IMG/VR virus record: IMGVR_UViG_3300012988_000001
Span: 124,001 to 188,000 of that record
Strand: one strand, 5' to 3'
DNA length: 64,000 nt
Part shown: one piece after another, positions 1 to 64,000 of the stretch
How the letters are laid out: every line of letters begins with the position of its first letter
How positions within the stretch are numbered: the stretch's first letter is position 1
The notes under the pieces: model-generated
Told to the model about the DNA's origin: nothing
The model's database searches: none
What the model saw: the letters and a program-made list of their open reading frames with translations, nothing else
Translations under genes and position numbers: made by a program

Positions 1-2
1 TC

Positions 3-233
3 CACAACAACGGTGGTGAGGAATTCTTGTACAAAGTACTTGAGTACTTCAACATTCAGCGTGATACGGATGGTGAGCTAGAAGACCTAATTGTGAAAGT
101 GTACGATAAATTTGAAGGCACTGTGATTGGTGATATTGACCAGATGTTGAAAGACGGAACTTTAGAGCCTAAAGAAATCCGTGCATATGTGTCGAATCTT
201 CGCACAACTGAAGTTGCGAAAATGTTCTCATAA
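3..233 (+). CDS. 3' end of a hypothetical protein (truncated by window start)
   Basis: Frame is open from position 3 (HNNGGEEFLYKV...) to TAA at 231-233; the TTG at 27 is probably internal. Confidence 0.75.
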   Translation, partial: HNNGGEEFLYKVLEYFNIQRDTDGELEDLIVKVYDKFEGTVIGDIDQMLKDGTLEPKEIRAYVSNLRTTEVAKMFS

Positions 234-235
234 AT

Positions 236-266
236 TTGGGACAAAAAAGTAAAAATGTGATATACT
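236..266 (+). promoter_or_regulatory. Phage pre-replicative promoter (GGGACA-N17-TATACT, extended -10)
   Basis: TTGGGACAAA 236-245, TGTGA, TATACT 261-266; one of six copies of this motif. Confidence 0.8.
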
Positions 267-297
267 ATAGGTATCTGATGATTATTGAGATGAAATT

Positions 298-741
298 ATG
301 CGATATACTTGCGGAATAATATTTTATCGTGATGGTCAGATACTTATAGGACATACAACCGGACAAGATCATTGGGACTTACCTAAAGGTAAAACTGAAG
401 GTGAAGAAACATATAAAGAAGCGGCTGTTCGGGAGTGTTATGAAGAAACTGGTTTTGAGATATCCGAGAAGGATTTACTTTTTATTGGTGATGTATCATA
501 CCGAAAAGGAAAAAGACTTATATTGTTTTTCTATACCGCTAGATATAAGCCTGAACCTAGTGAATTGAAATGTATCAGTACTTACACTAATAAGTACGGA
601 CAGACTAAACCAGAATTGGATAAGTTTAGATACATTGATGTTGAGGACTGTGAATTGTATTTGACTAAACGAATGTGTAGCAGTATTGTCAAAGCTGTTA
701 AACAATTCCAGAAAAATAAAGGAAAAGAGAATGGAAGTTAA
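298..741 (+). CDS. NUDIX hydrolase (NudE-like)
   Basis: Nudix box GKTEGEETYKEAAVRECYEETG, preceded by WDLPK. Confidence 0.92.
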   Translation: MRYTCGIIFYRDGQILIGHTTGQDHWDLPKGKTEGEETYKEAAVRECYEETGFEISEKDLLFIGDVSYRKGKRLILFFYTARYKPEPSELKCISTYTNKYGQTKPELDKFRYIDVEDCELYLTKRMCSSIVKAVKQFQKNKGKENGS

Positions 742-1003
742 AATCTACGGACGCCTAACTGGTTGCCCTTATTGCACAAATGCGAAAGCAGTTTGTGAAC
801 AAAATAAATTCGATATGGAATTCATTGATATGGTTTCCACTGGTATGACTAAAGATGATCTATGTGAAATCGTAGGTAAGCCAGTAAGCACTGTTCCACA
901 AATCTTTGTTGATGGTGAATATGTTGGTGGTTACACTGAATTCGTTGCTCACCTCCGCTCTCTAAACGAGAAGAAAAAAGAAGATGACACAGACGATCAA
1001 TGA
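731..1003 (+). CDS. Glutaredoxin
   Basis: CPYC active site, TVPQIF and GGY motifs; start moved to ATG 731 (AAGGA upstream). Confidence 0.93.
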   Translation: MEVKIYGRLTGCPYCTNAKAVCEQNKFDMEFIDMVSTGMTKDDLCEIVGKPVSTVPQIFVDGEYVGGYTEFVAHLRSLNEKKKEDDTDDQ

Positions 1004-1232
1004 TTTTCATGCACAGTGTAAAGCACGTGCTGAAGAGTTAGCCAAACGATTGGGGGTAGATTTTCAACCTCTAGATGTAAACTCTATTGAAACTGCTGCA
1101 CGGAAACGTATGGCAGCACTCATGAAATATCGTGAGCGAAAAGAAGAGTATGATTCTCTTCTTGAAACAGTTTTCAAAGTACTAAGTCCAACGGAAGTGG
1201 TTGAAATTCTACGAAATACCCGTAATAAATAA
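984..1232 (+). CDS. Hypothetical protein
   Basis: 82-aa ORF with phage-like codon usage, overlapping the end of glutaredoxin. Confidence 0.7.
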   Translation: MTQTINDFHAQCKARAEELAKRLGVDFQPLDVNSIETAARKRMAALMKYRERKEEYDSLLETVFKVLSPTEVVEILRNTRNK

Positions 1233-1279
1233 TTATGAAGGAACAATCCTTCATGTTATAAAATTTTGGGAGAAATACT

Positions 1280-1522
1280 ATGATTAGTTTTCGTGATAAA
1301 TTAGCTCAAGGCATTTTCGAATGCAAACCAACAGTTGCTGACATTCCAAAGAAATCAGCATTTTTAGGAACAATTACAGAAGATGGTTTCTGTGATTATG
1401 ATGTACCTGAAGATACTTGGTATCTAAGTAAATCAACTGAACGTAGCAATCGCCTCCACAAAAGTACAATAGCCAGAAAACACCGCAAGGAAATGAAACG
1501 AATTCGTTTTGGTTCCGAATAA
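1280..1522 (+). CDS. Hypothetical protein, basic C-terminus
   Basis: GGGAG SD, 80-aa ORF followed by a terminator. Confidence 0.75.
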   Translation: MISFRDKLAQGIFECKPTVADIPKKSAFLGTITEDGFCDYDVPEDTWYLSKSTERSNRLHKSTIARKHRKEMKRIRFGSE

Positions 1523-1528
1523 TAATTT

Positions 1529-1556
1529 AAAGGACTCTATATAAGAGTCCTTTTTT
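1529..1556 (+). terminator. Rho-independent terminator
   Basis: AAAGGACTCT/AGAGTCCTTT stem followed by a T run. Confidence 0.85.
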
Positions 1557-1570
1557 CATCCGAGGTAACA

Positions 1571-2047
1571 ATGGGCGTAATAGAACATATTGGTAATCTT
1601 TTTGAAAGATACAGTGATGGTTTTTCTCCTGACCATCTTCATATCATTGTACATGGGTGCAATGCACAAGGTCGTATGGGTTCAGGGTTTGCGAAAGAAT
1701 TACGCGAACGTTACCCGGATGCATACACAACTTACAACGATGCCTACAAGTTCGCCGGACTTAAGCTAGGCTCTACGATTTACCACATAGTCGATGATAA
1801 TTTAGTGATTGCAAACGCTATCACACAGGAGTATTATGGCTATGACGGTGAGAAATATGTTAGCTATGATGCTATCGATACCGTCTTTAAAGACATGAAT
1901 GAGTTTATAGCTCAAACTGGACGGATGACGCACCTCCACTTCCCCCGCCTTGGGGCAGATCTTGGTGGTGGTAATTGGACAGTGATAAAGAATATCATTG
2001 ACCACCGCATCACCAATGCGTCGAAACATTTATATATTTTGAAGTAA
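1571..2047 (+). CDS. Macrodomain protein (Appr-1''-p processing / ADP-ribose binding, T4 Tk.4-like)
   Basis: IVHGCNAQGRMGSGFA and FPRLGADLGGGNW macrodomain motifs; GAGG SD. Confidence 0.88.
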   Translation: MGVIEHIGNLFERYSDGFSPDHLHIIVHGCNAQGRMGSGFAKELRERYPDAYTTYNDAYKFAGLKLGSTIYHIVDDNLVIANAITQEYYGYDGEKYVSYDAIDTVFKDMNEFIAQTGRMTHLHFPRLGADLGGGNWTVIKNIIDHRITNASKHLYILK

Positions 2048-2070
2048 AAACAAACAAAGGATTGACAAAA

Positions 2071-2394
2071 ATGACAGCGAACGTTAAACTACTAAACATC
2101 AACGGTATGGGTCCAATTCTTGCAGTTATGCAAGCACACAGTGATGATCAAATCATCGTAACCAACCCTGCTGTACTAGGCACTGACCCTGAAACTGGTG
2201 ATCTAGAAATCAACGATTATCTAGGTGGAATCAGTAACCTAGATAAAGAAGTAGTATTCATGAAATTCTGTGTAATTTCCATTAGTGAACCAGAAGCTGG
2301 CCTAGCCGCTGCTTACGTAGGTGCACTAAAAGCTCAAGAAGATGCTAAGTCCAAAATCTTCGTTCCTGACAATAAGATTGTCATCGCAAAATAA
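2071..2394 (+). CDS. Hypothetical protein, possible Sm-like fold
   Basis: AAGGA SD before ATG 2071; beta-rich pattern (IIVTNPAVL) and SKIFVP tail resemble T4-like phage Sm-like proteins (by eye only). Confidence 0.6.
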   Translation: MTANVKLLNINGMGPILAVMQAHSDDQIIVTNPAVLGTDPETGDLEINDYLGGISNLDKEVVFMKFCVISISEPEAGLAAAYVGALKAQEDAKSKIFVPDNKIVIAK

Positions 2395-2402
2395 GAGGTA
2401 AT

Positions 2403-2777
2403 ATGATCCAGACTAACGAGCGTTTTTATCAAGCAGTTGTAATTCTAAAAGGTACTCCTGAAGCAGTAATTGCTAAAGAACTAGTGTTAGGTACTCAAGT
2501 ACTCAACAACCAATACACTCCCGGTAAAAAATCTTATCTTGGAAAGTTCGAAGCACAACAATTCAAAGAAACCTATGATAAGTGGGTAGAAGGTGGTGCT
2601 GAGGTTCGTGTATTTTATGCTGATGATCGCCTAGAAATGGACGACATTGATTACAAAGCCGTAAGTCTAGAAACTGTTCCAGCTTCTACTTGGGGTAATG
2701 AAGAGAGCGTGTTAGTACTTGGTCCATTTGCAGCAGATCGCCTAGACTTCCATCTAGAGAACTGCACCGAAGCGTAA
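2403..2777 (+). CDS. PTH2 (peptidyl-tRNA hydrolase II)-fold protein, catalytic residues degenerate
   Basis: YQAVVI..., KWVEGGAEVRV, VLVLGPFAADRLD align by eye with archaeal PTH2; GK and DAG/TQ motifs missing. Confidence 0.6.
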   Translation: MIQTNERFYQAVVILKGTPEAVIAKELVLGTQVLNNQYTPGKKSYLGKFEAQQFKETYDKWVEGGAEVRVFYADDRLEMDDIDYKAVSLETVPASTWGNEESVLVLGPFAADRLDFHLENCTEA

Positions 2778-2784
2778 TAATATC

Positions 2785-2826
2785 GTACCCCTATAAATAT
2801 TGTAGATAATACAACTATAGGGGTAC
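2785..2826 (+). promoter_or_regulatory. Late promoter TATAAATA inside an SD-sequestering hairpin
   Basis: GTACCCCTATA (2785-2795) / TATAGGGGTAC (2816-2826) perfect inverted repeat; TATAAATA at 2792-2799. Confidence 0.8.
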
Positions 2827-2830
2827 TTTT

Positions 2831-3619
2831 ATGTCTTATGATTATCAAGGCGGTGATCCTGATTCACCACAATATGACCACAGAGAGAAGTTGAAAGACA
2901 AAATCACTCAAATGCTTGGTGCTGGTGCAGTCAACGTAGAAATTACAGACGGTCAGCTTGAGATTGCGATTGATAATGCCGTTGAAAACTATCGTGCATG
3001 GTCAAGTGCTTCTAAAGAAGAAGCATTCCTACATATGAAACTTTACCCTTCTGAGTCAGTTTATGTCCTCCCAACTGAAGTTGAAATCGTTCGTCGTATA
3101 TATCGCCGTGGTAATGGTGTTGTATCAGGTGAAGGTTCAACAGTTGATCCATTCTCACTAGCTTATAGTAACACCTACTTATTAAGTGCAGTACGTGGAG
3201 CCACTGGTGGTGGACTACTAACATACGATTTATATCACCAGTTTGACGAAACTGTAGCAAGACTATTTGGGCGTGAAATTATATTCCAATGGAACCCAGT
3301 CAATAAGAAACTAATTATTGACCGAGATATTCGTGGTACTGAAGAAGTACTATTACATGTATTCCAAAATGTTCCTGAAGAAATGTTATTCCGTCAACAA
3401 ATGTCATATCCTTGGCTTCGTGATTGGGTTTTAGCTGAAGCTAAAATTATGTTAGGTACTAACCGTAGTAAATTCGCAACACTTCCGGGTCCACAAGGTA
3501 CATTCTCAATGGATGGGGATACTTTACGCCAAGAAGGTTTTGCATTACAGGAAAAGTTAGAACAACAACTTAGAAACTACAAAGATGGCAGTACGCCTCT
3601 TGGTTTCATCATTGGATAA
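2831..3619 (+). CDS. gp13: Neck protein, T4 gp13-like
   Basis: LGAGAVNVEITDGQLEIAIDNA N-terminal motif; PWLRDWVLAEAK...LPGP...G C-terminus. Confidence 0.88.
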   Translation: MSYDYQGGDPDSPQYDHREKLKDKITQMLGAGAVNVEITDGQLEIAIDNAVENYRAWSSASKEEAFLHMKLYPSESVYVLPTEVEIVRRIYRRGNGVVSGEGSTVDPFSLAYSNTYLLSAVRGATGGGLLTYDLYHQFDETVARLFGREIIFQWNPVNKKLIIDRDIRGTEEVLLHVFQNVPEEMLFRQQMSYPWLRDWVLAEAKIMLGTNRSKFATLPGPQGTFSMDGDTLRQEGFALQEKLEQQLRNYKDGSTPLGFIIG

Positions 3620-3630
3620 AAGAAACAACA

Positions 3631-3659
3631 GGGAAGTGCATCTTGCACTTCCTTTTTTT
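3631..3659 (+). terminator. Rho-independent terminator
   Basis: GGAAGTGCA-TCT-TGCACTTCC followed by T7. Confidence 0.85.
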
Positions 3660-3671
3660 ATAGGTACAAAC

Positions 3672-4316
3672 ATGGAAAGAATTATTGTAGCAATCAATGG
3701 AACTATTGGATCTGGAAAGGATACATTTAGTGAAGCATTCATAGATGCTGGTTACACACGCATGTCATTCGCAACAACACTAAAAGATGCAGTTTCTGTT
3801 ATCTTCGGTTGGGATCGTGAAATGTTAGAAGGTAATACCGAAGAATCACGTAAGATTCGTGAAACACGTGATGAGTACTGGTCTAATAAACTTGGTGGTG
3901 ATATTACGCCTCGTTGGGTACTTCAACATTTTGGTACTGATTGTGTTCGTCGCCATTTTAATGATAATATGTGGGTTTATGCACTAGAGAACCATATGCG
4001 TCATATTGATGGTAATATTATCATAACGGATTGTCGTTTTCCAAATGAGTTGAAAATGTTACGAGAGAATAATGCACATCTAATTGAAGTGCAGCGAAAC
4101 CTACCATCTTGGTATAATAAAGCTAAAGCGTACAACATGCTTATTTCTCAAGGTAAAGATGTATCTAAACCAACAGAACTAGAAGATGTACATCCATCTG
4201 AATGGGCGTGGATTGGGCTAAACACTGGTGCAAACGTTGTACAAAATAATAGTTCTATTGAAGAACTACGTAAAAAAGCCGATTGGATTCGTCAAGGTAT
4301 AGAAGACTCAAAGTAA
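3672..4316 (+). CDS. Deoxynucleoside monophosphate kinase (T4 gp1-like)
   Basis: P-loop GTIGSGKDT, SFATTLKD, TPRWVLQHFGTD, ITDCRFPNE, HPSE; start moved to ATG 3672. Confidence 0.9.
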   Translation: MERIIVAINGTIGSGKDTFSEAFIDAGYTRMSFATTLKDAVSVIFGWDREMLEGNTEESRKIRETRDEYWSNKLGGDITPRWVLQHFGTDCVRRHFNDNMWVYALENHMRHIDGNIIITDCRFPNELKMLRENNAHLIEVQRNLPSWYNKAKAYNMLISQGKDVSKPTELEDVHPSEWAWIGLNTGANVVQNNSSIEELRKKADWIRQGIEDSK

Positions 4317-4340
4317 TCGCTTTCAGTACATAAGATTAAT

Positions 4341-4393
4341 TCCTCCAATAAATAATGGTATATGAAAATGCTAATACCAATAATTTTGGAGGA
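4341..4393 (+). promoter_or_regulatory. Late promoter TAAATA flanked by an anti-SD/SD inverted repeat
   Basis: TCCTCCAA (4341-4348) pairs with TTGGAGGA (4386-4393); TAAATA at 4349-4354. Confidence 0.78.
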
Positions 4394-4398
4394 TTTTA

Positions 4399-7062
4399 AT
4401 GGCTGAATTATTATCACCCGGTGTAAGTGTAACCGTCACAGACGAAAGTATTTCTGCACAGGCCGCACCCGGTACTGTGCCACTTTTTGTCATTGCAACC
4501 GCTCAGGACAAACTAGTTCCCGGTAGTTCTTCTATCGCTTCTGGTACACTAAAAGCGAATGCTGGTAAGTTACAACTTATTACCTCACAGAAAAACGCAC
4601 TAGACGTTTATGGTTCCCCAGTGTTCCAGCAACATCTAGGCTCCGTAGTACAAGGTGACGAGCTAAACGAGTATGGCCTCCACGGTCTATACAGTTATAT
4701 GGGGATTGCTAACCGTGCATATGTTGTACGTGCTGATCTTGATCTAGCTCAACTAGCACCAAGTGCTAGTGAGCCAACTGGTGATGTACCTAACGGTACT
4801 CTATGGTTCGATACTTTCGCTACACAAGTGGAAGCGTATGTCTCTAATAAAGACAACCCACAAAGTTTTTATGACTGGACTTTAAAACCAGTTCGCATCG
4901 TTAGTGCTGAGAACATTAGTGATGTAAGTACAGTTGGTCTAAATGTTGATGACCTAGTTATTCGCCACGTTCCAAGTAACGGTCAAATGCTAGTTTACAA
5001 ATTTGATTCATCTGGTCTAGTACAGGTAGAAACCTACCTATCTCCAATTAATAAAGTACCAAACGGTTCTGCTATTCACGCAGGTGATATCTGGATTCGT
5101 GATGGATATGTTAAAAATGGTTCTAATTACTTCGGTACTCGTTTTGTTGTTAAACGTTTTGCATCTCTAACCAAGACATGGGTTGCTATTGATACCTTTA
5201 CTGGTCAAAGTATCTATGAAGTAGAAGCGAAAACTGGAATTTCAAGCAATACTTATATTGCTGCACTATTCGATTGGGATAGTTATAGTTTCTCTCTATA
5301 TACCAAAGTAAGTAGTATTGCTGCTGCATCTGCACCTGCTCAACCATTAGGTCAAGTATCATTGGCACAGGCAACAGCAGATTGTTACCTAACTGTTAAG
5401 TATCTTAACAAATCAGTTCGTGTTCTAGCTGTACCACAAAACGCTATCATCAACTCTGCAACCGTAATTGCGGGAATGAATACTTCTGCACAACTAATCA
5501 ATGATGGTTTCACCTTCACTGCTTCTGGTAATGGTGTCGTATTCACAAACAAACTAGGTTATAGTTTTGTAGTTGAACAATCTACAGTAACAGCAGAACA
5601 AGTATTCTCTGCTTTAGAATTAGCAAAACTACAAGTTGATAGCTCTAACTATGCACTAGTTAATCCAGCAATTCTAAAAGTAACAGCAGACGCACCTCGC
5701 TCTACTGCTGCAAACGGGACTTACTGGTATGATTTCTCTAACTCTGATAACTTAACTGTCACACTATATACTGCAAACTTAAGTACTGAATCTTGGGATC
5801 TAATTGCTCAAAATAACATGTATGTTCAAGTTGATGAGCCAGCTACAGATCGTGATTTCTGGGTAGTTCCACTATCTCAGGGCATTGATGGTTATGAGTT
5901 CTATCGTGCAGTAAACGGTGAATGGCGTAAACTTGATCAAACAGATCAAAGTACTCTAAACGGTATGATCTTTGAAGATTTCAATGATTCTGTTCCAAGT
6001 GCAAATCTATACCAAAACGGCATGTTAGCAGTTGACCTAGGCAATACTGAAGGTGTTGTTAAACAAATGGTTAATGGTTCATGGAAAGTGGTTAGTGGTG
6101 TTAGTCTAGATGGTGCTGCTAATTTCGGTCGCAACGCACAACGTCAAATCATCGTTGAAGCACTAGCTGCTGTCATCGTTGGAAACGAAGCTATTCGTTC
6201 AGAGTTCATCGACTTTAACCTAATGTGTTCACCGGGTTATGTAGAACTTCTAGATGAGTTCGTAACACTAAACACTGATCGTAAAGAAACCGCATTTATT
6301 GTTACCGATGTTCCTGCACGTCTAACTCCAAGCAGTCAGGCAATTCAAGAATGGGCTACTAATGCTAACAACGCTCCAAGTAATGGTGACGTAGGTCGTA
6401 CCACTGCGTATGCTTATGCTGCACAATACATGGGCTGGTGCTTAAGTACTAACGTTGATGGTTCAGAAGTTGCTGTACCGGGAAGTACTATTGCTATGCG
6501 TACCTACGCTTATAGTGATTCTGTTTCTTATGTATGGTTCCCACCTGCTGGTACTCAACGTGGTGTTGTAAGTAACGCTGCTTCTGTAGGTTACATTAAC
6601 ACTGAAGGTGAATATACTCCAGTAGTATATAACAACGGTCAACGTGATACCATGTACGTGAATAAGATTAACCCGATTGCGATGCGTCCAAACCGTGGCT
6701 TACTAGTATTTGGAGACAAAACTCTAGCCGCTGATGATGGTAGTGCTCTAAGCCGTGTAAACGTAGCTCGTCTAGTTGTTTACATTCGTCGTCAACTTGA
6801 GATTCTAGCTGATCCGTTCCTATTCCGTCTAAACACTGCAAGTACTCGTCAAGAGTTTACTGGTGTAGTAAACAGCTTCCTAGCTGAAATTCTACAACTA
6901 AACGGTCTATATGACTTCTTAGTAGTGTGTGATGAATCCAACAACACCCCAACTCGTATCGACAGAAACGAACTATGGATGGACATTGCGATTCAACCAG
7001 TACGTAGTATTAACTTTATCTACATTCCAATCCGTATTGAGAAAACTGCTTCGGCATCTTAA
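4399..7062 (+). CDS. gp18: Contractile tail sheath protein
   Basis: LLSPGVSVTVTDES N-terminus; WFPPAGTQRG, INPI, GDKTL, RVNVARL, CDESNNTP...IQPVRSINFIYI sheath C-terminus. Confidence 0.97.
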   Translation: MAELLSPGVSVTVTDESISAQAAPGTVPLFVIATAQDKLVPGSSSIASGTLKANAGKLQLITSQKNALDVYGSPVFQQHLGSVVQGDELNEYGLHGLYSYMGIANRAYVVRADLDLAQLAPSASEPTGDVPNGTLWFDTFATQVEAYVSNKDNPQSFYDWTLKPVRIVSAENISDVSTVGLNVDDLVIRHVPSNGQMLVYKFDSSGLVQVETYLSPINKVPNGSAIHAGDIWIRDGYVKNGSNYFGTRFVVKRFASLTKTWVAIDTFTGQSIYEVEAKTGISSNTYIAALFDWDSYSFSLYTKVSSIAAASAPAQPLGQVSLAQATADCYLTVKYLNKSVRVLAVPQNAIINSATVIAGMNTSAQLINDGFTFTASGNGVVFTNKLGYSFVVEQSTVTAEQVFSALELAKLQVDSSNYALVNPAILKVTADAPRSTAANGTYWYDFSNSDNLTVTLYTANLSTESWDLIAQNNMYVQVDEPATDRDFWVVPLSQGIDGYEFYRAVNGEWRKLDQTDQSTLNGMIFEDFNDSVPSANLYQNGMLAVDLGNTEGVVKQMVNGSWKVVSGVSLDGAANFGRNAQRQIIVEALAAVIVGNEAIRSEFIDFNLMCSPGYVELLDEFVTLNTDRKETAFIVTDVPARLTPSSQAIQEWATNANNAPSNGDVGRTTAYAYAAQYMGWCLSTNVDGSEVAVPGSTIAMRTYAYSDSVSYVWFPPAGTQRGVVSNAASVGYINTEGEYTPVVYNNGQRDTMYVNKINPIAMRPNRGLLVFGDKTLAADDGSALSRVNVARLVVYIRRQLEILADPFLFRLNTASTRQEFTGVVNSFLAEILQLNGLYDFLVVCDESNNTPTRIDRNELWMDIAIQPVRSINFIYIPIRIEKTASAS

Positions 7063-7070
7063 TACCACTA

Positions 7071-7100
7071 TAAAGGGGCTTAATTGCCCCTTTATTATTT
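7071..7100 (+). terminator. Rho-independent terminator
   Basis: TAAAGGGGC/GCCCCTTTA stem, T-rich tail. Confidence 0.8.
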
Positions 7101-7130
7101 TGGTAAGAACAATCTTGGATAGTAATCTAA

Positions 7131-7136
7131 TAAATA
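7131..7136 (+). promoter_or_regulatory. Late promoter TAAATA
   Basis: 35 nt upstream of the tube gene start; same spacing class as the other late genes. Confidence 0.7.
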
Positions 7137-7171
7137 TATTAAAGATCTAATTCCAATTTTGGGAGAACAAT

Positions 7172-7858
7172 ATGGCAAATATGTTAGATAAATATGGTGT
7201 CCCACTAGCTGGTGGTGGTCGTATTGCAATGAAACAGCCAAAAGCGAAATATAAGTTTCGCGTAATCTTCTTCGGCTTCGGTGCTGCTGAAGATGGTGAA
7301 TTCATTACTATCGATACCAACACAGTAGGTTCACCACACGTTTCACACGAAAACGTAACTGTTCACAGTTATAACAGTAGTGCTCACTATAAGGGTAAGT
7401 ACTCTTGGGCTGAAATCGAGCTAAACTTCCGTGATTCAGTAGGGAACTCTTCTCTAAAAGCATTGTACAACCAAATGCGTAAAGAATTTAACTACTATTC
7501 ACAAGAATCTCGTATTGCAGATTCGCAATTCAAATTTGAAATGTGGATTCAAACCCTTGACGGTTCAAACAGTGAAGTAACTACCAACCTATTCCAAGGT
7601 ACTGTAGCTACATGGGTATGCCAAGGCTGCTTCCTAGTTGATACTAACTTCGGTGATTGGGACTATTCTAGTTCAGACCCACAAGTTATTACTGCTAGTA
7701 TTCAACCAGACGCATGTGCATTGCTTGGTCCTACTGGTCTACCTCTTGGTGACGAAGTTTCCGGTAACGGTACTCCTGCTAACGCAAGTACTATTAGTGG
7801 TGCTCAAACCGCAATTTCAAGCACAACTCTTAAAGATTCAAACTTCTTTAACCAGTAA
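7172..7858 (+). CDS. gp19: Tail tube protein (T4 gp19-like)
   Basis: Directly after the sheath; PKAKYKFRV, GKYSWAEIELNFRD, GCF..FGDWDYSSSD tube-fold motifs. Confidence 0.85.
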   Translation: MANMLDKYGVPLAGGGRIAMKQPKAKYKFRVIFFGFGAAEDGEFITIDTNTVGSPHVSHENVTVHSYNSSAHYKGKYSWAEIELNFRDSVGNSSLKALYNQMRKEFNYYSQESRIADSQFKFEMWIQTLDGSNSEVTTNLFQGTVATWVCQGCFLVDTNFGDWDYSSSDPQVITASIQPDACALLGPTGLPLGDEVSGNGTPANASTISGAQTAISSTTLKDSNFFNQ

Positions 7859-7873
7859 TAGCTCGAAAACCAT

Positions 7874-7901
7874 AGCCCTAGACTTGTCTGGGGCTTTTTT
7901 T
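7874..7901 (+). terminator. Rho-independent terminator
   Basis: AGCCCTAGAC/GTCTGGGGCT stem followed by a T run. Confidence 0.8.
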
Positions 7902-7905
7902 ATGC

Positions 7906-7911
7906 TAAATA
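7906..7911 (+). promoter_or_regulatory. Late promoter TAAATA
   Basis: Immediately after the terminator, 38 nt before ATG 7950. Confidence 0.65.
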
Positions 7912-7949
7912 ATGTATGATCCAAAATATTAAATAGGGGTTACTTTATT

Positions 7950-8723
7950 ATGGCAAACATGCTAAACAAATATGGCGTTCCGCTACCAAGTGGCAGAAAT
8001 AAAACCATGCTTCAACCGAAAGCAAAATACAAATTCAGAGTAATTGTGTATAACTTCGGTACTGATATTGACGAACGTGACCACATAGCTTTAGATGTGG
8101 ATCAAGTAGATCGTCCAACTGTTACGTTCGGAACACAAAAACTAAACATGTTCACAACTAACACAACTTATGTTACTACCCAAGATTGGAATTCTATTAC
8201 ATTAACAATTCGAGATTCGGTAGGTAATGAATCAGCAAAAGCTCTTTCTAGACAATTACAAAAACAATTAGATTTTCAGCGAAGAATATCGGCTCGTTCA
8301 GAACAAGAATATTCCGGTTATAAATTTGGGCTAATTATACAAATGCTTAATGGTCGTAATTCTGATGACAGTCTATCTAATCTAGCACACGATACTATTG
8401 TGGACGCAGCAGGTGCTATTACAAATAACCAAGGATTGACTAATGCAATTGACCAATTTATTGGTGGTTCAAAATATAACACTGCTGGTATCATGGAGTA
8501 CTTTGTATGTGTTGGATGTGTTATAGAAAATGTGAGTTATGACTCTCTTGATTATAGCTCATCTTCACCAGTAACAATGAAAATTTCAATCAAACCGGAT
8601 AACGTAGTACAATACGATACTATTGAAGAAATGTATGGCTCTAGAATTAATTCACTACTACCAGATAACGTTAATCAGGGATTAGATATTATTGACCGAG
8701 TTTTCGGCAACATTGGCTTGTAA
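7950..8723 (+). CDS. Tail tube paralogue
   Basis: N-terminus nearly identical to 7172 (MANMLNKYGVPL...QPKAKYKFRVI); RDSVGN and LDYSSS conserved. Confidence 0.85.
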   Translation: MANMLNKYGVPLPSGRNKTMLQPKAKYKFRVIVYNFGTDIDERDHIALDVDQVDRPTVTFGTQKLNMFTTNTTYVTTQDWNSITLTIRDSVGNESAKALSRQLQKQLDFQRRISARSEQEYSGYKFGLIIQMLNGRNSDDSLSNLAHDTIVDAAGAITNNQGLTNAIDQFIGGSKYNTAGIMEYFVCVGCVIENVSYDSLDYSSSSPVTMKISIKPDNVVQYDTIEEMYGSRINSLLPDNVNQGLDIIDRVFGNIGL

Positions 8724-8732
8724 GGAGGCGTT

Positions 8733-10824
<2,092 letters not shown>

Positions 10825-10851
10825 ATTAAACTACTGTGACACGGAGTTAAC

Positions 10852-11400
10852 ATGAATAAACTACAAAAAATCTTAACATCTCTCACACCGGAATTCGAAT
10901 ACCGTGTGAAATTTGCAATGGAACCAACAACTGAAGACCTAGCGAAAATTACCGCTCGTCTAACTGATCGATATGATGCAGTTGAAGTTGGTCCTCTAAC
11001 TAAATTAATCTTCCAAGATCGCCCACTAGACTTTTATGAGTTAGATTGTGGTGAAGTTTGGATGTTTGATTTTACCTGTAATCGTGGTGTACAAACTGAA
11101 GTACTCCGTTTTGAAATTGGTAACCTATTAAAATGGACTGAGGCTTATATCAAAGTTCGTGGTAAAGATGAGCCAATTGAAATTGAACGCGAAGAAGAAC
11201 ATGAAGATATCGACTTTGACGAATATGAAACTGCACTTGGACAACCATTTGGTCAACCTGAACCGGATGCTGCGGAATTAGCTGGACAAGAACGTGCAGA
11301 TAAAGCAGTTGAAGATGGATTGGAAAATCTTCGTAAAGTAAAAACCAATGATAAATTTGCCAAGTACTTAGCTGCTGGCTTTAACGATAAAAAGGATTAA
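10852..11400 (+). CDS. Hypothetical late protein (putative head/virion)
   Basis: GGAG SD, late promoter, acidic C-terminal half. Confidence 0.75.
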   Translation: MNKLQKILTSLTPEFEYRVKFAMEPTTEDLAKITARLTDRYDAVEVGPLTKLIFQDRPLDFYELDCGEVWMFDFTCNRGVQTEVLRFEIGNLLKWTEAYIKVRGKDEPIEIEREEEHEDIDFDEYETALGQPFGQPEPDAAELAGQERADKAVEDGLENLRKVKTNDKFAKYLAAGFNDKKD

Positions 11401-11403
11401 TTG

Positions 11404-11955
11404 ATGAGTATGTTAGAAGAAATGTTTGATGGTAGCAACCGTCAAACTATTAACGAACGTCCATATTCAAGAACACAATCTGCAATTGACTCCGCAAAGG
11501 GTAAAGTTAAAGGTGCATTCGGTTCTGGACAAATTGAACAAGGTGCGGCTGAAGTCGGTGCGGAAGCTAATAAGCTATGGATGGATTTCAAGCGTTACAT
11601 CGGGCGTAAATATGGTAAAGCACAAGCAACTGTTCCTTATGCAGACGTTGCTGAGTTTTTCAAAGGAAACAAATTAGACCCAAAATTCTTGGGTAATAAT
11701 ACTCGTAGAGGGTTCGCTCCTAAAGATGTTGGTCAAGCTCTATTAGCTGCCGTTCGTGAATATATGAACGAATACGGTAATAAAGAAGAACAACCAGAAC
11801 AACAACCACAGCCACAGGGACAACCACAAGGCCAGCCGCAAGGTCAACCACAAGGTCAACCTCAACCAGCACCACAACCACAAGGTGGTTTAGCTGGAAT
11901 TCTATCTGGTTTGAGTTCAGCAGAGCGTGAACAGCTTCTACGTCTATTAAGTTAA
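11404..11955 (+). CDS. Putative internal head protein with a QPQG repeat linker
   Basis: AAGGA SD; TINE|R putative protease site; (QPQG)n repeat; start could be 11401, 11404 or 11410. Confidence 0.7.
   Translation: MSMLEEMFDGSNRQTINERPYSRTQSAIDSAKGKVKGAFGSGQIEQGAAEVGAEANKLWMDFKRYIGRKYGKAQATVPYADVAEFFKGNKLDPKFLGNNTRRGFAPKDVGQALLAAVREYMNEYGNKEEQPEQQPQPQGQPQGQPQGQPQGQPQPAPQPQGGLAGILSGLSSAEREQLLRLLS
11791..11886 (+). repeat. Degenerate 12-bp coding tandem repeat (QPQG)
   Basis: CAACCACAAGGT-like units. Confidence 0.85.
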
Positions 11956-11968
11956 TAGGAGAATCAAA

Positions 11969-13432
11969 ATGCTAAATTACTTCGGTAACAACAATCTAGT
12001 TCCGAACGGCTATGTTTACACTTCACATACTGGCTCTAAGTACGTTTTTTTAGAAGGGTTATGGTTTAATAACTCTTCTAATAAAATGGTAGATCCACGT
12101 AAGTTTGCTAATATGTATCAATGTGCACAGAAACAAATATTTGAACACAATTCAAAATATAAATTAAAAATTGGTAGTACTTATCTTAAAGAAAATGTTG
12201 AATATGTCTATATTGGAAATAAACAATATTATTCAAAAAATGGAATTATATCAGAAAGTACATTGAAAAATGATGATTCTGCTGATGAAATGTACCAACA
12301 ACTAAAAGTCATTATTAATGATTATGAAGCTACCAACATCCCAACTGGATATCGTTATAAAAACTTAACTAAAACCGTTCATGGATGGGTAAATGAAAAT
12401 GGCGAAAAGGTTGATCTTCCAATTCAAGAAGAACGAGCTATTAAATCTGATATCGATAAACGTAATGCTGGAGATTCCCATAATTCTATATTAAAAATTG
12501 GTAGAAGTATTTTAAATTACAACGGTAATAAGTATATTTGGAATGGTGATGTTTTTGCACCATTTGGACAAAATGCACCAGAAATACCAGTTGATTTGCA
12601 ACAAAAGATTAAAAACGGATATAAAAAGTTTGTTTCCGAAAATCCATCATTGTTTAATGATGCCCCTGAATCTAAAAACTCCGATGAACAATCTAATGGA
12701 GAAACTACTAAACCAGCCGACCAACCAAGTTCATCACCTGATACACTGAGTTCTTCTCAAGGTTCTAGTAGTGGTAGTGCACCAAATGGTTTTGTTTATA
12801 CTTCGGGGAAAGGTAAACAGTACTATAAAAAAGGTGGAGAATGGTATATTGGCGGTACTAAAAATAAAGTAAACGCAAGTGCTGCTCGTCCATTGGAACA
12901 AGCTGCTATTAAAAAAATAGCTGAACTAAATTCATCTAGTGATTTAAAAATCGGTGAAAGCACTTGGACTTCAGGAAAAGGCGTTGAATATACCTATGTT
13001 GGTGATGATCGTTTTATTAGTTCTGATGGTAAATTGCTACCAAAGAGTATGGCAGAAAAGGTTCGTAACGAATTAACTGCTAAGAAAGATGATCATAAAG
13101 AAGAAAACAGCGAGATAAAGGATAAAGTAGATGCTGATATTGATAATACTAGTACTGCGACACCTGAAGATCGCCACGAAGAAGAAAAAGCCAAGCAAGA
13201 GCAAGAAATAGATAATAATGATGCTAAAGAAGATAATCAAGACAGTGGTGTTGATAAAATTAAAGCATTAGCAGAAAAAATTAAAGCTCTACCTGCACGT
13301 GAGGCAAGAAAAGTTACAGTACTACTAACACGTGCTGACAAACTCTCTCTTATGGCTGCTGATATTATACTATCTGGTGATACAGATAAAGTTAAGCAGA
13401 TTCTACAAACATTAAATAATAGAGATGAATAA
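11969..13432 (+). CDS. Putative virion protein with three ~85-aa repeated domains
   Basis: PNGYVYTS..G..Y...G.W...LKIG...Y.Y.G unit occurs three times; GGAG SD. Confidence 0.75.
   Translation: MLNYFGNNNLVPNGYVYTSHTGSKYVFLEGLWFNNSSNKMVDPRKFANMYQCAQKQIFEHNSKYKLKIGSTYLKENVEYVYIGNKQYYSKNGIISESTLKNDDSADEMYQQLKVIINDYEATNIPTGYRYKNLTKTVHGWVNENGEKVDLPIQEERAIKSDIDKRNAGDSHNSILKIGRSILNYNGNKYIWNGDVFAPFGQNAPEIPVDLQQKIKNGYKKFVSENPSLFNDAPESKNSDEQSNGETTKPADQPSSSPDTLSSSQGSSSGSAPNGFVYTSGKGKQYYKKGGEWYIGGTKNKVNASAARPLEQAAIKKIAELNSSSDLKIGESTWTSGKGVEYTYVGDDRFISSDGKLLPKSMAEKVRNELTAKKDDHKEENSEIKDKVDADIDNTSTATPEDRHEEEKAKQEQEIDNNDAKEDNQDSGVDKIKALAEKIKALPAREARKVTVLLTRADKLSLMAADIILSGDTDKVKQILQTLNNRDE
13413..13418 (+). 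promoter_or_regulatory. Late promoter TAAATA
   Basis: 30 nt upstream of ATG 13449. Confidence 0.6.
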
Positions 13433-13448
13433 TCACAAGGATTGAATT

Positions 13449-14783
13449 ATGACTAAAAAAATTAATGAAGCATCAATCAAGGTTGATGTTAACGGCTTAG
13501 AATCAGCAGATTTTGAAACTCTATCCCGTATGCTTGCTCTAGCGGGTCAAGCTGAAAGTAATACTGGTTCCGTATCCGGTCCTAGTACTGGTGGTGGTCT
13601 TCCACCACTAAAACCAATGGACTTTGATAGTATTGGGGGTTCAGAAGAAACTCAACCTATTATGGACCCTGCTGATGCTATGGCAGCAGATAGTCCTGCT
13701 GATGGTGCTGGTGATCTAGGTGCAGCTATTGATGATTTAGCAGGTACAGTATCTGATTTTGGTGCTGATACAGAAGAAGCTGAAATGGGTCTTGACATGG
13801 ACGGTGGTCCTAGTGTAGAATCTGAATCTGATTTCGAAGATGAAGGGCTAGCTGATGAAGTTGGGGCTGATGATATCAGCATGGAACTTGATGATGATGG
13901 TGAAGATTTCGATATGAACAGTATGTCTGGTCTTGCAAATATGGTAGAATCACTATTCTTTGAGGATGATTCCGCAGCAGAAGATGTTGTAGATACCGAT
14001 GAAGAAGAAGACACCGATTTGGATGATGCTGAAGAAGAAGCTGCTGCTTCCGAATTAGATGAAGGACAAATCCTCCCAGACCTATCACTTGATGAGGATT
14101 CATCACAAGATGAACTTGACAACGCACATGGCCCGTACCGTTCTGAAGCTGGTGCTCGCGATGACGCAGAAGCATCAGTTGGGGGTGATTTCATTATTAT
14201 TCCATCTAGAGATGGGTATTACTGGAAACAAAAAGAAGCTGATGGTAGTCAAATGGTTGGACCTTATCAATCAGAAGCTGGTGCACGTGATGATGCGGAA
14301 GCCAAGTTAGGTACTCTAGATTTCTTCATTCACCGTCGCCCTGATGGATATTACTATTCTAAAAATCAGAGTGGTCAAGGTATGTTTGAAAGTGCTGATG
14401 GTAAACTAAATGGTCCTTTCCAAACAGAACGTCAAGCAGTTGAAGATGGACAATCCAGTACTAATGGTATTGAGGGCGATCATTTCATTGTTGTACCACA
14501 AGGTAATGCATATTACTGGAAACGTGTTATGCAAGAAGAACTTCAGAATGAACCTGAACCACACTTTGCAGATACTGATGGTATTGAAAATTCCCGTCAC
14601 AACTATCGCCATAAGCGTACTGCTCTAGGTGACAATCCACTTCTACATAATGTTCGTGAATCAGAAGAAGTAGATGCTGACAACGACAAAGAAGATGATA
14701 ATGACGATGAAGATGTTGAAGATATCTGCGAAAGTCTAAATGCAGCATATGCTAAGTTCATCGGAGGTCTAAATGGCAAATAA
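13449..14783 (+). CDS. Highly acidic putative prohead core/internal protein with three ~40-aa repeats
   Basis: D/E-rich; GP(Y/F)xSExxAxxD...F.I....GYY(W/Y) x3; multiple hydrophobic-x-E|S/A sites. Confidence 0.75.
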   Translation: MTKKINEASIKVDVNGLESADFETLSRMLALAGQAESNTGSVSGPSTGGGLPPLKPMDFDSIGGSEETQPIMDPADAMAADSPADGAGDLGAAIDDLAGTVSDFGADTEEAEMGLDMDGGPSVESESDFEDEGLADEVGADDISMELDDDGEDFDMNSMSGLANMVESLFFEDDSAAEDVVDTDEEEDTDLDDAEEEAAASELDEGQILPDLSLDEDSSQDELDNAHGPYRSEAGARDDAEASVGGDFIIIPSRDGYYWKQKEADGSQMVGPYQSEAGARDDAEAKLGTLDFFIHRRPDGYYYSKNQSGQGMFESADGKLNGPFQTERQAVEDGQSSTNGIEGDHFIVVPQGNAYYWKRVMQEELQNEPEPHFADTDGIENSRHNYRHKRTALGDNPLLHNVRESEEVDADNDKEDDNDDEDVEDICESLNAAYAKFIGGLNGK

Positions 14784-15222
14784 TTACCGTGAACTTTATG
14801 AAAGCATTGATGCTATTCTAGACGAAGAAGAAAAAGATGACGTTGAAGTTGAAATAAATGTTGACAGCGGCGACGATGATGAAGTAGAATATGACTCATC
14901 GGAAGAACACGAGGAAGCGGAGGAATCTGCTTCCCCTCAAGAACTTCTAAAAGAAATTGTTGGATGTTTAGCTCACTGCACCGAGAAACTAGCAGCGAAC
15001 GAAATGGAAGACATTGGTGAATTTGTAGAAAAATTGAAAAAAGTACGTGACATTCTAGCAGAACCAGAGCATACTGAAGAAGTTGTCGAAGAAGACGCTT
15101 TTACTGATGATTCTTACGGTGCTGGTGGTATGGGTCCACGTATTGGTAAAGATGGTGTACAAGATTATTCCAATCCAAATGGACAATCTTATGCAGCAAG
15201 AAAAGGTTTTACAGGATTGTAA
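14773..15222 (+). CDS. Acidic putative prohead core protein
   Basis: GGAGG SD, overlaps previous stop, LYE|S site. Confidence 0.75.
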   Translation: MANNYRELYESIDAILDEEEKDDVEVEINVDSGDDDEVEYDSSEEHEEAEESASPQELLKEIVGCLAHCTEKLAANEMEDIGEFVEKLKKVRDILAEPEHTEEVVEEDAFTDDSYGAGGMGPRIGKDGVQDYSNPNGQSYAARKGFTGL

Positions 15223-15223
15223 A

Positions 15224-15598
15224 ATGATCCCAAAGACCAACAGCACTGAATATCAAAATGAAGTACTGGGGAAAATAAGAGATGTATATGAAAGCGAAGC
15301 TGAAATTACAGACCGAATGCTCCTTATGTCCATTTTCGAGAACTTCAGGACTGGTGGCGGCCTAAGACTTAGCAAATTCGGATTTGATTTGTGTAACGAA
15401 CACGACTTGTACGAATTTGTTAAGATTCCCATGAAACGGGAAGATAGAAACTCGGTAGTCTATACATCAATGGATCGCATCAGCACTAGTCCGTATTATA
15501 TCAGTGGTCCTGATATATACATCTCGGACATGATGGTAGTTACGCAGTTGACATTTTGCAACGATAACTTCCAGCAACTCTTTGCGACTTATATGTAA
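15224..15598 (+). CDS. Hypothetical protein
   Basis: Start moved to ATG 15224 (AGGA SD, abuts previous stop); GGLRLSKFG motif. Confidence 0.7.
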   Translation: MIPKTNSTEYQNEVLGKIRDVYESEAEITDRMLLMSIFENFRTGGGLRLSKFGFDLCNEHDLYEFVKIPMKREDRNSVVYTSMDRISTSPYYISGPDIYISDMMVVTQLTFCNDNFQQLFATYM

Positions 15599-15614
15599 AA
15601 GATTTTGAAAAATC

Positions 15615-15645
15615 TTGGGACAAAACGACAACCTTGTGATATAAT
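15615..15645 (+). promoter_or_regulatory. Phage pre-replicative promoter (GGGACA-N17-TATAAT)
   Basis: GGGACA 15617-15622, TGTGA, TATAAT 15640-15645. Confidence 0.85.
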
Positions 15646-15680
15646 AAACGCATGTTAAGAAACACAGTATGGAACACGAC

Positions 15681-15721
15681 AAGACACTGGCAGTTAGAAG
15701 TAACACAGTGTCTTTTCTTTT
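15681..15721 (+). terminator. Terminator/attenuator-like hairpin in the 5' leader of the MoxR gene
   Basis: AAGACACTG...GTTA-GAAG-TAAC...CAGTGTCTT followed by TTCTTTT. Confidence 0.6.
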
Positions 15722-15781
15722 GCTCAAGGATTGAGTGACAAACCAAACTATTTTTTATAACCCAAATGAGGAAATATATCA

Positions 15782-17110
15782 ATGAGCAAATCTAACGACC
15801 TACTAAACATGACTCTATCTCCTAAACAAACTCTAGTTGCAATGGCAGTTGCAGACCGTGTTCAGGATAGTCTAATGCTTTGGGGTGCACCCGGCATTGG
15901 TAAGTCAGCGGTAGCACTACAGTATGCTAATAAGATGTATCCACTACGTAAAGACAACCTAGATAAGCTAGAGTTCATGCGTAACCAAATCGAAGAAGAA
16001 GAAGATGCAGCACAGAAAGCACAGCTACAGCGTGAGTACAAAGCATTCGATGCTAAACTACTAGACCAAGATAGCAACTTCATCGACTTCCGTCTATCAC
16101 AAATCGACCCAACCGACCTACGTGGTATTCCAGTACCAGAGAAAGTGTACATCGGTATGGATGGTAAGTCTCTAATCGAGTCTGACCTAAAAGAAGTCAA
16201 AGAATATATCGCTGAAACTGCCGTAGTTTGGGCTGCACCAAAAGTACTAAAACTACCAGCGGATTGGAAAGGCGTTATCATGTTTGACGAAATCAACTCT
16301 GCAATGCCAATCGTTCAGGCAGCTTCTTATCAGCTAATCCTAGACCGTTGCGTTGGTGAGATGAAACTACCTAAGACTGCACTAATCCTAGCAGCAGGTA
16401 ACCGTGAAAATGATGGTGGTGTAACCTTCACCCTAGCAACTCCACTACGTGACCGTATGACTCACATTGAAATGGAGCCAAACCATCAGGATTGGATTGA
16501 TGATTACGCAATCGGCAAGCGTCTAAACGCAGCAACCGTAGCATTCATCAACAACACCGGGTCTAAGTACTTCAACACACTAAGCCCTAACGATCCTTCT
16601 CACTCTGGCGGTACTTCCCCACGCTCTTGGGAACGTGTATCTCAGTATGAAGATCTAAACGATGGTTCTATCGATAAAGCTGTTTATCGTGCACTAATCG
16701 CAGGTCGTATCGGTGAAGGTGCAGCAACTGTGTACATTGAGTACGTAGAAAACGTATCTAAACTACCAGATACTATGAAGATTCTAAGTGGTGAAATCAA
16801 AAAGCTAGACGAAAATCTAGATATCTCTGCAAACTACTTCGTGTCTCTAAACCTAGTGTATAAGATTATCGATCTATACCAACAAAAGACCGAGAAGAAA
16901 ATCGAAGTTGAAGAATGGAGCCGCCTAGCGAACAACTTCATCATCTTCCTAGAGAACAACTTCTCTGAATACTACGCAGAACTAGCTGTACTATCCATTC
17001 GTACACTAACTCAAGCACGTGTTCAACTATCTTACAAAGAAGTCCCAGCGTTCCAAGACTTCGTTAAACGTTATCAAGACCTAGTGCGTCGTGCACGTTC
17101 CCTAGGCTAA
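15782..17110 (+). CDS. MoxR-like AAA+ ATPase (AAA_5 type)
   Basis: Walker A GAPGIGKS, DFRLSQIDPTDLRGIP, Walker B IMFDE, AAGN sensor, PLRDR, SPRSW. Confidence 0.92.
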   Translation: MSKSNDLLNMTLSPKQTLVAMAVADRVQDSLMLWGAPGIGKSAVALQYANKMYPLRKDNLDKLEFMRNQIEEEEDAAQKAQLQREYKAFDAKLLDQDSNFIDFRLSQIDPTDLRGIPVPEKVYIGMDGKSLIESDLKEVKEYIAETAVVWAAPKVLKLPADWKGVIMFDEINSAMPIVQAASYQLILDRCVGEMKLPKTALILAAGNRENDGGVTFTLATPLRDRMTHIEMEPNHQDWIDDYAIGKRLNAATVAFINNTGSKYFNTLSPNDPSHSGGTSPRSWERVSQYEDLNDGSIDKAVYRALIAGRIGEGAATVYIEYVENVSKLPDTMKILSGEIKKLDENLDISANYFVSLNLVYKIIDLYQQKTEKKIEVEEWSRLANNFIIFLENNFSEYYAELAVLSIRTLTQARVQLSYKEVPAFQDFVKRYQDLVRRARSLG

Positions 17111-17120
17111 GATAGCAACT

Positions 17121-17149
17121 GAGGATGGCAAATGCCGTCCTCTCTTTTT
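17121..17149 (+). terminator. Intra-operon terminator between AAA and VWA genes
   Basis: GAGGATGGCA/TGCCGTCCTC stem followed by TCTTTTT. Confidence 0.7.
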
Positions 17150-17174
17150 AATCCACACACGATGAGGAAATAAC

Positions 17175-18605
17175 ATGACTGCTCCAGAGCGTAATAACGA
17201 AGTATCTCCAGAAGTAGCTAAGGAATGTATCAACCGTATGATCCTAGCCCGTACTTCTCTAATGCTAGGCCATCCATTCTTTGGTGTACTAGCGTCACGT
17301 CTACGTCCAACACCTAACAACACTTGGTGTCGTACTATGGCAGTAGATGGTAAACACCTATTCTATAACGTAGAATTCGTAATGGGTATCCAAGATGAAT
17401 CCAAACGTGAAGAGTACGAAGAAAAGCTACGTGCAGCAATTCCTGACATTACTGATGCTCAGATTGCAGAAGCCACGAATGGTCTAACCGACCAGAACCT
17501 AATTGCTGTTATCTGCCACGAGATCCTACACTGTGCGTATGATCACTTCCTACGCCGTGGTAATCGCGACCCTAAAGCATGGAACGTTGCAGCAGACTAC
17601 GCTATCAACCAAATGCTCGTTCGTGATAAGATTGGTCAGATTTGTGATAACTGGCTATATGACAAGAAGTTTGACGGCATGACTGCCGAAGAAATCTATG
17701 CTAAACTACTCGAAGAAGCTCAACAGCAGCAGGGCGAAGGAGAGGGCGATGGTGACGGTGAAGGTGACGACGAGGGTCAAGGCCAAGGTGGTGGCGGTCA
17801 AGGCAAAGGCGAGTTCCGTGGGACGTTTGGTGGTGGTACAGTAGACCAGCATGATATTCCAGAAGAAGGCCAGCCGAAAGATGCTGACGGTAACCCTATT
17901 GACGGTGATAAACGCCGTGAATATATGGAAGACTTCAAAACTGCAATGATGAACGCTGCTCGTGCTGGTTCAGCACCTGCTGAGATTCAACGCATGATCA
18001 AAGACTTCCAAGAGCCTAAGATTGATTGGCGTTCTAAGCTAGCCCGTACACTACGTTCTTGGATGAAGAGTGATTCCTCATTCATGACTCCAAATCGTCG
18101 TTCTTGGTCTTCTGGCTTCGGCAGCACTGGCTCTTTCTATGGTTGTCCAATCTTCCCCGGCCTAAAACCGGATGAAGATATCGATATTGCAATTGCCCTA
18201 GATGCTTCCGGGTCTATTAGTACTGAAATGCTAAAAGACTTCATCGGTGAAGTAATTGGTATTACCAAGCAATTCAAACAGTATAAGATTCGTATCATGA
18301 CTTTCGATACTCAAGTTTATACTGTAAAAGACTACAAAACTGGTGACGAGAAGAAGATTCTAGAATATCCAGTACACGGTGGTGGTGGTACTGACTTTAA
18401 AGCAGTTTGGGACCACATGAAACAAGATGACTACAAGCCTAAGCAGCTAATCATGTTCACAGATGGTGAGCCTTGGGACTCTTGGGGTGATCCTGACTAC
18501 TGTAAGACCCTCTTTGTGATTCACTCGAATCCTAAGAAGGAATCACCGTTCGGTGAAACAGTTCACTACGAATGGGAAGCAAAAAACTCTCCTGCTCGTC
18601 GGTAA
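17175..18605 (+). CDS. HEXXH metallopeptidase + VWA domain protein (DUF2201-like), partner of the MoxR ATPase
   Basis: HEILH, WNVAADYAIN, Gly/acidic linker, MIDAS DASGS, GGGTDF, FTDG. Confidence 0.9.
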   Translation: MTAPERNNEVSPEVAKECINRMILARTSLMLGHPFFGVLASRLRPTPNNTWCRTMAVDGKHLFYNVEFVMGIQDESKREEYEEKLRAAIPDITDAQIAEATNGLTDQNLIAVICHEILHCAYDHFLRRGNRDPKAWNVAADYAINQMLVRDKIGQICDNWLYDKKFDGMTAEEIYAKLLEEAQQQQGEGEGDGDGEGDDEGQGQGGGGQGKGEFRGTFGGGTVDQHDIPEEGQPKDADGNPIDGDKRREYMEDFKTAMMNAARAGSAPAEIQRMIKDFQEPKIDWRSKLARTLRSWMKSDSSFMTPNRRSWSSGFGSTGSFYGCPIFPGLKPDEDIDIAIALDASGSISTEMLKDFIGEVIGITKQFKQYKIRIMTFDTQVYTVKDYKTGDEKKILEYPVHGGGGTDFKAVWDHMKQDDYKPKQLIMFTDGEPWDSWGDPDYCKTLFVIHSNPKKESPFGETVHYEWEAKNSPARR

Positions 18606-18611
18606 CTAAAT

Positions 18612-18637
18612 AAAAGGCACATTGATTGTGCCTTTTT
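18612..18637 (+). terminator. Rho-independent terminator
   Basis: AAAAGGCACA/TGTGCCTTTT stem. Confidence 0.85.
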
Positions 18638-18644
18638 CATTTTC

Positions 18645-18675
18645 TTGGGACAAACTCAAGAAAATGTGCTATAAT
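18645..18675 (+). promoter_or_regulatory. Phage pre-replicative promoter (GGGACA-N17-TATAAT)
   Basis: GGGACA 18647-18652, TGTGC, TATAAT 18670-18675. Confidence 0.85.
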
Positions 18676-18713
18676 ATGATGTAAGTAAAAATAATACATG
18701 GAGTGTATAAATT

Positions 18714-18959
18714 ATGAGTACTGAAAACCTAAAAGACATTTCGATTGATATCGTTGATATCATCAATGCTGCTAAAATCATGGAACAAGCTGTTAAAAAT
18801 AACGCTTTCTCCGTTGAAGATCTAGTTGAAGTGACCCCAGTTGTTGCTCGCTTTATTGCAGTAGCAAACCAACTAATTGAACGTCATAATGCAGAAGTTG
18901 AAGCACAAGAAGCAGCCGATGCCGAAGCAGGTCCAACACCTGAAGCAGATGGGGAGTAA
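18714..18959 (+). CDS. Hypothetical protein
   Basis: GGAG SD, first gene after the promoter. Confidence 0.8.
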   Translation: MSTENLKDISIDIVDIINAAKIMEQAVKNNAFSVEDLVEVTPVVARFIAVANQLIERHNAEVEAQEAADAEAGPTPEADGE

Positions 18960-18964
18960 TCAAT

Positions 18965-19609
18965 ATGGCTATTACTCGTCACTGTGGTGTTGTTCGTGCA
19001 ACTGGCTCTCGTGTTTTCATCGTGTGGAGACAACTTCCTGACCAACCGGGCCACTGCCTAGCAATCTACCAAGACTCACTACCAGAACAGTACGCATATG
19101 CTGTGCAAGAACTCGTTCTAGGTCGTGGTCAATCATCCCTTGATCTATGGGATGTGATGGACAAGGTTGGTGTACTAGATGGTCGCAAGATGCTTGATGT
19201 ACTTCACCAATTGAGTTACCTACGTAAACTATCAACTACTGATGTTGATATGCACGTTGGTAATGGTGCTAAGATTGCACTAAACCTACTAAATGACCAG
19301 CTAGACGAACAAAAAGTTCATACTGATGGTAAAGTAAAAGAATACAATCCTTTTGACAATCAGCCACAAACTGATTTCCAAGAAAGTGGTGGTATCGTTG
19401 CTAAACTACTTTCCGATGCTGCTCAATACGAGCAACTAGCGAAAGAAACTTATGAACGTGCTTATGCTCTAGACCCTTCAATGCGTCCACAAGCAGCAGC
19501 AATTATCGAAGCTGATCCTAATCAACCATTTACTATTAGTATTCCTCAAGGTACAACTCAAGCGAAAGCAATTGAGATCCTAAAGAAAGCACTAAAAGAG
19601 CAAAAATAA
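18965..19609 (+). CDS. Hypothetical protein
   Basis: GGGGAG SD, 214-aa ORF with strong phage codon bias. Confidence 0.85.
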   Translation: MAITRHCGVVRATGSRVFIVWRQLPDQPGHCLAIYQDSLPEQYAYAVQELVLGRGQSSLDLWDVMDKVGVLDGRKMLDVLHQLSYLRKLSTTDVDMHVGNGAKIALNLLNDQLDEQKVHTDGKVKEYNPFDNQPQTDFQESGGIVAKLLSDAAQYEQLAKETYERAYALDPSMRPQAAAIIEADPNQPFTISIPQGTTQAKAIEILKKALKEQK

Positions 19610-20197
19610 ATGACAATAGATGATTTGGCAAGTGTTCTTGCCGAATTCCAAAATGTCTGTTATAGTGGCGGGGCAGCAGGTGCTGACCGCCTTTTTGGTT
19701 TGTGGGCTTCCGCAAATGGTCAAGATGAAATTCATCTTTCATTCAAGAAGCACAAACACCATGTAAATGACGAGACAGTACTGGAATTACCACAAAGTAT
19801 CCTATCTGACGAGTCAGTACAGGACAAACTTAACAAAGCAAATTTATCACTACAACGTAAAGTCCCAGAAGTTGGTTCCTACGTTTATAACTTACTTGCA
19901 CGTAATGCATTTCAAGTTATAGTAACTGAACGTGTGTATGCATTAGCAAAAATTGTAGCTCCAGACCAGATTGATGGTGGAACTGCTTGGGCTACACAAA
20001 TGTTCATAGATGCTCGTGTTGCTCCAGAGATTTATGTTTATAACCTATTGGATAATAAACCATACATCTATGATTACATCACGGGTACTTATAAAGAGGT
20101 CAGTACTGTGCCAACTCCACACGGTAAATGGACGGGGATTGGTTCACGTTCTGCTACTAAAATTGATATGGATAGTTTTACTACATATTTCAAGTGA
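19610..20197 (+). CDS. SLOG/DprA-like nucleotide-binding protein
   Basis: SGGAAGAD, LLARN, GGTAWA, GIGSR motifs. Confidence 0.7.
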   Translation: MTIDDLASVLAEFQNVCYSGGAAGADRLFGLWASANGQDEIHLSFKKHKHHVNDETVLELPQSILSDESVQDKLNKANLSLQRKVPEVGSYVYNLLARNAFQVIVTERVYALAKIVAPDQIDGGTAWATQMFIDARVAPEIYVYNLLDNKPYIYDYITGTYKEVSTVPTPHGKWTGIGSRSATKIDMDSFTTYFK

Positions 20198-20204
20198 GGT
20201 TGTT

Positions 20205-20555
20205 ATGTCCGGGAACACCGAAGACTACGACAGTGGTTATGAAGAAGGGTATGATGCTGGAAGAGAAGCAACATACGACGAAGCCTATAAAGATGGCGAA
20301 CAATATGGCTACAAGGATGGTCATGAAGCTGGTATGATTACTGGCAAAGAAGAAGGTTATGAATCAGGCAAAGAAGAAGGTGACAAAGCAGCAAGGGAAG
20401 AACTTGGAAATGTTATTGATAACTTACAACAAGAACTCTACAACTACCGTGCAATGATTCGAACCATGAAAGAACAAATAAAAGATCTAAGGATAGAGAA
20501 TGCAACAATTACACGAACTATATCAAAAAGTACTAGAGAAAGGAACTTACAGTGA
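20205..20555 (+). CDS. GxxxG-repeat (FliH/Yae1-like) coiled-coil protein
   Basis: GYEEGYDAG...GKEEGYESGKEEG; start moved to ATG 20205 (GAGG SD). Confidence 0.7.
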   Translation: MSGNTEDYDSGYEEGYDAGREATYDEAYKDGEQYGYKDGHEAGMITGKEEGYESGKEEGDKAAREELGNVIDNLQQELYNYRAMIRTMKEQIKDLRIENATITRTISKSTRERNLQ

Positions 20556-21432
20556 TGATCGCACTGGTACTGGAACAATTAAACTAATTGGTCAGCAGAT
20601 GCGTTTTGATCTTAAAGAAGGTTTTCCTGCTACCACAACCAAACGTCTAGCTTGGAAAGCTATGTCTTCTGAACTACTATGGTTCCTCGAAGGTTCACAA
20701 GACGAGCGTCGTTTGTGTGAAATACTTTACGGTACTCGTGATGAAGCTAAACGTACGATTTGGACTGATAACTACGAAAACCAAGGAAAAGCACTAGGCT
20801 ATACTTGTGGTAAATTAGGACCAGTATACGGAAAGCAATGGCGGGAATGGGACGATGTGGTAATTCTTCCGGGGATTTATTCTGAAGTTGTCAAACACAC
20901 CGAACTAGGGTACAATCTAGTTGAACGTACTGAAAGTGGTATGTATATCATGAAACGTCAAATTGACCAAATAGCGTGTCTAATTGATGGGTTGAAAAAT
21001 AACCCAAATGATCGCCGCCATATTCTATCTGCATGGAACGTGGGTGATCTAGATAAGATGGCTCTACCACCTTGTCATAGTTTCTCTCAGTTCTTCGTAG
21101 TGGACGGCAAACTTTCCTGTACTCTATATCAACGTAGTGCAGATTTATTCCTAGGTGTTCCATTTAACATTGCTAGTTACTCTCTACTAACTCATATGTT
21201 AGCACAGGTTTGTGGACTAGATGTAGGTGAATTTATTTGGATTGGTGGTGATTGTCACATCTACCAAAACCACGTAGAACAAGTTAAAGAGCAACTAGCT
21301 CGCACCCCAAAAGAGTTACCAACTCTTTACATTGACAAATCAATTACTGACATTGATTGCTTTACTATGGATTCGTTCAAACTAGAGAACTATAATCCAG
21401 ATGCAACTATTAAAGCACCAATGGCAATCTAA
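20500..21432 (+). CDS. thyA: Thymidylate synthase
   Basis: DRTGTGT, ELLWFL, LGPVYGKQWR, MALPPCH, YQRSADLFLGVPFNIASY, GDCHIY. Confidence 0.98.
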   Translation: MQQLHELYQKVLEKGTYSDDRTGTGTIKLIGQQMRFDLKEGFPATTTKRLAWKAMSSELLWFLEGSQDERRLCEILYGTRDEAKRTIWTDNYENQGKALGYTCGKLGPVYGKQWREWDDVVILPGIYSEVVKHTELGYNLVERTESGMYIMKRQIDQIACLIDGLKNNPNDRRHILSAWNVGDLDKMALPPCHSFSQFFVVDGKLSCTLYQRSADLFLGVPFNIASYSLLTHMLAQVCGLDVGEFIWIGGDCHIYQNHVEQVKEQLARTPKELPTLYIDKSITDIDCFTMDSFKLENYNPDATIKAPMAI

Positions 21433-21439
21433 AAAAAAG

Positions 21440-21465
21440 AAAAGGAGCCTTTGGCTCCTTTTTTT
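21440..21465. terminator. Bidirectional terminator
   Basis: AAAAGGAGCC-TTT-GGCTCCTTTT between convergent genes. Confidence 0.9.
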
Positions 21466-21466
21466 G

Positions 21467-23389
21467 TTATCTATATGTGATAATTAGACGACCAGCGAAA
21501 CGCCAATCTGGACTAGCTGGAATAGAAACTACTGCGTTAGTCGCAGACATAATAATACTGTCAACTTCAACTTTTGAGTAGTTTGAACCAATCAATTCCT
21601 GTACTTCAATACTTTGTATGTTTGCACTCGAAACAGTGATTGAATAATTTGAACCACTAAGTACCCATGAACTAACGGTAAATGCTTGTTCAACTCCACC
21701 ACCACTTACGGTAGTCCATTGACCATTTGCTTTTTGCATAACAGTATTACGTTGAGTACTGTAAGCAATCATACCATCTTCACCAACTGCGTTGTCAATT
21801 GGATTTAGAATAGGCAATTTAACACCATAACGGTTAAATTTGGTTCGAACAGTAGCACCATCATTAATTGTCATATCACCGAAAGCACCCATATTAAACT
21901 GTAGGTTTCCAGTATTTTGAACAATTGATGTTGGGGTTGTTGCATGTTCTAACGTTACAATCCCTGCTGGCATAAGATTCAAGTTTTTGAATCTATTTGA
22001 TGTACCATTAAATGTGGTATTAGCCTGTAAAGTACTAGTAGCATTCACGGTTAATGTATCAGTTGATGCATTACCAATAATTGTGTTTCCATCAATATTA
22101 GTATTTCCAGCAACACTTAGGTTTTGAGAAATACTCAATGAACCAGTGAGTGCAGATACACCATCTTTTAATTCAAAAATAACTTTACCTTTTAAAGCAA
22201 AGGTCATCACATCATTAATTGCTGATATCCCCGGATTTGCAACCGTGTTACCTGCTCCTTGGAATTGTATTGCCGAGTTATTTAAAAGGTTAATATTACC
22301 AGCTTGTATTACTAACAAACCAATTGGTGTAATTCTAATCTTTTCAACACCAGCAGAGCTAAAGCCAATATTACCATTAGATGGGTGATATATCCCGGTT
22401 TGCGGGTCAGTCCATTGAGATGGAACCATCCCACTGTTTAGATCAGGGTCACTAGAACCGTCATTAAACGCAAGGGAAGGGGCTGTAGCCGTTCCGTATG
22501 TTATGGCTAACCTACCTGCACCTGCGGTCCCATCGTTCGTCATGGAGTCGCCTGTGCGTCGTAGGCCGTATATCGAGAGGTTATCAATAGCCCCTTGTGC
22601 AGTACTGTTGTTCGTTACAAACTGACGCTTGACACTTTGTATGACCGAAGTATCATACATAACCGAAGAGGCTAAAATACTAACTCGACTTTGGCGAACA
22701 CGCTGAATAGCCGTAGCAGTCATGATTACCCAATCTGAATCAGATAAACCAACTTCTATACTAGGGTTATTTGTGTTTGTAAAAGCAGCCGTTAAATCCG
22801 TGTTTCCCGATGCTAGTTGTGTTAATCCCGGATGACCAGATGGAATTGTATTAAATCGTGCAAATGCATTAATTACAATGGTATTAGTTCCAGTACTTGG
22901 ATCTTTACCAATATAATATTTTATTTGTGACCATGAACTTCCAGACGGGTTGAAGATTACGAATGGGTTTGAAGTTGGGTTCGCGGCTAAGTGTGTTGCT
23001 GCTGCATCCTGAATGCCCCTAACAAGATAGTACTGACCAGCATTAGCTGAAGATGCTGCTGGTAATACAACAGCAGTAAATGGTGGGTCGATATCATCTT
23101 TAATTGGGTCGAATGTTCCAACATATTTCAAACCACTAGTTATCGAATCTGGTAACTGTGATGTGAGTAATCGTCCATTGGAGTCTAACTGTGCAAAGCG
23201 GCGATATGCTACGGAACCATCATCGAAGTCGATAACACCCTCAAATGCTTTCCATGCCGTGTTATAACGAAACATACCATTACGGACCGCATCAGTTGTT
23301 GTTTTTGAAGGAGCTTTAGGCATTTCAAGATAGGCATTACTATCAATGATTACACCATTTTCTCCCTTAATTCTTTGTATACTTGTCAT
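21467..23389 (-). CDS. Tail fibre / fibre-associated virion protein
   Basis: GMFRYNT...FEG, APSLAF..D..TGIY...G.IGFS fibre motifs, beta-repeat segment; late promoter upstream. Confidence 0.75.
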   Translation of the reverse strand: MTSIQRIKGENGVIIDSNAYLEMPKAPSKTTTDAVRNGMFRYNTAWKAFEGVIDFDDGSVAYRRFAQLDSNGRLLTSQLPDSITSGLKYVGTFDPIKDDIDPPFTAVVLPAASSANAGQYYLVRGIQDAAATHLAANPTSNPFVIFNPSGSSWSQIKYYIGKDPSTGTNTIVINAFARFNTIPSGHPGLTQLASGNTDLTAAFTNTNNPSIEVGLSDSDWVIMTATAIQRVRQSRVSILASSVMYDTSVIQSVKRQFVTNNSTAQGAIDNLSIYGLRRTGDSMTNDGTAGAGRLAITYGTATAPSLAFNDGSSDPDLNSGMVPSQWTDPQTGIYHPSNGNIGFSSAGVEKIRITPIGLLVIQAGNINLLNNSAIQFQGAGNTVANPGISAINDVMTFALKGKVIFELKDGVSALTGSLSISQNLSVAGNTNIDGNTIIGNASTDTLTVNATSTLQANTTFNGTSNRFKNLNLMPAGIVTLEHATTPTSIVQNTGNLQFNMGAFGDMTINDGATVRTKFNRYGVKLPILNPIDNAVGEDGMIAYSTQRNTVMQKANGQWTTVSGGGVEQAFTVSSWVLSGSNYSITVSSANIQSIEVQELIGSNYSKVEVDSIIMSATNAVVSIPASPDWRFAGRLIITYR

Positions 23390-23421
23390 TAAAAATTCCT
23401 CAGAATATGCTCATATATCAT

Positions 23422-23427
23422 TATTTA
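23422..23427 (-). promoter_or_regulatory. Late promoter TAAATA
   Basis: 32 nt upstream of ATG 23389. Confidence 0.65.
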
Positions 23428-23441
23428 CTTAAAATGGCAAT

Positions 23442-23468
23442 AAAAAAGGCTGCGTAGTGCAGCCTTTT
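23442..23468 (-). terminator. Rho-independent terminator
   Basis: AAAAGGCTGC/GCAGCCTTTT stem with A/T runs. Confidence 0.85.
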
Positions 23469-23472
23469 GTTT

Positions 23473-24105
23473 TTATAGTTCTTGATCGCCCCATTTAGAA
23501 GCCAAACGAATATCTTCGTAAGTTTCAGCAGCATCAATTGCTGTAATGATTTGAGCTTCAGTGTCAAATAGACCATCACGGTATAATGCGATTTCTAGAT
23601 AAAGTGCTTTAACTTCAGCAGCCGATAGTTGAATATCTTCACCACTCGGAATACGAATAGAAACACTTTGAATAGATGAGTCTAGCAACACTTCTAGTAC
23701 TAAACCTTGTAGTTCAAGGCGACCTTCAGAAGATAAATCATAATCTTTACCATCTTTAGTATAAGAACTCTGTGCTAGCTGTGAACGATAACCGCGTACA
23801 CGGTTTTTCATTTCTTCACGTATAATAGCAAGATCCATACGTTTATATGTGTAAGTATTGGTTACAACACAATTAACAGCATCCATTACGGTTGTTTTAT
23901 TGTCGAATTCCATGAATTCACCAGTACCCACGTAGATATCATTCAATTCCCAGAAACCGTGTTCTAGACGCCCTGCGGCGTCTAGATAGATTAGGTTCCC
24001 GATAGTCCACCCAGTGAGTGGACTAACTTGATTGATATTAGATGTTAGATATTTGAATACTTCCCATTCATCTTGATCGTTTTTCTTTACTGATACAAAA
24101 GCCAT
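23473..24105 (-). CDS. Tail fibre-associated protein / assembly chaperone (DUF4376-like)
   Basis: Directly downstream of the long fibre; C-terminal ...LSAAEVKAL...IDAAETYEDI..W pattern. Confidence 0.6.
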   Translation of the reverse strand: MAFVSVKKNDQDEWEVFKYLTSNINQVSPLTGWTIGNLIYLDAAGRLEHGFWELNDIYVGTGEFMEFDNKTTVMDAVNCVVTNTYTYKRMDLAIIREEMKNRVRGYRSQLAQSSYTKDGKDYDLSSEGRLELQGLVLEVLLDSSIQSVSIRIPSGEDIQLSAAEVKALYLEIALYRDGLFDTEAQIITAIDAAETYEDIRLASKWGDQEL

Positions 24106-24125
24106 TTGCTTTTCTCCTTAGTTAA

Positions 24126-27100
24126 TTATAGGTTACGTTGTGCAATGAATACGTCAACGATGCTTCCAACACCACAGTATACTACTTGGCAGATTGAAAC
24201 AGAGTTTGCAGCAGTGTTAACAATGCTATCACCAATTTGTGACATGCTGGTATCCCAGTTAACAGTTTTACCACCAGTTGAGTCCTGTGTAATATAAATG
24301 AACCATGAAGCGGCTTTACCAGCTACAATTGGTAGTGGAGCAATGTTAACTGCACCAGCAGCACCAGTTAAGGTTAGATTGTAAACGTTAGAAGAACCAT
24401 CAGAAGTCCATGTAGTACCACTTGCAACTGAAGCAGAAGTAGCAGGAATAACTTCATATTTCTGAGTAGAAATAGAGGTAGTAGTTAAACTTGCAATATC
24501 AGCACTGAATGTACCAGTAACTGTTAGATCGTTAGCAGTAATTAGACCAGTACTTGTTAAGTTGGCAGTAGTAACTAAACCAGTGAATCCTGAAGTACCA
24601 GTAACAGATAGACTAGAAACGGTAGTACCAGCAAGAGTTGTTGCACCAGTTACACCTAGGGTTCCACCTAGTGTTGTATTACCAGATACACCTAGGGTAG
24701 TAGTTACTGAAGCACTGTTTAGTGTTGCTAAACCTGAAGTACTTAGAGTACCAGTAATTGCATGGTTACCAGAGTTAACTACACCAAGAGTTGTAGTACC
24801 AGTTACACCTAGAGTTCCACCAACAGTCGCGTTAGTACCGATAGATGCACCAGCAGTCGTAGTTACAGACTTAAATGTTACATCAGAGGTTGTTTGATCA
24901 AGTGTACCAATGATTAGACCTTGAACTGTGAAGTCACCAGTACAAACAGTGTTACCATTGATTTGTAGGTTATTGTTAGTTGAACCGTTTGCACCAATGA
25001 TCGCAGATGCCATTGTCGATTGACCTGTTACACCTAGTGTTGTACCTACAGTGATACTTTGTGATGTAGTAATAGAACGTGGAGCAATATCACGACCAGT
25101 TAGGTTGATTGCTGCGTTAATAGTACCATCAACATCTAGATCACCAGAAATATGAGTGCTTCCACCAATTTCAGCGATATAGGTTGCTTCATCCCAAGAT
25201 AGAGAACCAACATGTAGTTGAGTTGCACTTGTTTTCTTGAAGGATGCAGTAGTAGTTGCAGCACCGTTTTGTTCAATGTTACCAGCAGTTACTGTTAGGT
25301 TACCAGCAGTTACGGTTGCACCGTTATCAGCAGTTACAGAACCAAATTTACCAACACCAGAGCCAGTTACGTTTGTTGCATTTACACCAGCAAGAGTACT
25401 TAAACCAGTTACGTTTAAAGTAGTTCCTACAGTTAGAGCAGTTCCTACATCAACACCAGCAGCAGTAGTTACACTATTTGCTTCGATATCTGCACCAGAT
25501 AGGTCTAGACCACCAGAAGGAGTGAATGTACCAGTTACGGTTACATTGTTAGCAAATGTAGTATTACCAGTGATATTAGGTACAGTTAGAGTAGTCGCAG
25601 TTAGGCCAGCAACAGTAGTCGCACCAGTTACACCTAAAGTTCCACCAATAGTGGTATTACCAGAAATTTGTGGAGCACCAGTGATTACACCAGTAGTTAG
25701 AACTAGATTTGCACCGACAGTTGTATTACCAGTACTTGATAAAGATGCAGCACTTACGTTGGTTGCACTTAGATCAAATGTTCCAGCAACTGTTAAATCA
25801 CCACCAACATCAACATTACCTGTAGTAGATAGTGAAGCAGCGTTAATTGCAGTTCCAGTTAAGTCAATGCCACCAGCAGTTAATGTACCAGATACTGATA
25901 GGTCACCAGTAATCGCAGTACTTTTCGCAATTGCTACAGTAGCATTGGTAGAAGTAATGTTACCATCAAAGGTAGATATTCCAGAAACATTTAGAGTGCC
26001 AGCGAGATCGAGATCAGATGCACTAATATCAGTTGCAGTAACAGTACTTAATGTACTTGCACCAGTAACACCTAATGTCCCACTTGCAGTAATACTTGCA
26101 GCTTTTAATGTACCAGTTACGTTACCAGTTACTGCTAAGTTTCCACCTACAGTTACATTATCTGTAGTAGTTAGTGATTTTGCACTTACATCAACAGTAG
26201 ATAAATCTAGACCACCAGCAGGAGTAAATGTACCATTAACGGTCATATCTCCAGTTACGGTTGCAGTTCCACCAACAGTCAAGTTAGTTCCTACAGCAGT
26301 TGTACCAGTACTTGCTAATGTAGCACCTTGTACTGAAGTTACAGCAGCAACAGAGTTTGGAGCAATATCAAGACCATCTACGTTTGCTTCAGCAGTTACG
26401 CCAGTTGTAGTACCAGTTACTACTAGATCATGGATAGTTGTGGTTCCAGTACTTCCACCAAATGAGGTATTACCATCAACAGTTAGAGTTCCACCAATGT
26501 GAGCATTGTTAGTAACATCTAATGCAGTACCAGTTTTAGTAGTTGTAATTGCACCCGCAGTACTAATACCACTTACAATCAATGCATTACCACCTAAACC
26601 ACCAGCTACACCATTTACAGTTAAACCACCAGTAGTAGTTTCACCAGTTACGGTTAGGTCAGTGCCTACAGATACGGTAGTGGTAGATGCTACAGAATTT
26701 GGAGCAATATCTAAACCATCAACGTTTGCTTCAGCGGTTACACCAGTTGTAGTACCAGTTACAACCAAATCTTTAACAGTTGTAGTTTGTCCTTCTACGG
26801 TTACCGGACCATTGAATGTTGCACCACCAGTTACGTCTAGTCCATTACCAGCAGTCATTGTACCAGTTGTTGTGGTAACAGATGCACCAGTAATACCAGC
26901 AGCAGCCACAACCGAATTTGGAGTAATGTCTTGACCGGAAATATCAACGGTTAGACCAGTTACAACACCAGTGAAATCAACATCACCTAGGATAGATTTA
27001 CCAGTTACTTCTAATTGTGGTGTTGCAGTACCAATAGTACTGTTACCAGCAATTTTTAGGTAATCAATTGTTGCTTTACCAAGTGCATGTAGGCCGTCAG

Positions 27101-28403
27101 TTCCACCAACATCACCAATATCTGCACCTTTTGCAGTGAGACTATCAGCAATTAGTTCGCTAGTACTAACTTTATATGGTTCAATACTTGATTTAGTATC
27201 AGTTGGACGTGCACTATCACTATAATCGAATTGGATAATACCATGATTACCAGAAGTTCCATCAGCAACAGTGAAAGTACTAAATTTAGAAATTGATGAT
27301 GCTGCACCCGTAATATTACCACCTACAGAAACTGATTGTAGTGAACTTGCACCGCTTACAGTTAATGAGTTTACAGATAGATCATCAAAGGTCAATCCAG
27401 ATACTGCACCAGTGATTTCTAGATCACCAACAGTGGTTTTACCAGTGAATACTGAACGACCAGCAACTTGTAGTTGTGGTTGGTCACCAATAGTACTGTT
27501 ACCCGTAATGTTTAAGTAATCGATTGTTGCTCTACCGATTGCATGTAGACCTGAAGTTCCACCAACAACACCGATATTTGCTGAATCAGATTCAACGATT
27601 TTTGAATTGACAGTATTTGTACTTACTTGATATGGCTCAATACTTGATTTAATATCAGTTGGGCGAGCAGGATCGTTATATGCAAATTCTACAATTGCGT
27701 CAGAACCTAGCATGTTCATGCGATTTACGGCGACAGTACTTGAAGAACCAGTTACGTTTCCTAGTAGGGTAGTATTACCACTAATACTTACGTTATTAAG
27801 AGTACTTAATTGAGAAACGGTAAGATTTGTGAAGTTACCAGAGGCAATTGTATATGAACCTGATAATGTACCATTAATTTCAACATCACCAAATGTTGAT
27901 TTACCAGTTACATTTAGTGTGCCACCTAGAATAGATGCACCATTTACTTTAAGAGTATCAGTTTCTAAGTCTTTTAGTGTAGCTTTTGTACCAGCAGCCA
28001 TGTTTAGGTTGCCATTTAGTTGTGAAACACCCGCTACGGTTAGTGAATCAGCAGAAGTTGCTTTAAATGATGCTGTGCCAGCAGATTGTGTGATTGCACC
28101 ATTTAGTGTTACAGGAGCAGCAAATGTGCTCGTACCGTTTACTGTAACAGTATCAGTACTTGCATTACCTAGAGTCGTGTTCCCAGTTACTGCTACATCG
28201 TTTAATGATGCAGTTCCAGTAGAACTAATATTTGCTAGGTTAGCAGTTCCAGATACGGTAATCTGTGTAAACGTTGCATCAGCGAAAACAACAGTCCCGT
28301 CAACTTGAAGATTACCATTAACAACTGCGTTGCCTTTAACTAGTAAATCCTTGTTGATAGTCCCATTGCCTGAAACGCCTAGGTCAGTTTTAATAGAGTA
28401 CAT
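24126..28403 (-). CDS. Long tail fibre with Gly/Thr/Val beta-repeats
   Basis: Numerous GxLxVxG repeats, internal duplications, C-terminal ITQDSTGGKTVNW domain; GGAGGG SD. Confidence 0.85.
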   Translation of the reverse strand: MYSIKTDLGVSGNGTINKDLLVKGNAVVNGNLQVDGTVVFADATFTQITVSGTANLANISSTGTASLNDVAVTGNTTLGNASTDTVTVNGTSTFAAPVTLNGAITQSAGTASFKATSADSLTVAGVSQLNGNLNMAAGTKATLKDLETDTLKVNGASILGGTLNVTGKSTFGDVEINGTLSGSYTIASGNFTNLTVSQLSTLNNVSISGNTTLLGNVTGSSSTVAVNRMNMLGSDAIVEFAYNDPARPTDIKSSIEPYQVSTNTVNSKIVESDSANIGVVGGTSGLHAIGRATIDYLNITGNSTIGDQPQLQVAGRSVFTGKTTVGDLEITGAVSGLTFDDLSVNSLTVSGASSLQSVSVGGNITGAASSISKFSTFTVADGTSGNHGIIQFDYSDSARPTDTKSSIEPYKVSTSELIADSLTAKGADIGDVGGTDGLHALGKATIDYLKIAGNSTIGTATPQLEVTGKSILGDVDFTGVVTGLTVDISGQDITPNSVVAAAGITGASVTTTTGTMTAGNGLDVTGGATFNGPVTVEGQTTTVKDLVVTGTTTGVTAEANVDGLDIAPNSVASTTTVSVGTDLTVTGETTTGGLTVNGVAGGLGGNALIVSGISTAGAITTTKTGTALDVTNNAHIGGTLTVDGNTSFGGSTGTTTIHDLVVTGTTTGVTAEANVDGLDIAPNSVAAVTSVQGATLASTGTTAVGTNLTVGGTATVTGDMTVNGTFTPAGGLDLSTVDVSAKSLTTTDNVTVGGNLAVTGNVTGTLKAASITASGTLGVTGASTLSTVTATDISASDLDLAGTLNVSGISTFDGNITSTNATVAIAKSTAITGDLSVSGTLTAGGIDLTGTAINAASLSTTGNVDVGGDLTVAGTFDLSATNVSAASLSSTGNTTVGANLVLTTGVITGAPQISGNTTIGGTLGVTGATTVAGLTATTLTVPNITGNTTFANNVTVTGTFTPSGGLDLSGADIEANSVTTAAGVDVGTALTVGTTLNVTGLSTLAGVNATNVTGSGVGKFGSVTADNGATVTAGNLTVTAGNIEQNGAATTTASFKKTSATQLHVGSLSWDEATYIAEIGGSTHISGDLDVDGTINAAINLTGRDIAPRSITTSQSITVGTTLGVTGQSTMASAIIGANGSTNNNLQINGNTVCTGDFTVQGLIIGTLDQTTSDVTFKSVTTTAGASIGTNATVGGTLGVTGTTTLGVVNSGNHAITGTLSTSGLATLNSASVTTTLGVSGNTTLGGTLGVTGATTLAGTTVSSLSVTGTSGFTGLVTTANLTSTGLITANDLTVTGTFSADIASLTTTSISTQKYEVIPATSASVASGTTWTSDGSSNVYNLTLTGAAGAVNIAPLPIVAGKAASWFIYITQDSTGGKTVNWDTSMSQIGDSIVNTAANSVSICQVVYCGVGSIVDVFIAQRNL
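26356..26762. repeat. 65-bp near-identical direct repeat in the fibre gene (26356-26420 / 26698-26762)
   Basis: Encodes VTGTTTGVTAEANVDGLDIAP twice, offset 342 bp. Confidence 0.85.
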
Positions 28404-28445
28404 GAAATCCCTCCGTTGGAATTGTTGAACTATTATTGTTATGTG

Positions 28446-28451
28446 TATTTA
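28446..28451 (-). promoter_or_regulatory. Late promoter TAAATA
   Basis: 42 nt upstream of ATG 28403. Confidence 0.65.
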
Positions 28452-28467
28452 TTACATGAAAGATAAA

Positions 28468-28500
28468 ATAATCCAGAACACACTACATGTTCTGGATTAT
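28468..28500 (-). terminator. Hairpin / probable terminator
   Basis: ATAATCCAGAACA/TGTTCTGGATTAT 13-bp stem between fibre genes. Confidence 0.75.
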
Positions 28501-28502
28501 TA

Positions 28503-29381
28503 TTATTTGCCACTTATTACAATTTTACCGCTGAGAGGGGCATAAGTTCTAAATGTCACGTTACCGGAACCATCAATAATACTATCAGTGGAGATTAGTG
28601 TATAAGGAGCAACACTAGTTGCACCATCTACTACGTTCTCATAAATTGCAATATATAATGGACCAGCAGCTTGGTTGTGCGTTGTTGCAGGAATAGTAAG
28701 TACATACATATCTCCGCTTAGTACCCATTGAGCTTTATTAACAGGTGCACTGTAAGGTGTTGTCATGGTTGTTTCCCCTATAAGTTTAATGATATAGTAT
28801 TCAGATGGTTGGTCTAATACTCTTAGTGTAATATTACCGATATTATCTAGTAATACTTCAGGCTGTACACTATTGCCAGTTGCGTCCTGAACTTGCACTA
28901 GTACTCCAGCACCACGATTATGAATACTCTCCTGTAAAGTATATACATACATTCCACTAGCACTAACAAAATCGTTTGGCTGAACAATAAATGATGTTAC
29001 ATAATCTGAATCTGTAGGTGGTACTGGATTATTGAAAGGTTTCCACACTCCAGCATCTTTGATGAAAATATCAACGATGTTGGTGTCATCTACTTGGAAA
29101 TAAACGTTTCCATCTTCCCCAGTGCTTTGGTCTGGAACTGTAGTTCCTTTAAGAATGGTTCCACCACCACTTCCACCACCACCGTGAGTATTGAAGTATG
29201 CTAAAGTTACTACATGCGATTGTTCTACTGGGTCAGCAGCACTAATCGGAATTAGTTTTGTTCCTTTGTAATCCTGAGCAGCGATTGCTTCTTCACCCGG
29301 AAGGTAAGAAATTCGACCTCCATTTTTACCAAGGACGAAGGTAGGTTTCATTGTACCTTCAAAATTTGAAAATATAGCCAT
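28503..29381 (-). CDS. Virion/fibre protein with two C-terminal beta-sandwich-like repeats
   Basis: AGGAG SD; GEDGNVYFQ knob motif; W/F-V-x-x-G-x-Y-x-x-T...HN repeat twice. Confidence 0.75.
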   Translation of the reverse strand: MAIFSNFEGTMKPTFVLGKNGGRISYLPGEEAIAAQDYKGTKLIPISAADPVEQSHVVTLAYFNTHGGGGSGGGTILKGTTVPDQSTGEDGNVYFQVDDTNIVDIFIKDAGVWKPFNNPVPPTDSDYVTSFIVQPNDFVSASGMYVYTLQESIHNRGAGVLVQVQDATGNSVQPEVLLDNIGNITLRVLDQPSEYYIIKLIGETTMTTPYSAPVNKAQWVLSGDMYVLTIPATTHNQAAGPLYIAIYENVVDGATSVAPYTLISTDSIIDGSGNVTFRTYAPLSGKIVISGK

Positions 29382-29391
29382 AATAGTCTCC

Positions 29392-30504
29392 TTAGATGTG
29401 ATCGCTAATTGGTTCTATTGGTGACTGCCATGCTAGTGTTACAATAATGTGCAAACTACCAGTACTTGAATTATTAACGGATTCGTTAAAAATACAAGAT
29501 AGAATTTCATCTTGATCACTTGGTTCATGGTTAATTTCATCAACAATGAAACGATATGTACTGCGAATATCAAAGTACTCGCTAGGTGCAATAACAATAC
29601 CATCAGTTTCTGATTGTACTGTGCCACCAAAGCGTACAAACATTTCTAGCACATCATTATTATATGCTTCTTCCATATTCACTTGAATATTAGAAACTAC
29701 ATATCCAGCAGGAACAGTACCGATTACAAGTAATGCGTTATTATAGCTGTGGTCAATGTTGTTGACGATAACTTTAATATCCTTACCGGGTTCACCTTGA
29801 TCGCCTTTGATTGAATCCCCTTGGTTACCTTTTGGACCACGGAATTGCATACCATCAGACCATTGTGTACCTACTTCTGGTGCAGGTTTGGCTTCTACGT
29901 AATAGATTTCACCATCTTCTGTGTTATAGAATGTGTAACCAATTGGTAGGCCAGTTAATGGAGGGAATACTGAATCTTGTAAGTCGATAATAAAGCGACC
30001 ACGTAGACCTTGTTCACCACGCCATTGATACGAAGTCCATGAAGTAGTGTCTAAGTCGTAAATGTAAATCTTACCATCATCGGTATTATAAAAAACGAAT
30101 TCGTCAAATAGACCAGTTGTTGGAAGTTCTGTGCCTTGTGCGTCAATTTGGAATGGGCGACCTTGTTCACCTTGTTCACCACGACCAAATGGGGTTCTTA
30201 CCCAAGTTACCGGAATTACACCGGGTTCAGATGTTTTGAAATATAGATAGAGTGGAGTACTCGCAAGGCTCAAGTAAGACCAGTTTAAAGGTTGTTCCGG
30301 CTGATAGTTCTCATCCGGTACATCCATACCGATTTGATCAGGTAGAAAACTTAGACCATTTTCCCCATCACGTCCTACAACAAGACCTAGATCTTCTTTC
30401 GTATTATCTGCATAAGTTACAATAAGGTGTCCTGCTTCGTTAATGTTGAAGGTTTCACCAGCACAATTACAAGAAGACGACCCATTGTTAAATGAAATTG
30501 TCAT
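29392..30504 (-). CDS. Virion protein with short collagen-like GXY segments
   Basis: GRDGENG, GEQGEQG, GPKGNQG..GDQGEPG; start moved to ATG 30504 (AAGGA SD). Confidence 0.75.
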   Translation of the reverse strand: MTISFNNGSSSCNCAGETFNINEAGHLIVTYADNTKEDLGLVVGRDGENGLSFLPDQIGMDVPDENYQPEQPLNWSYLSLASTPLYLYFKTSEPGVIPVTWVRTPFGRGEQGEQGRPFQIDAQGTELPTTGLFDEFVFYNTDDGKIYIYDLDTTSWTSYQWRGEQGLRGRFIIDLQDSVFPPLTGLPIGYTFYNTEDGEIYYVEAKPAPEVGTQWSDGMQFRGPKGNQGDSIKGDQGEPGKDIKVIVNNIDHSYNNALLVIGTVPAGYVVSNIQVNMEEAYNNDVLEMFVRFGGTVQSETDGIVIAPSEYFDIRSTYRFIVDEINHEPSDQDEILSCIFNESVNNSSTGSLHIIVTLAWQSPIEPISDHI

Positions 30505-30539
30505 ATTTATTTCCTTATGAGTTGTTGTCATATTACAGA

Positions 30540-30578
30540 TATTTATCAGGTAAAATTACATTTGACTTCCAATAAATA
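30540..30578. promoter_or_regulatory. Divergent pair of late promoters
   Basis: TATTTA 30540-30545 (minus-strand TAAATA) and TAAATA 30573-30578 (plus). Confidence 0.7.
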
Positions 30579-30608
30579 ATTAAAAGTTTATTTACGAGGG
30601 CTAATACA

Positions 30609-31106
30609 ATGGCTTTAAGATCAAAGAATTTTCTTTTCAGAAGAAAGGACAAAAGCGGAGTTTGGCAAGATTACCAAGACTCTGATACATGGTATCCTAC
30701 CAATGAAGACTTTTATTGGAACGAAGTTTCATTAAGCCTTCCTGCTGGTGGATATTGGGGTAGTACTACAGGATTGCATACAATTGCATTCACATTGCGT
30801 GAATTCATAGGACGTATATATGTTCAAGCAACATTAGCTAGTGACCCACAAGAAGAAGATTGGTTCCCAATAAAATTTAATGAAAACTGTAAATATTATA
30901 TGGAATTCACTGATACACGAATCTATAACTCAAACACTGGCGTTCTTATGACCGATCCGGGTGCGACAGGTACATTCGCTGAATCATTAACTGGAAACTT
31001 CACTTACCTACGAGTTGGTATCGACCGCAACTATATTAGTCACGACCCAACAATTCTACAAAAACGTATGAGCGGGAAGCTAGAAGAAATTCAAATTAAC
31101 TACTAA
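30609..31106 (+). CDS. Hypothetical late virion protein
   Basis: GAGG SD, late promoter; F.GRIYVQATL..P...DWF..GNFTYLR beta-rich pattern. Confidence 0.75.
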   Translation: MALRSKNFLFRRKDKSGVWQDYQDSDTWYPTNEDFYWNEVSLSLPAGGYWGSTTGLHTIAFTLREFIGRIYVQATLASDPQEEDWFPIKFNENCKYYMEFTDTRIYNSNTGVLMTDPGATGTFAESLTGNFTYLRVGIDRNYISHDPTILQKRMSGKLEEIQINY

Positions 31107-31115
31107 GGAAATGAA

Positions 31116-31724
31116 ATGGAAACCAAAATTGAACAACCGTTCTTGTTCGTTAAAGGTCATGTACTTATTACAGACGTAACCGACCCAGAAAACGAGAAAG
31201 TACTTCTCGATAAAGCAAACGCAATTCACCCAGAGAATATGAGCCGTGCAATAGCTGATGCGTTAGCTAATAACGTAGACAGTCTTGGTGTTAGTATTGG
31301 TGCTATTTCTGAAATGCGTTTCGGTAATGGCGGGACTGTAGTATTAAGTACTGGTCGCGTAACTTACAAGACTCCACGCGTAACATCATTCGGTGGACTT
31401 TATTCCGAAACCTACGCTAAAAAAATTAACCCACGCGTTACTGCTGGTGTTGATTCTCAATATAACAATATCACAACTATGCACATTCCCGGTCAAGTAT
31501 ATACCGATATCATTTGTGTATGTACTCTAGGACTAGGCGAGCCAAGTGGTCAGAACACAAGTTCAAGTACAAACATGGATGGAACATACGTATTCGATGA
31601 GCTTGGCCTTTATACTGATGGTGCTAATGGATTACCACTAACTCATATTATCTTCCATCCAGTAGAGAAAAGTGCTAACCGTGTATTACAAGTAAAATAC
31701 ACAGTTCGAGTACAACTACAATAA
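31116..31724 (+). CDS. Baseplate/fibre-collar-like virion protein
   Basis: FGNGG, FDELGLY, HPVEKSANRVLQVKY motifs typical of collar-type domains. Confidence 0.6.
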   Translation: METKIEQPFLFVKGHVLITDVTDPENEKVLLDKANAIHPENMSRAIADALANNVDSLGVSIGAISEMRFGNGGTVVLSTGRVTYKTPRVTSFGGLYSETYAKKINPRVTAGVDSQYNNITTMHIPGQVYTDIICVCTLGLGEPSGQNTSSSTNMDGTYVFDELGLYTDGANGLPLTHIIFHPVEKSANRVLQVKYTVRVQLQ

Positions 31725-31734
31725 GGATGTTTAA

Positions 31735-32838
31735 ATGATTAACTATGTAATTAAACGAAGTAATGGAAAGATTTATGCATCTATTCCAAGTAACTCAATA
31801 TTAGGCCCGAATCAACCAAATACTAACCCAGCACCAATTAACCTAGTTGGTCGAAATAAAGTTGGTTATGGTCAAGCATGGGATGAAAACGCATTATGGC
31901 AAGCTGAAAACTTTGCAGGACAATTGGCTCCAAAGGGTTCAGTAATCGGTCAAATCTGGTACAGATATACTTCCGGTACTGGTGAACTATTAATTTCATT
32001 AGTGGACAATGCTCGTCAACCAGACGCCAGCCAACCGGACACTGAATTAGATTGGGCTGCAATCCCAATGATTACAGTATTCAATACTGTTCCAGATGGT
32101 TCAAACTCAATCATGGGTAGAATGGTGTTGACAAATAATGGCGATTCACTTAAAGTACTAATGAAGGATAAAGAGTGGCGTGAAATTCAAACAACTCGTC
32201 CACAAAACAAACAATTTGAATCTTTGCTTGATATCGAATATGATGCCGGAACAAAATATATTTCGTTCACACAAACTTCATCATTACGTCCAATTTCGTA
32301 TTTTAACGTTGGGGCAGCGAGTGAAGTTGATGATGCAGGATATACAGTGTTCCAAAATGGTGATGGTGTTTTCCAATTTGGATCAAACTATTTCTACGAA
32401 CTAAAAATTATCGGGCGTGAAGTAACAACACAGAATGGTAATATCGTTTCAGTTCCACAAAACTATAAAACTTGGCTAATTAAGGGTTCTTGGTATGTGA
32501 ATAATGAAGGTACGTATGTTCCGGGAACTACGGTGGCTTCAGCATTACCAGATCCACGTCGTGTTGCCAACCTAACTCAAAATATAGACATTATTGATAG
32601 TACTCAAGACACTTGGAACGTATCAGTCAATATAAATGGTATTGATGTATCACTACCGGGAGCTAATGGCACAACGCAAGCGGATTATGAAAACTATGTT
32701 CTTTCTTCTCTTAATAGTAATAAGAACTTGGGTATTCGAATTGATGGAAACATTACAGGTTTAGCCGCAGGGCAAACAAAATTAACACAATGGTCAGTAT
32801 TCATTAAAATTACTGGCGTACCACCAATCGGTGTATAA
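31735..32838 (+). CDS. Fibre-attachment-like virion protein
   Basis: LVGRNKVGYGQ...ENFA...P...GQIWY N-terminal module typical of fibre/baseplate proteins. Confidence 0.6.
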   Translation: MINYVIKRSNGKIYASIPSNSILGPNQPNTNPAPINLVGRNKVGYGQAWDENALWQAENFAGQLAPKGSVIGQIWYRYTSGTGELLISLVDNARQPDASQPDTELDWAAIPMITVFNTVPDGSNSIMGRMVLTNNGDSLKVLMKDKEWREIQTTRPQNKQFESLLDIEYDAGTKYISFTQTSSLRPISYFNVGAASEVDDAGYTVFQNGDGVFQFGSNYFYELKIIGREVTTQNGNIVSVPQNYKTWLIKGSWYVNNEGTYVPGTTVASALPDPRRVANLTQNIDIIDSTQDTWNVSVNINGIDVSLPGANGTTQADYENYVLSSLNSNKNLGIRIDGNITGLAAGQTKLTQWSVFIKITGVPPIGV

Positions 32839-32839
32839 T

Positions 32840-32867
32840 AAAAAAGGAGGCAATTGCCTCCTTTTTT
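32840..32867. terminator. Bidirectional terminator
   Basis: AAAAAGGAGGC-AATT-GCCTCCTTTTT between convergent genes. Confidence 0.9.
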
Positions 32868-33328
32868 TATTTTGATAAACTATTCAAGAATGGTGTATCG
32901 TTTTTGATGGATTCCCATAGAGAAGTAAAGTCGTGGACAATGTTGGGATTGTATAAAGTACTCTTAGCCCCCGGATGGAGTGGCTTAGGCCAATTACCAA
33001 TTTTAACCCATGCATATCCTGCACTTTCATCATTCAAAATAGGAATAAACTCATCTTTGACAACTACAATAAAAGAATAGTACTTGAACTTACCATTCTT
33101 AGTACAGAATACATCAAATGGTATAATATCTTCTATAATAGGAACAGAGTTCCCAAGTTCTTCTAGTATCTCTCGGTGTAGTGCTTCAAGTGGTATTTCG
33201 TGATTCTCAATCTTACCACCTACGAAGCCCCAGTTGTTAGAGTACGTTACAGTGTCCGAGCGTAGATTTAACATCATACGCCCTGTACTCTTAGCTAGGA
33301 ATATAGCACCGACAGCTTCGTTTGTCAT
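32867..33328 (-). CDS. NUDIX hydrolase
   Basis: WGFVGGKIENHEIPLEALHREILEELG; LNDES; PLHPG. Confidence 0.9.
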   Translation of the reverse strand: MTNEAVGAIFLAKSTGRMMLNLRSDTVTYSNNWGFVGGKIENHEIPLEALHREILEELGNSVPIIEDIIPFDVFCTKNGKFKYYSFIVVVKDEFIPILNDESAGYAWVKIGNWPKPLHPGAKSTLYNPNIVHDFTSLWESIKNDTPFLNSLSK

Positions 33329-33337
33329 AAGTTCTCC

Positions 33338-34675
33338 TTAGTCTTTAAACCCAATTCTCCAGTAACCAGCCCGATACTTATTCATTACTCCACGATGCCA
33401 GCCGAATTCACTATTATAACGATAGTAACATTCATCGGAACTGTTGTAAACGTACCCACTGATCGTGGATGGTTCGATTATTTCTGCCCCGTCATTAGTA
33501 ATCTTAGCGAGGTAGTTAGGTGGTATAGTACTTTTCTTGTAATCTATATTCCGTTCTGATATATTAATGTATAATTGTTCAGGTAACGCATTAGTAAGCG
33601 GGTCTGCATCAACTATAAATTCTTTTATACCAGTAATGTTTTGGTAGATTGAAGAATCCACTTGCACAAGCAACTTATTTGCGTTATCATCTGTACCAAC
33701 GCTGATGACTTCACCCTTAATTGGGCTAGTGTCCTCAATCCCTTGCAAGAATCTAATTGATTTTTGCTTATTCTTGAAATCAGGCTCTAAGTACTTGAAA
33801 TATACATCCCATGAGAAGATTTTACCATTCCTAGATAATGTATTTAATCCTTCTCCAACTAAGGTAAGTTCATAAATCTCATTACTTTTGGTTGCACTGT
33901 CAATTTTCTCTACTTTTACTGCCATATTTTTAGGAGTAAACACATCAACGATAACATCATCAAAATCACTTAGTATAAAATCACTTTCAGTATTGGCTAA
34001 ATGCATATTAGTTACAATTTGTTGAATTAATTTTGGTTTAGTTACTTTTGCAGGTAGACTCATCCACACTTGGCACTTAAATTGCATAGTTGCAATGTCC
34101 AAATCGGTGTCAGTACCTTGTGGCATAGCTCTTGAACTGAATGTTGTCCCAATTAATTCAACATCAGTAAGAGAACACCAATCAAGTGGGTTCTCTGAGG
34201 TCTGTAATGTTACCGCCGGGGCAAATAATGTTGCTATTTGCTCCATTATTTCCATTTTAGAAGTAAGTAACGTTGTCCAAATGTTAACACTAAAGGTTAA
34301 ATCCCACGGAACTGGGTTAAAACGTTCGATAAAGTACTGTTTATCTAGTTCTGGTGTGTATTCATTTTGTGCTGGTGATACATTTGTACCCAAAACAATT
34401 TTTTGTGACCAATGCGAACGCACATCCTTACGTGCCATTGTGAATTCATCAACACTAACTGTCATCATTGGTGCAGATTTAGCTACGTTTTCACTACCAC
34501 CACTAATAATGTACTGTGCCATACGAGAAAAATCAGCATATCTGCACGGTACTTTTCGATATTTTGGATTTCCTTCATCATCAGTACCAAATTGTACTTG
34601 AAATTCACTAAAAAGCCAGATTAAGTGCATTAGTGTTCGACGGAATTGACCATCATAGAAATATTCAACTTTCAT
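33338..34675 (-). CDS. gp15: Tail completion / sheath stabiliser (T4 gp15-like) with C-terminal extension
   Basis: YFYDGQFRR, KVP, PVPWDLTFSVNIWT, EQIATLFAP motifs. Confidence 0.8.
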   Translation of the reverse strand: MKVEYFYDGQFRRTLMHLIWLFSEFQVQFGTDDEGNPKYRKVPCRYADFSRMAQYIISGGSENVAKSAPMMTVSVDEFTMARKDVRSHWSQKIVLGTNVSPAQNEYTPELDKQYFIERFNPVPWDLTFSVNIWTTLLTSKMEIMEQIATLFAPAVTLQTSENPLDWCSLTDVELIGTTFSSRAMPQGTDTDLDIATMQFKCQVWMSLPAKVTKPKLIQQIVTNMHLANTESDFILSDFDDVIVDVFTPKNMAVKVEKIDSATKSNEIYELTLVGEGLNTLSRNGKIFSWDVYFKYLEPDFKNKQKSIRFLQGIEDTSPIKGEVISVGTDDNANKLLVQVDSSIYQNITGIKEFIVDADPLTNALPEQLYINISERNIDYKKSTIPPNYLAKITNDGAEIIEPSTISGYVYNSSDECYYRYNSEFGWHRGVMNKYRAGYWRIGFKD

Positions 34676-36174
34676 TATTTGTTATCCTTATGTACTCTGT
34701 ACACAATATTTGGTTTTACTACATCTGGTAGTGCTACTCGGTCTTTACTATTCACAAAACCTGTCATATACTGATCTGCACCTGTTCTTGGTAGACGACC
34801 ACCGTAATTGAACTGTTTCCAAGACTTAGTTTCATCACTATACCTCCAAAGTGTTACTGGTGTATAGTCAGTACGATAGTAGTACTCGCCATCACTAGGA
34901 TCAGATGGGAATTGTGTACCTTCATCAACCACTCCACGTGCTGGTGGGATTTCAGGACGAATATCTTCTGGATTATAAATGTTTTCTATAACACTATTGC
35001 TCACAAAATGGTCTTGATGTTCAAGTGGGGCTGGAATCCACGTTTTATCGTCATCTAGCACTTGATATAAAGCTGGATTGGAGTATAATACATAGAAACC
35101 ATCAACATTGGACGGTACAGACTCTTCGGTTGTGTATGGTAGGTCACAAATTAGCCAACGCTTTTCATCTTTGTAGTACTGGTAAAGTGAATAACCACAA
35201 ACCGATGCAGAATCAGACATAAAGTAGAAGTCGCCATCTTTTGGACGTTTGGGGAAGTCACTACCAATCTTAGATTTAGCGTCTACCCATTCACCGTTAA
35301 CTTCTTCCTTAAGTACTGGTAACGTTTCTTTCCAGAAGAACATGTTTTTTGATGGTTTTTTAGGGAATGTTGTGCCACTAAAGATTTCACGTGCTTCACT
35401 GTATAAATCCTCACGATCATTATACAAATGTTCATTTGTGAAGTGAATATATGGTACTTCATCATCAGCTTGTGCTACAATAGCGTTCATGATAGCCATC
35501 TCGTTGTCATAATCGCTTTGTTCACTTCCATCACCGGAACTGTTACCATTACCATTGTTCGGATCATCTGGATTATCAGGGAAGTTGTTACTACCACCAC
35601 CGATGATATCAGCGTATTCTGGACTATCAGTAAGTGGTTTAACACGTAGTTTGAAAATGTGATGTTGCCATGTTACAGAATAACCTTCTGAAGTGCGAAA
35701 GGCATCTTGAACAACATAAAAACGGTTCAACCCACTATCTTTACCTAGAACATCAAAATCACGAAGGTTAGGTAGTTCTATAACATCACCGGGTAAGATT
35801 TTTCTTCCCACACGCTGCATCATAGTGTTATAATGAACCGTAATATCCATTGTGTTGAAGTTGAAGAATAAACCCGGTATCTTTAAGTCTGGTGTTGCTT
35901 CTTGAACTTGGTATACTGCTGGAATTGTAATTGCTTGTAGGTCGTATGCACGGTCTGGTGTTTCACCAAAAATTAAGTCACCGATGCTTGACACATCGAT
36001 TGAGTTACCTGTATAATCAGGCATAGTTAGGTCGGTGTTTCCTGTGTTTTGTTTAGGTCCGATATAACAGTACAAAAACATGTCAACACCACCCATGTTG
36101 TACTGATCGGCAATTGCACCGTCGATGAACTTATAGTCATCATGACGGCCTTTTTTCCACATTTGATATGCCAT
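34675..36174 (-). CDS. gp14: Neck/head-closure protein (T4 gp14-like) with C-terminal repeat extension
   Basis: DLIFGE, PGDVIELP, FYVV core; next to gp15; late promoter upstream. Confidence 0.7.
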   Translation of the reverse strand: MAYQMWKKGRHDDYKFIDGAIADQYNMGGVDMFLYCYIGPKQNTGNTDLTMPDYTGNSIDVSSIGDLIFGETPDRAYDLQAITIPAVYQVQEATPDLKIPGLFFNFNTMDITVHYNTMMQRVGRKILPGDVIELPNLRDFDVLGKDSGLNRFYVVQDAFRTSEGYSVTWQHHIFKLRVKPLTDSPEYADIIGGGSNNFPDNPDDPNNGNGNSSGDGSEQSDYDNEMAIMNAIVAQADDEVPYIHFTNEHLYNDREDLYSEAREIFSGTTFPKKPSKNMFFWKETLPVLKEEVNGEWVDAKSKIGSDFPKRPKDGDFYFMSDSASVCGYSLYQYYKDEKRWLICDLPYTTEESVPSNVDGFYVLYSNPALYQVLDDDKTWIPAPLEHQDHFVSNSVIENIYNPEDIRPEIPPARGVVDEGTQFPSDPSDGEYYYRTDYTPVTLWRYSDETKSWKQFNYGGRLPRTGADQYMTGFVNSKDRVALPDVVKPNIVYRVHKDNK

Positions 36175-36204
36175 TTTAAGTCTCCAAAATGTTTATATGT
36201 AACG

Positions 36205-36246
36205 TATTTATTTTTTTGGGACAAACGAACATTTATGTGATATAAT
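36205..36246. promoter_or_regulatory. Composite divergent promoter: late TAAATA (minus) + GGGACA-N17-TATAAT (plus)
   Basis: TATTTA 36205-36210, N7, GGGACA 36218-36223, TATAAT 36241-36246. Confidence 0.85.
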
Positions 36247-36286
36247 CATTTTATATCGTGCTAAATTAACAAAGGAGAATGCACTT

Positions 36287-38557
36287 ATGAGTTCCAGTTT
36301 CCAAGATTTGTTCAATGATAGTAAAGCACTAGCCCAACAGCTAGGCCATCAATTCATGACCGTAGACCACCTAAGTGCAACTGTGTTAAAGGTTCAAAGT
36401 GTTAAAGACGCACTAGAATCTTTCTCAATTGACACTAATATCCTAGGTCAACGTATCGAAGATTATCTTCGTGAAGTACCACCTCCTGAGCTACCTGTGT
36501 CCGTCCAAGAACAAATTGGAAGCGACCAAGTACCGGTATCAGTCCTTGTTACTCGTGTGATGAACGAGCTACAAAAACAAGCTGTAATTGAACAGCTAAA
36601 AAATGATGATTTCGTAGTAGAAGGTTTCTTTGTACTATTCGAATGTCTATCATTCTCAAACACTGCACTAGAAGCAGCATTGAAAGAACAATCTCTAACA
36701 CGTGCAGAAGTGGCCCGTTCACTACAAACATATGTTAGTAATGTTCGTTCAGATCTTGATTTAACAAAGACTGTAAAAAACGAACCGAAAGGAGGTCGTG
36801 TGTCTCAACAACAACCATCATCTGGTAAGAAATCTATTGAAGATTACACTACCAACCTAACCGACCTTGCACGTGAGGGTAAACTAGACCCAATGATTGG
36901 TCGTGAGAAAGAGCTACTAGCACTAATTGAGACTCTATCTCGTCGTACTAAGAAAAACCCATGCCTTGCAGGTGAAGCAGGTGTTGGTAAAACCCAAATC
37001 ATCGACGGTCTAGCACAAGCAATCGTTGATGGTAATGTCCCAGAACACATGAAAGAACTAACTATTCTTTCCCTAGATATGGGTTCATTCACTGCTGGTA
37101 CTAAGTATCGTGGTGAATTCGAAGAACGCGTTGACAACTTCCTAAAAGAACTAAAGAAACGTGAAAATACCATCATCTTCATCGATGAAATCCATACTAT
37201 CATGGGTGCTGGTTCTTCATCTTCTGGTACTATGGATATGAGCAACCTAATCAAACCTGCTCTATCTCGTGGTGAGATTAGCGTTATCGGTGCAACCACA
37301 TATGACGAATATCGTCAACACATCGAAAAAGATGGTGCACTATCTCGTCGTTTCATGAAAATTGACGTAGTTGAACCAACTTATGATGAAACTGCTCAAA
37401 TCGTAAAAGGTATCCAATCCAAATACGAAGAGTTCCACGGTGTTACCTACACTGAAGATGCAATTGCAGCAGTAATGGAACTATCCAAGAAGCACCTACA
37501 GTCTCGTCGTTATCCTGATAAGGCAATCGATCTACTTGATGCTTCAGCAGCCAAGAACCGCACTAAGGTTGGTACTGATTTAGTAGTTAAACGTTCTGAT
37601 ATCGAAGAAGTAGTTGCAAGTATTGCTAACCTAGACCTTTCTGTGGTAGCATGTACTGAAAGTACTCGTATGAATGAACTACCAGACCTACTACGCAAAC
37701 GTGTATTCGGTCAAGAAGAAGCAGTACAGAAACTTGTTGATAACGTAATGGTTGCACGTGCTGGCCTACGTTCTGACGCAAGCGTACAAGGTGCATTCAT
37801 GTTTGTCGGACCATCTGGTACTGGTAAAACTGAGATCTCCAAAGCATTAGCTGATTCAATGGGTTCTAAGCTAATTCGTTTCGACATGTCAGAGTTCTCA
37901 CAGGAACATACTGTAGCTAAACTAATCGGCTCACCACCGGGTTATGTTGGTCACGACACTGGTAACGGTCTACTACTAGATCAAATCGAATCGCATCCTA
38001 ATGCAGTTCTATTGCTAGATGAGATCGAGAAAGCACACCCTAAAGTACTACTAACCTTCCTTCAAGTACTAGATGAAGGTCGTCTAACTGGTTCTAAAGG
38101 TAAAACTGTGTTCTTCAATAACGTAACTGTTATTATGACTACTAACCTAGGGGCTAAAGACTCTGAGAAACGTAGCATGAGTATGGGTAGTTCTGAAACT
38201 GGTCAGGATAAGGCTATTAAAGCATTCCTACCACCAGAATTCCTAAACCGTATTGATTCAATCGTGAAGTTCAAAGAACTAAGCACTGAAGCAATCGACA
38301 GCGTTATTGACAAGTTCATGAAAGAAGTACAAGATTCCGTAGCTGGTCGTAAAGTTGCAATCGTCCTACAAGATGATGCTCGTGCTTGGTTGGCAGCGAA
38401 CGGTGTACAGAAAGGCATGGGTGCACGTCCAATGAAACGCACCATTGAACAAAACATCAAGCTACCACTAGCACGTGAAATCCTTTGTGGTTCACTACAA
38501 AATGGCGGCGTTGCTGAGTTCACAATCGAAGACGGCAAGATTGTTCTTCAAAAATAA
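36287..38557 (+). CDS. clpA: ClpA-like Hsp100 AAA+ unfoldase
   Basis: Clp N-domain; GEAGVGKT/IFIDE and GPSGTGKT/LLLDE; AGTKYRGEFEER; PPGYVG; GARP; no ClpB M-domain. Confidence 0.92.
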   Translation: MSSSFQDLFNDSKALAQQLGHQFMTVDHLSATVLKVQSVKDALESFSIDTNILGQRIEDYLREVPPPELPVSVQEQIGSDQVPVSVLVTRVMNELQKQAVIEQLKNDDFVVEGFFVLFECLSFSNTALEAALKEQSLTRAEVARSLQTYVSNVRSDLDLTKTVKNEPKGGRVSQQQPSSGKKSIEDYTTNLTDLAREGKLDPMIGREKELLALIETLSRRTKKNPCLAGEAGVGKTQIIDGLAQAIVDGNVPEHMKELTILSLDMGSFTAGTKYRGEFEERVDNFLKELKKRENTIIFIDEIHTIMGAGSSSSGTMDMSNLIKPALSRGEISVIGATTYDEYRQHIEKDGALSRRFMKIDVVEPTYDETAQIVKGIQSKYEEFHGVTYTEDAIAAVMELSKKHLQSRRYPDKAIDLLDASAAKNRTKVGTDLVVKRSDIEEVVASIANLDLSVVACTESTRMNELPDLLRKRVFGQEEAVQKLVDNVMVARAGLRSDASVQGAFMFVGPSGTGKTEISKALADSMGSKLIRFDMSEFSQEHTVAKLIGSPPGYVGHDTGNGLLLDQIESHPNAVLLLDEIEKAHPKVLLTFLQVLDEGRLTGSKGKTVFFNNVTVIMTTNLGAKDSEKRSMSMGSSETGQDKAIKAFLPPEFLNRIDSIVKFKELSTEAIDSVIDKFMKEVQDSVAGRKVAIVLQDDARAWLAANGVQKGMGARPMKRTIEQNIKLPLAREILCGSLQNGGVAEFTIEDGKIVLQK

Positions 38558-38562
38558 GAAAT

Positions 38563-38589
38563 AAAAAAGGAGCCAATTGGCTCCTTTTT
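38563..38589. terminator. Bidirectional terminator
   Basis: AAAAAAGGAGCC-AATT-GGCTCCTTTTT. Confidence 0.9.
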
Positions 38590-38591
38590 GT

Positions 38592-41500
38592 TTATCCTTT
38601 AATTAGCGTAGGTAGGATAGTACCCGGAATTTGTAGTGATGAACTATAAGTACTTAAAGGTATTACTGGATAATTATTTGCATAATCAACCATCTTATCT
38701 TCTTTCCCTAGGTTCAATCCTGTTCCCAAATATCCATCAGGATAGTAATTCTCAACTGTTCCATTAATAGCACGTAAAGCGTTACCGTTTTTACGTAGAA
38801 GCATCTGCTCTCCATTTAAGGAAATAACATCACCTTCTGTACTATTCGCACCACTTACCACATTACCATCAACTGACACTGATCCAACATTTGTTGGTTG
38901 TGAAACCACGGTAATGTTTTCAACGCTGTCATTGGTAATTACTGTAACTCTACTAGGAGAGGTAACATAAACATCGTCAACTAGTGGTAATGCATATGTC
39001 CAATAAGCGTCTGTAGTGTCTGTAGCTGGTACAAGTACTGGCTGGATTGTTGAAGTGTTGAATTCATAAACGAATATTTGTAGTGAATCGGTCATTTTAG
39101 TACGAACAAGTTCGCCTAGAACACCTTCACCATAAATCGGCTGGTAATAGCCGTGGTCAACACCATCAATAATTTCATTAGAAATATACCACACATCATA
39201 ATCATCATCGCTGAATCCATCAGTGTATTCTCCACCATCCAACATAACATCATAGAACACGTCATAATCCATCGCATCGACCGCGTAGGAGCGATTTGCG
39301 GCATATTTGACATAACTACCAGCATTGAATTCGGCATCGTTAAAACTCGTTACACGAAGCACAGTGATGCTTGTGTGATCTGAAACAGCCGACCATTCTG
39401 AACCATTAGTTGAATATGTTTGTGAGAATACTAATCCACCGATTGTAACGTTACGTCCACTTACCGCAGTAACTTTAAACATAGTAGGTCTGTTTCCAGT
39501 TCTAATATTGTTTTCAGTTAGGATAGTATGGAAAGTACCGTCAGCCGCAACAGCATCATAATCTTTACCTTCTGGGGTAAACACCATAACATTATCACCA
39601 ACTTTCAATCCATGATTGCTTCCTAGTCTAACAACACCATTTACGTTAATTACATCATACACATGGTTGACGTACTTAATTTCATCATGATACATGTTAG
39701 TTCTATCCATCAATGCAATTGCTTCTGCATAGCGAGGAATACTCACAACTGCTTCTGCTTTGTTATATGGGTTGAGGGTAATGAAACCTTCAACTTGGAA
39801 GTTACCTTGATCTTTAAGTTGTGGCATATTTGCCGCATCGTATGAATACCCATCAACCGTAAATCTAAGTTGAGACATATTTTGCTTGTTCGGGTTTAAC
39901 TCTGAAATGTCAATGAAGACTGAATCTTGAGTTGTGTTTACCGTATCAATAGCAGATAGCTCAATTCTCTTAGTTTGTGATTCTAGTGCTAAATTATCAA
40001 ATGAGTTCATGTCATCATAATAAACATTGGAGTTAAATGAAGTCATGATTTGTTGATAATCAGAGTACAATGGATTGTTTTTATCCATTGGTAGATCATC
40101 TAGATTTGGTTCACCAACAAATACGTTATCACCTTGAGTGATGAATTGGTCTTGCATGAAGTCTTCTAGACTTTGATTGAATGGTACAGTGAAATAATCC
40201 CCTGCATCATTACGAATCGATACCAACTTACGTGGAACCATTACCATACAGAATGCATCAAAATCGCGATTATCAAGAATTGCTTCTGCAAACGCATAGT
40301 GATCTGAATTATCCTTATAGTAACTATTACGCATAGCTGTTAGTACTAAAAGAGTGTCGTTGTAGTGATCAGTATTAATTGTCACTCCACCAATGCCATC
40401 ATCTTCTGTTGTTTCAATCATCCAGCAATATAAACCGTACTCATGTGCCAAATAGAAGTAAATGTCATTATCTGAATAGGTTGGGTTCTGAGCTTTCGCC
40501 ATAGAAACAAACTTATCAAATAATTCTCTGGTATGCATTACATAACCAAAGTTTTCACCGTTACTTGGTGCGAAACCAAATGGTAGTCTAGTATTTGGGT
40601 TATCATCAATAGATATACCTTTAAACGGACAATCAACTTGATCTTCAATTGCATCAATATCATAAGAAGTATAAAGTCTCAATCTATTAGAAAGAGTATT
40701 AAACATTCTATATTTTTGCATAATATCAATAGAGTCATCGCTTGATAGAACTTCATTGGTTGCACTAATTACATCTTTTGTGAATTGTTCAGTAGCTGGA
40801 ACATCCTGTTCTAATGTTTCGTACATAGCTTGTATACCTGCGGCAACACTAGTAGACATATTAAAATCTGGATATTTTTGAGTTAGAATCGAACCAATTG
40901 CATTATTGATTTGACTTTCATTTGCCACTGGGAACGTATATTCATAACGTTGTAATTTATAATGGCTTCCTTTTGTTAAGAAATCTTGCTCATTACTCTG
41001 GAATTGCTTATTAACATCATCTAGAATTGCTGCTGCTGGCATATCTTCATCAGGTACACACTGAACATTATCATAATGCATAATAACATCAATTTCTTGG
41101 AATCTTCTATTCGGTAATTCGAAATCACTCGGTAGAGAACCATGAATTTCCCATTTATTGGTTACGGTGTTAAATTGTGCATATTCATAATCCCAGATAT
41201 CAGATTGTGTTTTAACCCACTTACCATTAACGAAAATATATCCAGTTGGATCTAAATCATTTAGTAAGCCATTAATTTCATCACTATCAGAAGTTTTCTG
41301 TTCAATCTGAGAACGAATCTTAGTACGATATGGTTTTACTTCTTCGAAATAAGATACGATTTGTCCAATTAGGTCTTCACTATTAGAATAGTTCTGTTTT
41401 AGAGATTGGTCTAAACCAACAATAAAGATATATGAAGTTTTAAACACCCAATCAACCACTTGTTGTTCAGTATGAACATACTTAACCATATCAAACACAA

Positions 41501-44500
41501 CGTCACTCTGATGCATGTCGAATGAATTTTTAAGTAAAGCTAGGGCTTTACGAACGTTTATTTCAACGTTGGTTAATTCACCATCTTCATTGTATTGAGT
41601 GTAGTTATTGTATAGTTGGTTGTTCAACTGTAAAGTACTATTCTGACGACCGATTGCAGTCCATAGAGAAACGTTACGTGAATAATCTTTACGGTACAAT
41701 GTCCAAACACCATCTGCATCTACAATACGAATGATATCACCAACCTGATAGTTTTTAGTATCAGCAATGTCTAGTGAAATTTCTGATGTATATTCGGTAT
41801 ATTCATCATATCCAACATCATACCAATCAGCTAATGACCAATACTGAGTCATATCTAGAGAAGTTCCTAGAGTTGCAATATAATCAGATTGCTTAATCAT
41901 TGAATGCTGACCTTCACCTTTATTCTCTAGTGTGATTGTAATCGCAGTTCCTGATGAACTAGGGTTATTCATTAGATGAATATAACCATCGTCATCGTAG
42001 TGTACGAAATACACACTGGTTGAATTTAGTGGTGATGGTAAAGTACCATTGGTGCTTACAAGAACTGCATCGTTTTCCAAGAATTTTTGTTCATTGGTAG
42101 CAATAACAAGTTGGTTGTTATAAGTTAGTACTTTAAATCCAACTTCATTTGGGTTAGTTTGTAATGTTTTAACATTGAATACATCATTCATTACAACGGT
42201 ATTAGTAGTCATGTTAATATGGCGATAAATGTCATTAGCTGAGTCCACGAATGTTCTACGAGCTTCAATGATATCTTTAAACCATACTTTAGATGAACCT
42301 AATCCCAATTCAGTTTGTGGATAATGCAATTCCTGTACTTGACCATTCAATAATGTTTCTTGACCCATTAATGAGTTCCATAGGGAATTCCAAATTTCAG
42401 GGTTGAAATTATAACTGTCACCTTCCTTACAAAGTTGATACTGTTCGTGTTTTACAACGTCATCTTGATCTTCTTTATAAGATATTGTTAAAATACTCTT
42501 ATCATCAGTAACTTCATATTGCATATCTGACATGATGAATGAAGTTTCAGAGATTGGTGCATACCAAGGCGTATTCAAAGCGAGTGGATCACGAATAATA
42601 CGAGAAATTTCTTGACAAGACTTATCGCGGTTCTTCACTTGCGGTACATATATACCATTTTTAACCCAGAAATAGTACTTACGTACATAAGATTGGGTAT
42701 GAGTATCATATATAATGAATTCACTATAGTTTTCTTCCAATGCAGTTCCACTAGGAACATATTCATTTTCAGTTTTGTTTAGTTTAGCCTGTTCATCACA
42801 GTATCTATCCCAATCATATGGTTCAACTGGAGATTCTACCCATTCATAGATATTAATATCACCATGTGGTAAGATTTTACCCCAATTCACTCGTTTGTAC
42901 TCAAGAGTTGCTTCATTATCAACATTACCATTCGAATCATAGATTGGACGGGTATAGTCAACAAAGTATGCTTCTCTCGTATCCCACCATACTGTACCTA
43001 CTTTATCAGAAGCCCATGCCATTTCCTCTTCACCATTGCTATTATACAATGCTGGGTCATGTGCACCAGTATATGTGACGTTAGTCATCGCTGGACCCGG
43101 TAAAATACCGTTAATTGGGTCATAAAGGTTAATATACAACTCAGTTACGTTAGTTAATGAATTATATGTAGTCGCTTTCTCGAATAAAGTACTTTCAGGT
43201 GCTGCAAAGCTATATTTCTTATTAATATAAGAATCTTTATCAGCAGATGTTGCGAATCTTGATTCATAACGATACAATACAGGCTGTGGAGCACTGAATG
43301 TCATATCAATTGCAATGTTAACTGGAACAATTAGTTCATTAGCTGCTGAACCTGAATTATAATATTGCATTTCTGCTTTAAGTAGGTCAGGCATATAGTT
43401 AGTTTGGTCAACGAAGTAGAAATAATCACCATCAACCATTCCGTGTGCTGCACTTAACGTTAGTTTACAGAATTGTGTAGGCATATTATCTTCACTAGGA
43501 ATTGCCGTAATTGCAGTTAGCTTGATATTGGTATTAATTAACTCAAAGATGTTCCATGTATCAGACATATCCTGTAGCATCCAAACAGAGTTCGGTACTT
43601 CACCAGATTTAGCCATATACGATAGACGGTCAGTGTAAGCAGTTGTAAAATCTTTAGTACTGTAATCAATTTCATCTAGTGTTACTGGTCCAATATCAGG
43701 TAGATTGATGTTATCGCTTCTTCCTGAACGCATTGGGAATGCAAAATTACCTTTAGGACGAGTAATCCAACGACTATCCTCACCTTGTTCACCAAAGTAT
43801 ACAATATTATTTCCATTTCCATTACTAGTTGCATTTTTATCAAATGTAATTAGTTGTGGTTGCTGTTTAAATTCATTGTTTATCAATTGGAACTGTAGTG
43901 ATTTTTTGCCATAGATATTACCATACGTACCAACTTTAAACGCCCACTCTTGTAGTGCTTTATATTCATCAGTATTATATGATTTAGATACACGTAATAC
44001 ACGTTCTAGTACTTGATTTGAACCTTTATCTTTAATAAACCCTTTATAGAAGTTGACACGAGCAGGTTCACTGGTAATCATTCGAGTTAAGTAATCTCTC
44101 GACTGATATCCAATTAGGTGACGACCTAAATCACGTAGTGAAACATCCGATACCGGTTCTTCCACATCATAATAATGTTGGAAGTCAGTGACAAGAGTCT
44201 CAAAGTCTGGTAAAGTACCAGCTTCCAACACAATAAAGCCCGGAGCTTCTAAACGACCATTCCATGAACCAGTTACATAACCATACATACGAATTAATTC
44301 TTGTACTGAACCGTATACTGGAATATATATGGAATCACCAAATATGGTAACATCATCGAATACTACTGCATGTTCATATGCAACTAGGCTCACGCGAATT
44401 AACGCCATACGCTTATCAACATCATCAGCTAGACGTACTGTGAATACGTTACCCAAACGAGTTGTTTGAATTTCGTATGGACGAATACCAGTATTCTCAT

Positions 44501-47500
44501 CATCTAGTAGTGACCATACACCACCATTAAATTGAGTTACAGATTGAACTGAACCGAATTCAGATCCAAACTTAGCACTTGCAGTACTAGGAGATACAGA
44601 AATATATTCACCACGTACTGGAGATGTTAAACTCCAACTAACAAAATCTTTACCGATTTGTGTCCAATCCTGAATTACACCGTCTGTGTTTTGGTCTTCA
44701 AAAATCCAACCTTGTGCTTCTAGGAATTTACCATAAGAACAAAGGAAAGTGTAAACATCTTGATAAGAATTGAATACAGTTCCGTATGCATATTCTTGGA
44801 CTTTAGTAGTGTAATCTGAATAGGTAACAACAACACGATTTCCATCCGTGTATGTAGTTTTCTTTCCATTTTTATTAGGAACTAGAGTTTTAAATGTTGC
44901 CCCAACAAGGTCATAGCCATCAAGTTGATAAGCTGAACCATTCCAAGTGATTTTTACAGCACTTAGAGTTTCAGTACGTATAGCAGAACTCTTAACTAGA
45001 CCAATATTTTGACTTTCGCTGGAAATTAGACCAAATGATTCAGAATAGAAACTAAGTTGATCTTTCTTGGTGAATGCACCAAGTTTGTGACCAATATTAA
45101 TATAAGATGAGCGTAGCACATCACCATATTTTTTAGTTACATCCATATTCTGATACAATAGATGATCAGTAATAGCCATTTGGTAACCTAGTACTCTGTT
45201 ATTTTGTTCACCGTTGACTAATGTATTACTATTGAAGTTTAAACGAATATTTGATTCACCATATAGGAATTGAACATCATCTGTATAAACTTTCTTTAAA
45301 GTACTACCACGTGTATCATAGAAGTAGTTTGCAAATTGTGCAGGTTTAGCACGATATAGTAACATTGCTTGGTCATATGCAAACATAGCAGTGTTCATGT
45401 ATGTGAATTCCATATCACCCATATCACCATAAGCCCAAGGCTCTGCACGGTGATTTAGAGCACCTGAAACTAATCCAAGAACCTCTGGTGCAATCAATTC
45501 ATAAGTATAAAGAGTATCACCATTAGACGCAGTTCCGTTAGGAGTTAGGGTGAATGGTTGTTTACCAAAACGCTTATATTTGTCATACTGTCCAGCACGA
45601 GAGCCGAATAGGATTTTACCTAGACTTGCATCACCTTTGAATGTTCCAACATCCCATAGTCCACTAGGAACTAGATCGCCATTTTCATCAACTACTTCAG
45701 CCGTATAAACCGTAATAGATTCAGTTTCAGATAAACGAACAATAGTAGGTTCGTATTCTTGGTTCCACCAATCTGGACGTTGAGCAAAACCAAACATTTC
45801 CCACGGATGAGTTGATGGGCGGTAAGTACCGAACATGTCAGTATAAATTCCACGCCAAGAACCACGTGCTGGAATTGTAGTAGGAATCCCGTCTACAACA
45901 TAAGTAGTTCCAGTATAGTTCCAAGTTAGCCAATTAGATTGGTCATAGTTGTTTGTACTGTTATTAATTCCGTTAGTTGCAATAAAATTAATGTAACCAC
46001 GTAGTAAAAGAGTGTTGTACTCTGTTGCACTATAATCTGTATCTTGGAAGAATGGTGTAGGGAATAGATCACTAGCATCCATTGGTGGCTGATAATCTAC
46101 AACTTTAAATGCATTATCAATACTATTGAAAATACGATTTTCAAGTTCATAGATAACATCATCCATTTTGTCAATGCCGTTAATTACTTTATAGGATTTT
46201 GAAATAACACCAGTATGGCTTACGTTGTAACAACCTAATTCTTTACCAGCATACATATACGTAGCTTTCTGTGGTGAGAATGCTTTTAGAATACCCATAA
46301 ATTGCGGAGTCGGTGGAATGAAGGTACGACTCGTACCTACAGTACTACCAACGCTATCAAGATAGAATGGGAATGTATTGTTTTTACCAACATTGATAAT
46401 GTCAAATACTGCATCTACAATATTAGATGCACTGTTTGATAAGAAACCAGATTTATCATCTTCATATAGATTAATCATTTGGGTATTAAATTTGTTTAAG
46501 AAACGGAAATACTCATTTTGTAAGAACATGAATGCTTCGAAAAGATCAATATTTTCGTTAGCAGTGTTTAGCATTAGTGGAAGCATAGATGCTTCATTCT
46601 GAATAATAAACGTACCAACTGAGTTATCAACCAAGCCAGCTTCTAAACGTTCTTCATAGTTATTGAAATCGTTAACACTACCAGTAGTAATGTTTTTACC
46701 TACAACATCACGAAAATGAAGAGAATAATCACCCTGATGAATGTATTTGATAGATTCATTATATGGGTTATTTTTCAAGTTCGTTGGGATTTCATATGCA
46801 CCTAGATTAAAATCAGGAACAATATCTTTACTATAAGTACGGATTGTTAGTACTGAATCTTCATCTAGATTGATTGAAGAATCGATTACGATTTCATTCA
46901 AATAACCGTTACTATCAATTGTTTTAGTGAATTTATCAGTTTCTTCACCATTAATAATAACTTCTAAAATATCATTAGGGTTATTGGTATCAATTTTTTG
47001 TGCCAATTCGAAATTATGGTTATACACATCATATGCAACAGCATTATCATTGGTTCTGTGCCAATCTAGGAAAGTACTGTTTGGTGCTTTATAATATTTG
47101 TATGTAGAATCTATATCACGAACATATGCATACATATTTTCTAGTGGATATTCGAAGTTTTCCATATCATTTACAGTGTCAAATACACGGTACATGGATG
47201 TTTTGGTCATTTCTGGAACTTGGAATACATACTGTTTAGACACGTCTTGAGAACGAACCCAATCAGTTTTTAGGTTCTGTGTAAATTCTCCATTTTCTTC
47301 GCCAATAACATTATAATAGTACAAACCCGGAATTTCAGTGATTACACCTAGTTTATCAAATTCATAACGAACACTTTGAAGGAAGTTTTCAAATACATAG
47401 TAATTGTAAGAACTTAGTTCAACATTAGCACCATAAATTGAGCTAAAATTGTAATCGAAGTTAATTTTAAGCCCAAATAGTGATGAACCACTGAAAGTTG

Positions 47501-48611
47501 AACTTGGATAAATTTGACTATCACTTAATTTGTTACCATTGCGGTCATACAATTGGAATAGAGGGAAGGTATTAACACTATCTTTATTCTGTGCACGTGT
47601 CCACATAGTCCCTGTCCAGTACATTGAAGTATTGCCATAGGTATTACCTGATTTTACCAATACTACGTCACCAACTTGTGGCTCACCACTTGGACGGGTT
47701 GGGGTTTCTTCATCTTCATCTAATGCTAGACCGTATACGCGTGAACCATCATCCATAGACTTAATATAAACCTTATAGATACGGTTGTTTTCGCCGGGGT
47801 TACCAATACTTGTGAATAACACACGATCACCAGCTTTTAATACGAATCCATCAACACGGATATTATTGGATTGATTTTTGTTAACGATATCTTCTGGTTT
47901 CACTGAATCAGAGAGATAGTCAACTACACCACGGAACTTCGTACCGTAGTTTAATAGTTCAATATTTTTATTGTACTCAATAATTGGAGCCTGTGCACGA
48001 GCAAAACGCGTGTCTTGGGCCAATTCGTCAGTTAGTACTGTACCATCAGGTAGAGTTTGGCCTACAGTGTACCAGAAGTTTTGTAATGACCATTTGTTGC
48101 CATTTAAAGCACCACGTTCCATTACAACATAATCAGGAGCAACACCATATTCGTTATTAGTGTCCCATAGATATGTACTATAGTTAATTAGTTTGTTAGG
48201 GTTAATTGGTGGAGTCCAAGAATAAAATTTACCATTGAATAGGCGGTCTTGGTTTTCCGCTAGGCAGCCGTAATGCTCTAGATAACCAACTAGATCTTCA
48301 TAAAATTGTAGGCTGCGAATGCTTAGGTCTTCATTTTTTGATACGTAAGCAGGACTAAGCTGATATGCTTGTCTTTGTTCTGTTAATTCTTTGATAAAAA
48401 TCTTACCGGAGGCAGCAGGGGAGCTACTATCACCGATATATCCATCGACAATCTCTTGTTCAGCAGGGTTGAACCACTGTTGAATAATATCATCACAAAA
48501 AGTTTGGATCTGCTCTAAGCCTTGCATCCATTCTGGTAGTCTTTTTATGAATAATTTTTTATTAACAGCTTCAGCTACTTCTGAGGGCTGGAATTTAAAT
48601 TCGTTAGCCAT
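38592..48611 (-). CDS. Giant (3339 aa) virion structural protein, probable baseplate wedge component
   Basis: Own late promoter, follows gp6, aromatic/beta-rich, EEVKPYRTKIR motif; function inferred from position. Confidence 0.75.
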   Translation of the reverse strand: MANEFKFQPSEVAEAVNKKLFIKRLPEWMQGLEQIQTFCDDIIQQWFNPAEQEIVDGYIGDSSSPAASGKIFIKELTEQRQAYQLSPAYVSKNEDLSIRSLQFYEDLVGYLEHYGCLAENQDRLFNGKFYSWTPPINPNKLINYSTYLWDTNNEYGVAPDYVVMERGALNGNKWSLQNFWYTVGQTLPDGTVLTDELAQDTRFARAQAPIIEYNKNIELLNYGTKFRGVVDYLSDSVKPEDIVNKNQSNNIRVDGFVLKAGDRVLFTSIGNPGENNRIYKVYIKSMDDGSRVYGLALDEDEETPTRPSGEPQVGDVVLVKSGNTYGNTSMYWTGTMWTRAQNKDSVNTFPLFQLYDRNGNKLSDSQIYPSSTFSGSSLFGLKINFDYNFSSIYGANVELSSYNYYVFENFLQSVRYEFDKLGVITEIPGLYYYNVIGEENGEFTQNLKTDWVRSQDVSKQYVFQVPEMTKTSMYRVFDTVNDMENFEYPLENMYAYVRDIDSTYKYYKAPNSTFLDWHRTNDNAVAYDVYNHNFELAQKIDTNNPNDILEVIINGEETDKFTKTIDSNGYLNEIVIDSSINLDEDSVLTIRTYSKDIVPDFNLGAYEIPTNLKNNPYNESIKYIHQGDYSLHFRDVVGKNITTGSVNDFNNYEERLEAGLVDNSVGTFIIQNEASMLPLMLNTANENIDLFEAFMFLQNEYFRFLNKFNTQMINLYEDDKSGFLSNSASNIVDAVFDIINVGKNNTFPFYLDSVGSTVGTSRTFIPPTPQFMGILKAFSPQKATYMYAGKELGCYNVSHTGVISKSYKVINGIDKMDDVIYELENRIFNSIDNAFKVVDYQPPMDASDLFPTPFFQDTDYSATEYNTLLLRGYINFIATNGINNSTNNYDQSNWLTWNYTGTTYVVDGIPTTIPARGSWRGIYTDMFGTYRPSTHPWEMFGFAQRPDWWNQEYEPTIVRLSETESITVYTAEVVDENGDLVPSGLWDVGTFKGDASLGKILFGSRAGQYDKYKRFGKQPFTLTPNGTASNGDTLYTYELIAPEVLGLVSGALNHRAEPWAYGDMGDMEFTYMNTAMFAYDQAMLLYRAKPAQFANYFYDTRGSTLKKVYTDDVQFLYGESNIRLNFNSNTLVNGEQNNRVLGYQMAITDHLLYQNMDVTKKYGDVLRSSYINIGHKLGAFTKKDQLSFYSESFGLISSESQNIGLVKSSAIRTETLSAVKITWNGSAYQLDGYDLVGATFKTLVPNKNGKKTTYTDGNRVVVTYSDYTTKVQEYAYGTVFNSYQDVYTFLCSYGKFLEAQGWIFEDQNTDGVIQDWTQIGKDFVSWSLTSPVRGEYISVSPSTASAKFGSEFGSVQSVTQFNGGVWSLLDDENTGIRPYEIQTTRLGNVFTVRLADDVDKRMALIRVSLVAYEHAVVFDDVTIFGDSIYIPVYGSVQELIRMYGYVTGSWNGRLEAPGFIVLEAGTLPDFETLVTDFQHYYDVEEPVSDVSLRDLGRHLIGYQSRDYLTRMITSEPARVNFYKGFIKDKGSNQVLERVLRVSKSYNTDEYKALQEWAFKVGTYGNIYGKKSLQFQLINNEFKQQPQLITFDKNATSNGNGNNIVYFGEQGEDSRWITRPKGNFAFPMRSGRSDNINLPDIGPVTLDEIDYSTKDFTTAYTDRLSYMAKSGEVPNSVWMLQDMSDTWNIFELINTNIKLTAITAIPSEDNMPTQFCKLTLSAAHGMVDGDYFYFVDQTNYMPDLLKAEMQYYNSGSAANELIVPVNIAIDMTFSAPQPVLYRYESRFATSADKDSYINKKYSFAAPESTLFEKATTYNSLTNVTELYINLYDPINGILPGPAMTNVTYTGAHDPALYNSNGEEEMAWASDKVGTVWWDTREAYFVDYTRPIYDSNGNVDNEATLEYKRVNWGKILPHGDINIYEWVESPVEPYDWDRYCDEQAKLNKTENEYVPSGTALEENYSEFIIYDTHTQSYVRKYYFWVKNGIYVPQVKNRDKSCQEISRIIRDPLALNTPWYAPISETSFIMSDMQYEVTDDKSILTISYKEDQDDVVKHEQYQLCKEGDSYNFNPEIWNSLWNSLMGQETLLNGQVQELHYPQTELGLGSSKVWFKDIIEARRTFVDSANDIYRHINMTTNTVVMNDVFNVKTLQTNPNEVGFKVLTYNNQLVIATNEQKFLENDAVLVSTNGTLPSPLNSTSVYFVHYDDDGYIHLMNNPSSSGTAITITLENKGEGQHSMIKQSDYIATLGTSLDMTQYWSLADWYDVGYDEYTEYTSEISLDIADTKNYQVGDIIRIVDADGVWTLYRKDYSRNVSLWTAIGRQNSTLQLNNQLYNNYTQYNEDGELTNVEINVRKALALLKNSFDMHQSDVVFDMVKYVHTEQQVVDWVFKTSYIFIVGLDQSLKQNYSNSEDLIGQIVSYFEEVKPYRTKIRSQIEQKTSDSDEINGLLNDLDPTGYIFVNGKWVKTQSDIWDYEYAQFNTVTNKWEIHGSLPSDFELPNRRFQEIDVIMHYDNVQCVPDEDMPAAAILDDVNKQFQSNEQDFLTKGSHYKLQRYEYTFPVANESQINNAIGSILTQKYPDFNMSTSVAAGIQAMYETLEQDVPATEQFTKDVISATNEVLSSDDSIDIMQKYRMFNTLSNRLRLYTSYDIDAIEDQVDCPFKGISIDDNPNTRLPFGFAPSNGENFGYVMHTRELFDKFVSMAKAQNPTYSDNDIYFYLAHEYGLYCWMIETTEDDGIGGVTINTDHYNDTLLVLTAMRNSYYKDNSDHYAFAEAILDNRDFDAFCMVMVPRKLVSIRNDAGDYFTVPFNQSLEDFMQDQFITQGDNVFVGEPNLDDLPMDKNNPLYSDYQQIMTSFNSNVYYDDMNSFDNLALESQTKRIELSAIDTVNTTQDSVFIDISELNPNKQNMSQLRFTVDGYSYDAANMPQLKDQGNFQVEGFITLNPYNKAEAVVSIPRYAEAIALMDRTNMYHDEIKYVNHVYDVINVNGVVRLGSNHGLKVGDNVMVFTPEGKDYDAVAADGTFHTILTENNIRTGNRPTMFKVTAVSGRNVTIGGLVFSQTYSTNGSEWSAVSDHTSITVLRVTSFNDAEFNAGSYVKYAANRSYAVDAMDYDVFYDVMLDGGEYTDGFSDDDYDVWYISNEIIDGVDHGYYQPIYGEGVLGELVRTKMTDSLQIFVYEFNTSTIQPVLVPATDTTDAYWTYALPLVDDVYVTSPSRVTVITNDSVENITVVSQPTNVGSVSVDGNVVSGANSTEGDVISLNGEQMLLRKNGNALRAINGTVENYYPDGYLGTGLNLGKEDKMVDYANNYPVIPLSTYSSSLQIPGTILPTLIKG

Positions 48612-48646
48612 TTATTTCTCCGTAAAATTCATTTCAGTATTTGTTT

Positions 48647-48654
48647 TATTTATA
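48647..48654 (-). promoter_or_regulatory. Late promoter TATAAATA
   Basis: 35 nt upstream of ATG 48611. Confidence 0.75.
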
Positions 48655-48655
48655 G

Positions 48656-48683
48656 AAAAAGAAAGGCACTCATTGAGTGCCTT
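48656..48683 (-). terminator. Rho-independent terminator
   Basis: AAGGCACTC/GAGTGCCTT stem, T run on the minus strand. Confidence 0.8.
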
Positions 48684-48687
48684 AAAA

Positions 48688-51600
48688 TTAATTACCAACG
48701 TTGATGTTACTCTTAGCTAGTGAGCTAATTATGGAAACATTATCAACTGTTGCAGTGCTTACGAAGAGTTGGTCCGGTTCACAAGGAATCTCGAACAATT
48801 CACCGAATTTACTGTTAGGGTTGTTAGGAACCAATACTACTGTACTGATTTCAGTACTCAATTGCAAGTGAATATATGCACATAACTCAGTAAAGAAGAA
48901 TGTTTCACCAAAGTTCCAGTTATCAACTTGGAAGAATGTGTTTGTAATCTCAATTACACGTTGACGTATCTCATCATCACTCAATGTACTATTTGGAATT
49001 TTAACAACTTTGATATCTGCTTGATAAGATGGTGATGCACTGTTACCAAATAGAGGAACATAGTTTGCACTGTGCCAAATAATACTATCACTAATTACAA
49101 TCTTCTGTTCAACGTCCTTAAACATGTCTTGTAGTTCAACACTGGTTGGTGGTTTAGGGAAAATACCTTGTGCACCATTCTTAATCCACAAATCAATGTT
49201 AGTTTTATAAGAATTTGTTAGTACATACATGTCGATTAGGTTAGTTTTACTTGGGTCAATACGATTATCATCAGGTGCATAATGTTTCCAATGATACATA
49301 ATACCAGTTCTAGCATTATACACAAATGAATATTCAGAACTTACATCTTTGTATCCATAGTATTCTAATTTCTTGTTTTCTGCTAGAGATGAATTACCAC
49401 TATTGATAATAGCACGATAAAACGCTAATTCTGGTGTCATTGTAACTGTATCATCAGGTAATGTCATGTTTGCCATTAGTGTATTCAAACGATCATTATT
49501 ATTACCTACAGTTTGTTCAATAAAATATGATTTTCCATCATATACAAACCCAATTGTAAATCCAGTCCCTTTTCCGAACAAATCACTCATAGATGTACTA
49601 CGTAATTGAACGTTGCGTAAAAATTCTTGACGTTTATATACATTAGTCTCAGCCTGTGCATCGGATTCAGTATATGTCCATGAACTATCTAGTACTGTGA
49701 AATCTGAACTTGGTAAATCAAGAATATCGATTGTAAAATCACTATTCTCGCGGAATACTAATATCCCACCATATTTCAATGCATCTTCACCTGTATATTT
49801 CGGTACTAATGATGCAAATTGATTAGGTTCCAATGGAATACCATTACTATCAACATCCTTGCTCGTGATTATAACACGTGAACCATCCAAATAGCCGTTT
49901 TCCTGCTGAATTGTGTCAAGAATTTGGAAATCAACATTTTCACCCATTCCCAAGTTACTAGTAGGGCTAGCATTACATGCTAAAATGTCAATTTTATCAG
50001 CTTGAACCGTACCGGTACTAATATCAGATATCTTTTTAGTACTAACAAAGTAGAATTTAACTTTATCACCACCGACAAAGATATAATTAACACCATACCC
50101 ATCAAATTCCCATGCTTCTGCTGTATATTGTACACGAACTAAAATAGGATAGACAGTGCCATTATAAGTAATTGTTTCATCAGCGGTGCTTACTTGAATA
50201 GGAACCCAAGTTAAGCTGTTGGTGTCGTATATAATAACAAAATCAGTCTTTTTATTCATCATGACGGAAATATTTTGTATTTCAACTGAATTAAACTGAA
50301 CACGATACGGTTTAATATACGAATAAATTGTCATTCCATTTTCTATCGGTTGTGAAAGAACATAAAAACCATCATCTGCTTTTCCAATAATACTAGCCCA
50401 ATATCCGTTAGTGGTATTCGTCTTAAAGTTAATAAGAGTACCTACTTCGAAGCCTTCTTGAACTTCTCCAGACACTTTAATTTGACCATATGTATTTTTT
50501 GAGTACTGTGAATTATAAACAGGGTTCCAAATTTGGTTATTTGTTGGATATACACTGTTTGCATCCCATTCTTGGTAAGTTTGTATTACCGAAGTCTGTC
50601 CAATTAGTGGTTGAATATTATCAACGATAATTGTTTCATTTGATTTCACGGTTGGAAGTAAAACACTATTGCGTGAGGTTGATTTCTCTTTATACATCGC
50701 ACCATCATCTGCAAAAACATCAGTATTTTGATATTTTCCAGTTGGATCAGTGATATCGATAAATCTTGATTGTCCAGAATATAAACGGTTCAATGCTTTA
50801 GCTTTTAGTACTGTATTACCCAACATTAGAGGTGCAATATTATAATCTTCACCGTTTACAAAACGGTTTTGTGTATAATACATCTGTGGAGCACGGTCTT
50901 TAATCTGATCAATAGTTTCAGCACTTTGTGCAAGGCCAGTTTCATATTGAAGTGAGAATTTAATATCTAAAGTACTATTCTCAAATTCAGTTTGTGATTT
51001 AGTACGGTAAACATATTTGATACTTTTATTTTGGATATCTGACGTTTTAATTGTATATGTTTCACCATTACTAACGCGATACCAAGTACGGAATGTTCCA
51101 CGTGGAACTACACCACTTCGCTGATCAGGATATTTGATACTAATCTGATCATTATCACGAGTAATTACTGAAAAGATTGTTTTCTTCTGTCGGTCAACTG
51201 AGTTATATGCAATACTTTCCATTGATGGAACTTTAGTCCATTTAGTACGGACAATACCATCTTCATTAATTTCTTGTACCCAAACATCAGTTTCATTAAT
51301 GTTGTTTGTGTTAACTGCCTGAATTCGGTTTTCTATACGAACATCATATTGATAATCAGTATAAGAAAGTGTCCCTTGTTTGAAATAAACAAAGAAACCA
51401 GTATTAGGTGAAGCAAAACCATTACCATCATTACGATAAATGATGTACTTCTGATCTTGTGGTTCAGGATGGCGTTCATCAGCACCAATACTGTTGATAT
51501 CCGGGTTAACAACTTCAAATGTGGTACTCGTGCCATTAATGTTTGCAGTAAATGGAATACTTGGAGCACTCATTGGAATAGTATTCATTCGATAAAGCTG

Positions 51601-52152
51601 GTTAGATACACCATTTATTGAGTTTTTCTTAACTGGATTACCAAATTGGTTAGAACTGATAAAGGAACTGTTCATTACTAGAATAAAGTTTTCATACCAG
51701 TTATTATCTGCTGGATCATTCCAACGGATAGTTTTATTTTTTAGAGATTCGTTAAAGCTGTTACGAATATCTTGGTTCGTTTTGATTTCTGTTAATTTTG
51801 CAAGACCACGACCCGGATATGCACGTTTTGGTGCATACGAAATCATCTTGGCAAGTTTTAGTACTGAAGCACGGCGTTCAGCAGTGTCGAGGAAGTTTTC
51901 TCGACTGTTTAAATCCATACGGAAAGCTAAGTTCTGTCCTAGCATACTAATAGTATCTAAGATGAAGATAAATTCTGAGTTTTCAATCCAGTCATTAAAT
52001 GAATCTGGATAAGTTAAACTTAAGTAATGAATCATACTTTCACGGATTGTGTCAAAATCGTATGCAGTTAAGTTAATCTTAAAGAAACTTTCATATACTT
52101 GTTTCCAGTTCTCAGCAGCGTAGAGATTGGATTGTCGTTTTTGTTGTGTCAT
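48688..52152 (-). CDS. gp6: Baseplate wedge subunit (T4 gp6-like)
   Basis: DFDTIRESM, ENFLDTAERRASVLKLAKMISYAPKR, AETIDQIKDRAP...QNRFVNGEDY. Confidence 0.9.
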   Translation of the reverse strand: MTQQKRQSNLYAAENWKQVYESFFKINLTAYDFDTIRESMIHYLSLTYPDSFNDWIENSEFIFILDTISMLGQNLAFRMDLNSRENFLDTAERRASVLKLAKMISYAPKRAYPGRGLAKLTEIKTNQDIRNSFNESLKNKTIRWNDPADNNWYENFILVMNSSFISSNQFGNPVKKNSINGVSNQLYRMNTIPMSAPSIPFTANINGTSTTFEVVNPDINSIGADERHPEPQDQKYIIYRNDGNGFASPNTGFFVYFKQGTLSYTDYQYDVRIENRIQAVNTNNINETDVWVQEINEDGIVRTKWTKVPSMESIAYNSVDRQKKTIFSVITRDNDQISIKYPDQRSGVVPRGTFRTWYRVSNGETYTIKTSDIQNKSIKYVYRTKSQTEFENSTLDIKFSLQYETGLAQSAETIDQIKDRAPQMYYTQNRFVNGEDYNIAPLMLGNTVLKAKALNRLYSGQSRFIDITDPTGKYQNTDVFADDGAMYKEKSTSRNSVLLPTVKSNETIIVDNIQPLIGQTSVIQTYQEWDANSVYPTNNQIWNPVYNSQYSKNTYGQIKVSGEVQEGFEVGTLINFKTNTTNGYWASIIGKADDGFYVLSQPIENGMTIYSYIKPYRVQFNSVEIQNISVMMNKKTDFVIIYDTNSLTWVPIQVSTADETITYNGTVYPILVRVQYTAEAWEFDGYGVNYIFVGGDKVKFYFVSTKKISDISTGTVQADKIDILACNASPTSNLGMGENVDFQILDTIQQENGYLDGSRVIITSKDVDSNGIPLEPNQFASLVPKYTGEDALKYGGILVFRENSDFTIDILDLPSSDFTVLDSSWTYTESDAQAETNVYKRQEFLRNVQLRSTSMSDLFGKGTGFTIGFVYDGKSYFIEQTVGNNNDRLNTLMANMTLPDDTVTMTPELAFYRAIINSGNSSLAENKKLEYYGYKDVSSEYSFVYNARTGIMYHWKHYAPDDNRIDPSKTNLIDMYVLTNSYKTNIDLWIKNGAQGIFPKPPTSVELQDMFKDVEQKIVISDSIIWHSANYVPLFGNSASPSYQADIKVVKIPNSTLSDDEIRQRVIEITNTFFQVDNWNFGETFFFTELCAYIHLQLSTEISTVVLVPNNPNSKFGELFEIPCEPDQLFVSTATVDNVSIISSLAKSNINVGN

Positions 52153-52179
52153 TTTATACCTCGTATATTAGTATAGAAA

Positions 52180-52185
52180 TATTTA
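52180..52185 (-). promoter_or_regulatory. Late promoter TAAATA
   Basis: 27 nt upstream of ATG 52152. Confidence 0.7.
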
Positions 52186-52187
52186 TC

Positions 52188-52216
52188 AAAAAGAAAGGCT
52201 CCCCGAAGGAAGCCTA
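52188..52216 (-). terminator. Terminator with C(UUCG)G tetraloop
   Basis: Minus strand AGGCTTCC-TTCG-GGGAGCCT-TTCTTTT. Confidence 0.85.
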
Positions 52217-52219
52217 TTA

Positions 52220-52612
52220 TTAAAAGTTTGATGCTATTGCTACCATCTTTTCATTTGTTCGTCTATCAAATACAATTCTTAGTTCTTCTACCGTTTCAAG
52301 TTGTACATAGTACAAGCTGATATTGATAATATAACCATATTCTGTATTTTGAACTTGTAAGTACTGAAGTTCCACACGCGGATCTTGTGACACAATACGT
52401 CTAGCGTCATCATCCAGTGCTTGTTTCACTGACGGTTGATCTAATTCGAAAACTAAATCCCAACCAATAAAACCATATTCAGCATCAAATGCTCGTTCAC
52501 CCTTTCTTGTATTAAAATGATTTAGTAAGTCTTGTTTTACCAATTCTTCATCATATAATACACGCGTTAGGCCAACAACTGGGGAAGAGAATCCCTTAAA
52601 CGTAACTGCCAT
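52220..52612 (-). CDS. gp25: Baseplate wedge subunit (gp25/gpW family)
   Basis: LVKQDLLNHFNTRKGER...YG...DPRV motif. Confidence 0.92.
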   Translation of the reverse strand: MAVTFKGFSSPVVGLTRVLYDEELVKQDLLNHFNTRKGERAFDAEYGFIGWDLVFELDQPSVKQALDDDARRIVSQDPRVELQYLQVQNTEYGYIINISLYYVQLETVEELRIVFDRRTNEKMVAIASNF

Positions 52613-52621
52613 TAATTATCC

Positions 52622-53110
52622 TTACTGTAATGCCTCAACGATACGTGCCATTTTTTCTGCACGTGAGGTAGTTTGTCTGTACCATTTTGAATCACGCATT
52701 TCTTTACCAGCAGTTTTGTAATCTTTTCTTCCCATTGCTTCTAGAGCCTTACGGAAGTTAAGTACTGAAGATTTACCCATCTGGAAAACCATCTGCCATA
52801 AAACTTGCTGTAGTGATTCAGGGCCACTCATGCCGTATTGTTCATAAATTGATTTTGCATCATTATATGCATTACGAGCATCTTTTACTAACAAAGCGTC
52901 TGCTTCAGCTTCGGTTAAACCAGCACTGAAATTTTCACCTGAACGTACTAAATGACCATATCCAATTGTTGGAAGCCCTAGACTATCTTTATAGACCCAG
53001 AACTTACCATTTTTGAAATATCCTTTGGAGGCTTGAAACTCCTTTGTACCTTCATGAATTTTTACATCCTTGAAAAAAGTAGCATCAGTAGCGGTTAAAG
53101 TCCAACTCAT
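52622..53110 (-). CDS. T4-type (GH24) lysozyme, probable endolysin
   Basis: HEG...YKDSLGLPTIGYGHL; MVFQMG; DSKWYRQT..RA. Confidence 0.92.
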   Translation of the reverse strand: MSWTLTATDATFFKDVKIHEGTKEFQASKGYFKNGKFWVYKDSLGLPTIGYGHLVRSGENFSAGLTEAEADALLVKDARNAYNDAKSIYEQYGMSGPESLQQVLWQMVFQMGKSSVLNFRKALEAMGRKDYKTAGKEMRDSKWYRQTTSRAEKMARIVEALQ

Positions 53111-53141
53111 ATTTTATTCTCCTTTATTTAGTCGCCTAAAA

Positions 53142-53147
53142 TATTTA
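53142..53147 (-). promoter_or_regulatory. Late promoter TAAATA
   Basis: 31 nt upstream of ATG 53110. Confidence 0.6.
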
Positions 53148-55814
53148 TTGGCAAGCCTCCATATATCGAGCCATTATCTCCGCACGGTTTGTAGTTTGTC
53201 TGTACCATAATGAATCACGAATACTATGTGCGGCTAATCGATAGTTACCAGCTTGAAGTGCTTTGAACATATTTTTAAACTTAGCTAATGCACCCGGACC
53301 CATTTGATATGCCATTTCTACAAGTACTAATTGACACAAATAAGGTGTATGTAACCCATATTGTGCATATAAACGTTTAGCACCGTCTACACTCCTTTGT
53401 AAATCTTTAATAAGAATTTGTTTAGCTTCATCAGGTGTAATACCATTATTGAATACCCCACTAGAACGTTCAGCCGGGGTTACCAAGTGTCCATAGCCGA
53501 TATCTTGACCTTTCACTGGGTCCGGGAATACCCAGAATTTACCATCACGGAAATGACCACGCTTAGTTTGATATGCAATCGTACCTTCAAAATTAATAGT
53601 ATCGTTAACAAGTTTTTCATCTGTTGCCGCAACTTTCCAACCTACAGCAGTTTTATCAACAGGTCCAATAGTTACTGGAGTACTATCATCAACCACACCC
53701 TGACGTTTCGCACTAGTTTTACGTCTAGGAACATGACGAGAACCACGTTGAGAATATCCAGTACCGATACTCTTAACTCTAGTCATAACAACAAGCTCAT
53801 CACTATTTTCTGAATAATTAGTTGCATCCAATGCCGGGGCATTTTCATTACTAGGCTTACCTTCGATTAATTGTTTATTGGCTGCATCAGCACCTTCACC
53901 AGTAACGGCTGCATAAAACATACCGGGATCAACCGTACCACTAAAGCCAAATAGATTTGCAGAAATCTTACGAATCTCAAATTCAATAACACCTTTACCA
54001 GTACCTACTACGTCACCTTTCTGTACGCGTTGACCATTATTAACACTTACGTTAATATTATAGAAAATAGATTTATATCCACTCATATGAGCAACAATAA
54101 CAGAATCTTTACCATTCACAGTAACTGTACCAAAATCGGGTGCTACAATGTTACCCTTAGTTTGAATTGACCAACCATAACGGTCAGCAGTACTTCCATC
54201 TTGTGTCGGAACACCTTTACCCCAGTAACCAAACTCTCGTATAGTACCAGTACATGGCATTAGCATGTATAGTCCTTCAAGGGTTTGAGTGTAAGTCATG
54301 CTATCTTCAGAGAAAAGCATATCCTGTGTTGTGATTTGAGATACTTCTTGAGTAGTGTTAGTATATTGAACTGCCTCATATTCAGTTTCTTCTGGTAGAA
54401 CCGGAGAAACATCGTTTGCAGGTTGTGCAGGTTGTGCAGGACTAACAGAAGAGTTACCTCCACCATTAACTGGTGCAGCCATAGCATTACTGTGGTTTGA
54501 TGCATCAGAGAACGATTGGTGGAAGTGAATGTGATTAACAAGACCAACAGATGGTGTCTGGAAGTCTGGTGCACCTACTACCGCAGAACTTGCAGTACTT
54601 CCACCTTTAACGTTAAAGCTATTTCCACCACCAGTTAAGTTTACTGAGGTTCCCGAAATATCAACAGAACTACCAGCAGTAATTGCAGTATTTGATCCTG
54701 AAGTCATGTCTATACTTGAACCAGCTTGAGCACGAAGTGACGCACCAGTTACAAGACGCAAATCTGCACCTGCATTAATTACAACCTGACCGCCAATTTT
54801 ACTATCTAATGCACCGACTAAATTCAATTTGGTATTTCCAGCAACACTCCACTGCATATCAGCCCCTGCTTGGAAATTAATATTTCGACCTGCAACAAAG
54901 CTAATATCTTCTCCCATACGGATGTTCATACTTTTGTCACCATGAATCATAATATCACCTTCGGGTGTCATTTCAACACGTGCTGTACCATCTCGGTTGA
55001 TTAAAAACACTGAACCAGTTGCTTCTGATAAAAGTAGTTGTGCACCGCTACGAGTACGTAGTACAATACCTTCGTTCTTACGAGTCCCAACAGACGTGTC
55101 GTTTACCGGGTTATTAACTTGGGTATCCTGATAGCCGTCTGGGTCTTGGTTCCAGTTTCGTTTGTTCATGTCAGCATCAGTATAACCGTCATCAAGAACG
55201 AAGCTATTACCCCGTGGAGTACTCATTCCATATACAGTTGCGGCTACAGTACGAGTACTACTACGGTTTGCTGCACCTTTTTCTTCATCGTATAGAAGGT
55301 TTTGTTTCTTTAGACCTTCAATTGTTGGGACATTAGGGTATTTCTCTTGTAAAGTACTTTGAATAGTGTTACGGTCATAGTCAGTAATCGGTACTGGCAT
55401 ATCATAACCACTATTTGGTAAATTCTCGGTTGCCATACCCGGAACCATTGTATTCATACGTTCATCGTACACACATCCAATCCAAAATGCTTGGAATTGG
55501 TGTCCTTGTGCGAACACTACGATTACTGTCACCCCAACATCTGGTGGAACAGCCCAAAAGCCGTAGCCTTTAGGGAATTGTTGGTATGAATTCGCACCCG
55601 GAACCCCCGGTGTGCGTCCAGCGAATGGTGCTGCATATGAGCACTCAATCCACGAATCTTTTGCATCACGATCACTTTGAGAACCTTGAATCCAAACCTT
55701 TAGCTTTCCACTATCTGTTGGATCTCGGTTATCCATTACCGTTGCTAACTGTGGTAATCTAGGGTCAAATCTAGAAAGTTGGTCTTGTGCATATTGTTTA
55801 CTTGTATCAGCCAC
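53145..55814 (-). CDS. gp5: Central baseplate spike (gp5-like): OB fold, beta-helix, His tip, M23-like domain, lysozyme
   Basis: DPTDSGKLKVWI, GFWAVPPDVG, HIHFH, GQRVQKGDVVG...FEIR...VDP, IGYGHL; likely GTG start at 55814 after AAGGAG/AAGGA. Confidence 0.85.
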   Translation of the reverse strand: MADTSKQYAQDQLSRFDPRLPQLATVMDNRDPTDSGKLKVWIQGSQSDRDAKDSWIECSYAAPFAGRTPGVPGANSYQQFPKGYGFWAVPPDVGVTVIVVFAQGHQFQAFWIGCVYDERMNTMVPGMATENLPNSGYDMPVPITDYDRNTIQSTLQEKYPNVPTIEGLKKQNLLYDEEKGAANRSSTRTVAATVYGMSTPRGNSFVLDDGYTDADMNKRNWNQDPDGYQDTQVNNPVNDTSVGTRKNEGIVLRTRSGAQLLLSEATGSVFLINRDGTARVEMTPEGDIMIHGDKSMNIRMGEDISFVAGRNINFQAGADMQWSVAGNTKLNLVGALDSKIGGQVVINAGADLRLVTGASLRAQAGSSIDMTSGSNTAITAGSSVDISGTSVNLTGGGNSFNVKGGSTASSAVVGAPDFQTPSVGLVNHIHFHQSFSDASNHSNAMAAPVNGGGNSSVSPAQPAQPANDVSPVLPEETEYEAVQYTNTTQEVSQITTQDMLFSEDSMTYTQTLEGLYMLMPCTGTIREFGYWGKGVPTQDGSTADRYGWSIQTKGNIVAPDFGTVTVNGKDSVIVAHMSGYKSIFYNINVSVNNGQRVQKGDVVGTGKGVIEFEIRKISANLFGFSGTVDPGMFYAAVTGEGADAANKQLIEGKPSNENAPALDATNYSENSDELVVMTRVKSIGTGYSQRGSRHVPRRKTSAKRQGVVDDSTPVTIGPVDKTAVGWKVAATDEKLVNDTINFEGTIAYQTKRGHFRDGKFWVFPDPVKGQDIGYGHLVTPAERSSGVFNNGITPDEAKQILIKDLQRSVDGAKRLYAQYGLHTPYLCQLVLVEMAYQMGPGALAKFKNMFKALQAGNYRLAAHSIRDSLWYRQTTNRAEIMARYMEACQ

Positions 55815-58071
55815 GGCTTCCTTCTCCTTCGTCATCATCAGTTAATTGGTCACGTCTACGTAGAGAACGCATTACAATACCACCTGATAATTGTTGTGTA
55901 AATGATCCATTTGGACCAAAGTCACTTACTACTTTATTAACACGATAAATTGTTTGTGAGAATATCGTTGGAGTATCGTAATCCAAGATACCTGTTGTAT
56001 CACTAATCGCAACTACTGGTTTAATATTCAATAATAGATATGCTTCGCTATTAATCCAGTTTGCAACGTGGATATCGGTAATATCTACATCCATATCTTC
56101 ACCAGCTACTGCTTTTTGTAGATAGTTCATGTAAGAAATGTCACTCCACCCCAACCAGAATGGGTCACCTACTACTTTCATGTCTAATTTACTCAAGAAC
56201 GAACGGTTATAGTAGTTGTCACGCATTAAACGACGGTCCATTTCATAGCTACTGCTATTATCATTGACAGAACCGGATTTTGCTGTTTTAATGTTCTGTG
56301 GTTCTGTGGGAATTGCATCAACTGTGCCATTTTTTCCGCCAATCCCTTCAGTGCCAGCATAGGTCATATCATATTCGTTGCGATAATCTTCGATATATGA
56401 TGGATCTGATACCTGATATGTCAATGTGTCCTGTTGTTCGTCTTCTTGACCAACTTTCATCTGTGCTGCGGCTTGGGCGTCACGAATAAAACGTTGTTCT
56501 TCGTCGGTTAAAACGCGACCATTGGCTTGCTCGTCTTGTAAATCCTTCGATTTGCTCCACATGTCTTGCACGTTGGTACGAATTGAGGTATCATATGTCG
56601 TATCTCCAAGCTGAATGTACTCAGCAGCGTGTGTACCTTCGCGGTTTTCAATATCACGTTGTGTATCTGGGTTACGAGTAACCGCAACGTTGAATCCTTG
56701 GTCAAATTTAAGCTCTAAATTAAGAATTTCTTGGTTTAGACCAGTAAATTGATAATCATATCTCTTAATATTAAGTTTAGGTTCTTCATTCCCTTCTACT
56801 TCGTATTTTTCAGCATTTTCGAAGAAATATTCAAAGTTGAACTTTTCATGTTTTAAGTCCTCTTCACTAACAACATCACCAATATTGTACTTAATAATGT
56901 AATAATGGTTTTTGTATGCTAAGGTTGCACGAATTGGGTCATATCCAACATATTTTTGAATAGGGATGATGTTTACAAACTGGCGACGACGATCAGTACT
57001 GGATTGTATTGGAATACAGCAGTCTAAAACGTCATCAAATGCACGTGAAATAGGAACATCTGCACCCCAAGAGAAGTCTTTTGCACCATCAGAACCATTT
57101 ACAGTGTTGCCGACTTCTTTTGATTGTTTCATGTCATAGTTAATAGACATACCACGAAGTTCATCTGGAACATGAATCTCATAATACATACCATTAGCAA
57201 ATTCAGAGTACTTATGCTGCAAATAACCATATTGTTTATCAGCCATTTTATTCAATTTATCTTGAATCTGATCAACAAAATCACCAAAGGTAGTAGAAGT
57301 ACAAGTATATGGTTCTTTAAGCATCCAATCCTTGTTATCAACTAAACCTGCACGAGCACGAGTCATTTGTAAGTCATATGTAATAGTACCGCCACTTTCA
57401 GTTGCACGAGCTTTGATAGTATTGATACGAACCGCCCATTGGCGTTTTAATCCCGGAATACGATTTGGTTTACCAGTTACTGGATGGAAACCGATAAAAT
57501 CCATTTCCATAATTAATGGTAAGTCCATGAACTTGTTATATCCTAGATCATTTGCAAGTACTACAAGATCATTGAATAATGACATACCATTATTTTCAGA
57601 AATAGCCATCACGCAGTTATTAAACGAGAAGTTTGATGTTAAACCCGGTGATGCTGGAGCAGCAGAAGTAATTTGAACACTATCAATACTAAAGCGACCA
57701 GTTACACCACTCTCTGCAATTATATGTCGAGCAACTTCTGTATCTGGATTATCCCAAAATAGATGATATTGTGCAGAACTCAATGCAAATAGGGTAAAGT
57801 GGTAAGTGTAGTTGTCATATTTCAACAACACATTATCATATGGAACTACGAAATCATTTAAGTTAACATCTGAATATACCCCTTCAGCACTGTTCCAGTT
57901 TTTAGGGCGTTCTGCTGTAATTTTAGCTTTATATGGATTGGATGAATTCGGATTCATCCCTGAAATTTTACCATTTGCATCAGCAGTAGTTTCTGCTGGT
58001 TGATTAGTTACCGTTACGGGAATAGAAGTTGTTTGTGTACTCCCAACATCCGTATAATTTAAGTCTGCCAT
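55807..58071 (-). CDS. Baseplate hub protein (gp27-like by position)
   Basis: Lies between gp53-like and gp5-like genes; C-terminal VVGDPFW...YRVNKVVSDF..GSFTQQL hub motif. Confidence 0.65.
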   Translation of the reverse strand: MADLNYTDVGSTQTTSIPVTVTNQPAETTADANGKISGMNPNSSNPYKAKITAERPKNWNSAEGVYSDVNLNDFVVPYDNVLLKYDNYTYHFTLFALSSAQYHLFWDNPDTEVARHIIAESGVTGRFSIDSVQITSAAPASPGLTSNFSFNNCVMAISENNGMSLFNDLVVLANDLGYNKFMDLPLIMEMDFIGFHPVTGKPNRIPGLKRQWAVRINTIKARATESGGTITYDLQMTRARAGLVDNKDWMLKEPYTCTSTTFGDFVDQIQDKLNKMADKQYGYLQHKYSEFANGMYYEIHVPDELRGMSINYDMKQSKEVGNTVNGSDGAKDFSWGADVPISRAFDDVLDCCIPIQSSTDRRRQFVNIIPIQKYVGYDPIRATLAYKNHYYIIKYNIGDVVSEEDLKHEKFNFEYFFENAEKYEVEGNEEPKLNIKRYDYQFTGLNQEILNLELKFDQGFNVAVTRNPDTQRDIENREGTHAAEYIQLGDTTYDTSIRTNVQDMWSKSKDLQDEQANGRVLTDEEQRFIRDAQAAAQMKVGQEDEQQDTLTYQVSDPSYIEDYRNEYDMTYAGTEGIGGKNGTVDAIPTEPQNIKTAKSGSVNDNSSSYEMDRRLMRDNYYNRSFLSKLDMKVVGDPFWLGWSDISYMNYLQKAVAGEDMDVDITDIHVANWINSEAYLLLNIKPVVAISDTTGILDYDTPTIFSQTIYRVNKVVSDFGPNGSFTQQLSGGIVMRSLRRRDQLTDDDEGEGSRG

Positions 58072-58082
58072 AAGTTACTCCA

Positions 58083-58397
58083 TTATTTTATGCGACGTGG
58101 ACTATTTAGATAAGTTTGGACACGCTGCAAAGATGGGATACGAATTACAGTACCCGCTGTGAAATCATAAATTGGATCTACTAAAATATTAGGATTTAGT
58201 AGAGCAAAAATGTAATATAAACGTTCATTACCATACAATTCGTATGATAAACGCCACGGTTGCTCGTTATATTCAGTTGGAATCGTATAATTAACATCTG
58301 AATCGGCTGGAGCAATACCAATTGGCTGGTTGTACGCTAAGTACCATGTTTGACGTACTTTCGCATATGGAGAGTACTGACTGTATGTAGAAGCCAT
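58083..58397 (-). CDS. gp53: Baseplate wedge protein, LysM-like (gp53-like)
   Basis: PWRLSYELYGNERLYYIFALLNP...GTVIRIP. Confidence 0.8.
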   Translation of the reverse strand: MASTYSQYSPYAKVRQTWYLAYNQPIGIAPADSDVNYTIPTEYNEQPWRLSYELYGNERLYYIFALLNPNILVDPIYDFTAGTVIRIPSLQRVQTYLNSPRRIK

Positions 58398-59128
58398 TAA
58401 ATGAATCCTCCTTTTCTCATTAGTGCACCGCGTTTAAACGCATTTAAGTTGAACTCCTTGGTCATATAATCCGAGGTAGGCTGTTCTTCTAATTGAATTG
58501 TGATAGGTAGTTTTTGTGGAATCCACACTTCGTTTTCTGGATTCATAAAACCTGCTGCACGTAAATTATTAAAGAACTCACGTGTATCTTTATCTGTAAT
58601 ATTAAACTTTGTTGTGATAGAATCCACTGGAACTTGAATTAGTGGAGTGTCATTGTTGAAGTTAAAATTATATGATTTAATTATAACAGGAACATCATTG
58701 TACATATATCTCCCATAACCACTGAAAAGCAAAATTGGAGGTGGTGCACCAACAACAGCTTTATTTGGGTTATTGGCAACTGCTGCCTGACGACCGAAAT
58801 CCATTAGTGAACACGAACGAATGAAGTTCATACATGCTAAAGTGTATATTGCTTCGGTTGCAGTACTAGAATGAAAATCACCCTGTATTGAAATAACTGC
58901 GTTTGTTGTATTTTTATAGTTGTTGTAGTTACTATTACTATGCATTGTTTGTTGCGTTTCGTAGTTTACAGTACGTTGTTCAGAGATAGTTGGTGTGTAG
59001 TTCCATACCATACCATTAGTAGAACGTAGTATTGATAGTAATGTTGGGTTACGCATATTACCATCATCACCGTACACATAGTTTTGTGCAGCGGGGCGAG
59101 GGCGTAATCTAATTCTGCGATCTATCAT
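58397..59128 (-). CDS. Baseplate tube-initiator-like protein
   Basis: YTPTIS, GAPPPILLFSGYG, VPVIIKS, WIP motifs; start moved to ATG 59128 (AAGGAG SD). Confidence 0.65.
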   Translation of the reverse strand: MIDRRIRLRPRPAAQNYVYGDDGNMRNPTLLSILRSTNGMVWNYTPTISEQRTVNYETQQTMHSNSNYNNYKNTTNAVISIQGDFHSSTATEAIYTLACMNFIRSCSLMDFGRQAAVANNPNKAVVGAPPPILLFSGYGRYMYNDVPVIIKSYNFNFNNDTPLIQVPVDSITTKFNITDKDTREFFNNLRAAGFMNPENEVWIPQKLPITIQLEEQPTSDYMTKEFNLNAFKRGALMRKGGFI

Positions 59129-59156
59129 AAAATTCTCCTTAAAAAGACTTATATTA

Positions 59157-59197
59157 TATTTATAATCTTGGGACAAAATGAAAAAATGTGATATAAT
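59157..59197. promoter_or_regulatory. Composite divergent promoter: late TATAAATA (minus) + GGGACA-N16-TATAAT (plus)
   Basis: TATTTA 59157-59162, N7, GGGACA 59170-59175, TATAAT 59192-59197. Confidence 0.85.
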
Positions 59198-59247
59198 AGT
59201 GAGGTGGGACACGGATCGTCCTATGAATTTACATGGAGTGTTACAAT

Positions 59248-60093
59248 ATGATAACCAAACCGAAGCGTAAGAAATATTTGAATAACGCTGATTTACTAAG
59301 AGAAATTCATCTCAGTAAAATGTCATACTGCTGGCTCATTGATGAGTCGTATAGCATGTATGATTACATAGTCTTTGATGTTAGTGAGATTGATGAAGAA
59401 TTGCTTGAGAAAGCAAGTGCTGCACGTATCAAACGTCTTAACAATGAAACAATTGAAAATATTCGTTCAACACAGGGTCTTTCTGCTAAAAAAGCTAAAG
59501 AATACGCTGATGCACACGGATTAGTACTAACCACTGTACCTATTGATGAAGTTGTTATTCGCGTAATTACCGATGAACATATTCCCGATGAGGGTACTGG
59601 TAAGATTCGTGTTAACTTCGAACCATTCAAACATTACATCGTAGATGATAATGCCGTTTTTTATGAAGTTGCTCGTTCACACTGGCTAGGTGATACCGAT
59701 ACCGGGGAGTTTTGTTTAACTCACGGAAGAATGACCAATGAATTAGGAAAAATGTTCATTAAACTTGCAGAAGAAATTTCCCATAAAACTAATTACCGAA
59801 ATTATACGTACTTAGATGAAATGATGGGTGATGCAAGAATACAATTAGTCAAAAACGCATTGCTTTTTAAAGAAAGCATTTTGTATAAAAAAGACAAACC
59901 TGCTGTTCAATTAAATCCTTTCTCTTACTATACATCTTTCGTCAATAATGCATTCCGTTCTGTTTTGAATACAGAAAAGAATGTACGCAATATTCGTGAT
60001 GACTTACTTGAATTAAATGGCTTTACGCCAAGTCACACACGACAAATTGAAATTGAAATGAAAATGATGGAAGGTAAGAATGGCTCTATTTGA
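59248..60093 (+). CDS. gp55: Late-transcription sigma factor (T4 gp55-like) with a large insertion
   Basis: YLNNADLL, LGKMFIKLAE...NYRNYTYLDEM.GDA, NPFSYYTSFVNNAF; ATG 59248 has a GGAG SD. Confidence 0.9.
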   Translation: MITKPKRKKYLNNADLLREIHLSKMSYCWLIDESYSMYDYIVFDVSEIDEELLEKASAARIKRLNNETIENIRSTQGLSAKKAKEYADAHGLVLTTVPIDEVVIRVITDEHIPDEGTGKIRVNFEPFKHYIVDDNAVFYEVARSHWLGDTDTGEFCLTHGRMTNELGKMFIKLAEEISHKTNYRNYTYLDEMMGDARIQLVKNALLFKESILYKKDKPAVQLNPFSYYTSFVNNAFRSVLNTEKNVRNIRDDLLELNGFTPSHTRQIEIEMKMMEGKNGSI

Positions 60094-61111
60094 TAAAGCA
60101 GTAACGTTCACTGATATTCATCTAGGATTGAAGAATAACAGTAAAGAACATAACACAGATTGCGTTAACTTCGTAAAATTCATGATTAATGAAGCCAAAG
60201 AACGTGATATAAAAATTTGTATCTTTATGGGAGATTTTTTCCATAACAGAAGTAACGTTAATATCAGTACTCTAAACTACGGTCTAGAAGTAATGAACCT
60301 ACTTAACGATAACTTTGAAAAAACATACTTCCTTGTCGGAAACCATGATATGTACCATAAGAACAAACGTGACATTACTAGTATTAACATGGCACAGGCG
60401 TTCACCAACATCGAATTCATTAATAAGATGCAAACAATCGATGACTGTACTTTCATTCCTTTTATGATTGATGATGAGTACAAACAATTGCCATCACTAA
60501 CCAGCAAATATGTTTTCGGTCACCTTGAATTACCCGGTTACCTTCTAAACAAAATGGTTGAGATGCCAAATCATGGTAAAGAAACACAAGAGTCTTTCAA
60601 CGGCTGTGAATATGTCTTTAGTGGTCACTTCCACAAACGACAATCTAAAATCACACCAAGCGGTACTCGCGTAATTTATACTGGCAACTGCTTCCCTCAC
60701 AACTTCTCAGATACTTGGGATGATGCACGTGGTATTATGTTCCTAGAACATGGAAAAGAACCACAATTTAAAGCATGGGAAGATGCACCTAAATATAGGA
60801 CTTTCACTCTTTCGGAATTACTTAATGAGCCTTCTTATTACGTTCAAGACAACGTAGTTGCTAAAGTTCAGATTGATATTCCAGTAAACATGAATGAAAT
60901 CTCTTATATTCGAGAGGTATTCACTAAGCTATACAATGTTCGTGAATTCAACATTGTAAACAGCAGGAAAGCACTACAAGAGAGTTTAGAATACGGTGAA
61001 GTGGAAACAAGTACTGAATCAGTAGATGAAATCGTACTTAAACAAATCCAAGAAATCGATTCTCCTATGTTTGATAAGAATCTTCTAACACAAATTTATA
61101 CATCACTTTAA
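60080..61111 (+). CDS. gp47: Recombination nuclease subunit (gp47/SbcD/Mre11)
   Basis: DIH, GDFF, GNHD, GH, SGHFH metallophosphoesterase motifs. Confidence 0.95.
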   Translation: MALFDKAVTFTDIHLGLKNNSKEHNTDCVNFVKFMINEAKERDIKICIFMGDFFHNRSNVNISTLNYGLEVMNLLNDNFEKTYFLVGNHDMYHKNKRDITSINMAQAFTNIEFINKMQTIDDCTFIPFMIDDEYKQLPSLTSKYVFGHLELPGYLLNKMVEMPNHGKETQESFNGCEYVFSGHFHKRQSKITPSGTRVIYTGNCFPHNFSDTWDDARGIMFLEHGKEPQFKAWEDAPKYRTFTLSELLNEPSYYVQDNVVAKVQIDIPVNMNEISYIREVFTKLYNVREFNIVNSRKALQESLEYGEVETSTESVDEIVLKQIQEIDSPMFDKNLLTQIYTSL

Positions 61112-61122
61112 TGGAGTAAAGA

Positions 61123-63279
61123 ATGTTAACCATAAAACGAATTACAATGAGAAACTTCTTCTCATTCGGTAATGCACCACAAGAACTTGAATTTCAAGGT
61201 AGAGATATCTCTCTAGTACTAGGCCAGAACAACGATGTGGTTGTTGAAGGTGGTGATAGTGCTGGTCGTCGGAATGGCGTGGGAAAATCTGCTATAATTC
61301 AGGGACTAGTATTCGGGTTATATGGTAAAAGTGTTGGTAATGATATTAAAATCCCTAACCTAGTTAATAAAACTAACACGAAACAGTGTGAAGTAATTGT
61401 CGAATTCGAAAAAGACGGTCAAGAATACCGTATAGAGCGTGGGCGTAGTCCCACGTATTTTAATTTCCTAACTATCAAGGATGGAAATGTAATAGATGAT
61501 GATTCTAGAGGTGAAAAGAAGGATACCCAAGAAGAACTCAATGAGATTCTAGGTATTTCCCAGACACTTTTCGAACACATTGTTGTACTAAACGCCAACG
61601 TAGACCCATTTCTATCACTATCTGCACAAAAGCAGCGTGATATGATTGAAGAACTACTTGGTATTACCCAACTTACTGAAAAAGCAGAGCTACTTAAGGA
61701 TATGCAAAAGGATTCTAAGAAGACTGCTGAACAAGAGAAGTTTAAAATCGATACATTGATTGCGTCCAATGAACGTATTCAGAAAAGTATTGAGAATCTT
61801 CAAACACAAGCCAATACTTTCGAGTCAAATAAACTCAATAAGATTGAATCTCTTAAAACACAGTTGACAGAGTTTGATTTTGCTGATAAATTTGGTTTTG
61901 AATCATTATATGATAGTGCTAAAGAGATGGAAGAAGCAATTGAGCATAATAATAAGCGTTCAGTACTTGAGAATCGTTTGAATTCTTTGATGCAGAAGCG
62001 TGAACAATATGACCAACAGCTTCAAACCAACAAAGTGTTAGTGCTAAACAAGATTAATGAGCTAAAAGCTATTGATATTAGTGCGGAATTAGCATTACAT
62101 GAAGAATTAGATGTGTGGTATCAATTAGAAGGTATTCTAAAACAAAATACCAGTACTAAAGTGTTCAAAACACAGACTATCAAACAAACTGAGTCTGAAT
62201 TAGTACGCTTGAATGATTCCCTCACTAAAGAATACAACAAATTGAAAACAATTGAAGATAGCAAATGTCCAATGTGTGATGGTGAATTGAAAAATGACCA
62301 TAATCATTCAGAAATGATTGTTAAAATAAAAGATACAATTGAGGATTTATCTTCTCAGATATTACAAGCGGAATATAACATTTCTGTTATCACTGAAGAG
62401 ATTGATGACCTTGAAATTTTTGAAATGCCACCCAAACCAGTGACTAAGTACAGTACTCTAGCAGAAGCTAAACTTCATGAGCACATGTTAGCTGAGAATA
62501 CAGCGAAATATGAAGCAGAAGAAGTGAATATCTATGACGAGGAACTAATCAGTACTTATACTGAGTTGGAAGGAACTGAATTGAAGGAATATGACGTAGT
62601 ATTCAGTACTCATGAAGTACAGCAGCTTGAAATGAAGTATAAGTCCCTAAAGGAACAATTACAGCGTGAAGAAAGTAATGCTAACCCATATTTCGACCAA
62701 ATTGAGACATTGAAGACTGATTCATTGCAGGTTGTAGACTATAGTCTATATAATGAGATGGAAAAGCTAGCTACACACCAAGATTTCTTGGTTAAGCTAT
62801 TACTCAATAAAGATTCTTATGTTCGTAAGCGTATTATCGAGCAAAACATCACATTCTTGAATAGTAGATTACAATTCTACATCGAGCAATGTGACTCTGA
62901 ACACTTTGTGAAGTTCATGAACGACCTAAGTGTTGAGATTACCCTAAATGATCAGTCCTATGACTACAAGCAATTGTCTCGTGGGGAGCGTACACGTGTA
63001 AACGTGGCCTTGTCATTGGCATTTAGAGACACTTATGAGTCATTATACCAAGGAATCAACCTTATCATGATTGATGAGATGATTGATGTGGGTCTAGATC
63101 CGTCTGGTATCACTCGTATGTGGACAATCTTTGCTGATTTAGCAGTAATTCAGCGTAAAAACGTCTTTGTTATCTCTCATAAAGAGGAATTACTAAGTAA
63201 GACGGACAATATCTTGAAGATTGTCAAAGAAGATGGTTTTAGTACTATCGAATATTCATCACTTGATGACATGTTTTAA
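61123..63279 (+). CDS. gp46: Recombination ATPase subunit (gp46/SbcC/Rad50)
   Basis: NGVGKS Walker A, coiled coil, CPMC zinc hook, LSRGE signature, IMIDE, ISH. Confidence 0.95.
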   Translation: MLTIKRITMRNFFSFGNAPQELEFQGRDISLVLGQNNDVVVEGGDSAGRRNGVGKSAIIQGLVFGLYGKSVGNDIKIPNLVNKTNTKQCEVIVEFEKDGQEYRIERGRSPTYFNFLTIKDGNVIDDDSRGEKKDTQEELNEILGISQTLFEHIVVLNANVDPFLSLSAQKQRDMIEELLGITQLTEKAELLKDMQKDSKKTAEQEKFKIDTLIASNERIQKSIENLQTQANTFESNKLNKIESLKTQLTEFDFADKFGFESLYDSAKEMEEAIEHNNKRSVLENRLNSLMQKREQYDQQLQTNKVLVLNKINELKAIDISAELALHEELDVWYQLEGILKQNTSTKVFKTQTIKQTESELVRLNDSLTKEYNKLKTIEDSKCPMCDGELKNDHNHSEMIVKIKDTIEDLSSQILQAEYNISVITEEIDDLEIFEMPPKPVTKYSTLAEAKLHEHMLAENTAKYEAEEVNIYDEELISTYTELEGTELKEYDVVFSTHEVQQLEMKYKSLKEQLQREESNANPYFDQIETLKTDSLQVVDYSLYNEMEKLATHQDFLVKLLLNKDSYVRKRIIEQNITFLNSRLQFYIEQCDSEHFVKFMNDLSVEITLNDQSYDYKQLSRGERTRVNVALSLAFRDTYESLYQGINLIMIDEMIDVGLDPSGITRMWTIFADLAVIQRKNVFVISHKEELLSKTDNILKIVKEDGFSTIEYSSLDDMF

Positions 63280-63285
63280 AAACTA

Positions 63286-63310
63286 AAGGGAGCATTAGCT
63301 CCCTTTTTTT
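63286..63310. terminator. Bidirectional terminator
   Basis: AAAGGGAGC-ATTA-GCTCCCTTTTTTT; the EndoVII stop lies within it. Confidence 0.85.
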
Positions 63311-63789
63311 ATATTAAGCATATCCAGCTTACCTTCTTTTATTAATTTACGAGCTTGATTGGCTCTTTTCTTAACATTACTCTCTGGAACAACGCCAAAT
63401 GACTCTAAAATGTCGCATTGTTGTTTAGCAGGTAGTGCTTTATACTTTTTAACATCAACTGATAGTGCTGTATGATGAATTACCATCTCTTCTTCAGGGA
63501 TAGATCCGTTTCTCTCTAAGTAATCTGCTAAATTTCTTAGTACTTCATAAAGTGGCTTATCAGTTAAGTGTTTCATGTACCTATTAAAGCTGTTAGTTAC
63601 TTTCCCTTCCCATGCGTTGCATTCATTTTGTAATACTTCACGACAATGCTGGTGGCCTTGGTGATAGTGATCAAGTACTGGTTTGGTAATTACTTCTTTT
63701 GTGATTGGATCTATGCCATTCTGCTTTTTCAGCAAATCGTTACGGTACTTTGCCGCATCCTTTGCATCCTTTAATCGTTTTTTACTCAT
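63295..63789 (-). CDS. gp49: Endonuclease VII-like Holliday junction resolvase
   Basis: QNG....PVLDHYH...REVL..ECNAWEGK...LRNLADYLE; C-terminal ..LESFG.....N...R. Confidence 0.85.
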   Translation of the reverse strand: MSKKRLKDAKDAAKYRNDLLKKQNGIDPITKEVITKPVLDHYHQGHQHCREVLQNECNAWEGKVTNSFNRYMKHLTDKPLYEVLRNLADYLERNGSIPEEEMVIHHTALSVDVKKYKALPAKQQCDILESFGVVPESNVKKRANQARKLIKEGKLDMLNIKKGS

Positions 63790-63821
63790 AATAGTACTTC
63801 CTTAAAATAATTATTATGTAG

Positions 63822-63863
63822 TATTTACATTTTTGGGACAAAACCAGTTTTATGTCCTATAAT
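63822..63863. promoter_or_regulatory. Composite divergent promoter: late TAAATA (minus) + GGGACA-N17-TATAAT (plus)
   Basis: TATTTA 63822-63827, N7, GGGACA 63835-63840, TATAAT 63858-63863. Confidence 0.85.
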
Positions 63864-63869
63864 ATAGTT

Positions 63870-64000
63870 AACCCAGTGTGGAGGCGTCAGCCTACGAATG
63901 AATCCTGATCCTATCGAAAATGTAGATGGCAGATGAGCAGACCACACGTGCGAAGTGCAGAAGAAACCCGTTAGGAGTTGGCATAGTTAATACCACCCAC
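63870..64000 (+). ncRNA. Candidate structured non-coding RNA or long leader (runs off window)
   Basis: Starts at the predicted TSS; about 50% GC; GTGTGG/CCACAC closing stem with nested hairpins; no ORF longer than 13 codons. Confidence 0.4.

Follow-up and report, generated by a model that had tools for sequence, protein, structure and literature searches.

Short palindromes iterated far beyond expectation are known from cells, and decades of debate have surrounded what they are for. In cyanobacteria, HIP1 (GCGATCGC) stands far above composition in all reading frames and between genes and is shared within lineages with turnover of individual sites; its function is debated and a methyltransferase is suspected. 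In enterobacteria, GATC forms a genome-wide mark written by the orphan N6-adenine methyltransferase Dam and associated with MutH and SeqA, and its sites are spaced so that few long intervals lack one. Chi, KOPS and DUS/USS are likewise dense, over-represented words that mark a genome's own DNA and are read by a dedicated protein, but these words are asymmetric and oriented. Phages normally avoid the sites of type II enzymes, such as that of ScaI. Here we show that AGTACT, the word of ScaI/Eco255I and a contiguous 6-bp palindrome typical of type II enzymes, is instead maximised in one clade of phages, and is a highly iterated palindrome of RaK2-like jumbo myoviruses.

The analysed window is a 64,000-bp stretch within a 366-kb IMG/VR contig from a RaK2-like jumbo myovirus. 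It contains 127 exact AGTACT sites, one per 504 bp (1.98 per kb), close to the original prediction of about 120 copies at roughly one per 530 bp, and all eight example coordinates given with that prediction (35, 577, 6841, 13151, 29461, 37661, 49691 and 63241) are true sites. Dinucleotide shuffles (n=100) gave 22.1±4.4 sites, with 31 in the highest shuffle, so that the predicted expectation of about 22 and excess of about fivefold were borne out; the measured enrichment is 5.8×. The GC content, taken to be near 35%, is in fact 37.9%, which hardly alters the expectation. The features that the following analyses refer to are these:

1–64000, no strand: AGTACT sites, 127 throughout the window, 126 of them in ORFs, in genes of both strands and in three codon phases
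35–48, no strand: closest pair of sites (35–40 and 43–48), 8 bp apart
24126–28403, minus strand: long tail-fibre gene, named by synteny with Munch_252, 16 sites
35318–37660, no strand: longest site-free stretch, with a site-start gap of 2,349 bp
38592–48611, minus strand: gene for a giant 3,339-aa virion protein, 16 sites, 1.6 per kb
59233–63279, plus strand: homologues of the gp55 late sigma factor and the gp47/gp46 recombination nuclease, by synteny with RaK2_00082-84, 10 sites
63793–63798, no strand: sole window site outside called ORFs

The tail-fibre gene is the densest long gene in the window (3.7 sites per kb). Non-structural genes also bear the word, as seen in the 10 sites across 59233–63279. 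The window is 96% coding; in intergenic DNA pooled over the clade loci, 30 sites were found in 21.4 kb against 7.3 expected, an enrichment of about 4×.

Counting all hexamers against Markov models, a check proposed with the original prediction, placed AGTACT first of 4,096, well ahead of the runner-up AAGTAC (68 copies), and its z-score was the highest among 2,080 hexamer/reverse-complement classes. Expectations were 21–22 at orders 0 and 1, 34 at order 2 and 53 at order 3. An order-4 model expects 113, which on its face resembles the outcome named as refuting the original prediction, but this null is circular because 59% of the AGTAC pentamers in the window belong to AGTACT itself. Synonymous-codon shuffling, the second proposed check, was run both per gene and pooled, and left the observed-to-expected ratio far from 1: 37.8 (38±5.6) sites were expected in coding DNA against 126 observed (z=16). 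As predicted, the sites occupy different reading frames, and each phase exceeds its shuffle: 69 against 23 for AGT|ACT, 36 against 11 for xxA|GTA|CTx and 21 against 3.5 for xAG|TAC|Txx. Codon usage and amino-acid sequence are thereby rejected as the cause.

The window lacks GCGC, CCWGG and 25 other 6-bp palindromes, and the predicted absence of CCWGG and GGTACC held for both words; across the clade, about 25 of the 64 six-bp palindromes are avoided. A shuffle constrained never to create any of 150 absent 4–6-mers accounted for an excess of CCSGG, unlike that of AGTACT, for which it still gave 35.8±5.2 sites against 126, rejecting a refuge effect of shunning other words. The AGTACT excess thus acts at the DNA level and does not depend on frame, codon usage or amino-acid sequence, nor on which other words the phage shuns. 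It is also specific to the full hexamer. GTAC half-sites with one matching flank numbered 174 against 158 under synonymous shuffling, and GTAC with neither flank matching 105 against 139, so that neither the AGTAC pentamer nor the GTAC tetramer is the real unit; a longer motif was rejected as well, with no flanking motif found within ±12 bp of the sites.

We sampled the RaK2-like clade across Asterius-, Mimas-, Eneladus- and Alcyoneusvirus, the Munch group and XaC1. Every member sampled had a 5–14× excess of AGTACT together with no GCGC. AGTACT was the top hexamer in Munch, A4, GAP32, XbC2, fHe-Yen9-03, RaK2, XaC1 and the clade's IMG/VR contigs, being third in one locus (L023), and all five separate XbC2 loci (157 kb) were enriched. 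Neither trait was found in any of nine outgroup loci (PA5oct, Atu_ph07, Phosso, XacN1 and five metagenomic loci), and outgroups of similar GC content deplete AGTACT. In a 50-kb E. coli sample the word occurs at 0.06 per kb, a contrast of about 30× with the window, whereas GCGC, absent from the phage genomes, occurs there at 6.8 per kb. Literature searches on AGTACT or ScaI in these phages found nothing relevant, and the excess appears to be unreported.

A HIP1-like signature is therefore present, with a top-abundance word spread genome-wide through all frames and non-coding DNA and shared within a lineage with site turnover. However, HIP1 is 8 bp, GC-rich and cellular and reaches up to about 100×, whereas AGTACT is 6 bp, AT-rich and viral at 5–14×, and these phages, unlike the HIP1 case, have at the same time purged other palindromes to an extreme degree. 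GATC in E. coli shows a far weaker excess, and in the window GATC is itself depleted (0.63×). AGTACT is its own reverse complement and so lacks the orientation of Chi, KOPS and DUS/USS; we know of no cognate machine for it, and any reader is putative. Restriction-site avoidance predicts a depleted word, the opposite of the 5.8× enrichment.

Conservation at synonymous positions in related genomes had been proposed as a further check. At conserved Ser-Thr pairs, AGTACT was kept in 69–93% of cases against 37–47% expected, and the odds of AGT-ACT at such a pair were about 5 times neutral. In the comparison with Munch, 43% of AGTACT sites were kept against 27% of random hexamers; with XbC2 and GAP32, the figures were 39–42% and 15–16%. 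Between different genera, 26–43% of sites were common. Synonymous positions thus keep AGTACT more often than neutrality predicts, although the majority of sites turn over. Replacement of lost sites nearby showed a trend in four of five comparisons and was significant only for A4. None of 40 listed variants fell in 19 AGTACT sites (0.76 expected), numbers too few for power.

Spacing is modestly more even than chance. The coefficient of variation of gaps in the window is 0.78 against 0.98±0.08 for random placement, and it is below 1 in all ten loci (combined Z=-4.1; the loci are partly orthologous and the effect is modest). Only 8 gaps are shorter than 100 bp where 22.6 are expected, and the gap histogram shows this depletion with an excess at 200–800 bp. 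The 2,349-bp gap is no longer than chance, random placement giving a mean longest gap of about 2,700 bp. Even spacing of the Dam/GATC type is hence seen for AGTACT as a modest effect.

Among methyltransferases, also suggested for follow-up, only a Dam-family N6-adenine enzyme (PF05869, NPPY motif) is universal in the clade; the C5 and N4 enzymes are not clade-wide. On the window's own contig, the gene of this NPPY motif family was located by a degenerate DNA pattern at L100:1013-1543; in Munch the Dam-family gene is Munch_090. This parallels GATC, which is written by an orphan enzyme of the same type, but unlike in the GATC system no MutH- or SeqA-like reader was identified. Dam-family orthologues are only 43–55% identical between genera, more diverged than the baseplate wedge, the sole structural protein compared (61–88%), which would be odd for a conserved specificity. 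The family does not predict AGTACT in general: 118 unrelated viral loci that share the motif had no excess (82 observed against 87 expected), nor was one seen in Geobacillus and Clostridium phages with equally close homologues. Neighbours of the Dam gene showed no nuclease or reader domain and no informative PDB match, and were rejected as reader or nuclease. What would connect the enzyme to AGTACT is only its lineage distribution, which hundreds of clade-specific genes share. As a universal writer we rejected the N4-cytosine methyltransferase (SPPY motif), confined to two genera, and the gamma-class N6-adenine enzyme of XbC2 (NPPF motif), both sporadic in the clade. The C5-methyltransferase is missing at E<=1e-30 from the Munch group, Eneladusvirus and XaC1, all AGTACT-rich, and is truncated in the A4 group; this distribution, together with bisulfite sequencing of RaK2 that detected C5 methylation at a CpG site (PMC3622015), rejects it as the writer. 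A literature search found no methylome of these phages.

We propose, with a probability of about one half, that selection maintains AGTACT as a tag of phage DNA, which would be read by a putative hexamer-specific protein. Such a reader would recognise a contiguous 6-bp palindrome on double-stranded DNA in all these infections and would probably be a dimer of the restriction/modification type; because the hosts span Escherichia to Xanthomonas, it is more likely to be encoded by the phage than by the host. Weak selection on each site would keep one site every 0.25–0.6 kb, giving a positive tag whose density is some 30-fold that of the word in the E. coli sample. The likeliest writer or reader would be the Dam-family enzyme (PF05869, NPPY), found in every AGTACT-rich lineage, and methylation would also shield the 700–1,000 sites estimated per clade genome from restriction of the ScaI/Eco255I type. 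The tag could let repair tell strands, or self, apart; it could shield phage DNA from the nucleases that the phage directs at host DNA; or it could be where a DNA-coating protein nucleates. Of the originally predicted genome-wide self mark, the excess has proved real, clade-wide, kept at synonymous sites and in contrast with E. coli, while the mark itself is what we infer from these patterns.

A more speculative extension, which we put forward tentatively, is that RaK2-like phages, which make neither hydroxymethylcytosine (HMC) nor glucosylated DNA and have no phage-nucleus shell gene, write self and non-self in two opposite words, GCGC held at zero and AGTACT at one per 0.25–0.6 kb. The absence of GCGC and a set of other palindromes would let phage-encoded nucleases shred the GCGC-rich host DNA, while a clade-specific protein would read and perhaps N6-methylate AGTACT and protect, repair or organise only phage DNA. 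RaK2 does not use HMC or DNA glucosylation to tell phage from host DNA (PMC3622015).

Of the alternatives to a selected tag, biased repair or a gene-conversion drive survives best, although we consider it unlikely. Here a mismatch enzyme of the very-short-patch type, or of the type proposed for HIP1, would turn near-matches into AGTACT without benefit to the phage. High site turnover, independent convergence of Ser-Thr pairs on AGTACT in separate lineages and the enrichment of intergenic DNA are all consistent with such a drive, and T4-like phages recombine heavily. However, none of the nine classes of one-letter neighbours is depleted in the window; AGTATT/AATACT, the deamination neighbour, stands at 92 against 79.8 expected (1.15×). 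A pure drive does not predict the shortage of closely spaced sites. The C5-methyltransferase that a Vsr/Dcm-type process normally requires in every enriched genome is absent from three AGTACT-rich lineages, a distribution in this clade that contradicts the C5 route suggested for HIP1, and no Vsr-like gene was seen beside any methyltransferase. The missing C5 enzyme, the C5 methylation of RaK2 detected at a CpG site (PMC3622015), the confinement of the N4 enzyme to two genera and the undepleted neighbours weaken the originally suggested version of the mark in which a methyltransferase is coupled to repair.

Somewhat less probable again is that AGTACT halts or attenuates a processive nuclease in the manner of Chi, the enzyme being of the phage gp46/47 type or host RecBCD; dense, orientation-free sites would protect phage DNA while host DNA, poor in sites and rich in GCGC, is destroyed. 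The 30-fold density contrast with E. coli and the reversed pattern of GCGC would fit, as would the even spacing with few long gaps, the presence of gp46/47 homologues and the fact that HMC or glucosylation is not used for phage/host distinction (PMC3622015). Against it, this analysis revealed no connection between gp46/47 and AGTACT. Known Chi sequences are asymmetric and read on one strand, and we know of no nuclease with a Chi-like response to such a palindrome.

We regard it as improbable that AGTACT is where the phage type II topoisomerase prefers to cut or bind, with a stagger of 4 bp (A|GTAC|T). The dyad symmetry about a 4-bp core and the topoisomerase II subunits encoded by the clade speak for it, but the preferences of these enzymes are weak and degenerate, and GTAC shows no enrichment in half-sites or in its other contexts. 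An RNA-level signal, with AGUACU in every transcript from either strand, has marginally poorer prospects: although 96% of the window is coding and nearly all sites are transcribed, RNA gives no reason for a palindrome, a property that just 64 of the 4,096 hexamers have, and the sites are frame-independent and enriched in intergenic DNA. Finally, the excess could be a side effect of codon usage, of the tRNAs that the phage supplies, of oligonucleotide bias or of a palindrome-avoidance refuge. The favoured codons AGT, ACT, GTA and CTA, the tRNA-Ser(GCT) and tRNA-Leu(TAG) of relatives and the order-4 expectation of 113 might be cited for this, but it is very improbable given synonymous and constrained shuffles of 36–38 against 126, enrichment in three phases and intergenic DNA, half-sites at baseline and depletion of AGTACT in similar-GC outgroups.

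With E. coli, Salmonella and Klebsiella among its hosts, this virus clade offers a small, genetically tractable system for a class of words otherwise known from cells. RaK2-like jumbo phages are in development for therapy and biocontrol, where the estimated 700–1,000 ScaI/Eco255I sites per genome could prove an Achilles heel or else point to a protective modification that has gone unrecognised. A simple signature, zero GCGC combined with AGTACT as the leading hexamer, also allows clade members to be spotted in metagenomes.

AGTACT ranks first among the 4,096 hexamers of the window (GC 37.9%), at about twice the count of the runner-up. The original prediction put it at about 120 copies where about 22 are expected; we counted 127 exact sites, among them every example that had been located, and dinucleotide-preserving shuffles gave 22.1±4.4 (maximum 31). 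Markov models gave expectations of 21, 22, 34 and 53 for orders 0, 1, 2 and 3. The order-4 expectation of 113 resembles the ratio near 1 that had been named as speaking against the prediction, but this test is circular, because the hexamer contains 59% of all AGTAC pentamers.

To preserve protein sequence and codon usage, synonymous codons were shuffled gene by gene in a mechanically called ORF set. The window holds 126 AGTACT sites within ORFs, compared with 38.1±5.6 in 500 such shuffles (maximum 53), so the excess survives the codon-shuffle check proposed with the prediction. Its z value of 16.3 is the highest among 2,080 hexamer/reverse-complement classes, the second being 9.9. Sites had been said to fall in different reading frames, and all three codon phases are enriched by themselves: AGT-ACT (69 observed vs 23 in shuffles), xxA-GTA-CTx (36 vs 11) and xAG-TAC-Txx (21 vs 3.5). 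AGT-ACT spells 69 of the 137 Ser-Thr dipeptides, where single-codon usage predicts 16% (odds ratio ∼5). As the genome lacks many words, we also considered AGTACT as a refuge for displaced codon choices, which is ruled out: a shuffle that forbids creation of any absent word yields only 35.8±5.2 sites. For CCSGG, the same constrained shuffle accounts for the excess (45.7 vs 51 observed), which stems from forced Pro-Gly spelling once CCWGG is banned; hexamers containing CCCGG/CCGGG, at 4–5 times synonymous expectation in window coding DNA, are fully explained by it. Outside called ORFs, the pooled clade loci contain 30 AGTACT in 21.4 kb vs 7.3 expected. The AGTACT signal works at the DNA level, not at translation.

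In synonymous shuffles, the full hexamer is in excess (126 observed vs 37.8±5.8), whereas half-sites (AGTACV or BGTACT; 174 vs 158) and GTAC with neither flank (105 vs 139) are not, indicating that the unit is the full 6-bp palindrome. No extra conserved base was found within ±12 bp of the sites. As near-matches are not favoured, something must read the complete hexamer, whatever the evolutionary force.

Over the query gene, the window matches IMGVR_UViG_3300012988_000001 (366,160 bp) with 100% amino-acid identity, and it contains exact copies of both ends of the locus fetched from this record. Among cultured phages, its closest relatives share ∼80% nucleotide identity with it: Munch, 7t3, SE_PL and PHA46 from Salmonella and fENko-Kae01 from Klebsiella. 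Farther relatives are the jumbo myoviruses of Asterius-, Mimas-, Eneladus- and Alcyoneusvirus. By synteny, the window encodes thymidylate synthase, the long tail fibre, tail and baseplate genes, a ClpA-like ATPase, the gp55 late sigma factor, the gp46/47 nuclease and a very long virion protein:

38592-48611, minus strand, single ORF of 3,339 aa, virion structural protein in relatives, length conserved across the clade and outgroups

We sampled the RaK2-like clade in stretches of 8–49 kb, not whole genomes, from Munch, A4, GAP32, XbC2 (five loci, 157 kb), fHe-Yen9-03, RaK2, XaC1 and uncultured IMG/VR contigs. AGTACT was the top hexamer in all sampled loci except one, where it ranked third, at 5–14 times expectation and 1.6–4.3 sites per kb. 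In XbC2, AGTACT is denser (3.3–4.3 per kb) in loci with many small genes, either of unknown function or for nucleotide metabolism, than in the structural block (2.5 per kb). GCGC was absent from every sampled clade locus (the window, with 0 vs ∼83 expected, and fetched loci L001-L011, L017, L020-L025, L031-L037, L100 and L107). As outgroups, we used PA5oct, Atu_ph07, Phosso and XacN1 (36–40% identity in the baseplate wedge protein) and five metagenomic loci found via a second gene. These contain 0–3 AGTACT vs 1–12 expected and retain GCGC, at about 0.3–1.6 times expectation. Given this clade-wide co-occurrence and outgroups without either trait, AGTACT excess and GCGC loss are joint derived characters of the RaK2-like clade. 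One unrelated viral locus, on an IMG/VR contig of 68% GC (L093), has 5 AGTACT vs 0.4 expected; either chance or a local repeat could account for this.

Conservation was followed by aligning the window with five relatives and comparing AGTACT with all hexamers of the same codon phase. Window sites were conserved at 26–43% and same-phase hexamers at 15–27%. At conserved Ser-Thr pairs, AGTACT was retained in 69% (Munch), 82% (XbC2), 93% (GAP32) and 69% (Yen9-03), where the rate at which AGT and ACT codons are kept elsewhere predicts 37–47%; conservation at synonymous positions, a further check proposed with the prediction, thus exceeds codon expectation in these four. The exception is A4 (44% vs 41% predicted), whose locus (L003) also has the lowest AGTACT density among the orthologous loci compared. 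Ser-Thr pairs spelled otherwise in the window are often AGTACT in a relative. Sites are therefore favoured, but any one of them can be replaced, consistent with weak selection or bias across many sites. They are also more evenly spread than random: window gaps have a coefficient of variation (CV) of 0.78 vs 0.98±0.08 for random placement, and the CV is below 1 in 10 of 10 clade loci (combined Z = −4.1; the loci are partly orthologous and so not independent), and other frequent hexamers have values of 0.94–2.4. Gaps <100 bp are depleted (0.56–0.85×) and those of 200–800 bp are in excess. Lost sites tended to have a replacement nearby in 4 of 5 comparisons, significantly only in A4.

A 50-kb sample of E. 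coli K-12 contains 3 AGTACT (0.06 per kb) and 342 GCGC (6.8 per kb), compared with 1.98 and 0 per kb in the window; the two words label phage and host DNA in opposite senses. The total loss of GCGC, uniform over a host range from Escherichia to Xanthomonas, points to a constant agent, perhaps a nuclease that the phage encodes and directs at GCGC in host DNA. Also absent from the window are CCWGG and 139 hexamers, including GGTACC, as predicted.

Dimeric proteins resembling type II restriction/modification enzymes typically target contiguous 6-bp palindromes with no flanks, and Eco255I, which like ScaI has the site AGTACT, exists in E. coli. With an estimated 700–1,000 ScaI/Eco255I sites, the genome, if unmodified, would be very exposed. 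We give a probability of about one half to the reading that selection maintains AGTACT as a positive tag on phage DNA and that a protein specific to the clade recognises it. As the hosts are Enterobacterales and Xanthomonas, this reader is more probably phage-encoded. The tag might serve private strand/self discrimination for repair, shield DNA from the phage's own host-DNA nucleases or nucleate a protective DNA-binding protein; all three fit the even spacing and the host contrast. Of the predicted self mark or DNA-organising site, the excess, conservation and host contrast thus stand, but the reader and methyltransferase are putative. The main rival, that repair or gene-conversion drive generates AGTACT, is less likely, as near-match neighbours are undepleted and both the spacing and the distribution of the C5 enzyme across lineages are unfavourable to it.

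Relatives carry several DNA methyltransferase genes (PMC5259590, PMC11273794, PMC11895373), of which XbC2 has:

C5-cytosine enzyme (PF00145)
N4-cytosine enzyme (PF01555, SPPY motif)
gamma-class N6-adenine enzyme (NPPF motif)
small Dam-family N6-adenine enzyme (PF05869, NPPY motif)

Distributions were determined by tblastn, absences depending on thresholds and counts per organism name. The C5 enzyme was found in Mimas-, Asterius- and Alcyoneusvirus and not in the Munch group, Eneladusvirus or XaC1. In the Asteriusvirus subgroup A4, JNE01, UE-S1, ph0011 and TH47 it is N-terminally truncated, only residues 78–284 matching; its pairing with the weak A4 signal may be coincidence, as lineages without any C5 enzyme still hold the AGTACT excess. 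In RaK2, the C5 methylation revealed by bisulfite sequencing lies at a CpG site (PMC3622015), and AGTACT contains no CpG. The N4 enzyme is confined to Mimas- and Eneladusvirus, and the gamma-class enzyme is sporadic.

Of the four, only the Dam-family enzyme occurs in every AGTACT-rich lineage; the contig of the window also encodes it (L100:1013-1543, with 55% identity to Munch_090), and it would probably N6-methylate AGTACT. The proposed search for methyltransferases returned candidates, but the Dam link to AGTACT is weak: equally close homologues occur without AGTACT excess in Geobacillus phage PK3.6 (1 vs 3.7 expected) and Clostridium phage phiCT19406C (4 vs 12.4), and 118 unrelated viral loci (1.07 Mb) sharing the catalytic motif have 82 vs 87 expected. 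Its neighbourhood is conserved:

Munch_089-092, L017:3442-5328, unknown (phrog_16210), Dam, cytidylyltransferase-like, small unknown
XbC2_55-58, L009:3471-5347, same gene order

These flanking genes, a cytidylyltransferase-like protein and two unknowns, contain no nuclease or reader domain. In Munch, the cytidylyltransferase-like gene overlaps Dam, an arrangement that could hint at more elaborate adenine modification.

Full-text literature searches on these phages, jumbo phages and phage genomes turned up no description of the AGTACT trait; the XbC2 and RaK2 papers (RaK2: PMC3622015) note odd restriction behaviour with no tie to word usage. The closest known parallel is cyanobacterial HIP1, from which AGTACT differs in being viral, 6-bp, AT-rich and inside an extreme palindrome-avoiding genome.

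The window lacks 25 of the 64 six-bp palindromes (including AAGCTT, CCATGG, CTGCAG, CAGCTG, GGATCC, GTCGAC, GAGCTC and GGTACC) and non-palindromic words with 9–15 copies expected (GACATC/GATGTC, TGCCCA/TGGGCA, CAGCTC/GAGCTG, GGCACC/GGTGCC, GAGGAG/CTCCTC). TAAATA/TATTTA is depleted inside genes (11 vs 73), in agreement with ATAAATA as the late-promoter motif described in CBB and GAP32, and A-tracts are depleted in coding DNA (AAAAAA 47 vs 105; AAAATT 59 vs 103). Leucine is encoded by CTA in 41% and CTG in 1% of cases and serine by AGT in 31%; XbC2 has tRNA-Leu(TAG) and tRNA-Ser(GCT) genes suited to CTA/AGT codons (L007:48236-48320 and L007:35158-35245). In synonymous shuffling, Chi-like words are in excess on the sense strand (CTGCTGGT 19 vs 4.5; GCTGGTGG 6 vs 1.8), which either a codon-pair effect (NCT-GCT-GGT) or true Chi enrichment may explain:

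7208, 15121, 30744, 34940, 63648, forward, examples of GCTGGTGG
10729, 25870, 26212, 26599, examples of the reverse complement of GCTGGTGG

Follow-up and report, generated by a model that had tools for sequence, protein, structure and literature searches.

A second promoter class with a non-canonical -35 box in a Rak2-like jumbo phage, and a phage sigma-70-family protein as its candidate reader

Promoter sites in the window and the features behind them

The window, i.e. the whole 64-kb stretch of DNA analysed here, is part of the 366-kb genome of a Rak2-like jumbo myovirus, an enterobacterial phage (coordinates prefixed G000 refer to the complete genome). It carries six promoters of one kind, hereafter class-ii promoters (Table 1). 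The units that the initial annotation had placed behind them were confirmed as NUDIX-glutaredoxin, AAA-VWA, the ThyA cluster, a ClpA/B-like gene, gp55-SbcD-SbcC and a stretch that is indeed non-coding and holds a multi-copy structured RNA.

Table 1. Coordinates of the promoters, associated elements and genes (window positions unless prefixed)
Feature	Position	Strand	Details
Class-ii promoter TTGGGACAAA-N10-TGTGATATACT	236..266	+	Heads NUDIX (298-741) and glutaredoxin (686-1003)
Class-ii promoter TTGGGACAAA-N10-TGTGATATAAT	15615..15645	+	Before short leader, AAA (MoxR-like; 15782-17110) and DUF2201/VWA (17175-18605)
Terminator-like hairpin, GACACTG...CAGTGTC then T run	15681..15722	+	Between promoter 15615 and AAA gene
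Terminator hairpin	18612-18636		Directly 5' of promoter 18645
Class-ii promoter TTGGGACAAA-N10-TGTGCTATAAT	18645..18675	+	Heads orf81 (18714-18959) through ThyA (20500-21432)
Late-type ATAAATA motif	36205..36211	-	Adjoins box of promoter 36216; upstream of virion structural gene 34675-36174 (-)
Class-ii promoter TTGGGACAAA-N10-TGTGATATAAT	36216..36246	+	Heads ClpA/B-like ATPase gene (36287-38557)
Class-ii promoter, 9-nt spacer, TTGGGACAAA-N9-TGTGATATAAT	59168..59197	+	Heads gp55-like, SbcD/gp47 (60080-61111) and SbcC/gp46 (61123-63279)
gp55-like late sigma factor gene	59233..60093	+	First gene after class-ii promoter; phrog_12791 5.9e-148, phrog_234 5e-18
Class-ii promoter, TGTCC subtype, TTGGGACAAA-N10-TGTCCTATAAT	63833..63863	+	Heads structured RNA
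Conserved structured RNA, 5' part	63904..64000	+	Core G000:187904-188370
Sigma-70-family protein, 322 aa	G000:325777-326745		Outside window; regions 2 and 3 plus putative divergent region 4

The decamer TTGGGACAAA was found without mismatch at the start of each of the six sites, all on the + strand and exactly where the initial annotation had located them. The composite TTGGGACAAA-N9/10-TGTSnTATAMT gave six matches in the window, against 0.00 expected from 100 dinucleotide shuffles. GGGACA begins two bases inside each decamer, and its reported distance to the -10 hexamer was reproduced (16 nt at site 59168, 17 nt at each of the others). The hexamer is TATACT at site 236 and TATAAT at the other five. 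GGGACA by itself shows no enrichment (16 copies in the window versus 18.7 expected); its six reported occurrences all lie within the decamer but understate the total.

Promoter 236 has an orthologue in six relatives, each with the box of its own lineage. The hairpin behind promoter 15615 is kept by compensatory changes in seven genomes (GACACTG, GCACTGA, GGAACTG, GGACTG), its fold energy alone being unexceptional (z -1.2); it would give rise to a short RNA of ~75 nt or serve as an attenuator. Since the ATAAATA motif beside the box of promoter 36216 precedes a structural gene on the opposite strand, the two would form a divergent middle/late promoter pair. ATAAATA is the motif described for late genes of CBB and GAP32 (PMC5259590). 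The T4-type motif TATAAATA was rejected as the late motif, with only 11 copies in the genome, and the shorter ATAAATA suits the regions upstream of structural genes. The gp55-like protein gave no match in Pfam or NCBIfam.

The core of the structured RNA extends 370 nt beyond the window end. Five paralogous copies are present in this genome, each with a class-ii promoter, and in seven genomes such a promoter stands ahead of 31/31 copies. The element is ~450-540 nt long, shows strong covariation and occurs in 3-5 copies per genome in >60 phage genomes. In the >60 deposited genomes it is at present either unannotated or overlain by spurious tiny ORFs. No Rfam 15 covariance model matched at gathering score in the window, and none at E<=0.01 across 27 kb of loci; the element itself obtained chance-level values only (E 2-10). 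A resemblance to RNase P or hammerhead motifs was supported by no model match. PA5oct, a related phage, has two RNAs defined by RNA-seq, ncRNA001 and ncRNA002, that are not homologous to the element by nhmmer. The structured RNA is a previously undescribed multi-copy family.

Class-ii promoters across the genome and in relatives

The genome-wide search suggested in the initial annotation returned 19 exact decamers on the + strand and none on the - strand (366,160 bp; reversed control, one). When up to two mismatches were allowed, 34 sites were obtained; all lie on the + strand, which is the gene strand, and nearly all fall between genes. Their alignment displays the TTGGGACAAA box, often with an A-rich tract upstream, whereas spacer and flanks differ from site to site. 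TGT at -17 to -15 never varies; it is usually followed by G, and one subtype has TGTCC. The extended -10 initially read as TGTG therefore holds for five sites of the window but is not invariant, site 63833 having TGTC.

No TTGACA hexamer lies 16-18 bp upstream at any of the six window sites, which have GGGACA (4/6) at 17 bp instead. Describing this as GG in place of TT was imprecise, since TT is kept (TTGGGACA) and GGGACA at 17 bp retains the GACA of the sigma-70 consensus. A perfect TATAAT together with TG is found in 26/34 sites, and a consensus scan rates class-ii sites as good sigma-70 promoters (10/12 matches plus TG), so host sigma-70 alone may fire many of them. Near-consensus TTGACA-N17-TATAAT promoters number 104 in the same genome versus ~10 in shuffles, and class-ii promoters are a population separate from these canonical ones. 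The proposal of a distinct phage-specific class is borne out in this respect, as it is by the non-structural genes, including gp55, that the class heads.

Outside the window, class-ii sites precede the genes for NrdD, DNA polymerase, SSB with UvsX and primase with DnaB, as well as exonucleases, MazG, topoisomerase II and a NadR-like protein. Some are followed by tRNAs, and one lies before a gene termed virion structural protein by PHROGs. Judged from this gene content, class-ii promoters would be active at a 'middle' stage, and the best explanation of the ~34 sites is that the phage reserves them for replication-phase genes.

The -10 module TGTSnTATAAT is common to the group and strand-specific in all genomes examined. 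The box differs: depending on the lineage, orthologous promoters carry TGGGACAAA, TGAGACA, TG(A/G)AACG or TTGAACAA. Sites are orthologous across genomes >25% apart in DNA, with the functional elements alone retained, and the TTGACA class is constant (56-109 per genome). The E. coli phages EJP2 and PBECO4 have unlike boxes, and so do Salmonella phages of lineages A and C. That the box shifts in concert across lineages on the same or closely related Enterobacterales hosts implies that its reader is encoded by the phage.

Three known systems offer partial parallels. T4 middle promoters combine a MotA box with a sigma-70 -10 and depend on sigma appropriation by AsiA/MotA. Here too, a phage element replaces the -35 while the sigma-70 -10 is kept, replication and nucleotide-metabolism genes lie downstream, and a late sigma would be made before the late genes. 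Unlike T4, the alignment of 34 sites contains no TGCTT core, a whole-genome search at E<=1 detected neither AsiA (PF09010) nor the MotA C-terminal domain (PF09158) (very divergent analogues might escape such a search), and the phage has its own sigma-70-family protein; the initial view that no MotA box is used is upheld. In Bacillus phage SPO1, a sigma cascade employs gp28 for middle genes and gp33/34 for late genes. The mechanism proposed below would share with it the replacement of host sigma by a phage sigma on host core, a phage-specific -35/-10 pair and one cascade step; it would differ by a sigma close to group 1/2 in regions 2 and 3, a host-type -10, an enterobacterial host and a T4-type gp55 as the last step. 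Finally, extended -10 (TGn) promoters and those with a 'TRTGn' -16 region, read by sigma-70/sigma-A, need no -35. TGTGnTATAAT fits the TRTGn form, whereas here TGT is invariant even when the -14 G is replaced (TGTCC), and a conserved non-consensus -35 box is retained.

The closest precedent shows that the class is not novel in kind: 'divergent RpoD-like' promoters (-35 TGAAACG) were already predicted in GAP32 and CBB before DNA-synthesis genes and gp55 (Buttimer et al. 2017, PMC5259590, citing Abbasifar et al. 2014). Those promoters occupy positions orthologous to ours. Both classes have a sigma-70-like -10, a non-canonical -35, placement on the gene strand (~18-30 copies in GAP32 and CBB) and DNA-synthesis genes and gp55 downstream; the TGTGnTATAAT module is common to them, and orthologous promoters precede NUDIX, orf81/ThyA, ClpA and gp55. 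They differ in the box, TGAAACG / TG(A/G)AACG in GAP32 and CBB being one base nearer the -10, as opposed to TTGGGACAAA here; none of this genome's listed class-ii sites has TGAAACG as its box, TGGGACAAA being that of its lineage. The GAP32/CBB paper names no reader, lineage turnover or RNA genes behind the promoters (PMC5259590). Literature on jumbo-phage promoters yielded nothing for TGGGACA, and the RaK2 and fENko-Kae01 papers contain no promoter discussion. The kind of promoter is known already; this version of the box and the RNA are new.

A candidate reader and competing explanations

A sigma-70-family protein is encoded by this phage (Table 1) and present in every relative. Its Pfam matches to Sigma70_r2 (PF04542; 6.8e-14, 51.9 bits) and r3 (PF04539; 2.7e-9, 37.4 bits) are both above cut-off. 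It matches positions 3-204 of 238 of RpoD_Cterm and passes TIGR02937 (53.6 versus a cut-off of 42.9). A PDB profile search retrieved SigA/RpoD/RpoS at E about 1e-28 (SigA 7e-28), and the top Foldseek chains were sigmaS/sigmaA. The Pfam region-4 models r4 and r4_2 did not match; an alignment to SigA/RpoS (E 0.003) covers region 4.1 and the first helix of the putative helix-turn-helix. An AF2 model, used for C-terminal secondary structure alone, has four helices at the C-terminus with a beta-hairpin inserted in the turn (pLDDT 67-83; whole-model mean low, 57.7).

Identity to the GAP32 protein is 64% in region 2, 51% in region 3 and 28% in region 4, a gradient that parallels the conserved -10 and the diverged -35. 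In general, region 4 is also where sigma factors tend to be least conserved. Three sigma lineages (mutually 35-44% identical) with a box ending in GACA have the recognition helix xRxxxHR, and the lineage with a box ending in AACG has xKATLSR; this covariation amounts to about two or three independent evolutionary events. A canonical TTGACC-N17-TATTAT lies just 5' of the sigma gene. Injection of the reader was also considered and set aside: fENko-Kae01 virions contain the gp55-like sigma and not the sigma-70-like one, so they provide no evidence for it.

Taken together, class-ii promoters are probably best explained by a sigma cascade running from host sigma-70 through the phage sigma to gp55, in which the identity of the reader and the timing are inferred. 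Host sigma-70 holoenzyme would read the ~100 canonical TTGACA-N17-TATAAT promoters, including the one preceding the phage sigma gene. The phage sigma would then bind host core RNA polymerase, with regions 2 and 3 responsible for the -10/TGT module and the divergent region 4 for TGGGACAAA, and would switch on genes of nucleotide metabolism, the replisome and recombination, ClpA, tRNAs, the five structured RNAs and the gp55-like late sigma. Finally, gp55 would read the ATAAATA-type late promoters of structural genes on the opposite strand.

The initial annotation had favoured a phage activator or a remodelled host sigma. Its interpretation is partly supported overall: lineage turnover of the box does imply a phage-encoded reader, as an activator would be, but the likeliest such reader is the phage's own sigma-70-family protein. 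In the activator version, host sigma-70 reads the -10/TG while a phage DNA-binding activator or appropriator, MotA-like in function and unrelated to MotA, reads TTGGGACAAA. The distance between the box and a perfect sigma-70 -10 is indeed constant, which is also true of the MotA box, and a small 'transcriptional regulator' (phrog_639) is encoded upstream of the DNA polymerase gene; that regulator gene, however, is itself behind a class-ii promoter. We regard this version as unlikely, given the lack of AsiA/MotA homologues noted above, and it would give the conserved phage sigma no promoter class to serve and offer no account of why region 4 tracks the box.

The good sigma-70 scores would also fit strong extended -10 promoters that host sigma-70 uses as soon as infection begins; a phage repressor or timing factor would then bind the box as its operator, or the box would have another DNA-level role. 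Perfect TATAAT with TG in most sites and GACA at the -35 position speak for this, and an inverted repeat of box and -10 flank, GGACAAAA-N5-7-TTTTGTCC, in eight sites suggests a dimer site. The palindromic operator was demoted because it is missing from the closest relative (G001), whose sites are all TGTGA. Moreover, TGTCC sites keep the box while lacking the TG that makes a -35 dispensable, box orientation and spacing are strict and -35-like, and the upstream A-rich tract resembles an UP element; we consider this explanation about as improbable as the activator. Least credible is that the 31-bp unit carries no regulon signal and is repeated for selfish or recombination-related reasons, e.g. 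as a mobile promoter cassette or a homing site. Near-identical sequence does occur at many loci, and joint duplication of promoter and RNA may account for the five sites that adjoin paralogous RNA copies; but spacer and flanks are unconserved between sites, orthologous sites across the diverged genomes keep functional elements alone, and sites are intergenic and co-oriented with genes.

Significance for Rak2-like phages

To our knowledge, no experimental study has addressed transcription in Rak2-like jumbo phages. Their genomes are ~350 kb, and many of these phages are therapy candidates, the targets being E. coli, Salmonella and Klebsiella. From the comparison comes a wiring diagram that can be put to the test, comprising three promoter classes and two phage sigmas, and an annotation gain, as promoters are assigned to dozens of intergenic regions. 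A wider proposal, to which we give slightly less than an even chance, combines a Rak2-like three-sigma cascade, co-evolution of region 4 with the -35 box (matched series TGGGACAAA, TGAGACA, TGAAACG, TTGAACAA) and a middle regulon that expresses an undescribed family of large structured RNAs. The series of region-4/-35 pairs could reveal how -35 specificity evolves and supply orthogonal sigma/promoter parts. If the proposal is true, the structured RNA would represent a new functional RNA class, e.g. a ribozyme, an RNP scaffold or a host-takeover RNA.

Class-ii promoters in the window and in the whole genome

Six exact copies of the decamer TTGGGACAAA (hereafter the box) were found in the window, at the -35 position of promoters referred to as class-ii. 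A -10 module, TGT[G/C]nTATAAT, comes 10 nt after the box (only 9 nt at site 59168), with TATACT at site 236 and TGTCC at site 63833. This composite pattern was matched six times vs 0.00 expected in 100 dinucleotide-preserving shuffles, whereas GGGACA alone was not enriched in the window (16 vs 18.7 expected); the signal is the decamer plus its -10 partner rather than GGGACA. The six sites listed in the initial annotation are confirmed far beyond chance, and the downstream genes agree with the units that it named. Each of the six is intergenic and faces a + strand gene or non-coding DNA; at site 36216, the promoter stands back to back with the ATAAATA motif of a divergent structural gene.

Coordinates of the features discussed in the text (G000, the virus record from which the window was taken)
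Feature	Position	Strand	Remarks
Class-ii promoter, exact decamer	window 236	+	ahead of NUDIX and glutaredoxin genes
Class-ii promoter, exact decamer	window 15615	+	ahead of AAA protein and DUF2201 metallopeptidase/VWA protein genes
Class-ii promoter, exact decamer	window 18645	+	ahead of a cluster ending in thymidylate synthase
Class-ii promoter, exact decamer	window 36216	+	ahead of a ClpA/B-like ATPase gene
Class-ii promoter, exact decamer	window 59168	+	ahead of gp55-like late sigma, then SbcD and SbcC
Class-ii promoter, exact decamer	window 63833	+	ahead of the structured RNA candidate
Leader and hairpin region of promoter 15615	window 15646-15781		
Terminator-like hairpin	window 15681-15714		T run to 15722
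Large ORF, 3339 aa	window 38592-48611	-	structural block
Large ORF, 1154 aa	window 48688-52152	-	structural block
Structured RNA candidate	window 63904-64000, on to G000:188370	+	~450-540 nt
Paralogues of the RNA	G000:40920-41386, 107710-108182, 269320-269760, 332473-332866	gene strand	nhmmer
TGTCC subclass	G000:187833 (window 63833), 214740, 276746, 305404, 311749, 318653, 332395, 362374		TGTCC replaces TGTGA
Class-ii sites with the tRNA genes behind them	G000:273803-273931, 276746-277003, 298786-299136, 311749-312121		
tRNA call (ARAGORN)	G000:301949-302034		4-base anticodon (ctgg)
Sigma-70-family protein	G000:325777-326745		322 aa; Pfam regions 2 and 3 above cut-off

The 64-kb window spans G000:124001-188000. 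The virus record that contains it is 366,160 bp long, carries direct terminal repeats and has as its closest deposited relatives (~83% DNA identity) Salmonella phages 7t3, SE_PL and Munch and Klebsiella phage fENko-Kae01. By DNA similarity, Erwinia phage Hallingskeid, Cronobacter GAP32, Pectobacterium CBB and the 121Q/PBECO4 coliphages are remoter relatives, and all of these, G000 included, are Rak2-like jumbo myoviruses. The + strand holds ~85% of the G000 coding sequence, and the main minus-strand block is the cluster of structural genes in the window. Two very large ORFs of this block are preceded by ATAAATA-type motifs.

The genome-wide motif search proposed with the initial annotation yielded 19 exact decamers, on the + strand only (0 on the minus strand; 1 for the reversed control). 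Allowing up to two box mismatches, 34 sites were retrieved; they map to the + strand only, from 38 to 362 kb, and almost always between genes, with the consensus aaAaayTTGGGACAAA-N10-TGTGATATAATA. Near-consensus canonical promoters (TTGACA-N16-18-TATAAT) numbered 104 on the + strand vs ~10 in shuffles; they are most crowded at 0-35 kb and 260-366 kb, as a very dense early-promoter array. Many canonical promoters of these two regions precede a common ...CCCATCTTA/CATCAAC-like start region, and several contain a hairpin within the spacer. ATAAATA-type motifs stand 5' of minus-strand structural genes, and the complete late box of T4, TATAAATA, is uncommon (11 in the genome). Given the canonical set, the class-ii set and the ATAAATA motifs at structural genes, G000 has three promoter populations.

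Lineage-specific boxes and their probable reader

Three promoter classes were predicted for CBB and GAP32 in the CBB genome paper (PMC5259590). In that prediction, the presumed early region has RpoD-like promoters; 18 'divergent RpoD-like' ones, in which the -10 is normal but TGAAACG replaces TTGACA, mostly precede DNA-synthesis genes and also the gp55-like gene; and structural genes are preceded by an ATAAATA motif. Whole genomes of GAP32, G001 (the closest IMG/VR relative), Serratia phage BF (G003), G006, PBECO4 and K64-1 were compared with G000. TGTSnTATAAT was found 14-41 times per genome, nearly confined to the gene strand, and the box upstream of it is lineage-specific: TTGGGACAAA in G000 and G001 (lineage A), (A/T)TG(A/G)AACG, one base nearer the -10, in GAP32, BF and G006, and, at orthologous promoters, rTGGGACAA in PBECO4 and TTGAAyAAA in K64-1. 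Pattern searches gave TGGGACAAA for Munch (29 sites), TGGGACA for Hallingskeid, TGAGACA for coliphage EJP2 and TG(A/G)AACG for XbC2. G001 has 23 copies of the exact decamer and eight remoter relatives have 0-1 each, and the box is swapped in place at the orthologous promoters of NUDIX, orf81/ThyA, ClpA and gp55. On the basis of these orthologous promoters, their common -10 module and the lineage-specific box, the window motif is the form that lineage A has of a promoter class predicted earlier for the Rak2-like group; this version was not found in the literature searched. The initial interpretation, a phage-specific class that serves non-structural genes without MotA, was right in spirit, but the class is one known before from sister phages, where the box differs. 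GAP32 is almost without TGGGACA, the box core of its sister lineage (none on the gene strand, 2 on the opposite strand, vs ~11 per strand estimated from base composition), which could reflect avoidance or simply GGG being scarce in general.

Between phage lineages, ~30 sites per genome switch box together; the canonical class is constant (TTGACA promoters are kept in 7/7 whole genomes, 56-109 each). Lineages that differ in their box infect the same or closely related Enterobacterales (EJP2 and PBECO4 both E. coli; Munch and SD phages both Salmonella). Such turnover strongly argues for a phage-encoded reader.

A phage-encoded sigma that has regions 2, 3 and 4 is also noted in the CBB genome paper (PMC5259590). 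G000 encodes a sigma-70-family protein (table). It passes the sigma-70 superfamily cut-off and matches positions 3-204 of 238 of NCBIfam RpoD_Cterm; a PDB profile search returned SigA/RpoD/RpoS at ~1e-28, and sigmaS and sigmaA chains held the top Foldseek ranks. Pfam region-4 models gave no match to this protein. Alignment of its C-terminus nevertheless covers region 4.1 and, in the 4.2 helix-turn-helix, the first helix; in an AF2 model of low overall confidence, this part forms four helices, and the turn carries an inserted beta-hairpin. Immediately 5' of the gene there is a canonical TTGACC-N17-TATTAT, within a dense cluster of canonical promoters, and orthologues are present in every relative. 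Against the GAP32 orthologue, region 2 is 64% identical, region 3 51% and region 4 28%, paralleling the conserved -10 and diverged -35. The recognition helix starts with SSRTSLHRCY in lineage A, TNRCTIHRRY in EJP2, KSRSSIHRKY in PBECO4, TSKATLSRRY in the GAP32/CBB/BF lineage and TVRGTLHYKF in K64-1. Lineage A, EJP2 and PBECO4 sigmas are only 35-44% identical overall, and all three boxes end in GACA; that of the GAP32/CBB/BF lineage ends in AACG.

The group has a single orphan sigma and a single orphan promoter class; both are conserved throughout it and change together, which makes the phage sigma, with reasonable probability, the most economical reader of the box. The initial annotation had invoked an activator or a remodelled host sigma; a phage-encoded sigma, tracking the box by lineage, is the likelier candidate. 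This view is weakened by the small number of independent events, 2-3 only, to which the sigma/box covariation amounts, and by the general tendency of sigmas to be least conserved in region 4. An unrelated MotA-like activator that would read the box and act with host sigma-70 seems unlikely; AsiA and the MotA C-terminal domain had no match in the G000 genome. A third weakness of the phage-sigma reading is that class-ii sites rated as good sigma-70 promoters in a consensus scan (10/12 matches plus TG), so that host sigma-70 may fire them regardless of the box. That they are plain extended -10 promoters, with the box serving as an operator, is nevertheless a reading to which we give equally little credence.

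A late sigma is unusual in a virion preparation. The sigma detected in purified virions of the close relative fENko-Kae01 was the gp55-like protein (CDS_273, 281 aa) and not the sigma-70-like one (proteome supplement, PMC11218385); it may represent carry-over.

Presumed class-ii regulon and candidate structured RNAs

Outside the window, class-ii sites precede genes for a NadR-like cytidyltransferase/NUDIX protein, NrdD, a small regulator with DNA polymerase, two exonucleases, SSB with UvsX, primase with a DnaB-like helicase, MazG and the topoisomerase II large subunit. One site precedes a gene labelled virion structural protein by PHROGs. tRNA genes lie behind several sites, the tRNA-Ser at site 273803 starting ~9 nt after the -10. 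Fifteen tRNA genes were counted in G000, and one ARAGORN call has an unusual anticodon (table). Judged by gene content, the class-ii set would form a delayed-early or middle regulon. Eight G000 sites have TGTCC, which together with the box forms an inverted repeat (GGACAAAA-N5-7-TTTTGTCC); G001 carries TGTGA at orthologous sites, without the inverted repeat. This subclass could have a second reader or be a timing variant.

The terminator-like hairpin between promoter 15615 and the AAA gene is kept via compensatory changes in 7/7 genomes, and its fold energy alone is unremarkable. Given this conserved hairpin, the promoter may make a short RNA or be attenuated instead of just heading the MoxR-VWA pair; the AAA/VWA genes do lie downstream, as initially stated, but with the hairpin in between.

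Behind promoter 63833, G000/G001 identity reaches 90-100% in 60-nt windows (70-82% to GAP32), exceeding that of adjoining coding DNA. Here begins a structured RNA candidate, of which the window holds only the first 97 nt. Using nhmmer, five copies were found in G000 (40.9, 107.7, 187.9, 269.3 and 332.5 kb) and 3-5 in each of six other genomes, i.e. 31 in total, each of them on the gene strand. Between the conserved blocks lie variable hairpins, of lengths not divisible by three, and the copies share no conserved reading frame. RNAalifold predicted 65 pairs, 45 of them with compensatory double changes; 96.8% of cells pair, vs 37-47% with partners slid by 1-3 columns, and the covariation score is 0.632 vs ~0.1; the observed values were reached in 0/500 shuffles. 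The RNA had no match in Rfam 15, and is not homologous to ncRNA 001/002, defined by RNA-seq in the related phage PA5oct. By blastn, the element is present in 62 phage records, all Rak2-like, at 4-5 places each, unannotated or overlaid by tiny 'hypothetical' ORFs; in IMG/VR, a strict core pattern matched only 345-378-kb contigs or their fragments. All 31 copies lie 36-90 nt behind a class-ii promoter with the box of their own lineage, and in PBECO4 and K64-1 one copy is directly 3' of the sigma gene. We consider this RNA a candidate new family of large structured RNAs within the class-ii regulon. The analysis adds a series of boxes, lineage by lineage, matched to region 4 of the sigma, and this hitherto unannotated candidate RNA family.

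What the first reader, a model, noticed from the sequence alone, without database searches (positions are those of the whole stretch)
15782..17110. Extreme CTA-Leu codon usage: 44 of 45 leucines in the MoxR ATPase
Seen: reading the gene codon by codon gives 44 CTA and 1 CTT. CTA also dominates in the VWA, clpA and sheath genes, whereas genes such as 8733 and 11969 use much TTA/TTG/CTT; CTG is rare everywhere. Established: CUA is a rare codon and CUG the major one in enterobacteria. Inference: the infected cell's Leu-tRNA pool is rewired (a phage tRNA-Leu(UAG), possibly with loss of host tRNA-Leu(CAG)). This would let a single codon act as an expression dial, and it marks the MoxR ATPase as one of the most highly expressed phage proteins.
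Basis: partly seen in the sequence, partly recalled or inferred. Interest (0 to 1): 0.65.

Follow-up and report, generated by a model that had tools for sequence, protein, structure and literature searches.

The report
Leucine codon inverted in jumbo phage
This jumbo phage writes leucine in its strongly expressed middle and late genes almost only as CTA, the rarest leucine codon of its enterobacterial hosts, while its early genes use the host's favourite CTG and it carries no tRNA for CTA, so the infected cell probably reads leucine differently from a healthy one.

Summary
The count is exact: 44 CTA + 1 CTT of 45 Leu codons in the 442-aa ATPase gene (15782-17110). That makes it the most CTA-rich of about 540 ORFs in a complete 366-kb Rak2/121Q-like jumbo phage.

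The bias is selection on decoding:
- In-frame CTG has O/E 0.20; in-frame CTA has O/E 1.9. Off-frame and intergenic values are about 1.
- The CTA fraction tracks the enterobacterial optimal-codon axis (CGT, GGT, ATC, TTC).
- The gene ranks 1/289 on that axis even with Leu excluded.
- CTA is kept at 40/41 conserved Leu sites versus a relative, against 66% at other four-fold sites.

New finding: a Leu-specific switch between gene classes.
- Genes behind sigma70-like "early" promoters at the genome ends have CTG 44 / CTA 5.
- Genes behind a TTGGGACA-N-TGTGATATAAT promoter class, including this gene, have CTG 1 / CTA 235.
- The split is family-wide.
- T4 gp23 and E. coli ribosomal genes use CTG and no CTA.

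The relative CBB does have one. The abundance link is weak (rho 0.22).

A phage-induced change of host Leu decoding is the best inference, but it is unproven.

The parts
15615..15645 (+). M-type promoter of the ATPase gene: TTGGGACA box, 17-nt spacer counted from GGGACA, TG-extended -10 (TGTGATATAAT)
   Evidence: This motif class occurs 25 times in the genome, always on the + strand. The consensus scan scores GGGACA-17-TATAAT at 10/12 with a TG extension, at 15617-15645. The same motif stands upstream of the orthologue in fENko-Kae01.
15678..15722 (+). Leader hairpin (stem AAGACACUG / CAGUGUCUU) followed by a U-rich tract, in the roughly 135-nt 5' leader
   Evidence: RNA fold of 15646-15790 (z = -1.85, modest). 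By eye, phage A4 has an equivalent hairpin with changed stem letters (GGAACTG / CAGTTCC) (sequences printed). Function unknown.
15782..17110 (+). AAA+ ATPase gene (442 aa, MoxR-like): 44 CTA + 1 CTT; the most codon-biased gene of the genome
   Evidence: PHROG 1297 'ATPase', E = 7e-102. Pfam AAA, AAA_5 and AAA_3 score below their thresholds. Distant homologues carry PF07726 and PF07728 and are named MoxR-like.
17121..17152 (+). Intrinsic terminator-like hairpin (9 pairs, 6 G-C) plus T-run, 10 nt after the stop codon
17175..18605 (+). Partner gene: DUF2201_N (metallopeptidase-like) plus VWA-like domain protein, 20/23 Leu as CTA
   Evidence: Pfam PF13203 E = 2e-36, PF09967 E = 3.5e-21. Codon counts.
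18645..18675 (+). M-type promoter upstream of ORFs 18714-18959 and 18965-19609 (the latter 16/23 CTA)
   Evidence: (genome 142645).
36216..36246 (+). M-type promoter of the ClpA/ClpB-like gene
   Evidence: genome 160216.
36287..38557 (+). ClpA/ClpB-like double-AAA+ gene, 54/74 Leu as CTA, 0 CTG; rank 3 on the non-Leu bias axis
4399..7062 (+). Tail sheath gene, 48/70 Leu as CTA, 0 CTG; an ATAAATAAT late-type motif lies upstream
236..266 (+). M-type promoter (variant -10, GATATACT) upstream of ORF 298-741
   Evidence: genome 124236.
59168..59197 (+). M-type promoter upstream of ORF 59233-60093
   Evidence: genome 183168.

Best explanation
The ATPase gene is the extreme end of a family-wide, selection-driven codon regime.

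Shown:
- CTA is the translationally preferred Leu codon, and CTG a strongly avoided one, for genes of the phage's middle and late programme.
- The small early genes at the genome ends, behind sigma70-type promoters, use the host's preferred CTG.
- For every other amino acid, the highly biased genes follow the ordinary enterobacterial optimal set, which is read by abundant host tRNAs.
- Only Leu is inverted.

Inferred:
- After the early phase, Leu decoding in the infected cell differs from that of the uninfected host.
- CUG reading by the abundant host tRNA-Leu(CAG) becomes poor.
- CUA reading becomes the best option.
- This is not achieved by a phage tRNA-Leu(UAG), which this phage lacks.
- It must therefore rest on the host's own tRNA-Leu(UAG), on a phage-induced loss or alteration of host tRNA-Leu, or on both.

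The ATPase itself is a stand-alone, strongly optimised transcription unit of the middle-type promoter class. It encodes a MoxR-like AAA+ protein paired with a VWA-like protein, and it is probably made in large amounts.
For: Frame-specific:
- In-frame CTG O/E is 0.20, against 1.28 and 1.0 off-frame and 0.91 intergenic.
- In-frame CTA O/E is 1.9, against 0.97, 0.72 and 0.89.

Same axis as classic optimal codons:
- CTA fraction correlates positively with CGT, TTC, ATC, AAC and GGT.
- It correlates negatively with ATA, AGA, AGG and GGA, and not with GC3.
- A PCA of codon usage without Leu puts the ATPase first of 289 genes. The capsid, sheath, ClpA-like and VWA-like genes are all in the top 10.

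Leu-specific switch:
- From terminal to central genes CTG falls from 0.26 to 0.02 (13-fold).
- Other G-ending codons change less than 2-fold.

Promoter-linked:
- E-type genes have CTG 44 / CTA 5. M-type genes have CTG 1 / CTA 235. Fisher p = 7e-45.
- The CBB paper independently describes the same three promoter classes and takes the terminal RpoD-like class for early genes (PMC5259590).

Actively maintained:
- Versus fENko-Kae01, the ATPase keeps the same Leu codon at 40/41 sites, against 96/146 at other four-fold sites (p = 8e-6).
- Genome-wide synonymous sites are close to saturation.

Same gene, other promoter, other codon:
- In E. coli phage A4 the orthologue sits behind two consensus TTGACA-N17-TATAAT promoters and uses CTG 23 / CTA 9.
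- 19 aligned Leu sites are CTA here and CTG in A4.

Family-wide and family-specific:
- Capsid genes of A4 and CBB are 25/30 and 25/29 CTA with 0 CTG.
- T4 gp23 on E. coli is CTG 17/29 with CTA 0.
- E. coli ribosomal and EF genes are CTG 260/318 with CTA 0.

Abundance:
- In fENko-Kae01, MS-detected proteins have median CTA 0.32 against 0.17 for undetected ones (p = 4e-13).

Precedent:
- Vibrio phage 2.275.O carries a 47%-identical homologue of this ATPase.
- It is reported to shift from host-pool-adapted early genes to a different pool later in infection (Yang et al. 2021, as summarised in PMC12482277).
Against: - No tRNA-level data exist for this family, so the altered-decoding step is inference only.
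- No phage gene for a CUA decoder, a TilS-like enzyme (PF01171) or a LeuRS was found.
- The temporal meaning of the promoter classes rests on analogy with T4 and the CBB paper, not on transcriptomics.
- Within MS-detected proteins, CTA fraction predicts abundance only weakly (rho 0.22). The measurement comes from a filtered phage preparation of a relative, not from infected cells.
- ORFs were called by a simple greedy longest-ORF rule, so some short genes may be wrong.
- The host of this particular phage is unknown.
Confidence: 0.6

Rival explanations
1. One reading: the phage supplies its own tRNA-Leu(UAG), which makes CUA efficient.
For: A family member with many tRNAs, Pectobacterium phage CBB, does encode tRNA-Leu(UAG) plus two Leu(UAA) and one Leu(CAA). 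Homologous tRNA-Leu genes occur in several other family members, such as GAP32 and fHe-Yen9-04.
Against: - ARAGORN and the Rfam tRNA model find 13-15 tRNAs in this complete genome. The only Leu isoacceptor is UAA.
- A relaxed ARAGORN scan and a BLAST with CBB's tRNA-Leu(UAG) find no copy or remnant here, in fENko-Kae01 or in A4.
- The lineages lacking the tRNA have more CTA-dominated genes (63 and 49) than CBB (22).
Confidence: 0.03
2. The host natively prefers CUA, so the phage simply mirrors its host.
For: The host of this particular phage is not known.
Against: - Orthologues with 45/47 and 46/47 CTA belong to phages of S. Typhi and K. aerogenes.
- The capsid gene of E. coli phage A4 is 25/30 CTA.
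- E. coli highly expressed genes have 0/318 CTA.
- The phage's own early-promoter genes prefer CTG.
Confidence: 0.04
3. Relic: an ancestor carried tRNA-Leu(UAG), the codon bias evolved then, and it has not yet decayed since the tRNA was lost.
For: tRNA-Leu(UAG) is present in CBB and probably in other deep branches of the family.
Against: - Synonymous sites between this phage and fENko-Kae01 are close to saturation. Rare codons are retained at only 20-30%.
- Both phages lack the tRNA, yet both keep about 98% CTA in the ATPase.
- The Leu codon is identical at 40/41 sites, against 66% at other four-fold sites. That is ongoing purifying selection.
Confidence: 0.06
4. No change in the tRNA pool. 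CUA is favoured because host mRNAs hardly use it, so the host's tRNA-Leu(UAG) is free of competition. Alternatively, CTA is a deliberate slow codon that gates translation in time (a brake or dial, like TTA with bldA in Streptomyces).
For: - CUA is nearly unused by highly expressed host genes.
- CTA-rich and CTG-rich genes fall into different promoter classes, as a timing device would.
Against: - T4 meets the same host situation yet uses CTG and no CTA in gp23.
- CTA co-occurs with the fastest-type codons for all other amino acids, and it is highest in genes whose products are abundant. A brake at 10% of all codons fits poorly with that.
- Neither idea explains why CTG is excluded as strictly as AGG (7 CTG against 1,071 CTA in the CTA-rich genes).
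Confidence: 0.15
5. DNA-level cause: mutation bias, avoidance of a CTG/CAG-containing restriction or repair motif, or selection for TAG stops on the antisense strand.
For: The genome is AT-rich (about 38% GC), and G-ending codons are generally under-used.
Against: - Depletion of CTG and excess of CTA are confined to the reading frame.
- CAG, the complement of CTG, is not depleted.
- Adjacent genes on one strand differ sharply. In A4 a neighbouring structural gene is CTA 13 / CTG 0, while the ATPase next to it is CTG 23.
- The switch is 13-fold for Leu and less than 2-fold for other boxes.
Confidence: 0.03

Closest known systems
Temporal shift of codon adaptation in tRNA-bearing lytic phages (Vibrio phage 2.275.O, Yang et al. 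2021, as summarised in PMC12482277; T4 late genes and T4 tRNAs, from memory)
   Same: - Early genes look adapted to the host pool and later genes to a different pool.
- 2.275.O is a jumbo phage that shares a 47%-identical homologue of this ATPase.
   Different: - Here the later genes are not adapted to the phage's own tRNAs. The most biased genes avoid AGA, GGA, ACA and TTA, which the phage tRNAs read. They use CGT, GGT, ACT and TCT, which host tRNAs read.
- The shift is confined to one amino acid.
- The favoured codon has no phage tRNA.
Phage tRNA 'codon compensation' (phage tRNA genes matching codons that are common in the phage and rare in the host)
   Same: In CBB the CTA-rich late genes coexist with a phage tRNA-Leu(UAG).
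   Different: This phage, fENko-Kae01, SE_PL and A4 lack that tRNA, and yet three of them show the most extreme CTA use.
Changes of host leucine tRNA after T-even infection (Kano-Sueoka and Sueoka; Yudelevich, cited from memory; the abstract of PMC3328318 calls the changes minor and strain-specific)
   Same: A phage-induced, Leu-specific change of the host tRNA set soon after infection is the kind of event that would explain CTG exclusion from later genes.
   Different: - T4's own major late gene still uses CTG (17/29) and no CTA.
- No responsible gene is known, and none was identified here.
bldA (tRNA-Leu UAA) / TTA codon control in Streptomyces (from memory)
   Same: A single Leu codon marks a class of genes with a particular expression time.
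   Different: There the codon is rare and limiting, and it occurs once or a few times in regulators. Here CTA makes up 10% of all codons of the most optimised genes and behaves as the preferred codon.
MoxR-type AAA+ ATPase with VWA-domain partner (for example RavA-ViaA, CbbQ-CbbO, NorQ-NorD; from memory)
   Same: - A single AAA+ module with Walker A (GAPGIGKS) and Walker B (FDEIN).
- An adjacent gene with a VWA-like domain.
- Distant homologues carry the MoxR Pfam domain AAA_3.
   Different: - The protein itself is below every Pfam threshold.
- It has a roughly 90-residue insertion between the Walker motifs.
- Its partner also carries a metallopeptidase-like DUF2201_N domain.
- Its function in the phage is unknown.

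Membership tests
Translationally selected ('optimal') codon | The excess is confined to the reading frame | tested here: met
   CTA O/E is 1.9 in frame, against 0.97 and 0.72 off-frame and 0.89 intergenic. CTG is 0.20 against 1.28, 1.0 and 0.91.
Translationally selected ('optimal') codon | It co-varies across genes with the optimal codons of other amino acids | tested here: met
   Spearman correlations. The non-Leu PCA axis 1 correlates with CTA (|rho| = 0.56), and the ATPase ranks 1/289.
Translationally selected ('optimal') codon | It is conserved more than other synonymous sites between diverged relatives | tested here: met
   40/41 against 96/146, p = 8e-6.
Translationally selected ('optimal') codon | It is enriched in abundant proteins | tested here: inconclusive
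   In fENko-Kae01, MS-detected versus undetected proteins give p = 4e-13. Within detected proteins rho is only 0.22, and the sample was a filtered phage preparation.
Translationally selected ('optimal') codon | It matches the most abundant cognate tRNA | not testable with these tools
   tRNA levels in infected cells are unknown. In uninfected E. coli, tRNA-Leu(UAG) comes from a single gene and is a minor species (established knowledge, not measured here).
Phage tRNA codon compensation | The phage encodes a tRNA cognate to the over-used codon | tested here: not met
   No tRNA-Leu(UAG) by ARAGORN, by the Rfam model RF00005, by a relaxed scan, or by BLAST with CBB's copy.
Late genes adapted to the phage's own tRNA pool ('all-destructive infection' model) | Highly expressed later genes prefer codons read by phage-encoded tRNAs | tested here: not met
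   The phage tRNAs read AGA, GGA, ACA, TTA, TCA and AGT. The most biased genes avoid exactly these codons.
Late genes adapted to the phage's own tRNA pool ('all-destructive infection' model) | Early genes are adapted to the host pool | tested here: met
   In E-type promoter genes CTG is the top Leu codon, and GGC, CGC, AGC and CAG are raised.
MoxR-family AAA+ ATPase | Pfam AAA_3 (PF07726) or AAA_5 (PF07728) above the gathering score | tested here: not met
   AAA_5 scores 18.9 bits (cut-off 22). AAA_3 scores 14.2 bits (cut-off 27).
MoxR-family AAA+ ATPase | Sequence homology to proteins that carry the MoxR domain | tested here: met
   Homologues at about 30% identity (E = 1e-40 to 1e-50) carry PF07726 and PF07728, and some are named MoxR-like ATPase.
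MoxR-family AAA+ ATPase | Adjacent VWA-domain partner gene | tested here: met
   The gene at 17175-18605 has PF09967 (VWA-like) at E = 3.5e-21 and PF00092 at a weak score.
MoxR-family AAA+ ATPase | Hexameric AAA+ fold with the MoxR-type helix-2 insert and beta-hairpin arrangement | not tested
   The ATPase was not folded.

The most novel reading that the evidence does not exclude
The phage re-aims the host's most abundant leucine tRNA.

- A phage enzyme made early would alter the wobble base C34 of host tRNA-Leu(CAG), by deamination or another modification. Alternatively it would destroy that tRNA while boosting tRNA-Leu(UAG).
- CUA would then become the best-read Leu codon and CUG a poorly read one.
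- One act would both shut off CUG-rich host translation and give the phage's CTA-written middle and late genes a private decoding channel.
- LeuRS ignores the anticodon (established knowledge), so charging would be unaffected.

A candidate worth testing is the family-restricted 124-aa cytidine-deaminase-fold protein at genome 86591-86965:
- It has an intact HAE...PCxxC site.
- It overlaps the phage TyrRS gene.
- It is itself written with CTG (4 of 9 Leu).
- Nothing shown here links it to tRNA.
Probability: 0.1. Interest if true: 0.95.

Novelty: new variant of a known kind. Interest (0 to 1): 0.64.

Why it matters
Phage codon usage is usually read as host mimicry plus compensation by phage tRNAs. 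This case differs in several ways:
- A whole family of enterobacterial jumbo phages selects, in its best-expressed genes, the codon that is the textbook 'rare codon' of its hosts.
- The same genes exclude the host's best Leu codon as strictly as they exclude AGG.
- Most members have no tRNA for the favoured codon.
- The early genes do the opposite.

This gives a clean, single-codon read-out of a change in the translation apparatus during infection. It can be tested directly with tRNA-seq, ribosome profiling and paired reporters.

If the cause is a phage factor acting on host tRNA-Leu, it would be a new host-shutoff and translation-partitioning mechanism.

There are practical consequences too. 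Genes of these phages will express poorly in E. coli unless leuW is supplied. The CTG/CTA ratio, together with two promoter motifs, can be used to assign temporal classes to hundreds of unknown genes.

Tried and rejected
- **Hidden tRNA-Leu(UAG).** ARAGORN at default and relaxed settings, the Rfam tRNA model at E <= 1, BLAST with CBB's tRNA-Leu(UAG), and inspection of odd elements at genome 301949-302034, 302041-302109 and 305172-305257 found none. A4's extra tRNA-like hit has a UCU loop.
- **TilS-like lysidine synthase** (PF01171): absent.
- **LeuRS-type synthetase** (PF00133): absent.
- **Deaminases.** One is an ordinary dCMP-deaminase type. The second is a small enzyme that two source annotations call TadA-like. 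Its model (pLDDT 94) is closest to tetrameric cytidine deaminases and blasticidin-S deaminase (TM 0.5-0.6). That neither supports nor excludes a tRNA substrate.
- **Base composition or GC3:** rejected (rho = -0.16; frame test).
- **Literature.** I found no paper reporting a CTA preference or a CTG/CTA split in Rak2-like phages. Yang et al. 2021 and the T4 genome review were not held. The T-even tRNA-Leu precedent is therefore cited from memory, apart from the abstract of PMC3328318.
- **Possible leaderless small ORF in the ATPase leader.** It is rich in TTA, AGA and ACA. It was noticed but not pursued, and it is not conserved as an ORF in A4.
- **Not used.** The ATPase was not folded. Complex prediction and the large representative search were not needed.
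Full report
**What the window is.** The window is bases 124001-188000 of a complete 366,160-bp phage genome with direct terminal repeats. The nearest public relatives of the gene in question are Salmonella phages SE_PL, 7t3 and Munch and Klebsiella phage fENko-Kae01, at about 86% nucleotide identity. E. coli Asteriusvirus phages follow at about 78%, then Pectobacterium phage CBB. This is the Rak2/121Q-like group of jumbo myoviruses. The host of this particular phage is not known to me.

**The observation.** The ORF 15782-17110 (+) has 442 codons. It contains 45 Leu codons: 44 CTA, 1 CTT, and no TTA, TTG, CTC or CTG.
- Among 544 ORFs called over the whole genome, Leu usage is TTA 0.245, TTG 0.16, CTT 0.18, CTC 0.06, CTA 0.31 and CTG 0.045. 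This gene has the highest CTA fraction of all.
- The chance of 44/45 or more is 1e-21 at the genome frequency. It is 1.3e-5 even against the pooled frequency of the most CTA-rich genes.

**It is selection on decoding, not on DNA.**
- In central genes, in-frame CTG is five-fold depleted (O/E 0.20). The same trinucleotide in the other two frames (1.28, 1.0) and in intergenic DNA (0.91) is not.
- In-frame CTA is enriched (1.9) and is not enriched elsewhere.
- Across genes, the CTA fraction rises with CGT, TTC, ATC, AAC, GGT, TCT and CAC. It falls with ATA, AGA, AGG, GGA, TTA and TTG. It is nearly independent of GC3.
- A principal-component analysis of codon usage that leaves out all Leu codons gives a first axis with exactly those loadings.
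- On that axis the ATPase is first of 289 genes. The ClpA-like gene, the major capsid gene, the VWA-like gene and the sheath gene are all in the top ten.
- So the gene is the most codon-optimised in the genome, and CTA is the Leu member of the optimal set.
- E. coli ribosomal-protein and elongation-factor genes share the same preferences for Arg, Gly, Ile, Phe and Asn. For Leu they are the mirror image: CTG 260/318, CTA 0/318.

**A Leu-specific switch between gene classes.**
- Along the genome, the first 20 kb and the 320-350 kb region hold many small ORFs. They use CTG for 26% and 13% of Leu, and CTA for 9% and 19%.
- The 30-320 kb body has CTG 2% and CTA 35%. The genes with at least 50% CTA have 7 CTG against 1,071 CTA.
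- Other G-ending codons change by less than two-fold between these classes, so the switch is specific to Leu.
- CTG-rich and CTA-rich usage almost exclude each other: only 2 of 368 genes have both.

Two promoter-like motifs separate the classes.
- **E-type:** ACTTGCATTACTT...TACTGTATAAT, a sigma70-like -35 plus an extended -10. There are 16 copies within the first 17 kb. The genes downstream have CTG 44 / CTA 5.
- **M-type:** TTGGGACAAA-N-ATGTGATATAAT. There are 25 copies, all on the + strand, between 38 and 299 kb. The genes downstream have CTG 1 / CTA 235, and still 51% CTA without the ATPase.
- The contrast gives Fisher p = 7e-45.
- The ATPase has an M-type promoter at 15615-15645. So do the ClpA-like gene, a RecA-sized gene, a topoisomerase-sized gene and two phage tRNA genes.
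- Genes with a T4-late-like ATAAATA motif, such as capsid and sheath, have CTA 0.37 and CTG 0.01.
- The published analysis of CBB describes the same three classes. The first is RpoD-like promoters before short ORFs near the terminal repeat, taken for early genes. The second is divergent RpoD-like promoters with a normal -10 and an altered -35, before DNA-metabolism genes. The third is ATAAATA before structural genes (PMC5259590).
- The temporal reading is therefore by analogy. It has not been measured here.

**Comparison across the family.**
- The ATPase orthologues of SE_PL and fENko-Kae01 have 45/47 and 46/47 CTA. fENko-Kae01 has the same E/M promoter-codon relation.
- Synonymous sites between this phage and fENko-Kae01 are near saturation. 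Yet in the ATPase the Leu codon is identical at 40 of 41 conserved Leu positions, against 96 of 146 at other four-fold sites (p = 8e-6). CTA is thus being maintained by selection in both lineages.
- In E. coli phage A4 the orthologue uses CTG 23 / CTA 9. Nineteen aligned Leu positions are CTA here and CTG there. A4's gene stands behind two tandem promoters with a perfect TTGACA -35.
- A4's capsid gene is nevertheless 25/30 CTA with no CTG. A4's genes behind the GTGATATAAT -10 are mixed: CTA 0.23, CTG 0.21.
- CBB shows the same geography: ends CTG 0.24 / CTA 0.03-0.04; structural module CTA 0.24-0.37 / CTG 0.01-0.04; capsid 25/29 CTA.
- T4 on E. coli does not show it: gp23 has CTG 17/29 and CTA 0, and the T4 sheath gene mostly uses TTA.
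- The CTA regime is therefore a property of this jumbo-phage family. It is not a general property of AT-rich coliphages.

**tRNAs.**
- ARAGORN finds 15 and the Rfam tRNA model finds 13 above threshold, all at genome 273.8-312.1 kb. They are Ser(ACU), Thr(UGU), Arg(UCU), Met, Ser(UGA), Tyr, Pro(UGG), Asn, Asp, Lys(UUU), Glu(UUC), Gly(UCC) and Leu(UAA).
- There is no tRNA-Leu(UAG), and no remnant of one, here or in fENko-Kae01, SE_PL or A4. A4 has no Leu tRNA at all.
- CBB does carry tRNA-Leu(UAG), two Leu(UAA) and one Leu(CAA). Homologous tRNA-Leu genes exist in several other family members.
The lineages without it have more CTA-dominated genes (63 and 49) than CBB (22).
- The most biased genes avoid the codons that the phage tRNAs read (AGA, GGA, ACA, TTA). 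They use codons read by abundant host tRNAs.
- So the model in which late genes are tuned to the phage's own tRNA pool (Yang et al. 2021 for Vibrio phage 2.275.O, as summarised in PMC12482277) does not fit in its simple form. The early-host-like versus later-different logic is the same, however, and 2.275.O shares this ATPase at 47% identity.

**Expression.**
- The fENko-Kae01 paper gives spectral counts and intensities for about 160 phage proteins from an ultrafiltered phage preparation (PMC11218385).
- I matched 138 of them to ORFs by length and order. The ATPase anchor falls at the annotated coordinates.
- The ATPase (CDS_244) has 27 spectra and intensity 1.0e6, about 23rd.
- CTA fraction versus intensity gives rho 0.22 (p = 0.01).
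- The capsid protein (CTA 0.76) and several proteins with low CTA are more abundant.
- Detected proteins have a higher CTA fraction than undetected ones (median 0.32 against 0.17, p = 4e-13).
- CTA thus marks the well-expressed class, but it is not a fine dial.

**The gene itself.**
- It is a self-contained unit: M-type promoter (15615-15645), a roughly 135-nt leader with a hairpin and U-tract, the CDS, and a terminator-like hairpin with a T-run at 17121-17152.
- The protein has Walker A (GAPGIGKS) and Walker B (FDEIN) motifs.
- It matches PHROG 1297 'ATPase'. It scores below threshold for the Pfam families AAA, AAA_5 and AAA_3.
- Homologues at about 30% identity carry the MoxR domain AAA_3.
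- Its neighbour is a DUF2201_N plus VWA-like protein.
- 'MoxR-like AAA+ ATPase with a VWA partner' is a fair name. Its role in the phage is unknown.

**Mechanism.**
- Shown: CTA is selected and CTG is excluded in the M-type and late-type gene classes, CTG is preferred in the E-type class, and there is no cognate phage tRNA.
- Inferred: Leu decoding changes after the early phase.
- A mere loss of tRNA-Leu(CAG) would explain the exclusion of CTG. It would not explain why CTA beats TTA/TTG, for which the phage brings a tRNA, or CTT. Something must make CUA reading efficient.
- I looked for candidates. There is no TilS-like enzyme and no LeuRS. A tRNA toolkit is present: a CCA-adding enzyme, a T4 Rnl1-type ligase and a TyrRS.
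- There is also a family-restricted 124-aa deaminase with an intact HAE...PCxxC site. It overlaps the TyrRS gene and is itself CTG-rich.
- Its high-confidence model is nearest to compact cytidine deaminases. This is a lead, not evidence.

**Verdict.** I rate the finding as a new variant of a known kind: temporal partition of phage codon usage. Its mechanism is open and experimentally accessible.

Noticed in passing
G000:C1:273842-273931 (outside the window); also in SE_PL and fENko-Kae01: A phage tRNA-Ser with anticodon ACU (A34). Its anticodon loop, CUACUAA, differs by one base from the loop I recall for E. coli tRNA-Arg(ACG), CUACGAA, the substrate of TadA. An M-type promoter lies directly upstream, at 273803.
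   Followed up: partly
G000:C1:86591-86965 and 86937-88214 (outside the window): A 124-aa cytidine-deaminase-fold protein with an intact HAE...PCxxC site. It is restricted to Rak2-like jumbo phages, overlaps the start of a phage tyrosyl-tRNA synthetase gene, and is CTG-rich (4 of 9 Leu). Its model has pLDDT 94 and is nearest to tetrameric cytidine deaminases and blasticidin-S deaminase.
   Followed up: partly
whole genome; in the window at 236, 15615, 18645, 36216 and 59168: Two sharply defined promoter-like motif families: ACTTGCATTACTT..TACTGTATAAT at the genome ends, and TTGGGACAAA-N-ATGTGATATAAT in the body (all on the + strand). Together with the CTG/CTA ratio they could classify most unknown genes by expression time.
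   Followed up: partly
window 15678-15722: A hairpin plus U-tract sits inside the ATPase 5' leader, between promoter and start codon. A4 has an equivalent hairpin with different stem letters. It could be an attenuator, a processing site or a stabiliser. A possible leaderless 28-codon ORF rich in TTA, AGA and ACA starts right after the -10 element.
   Followed up: no
L003 about 2470-2640 (Escherichia phage A4, upstream of its ATPase): Two tandem near-identical promoters with a perfect TTGACA -35 and a TG-extended -10, where this phage has a single TTGGGACA-type promoter. The change goes together with the gene's switch from CTA to CTG.
   Followed up: partly
window 13449-14783 (+): An extremely acidic 444-aa virion-protein homologue (PHROG 15988). 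It carries three copies of a motif of about 45 residues (GPY.SEAGARDDAEA...G.YYWK-like).
   Followed up: no
window 38592-48611 (-): A 3,339-codon ORF with 100 CTA and 0 CTG. Its fENko-Kae01 counterpart (3,342 aa, unknown function) was detected by LC-MS/MS.
   Followed up: no
window 1-233 (3' end of a gene starting at G000:C1:123109); G000:C1:49647-50273: A phage tRNA toolkit: a CCA-adding tRNA nucleotidyltransferase (22/39 Leu as CTA) and a T4 Rnl1-type RNA ligase, beside the TyrRS and 13-15 tRNAs.
   Followed up: partly
G000:C1:301949-302034, 302041-302109, 305172-305257: Degenerate tRNA-like elements within the tRNA cluster: one with an 8-nt anticodon loop, one below the Rfam threshold, and one with a poor acceptor stem. 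None has a UAG anticodon.
   Followed up: partly
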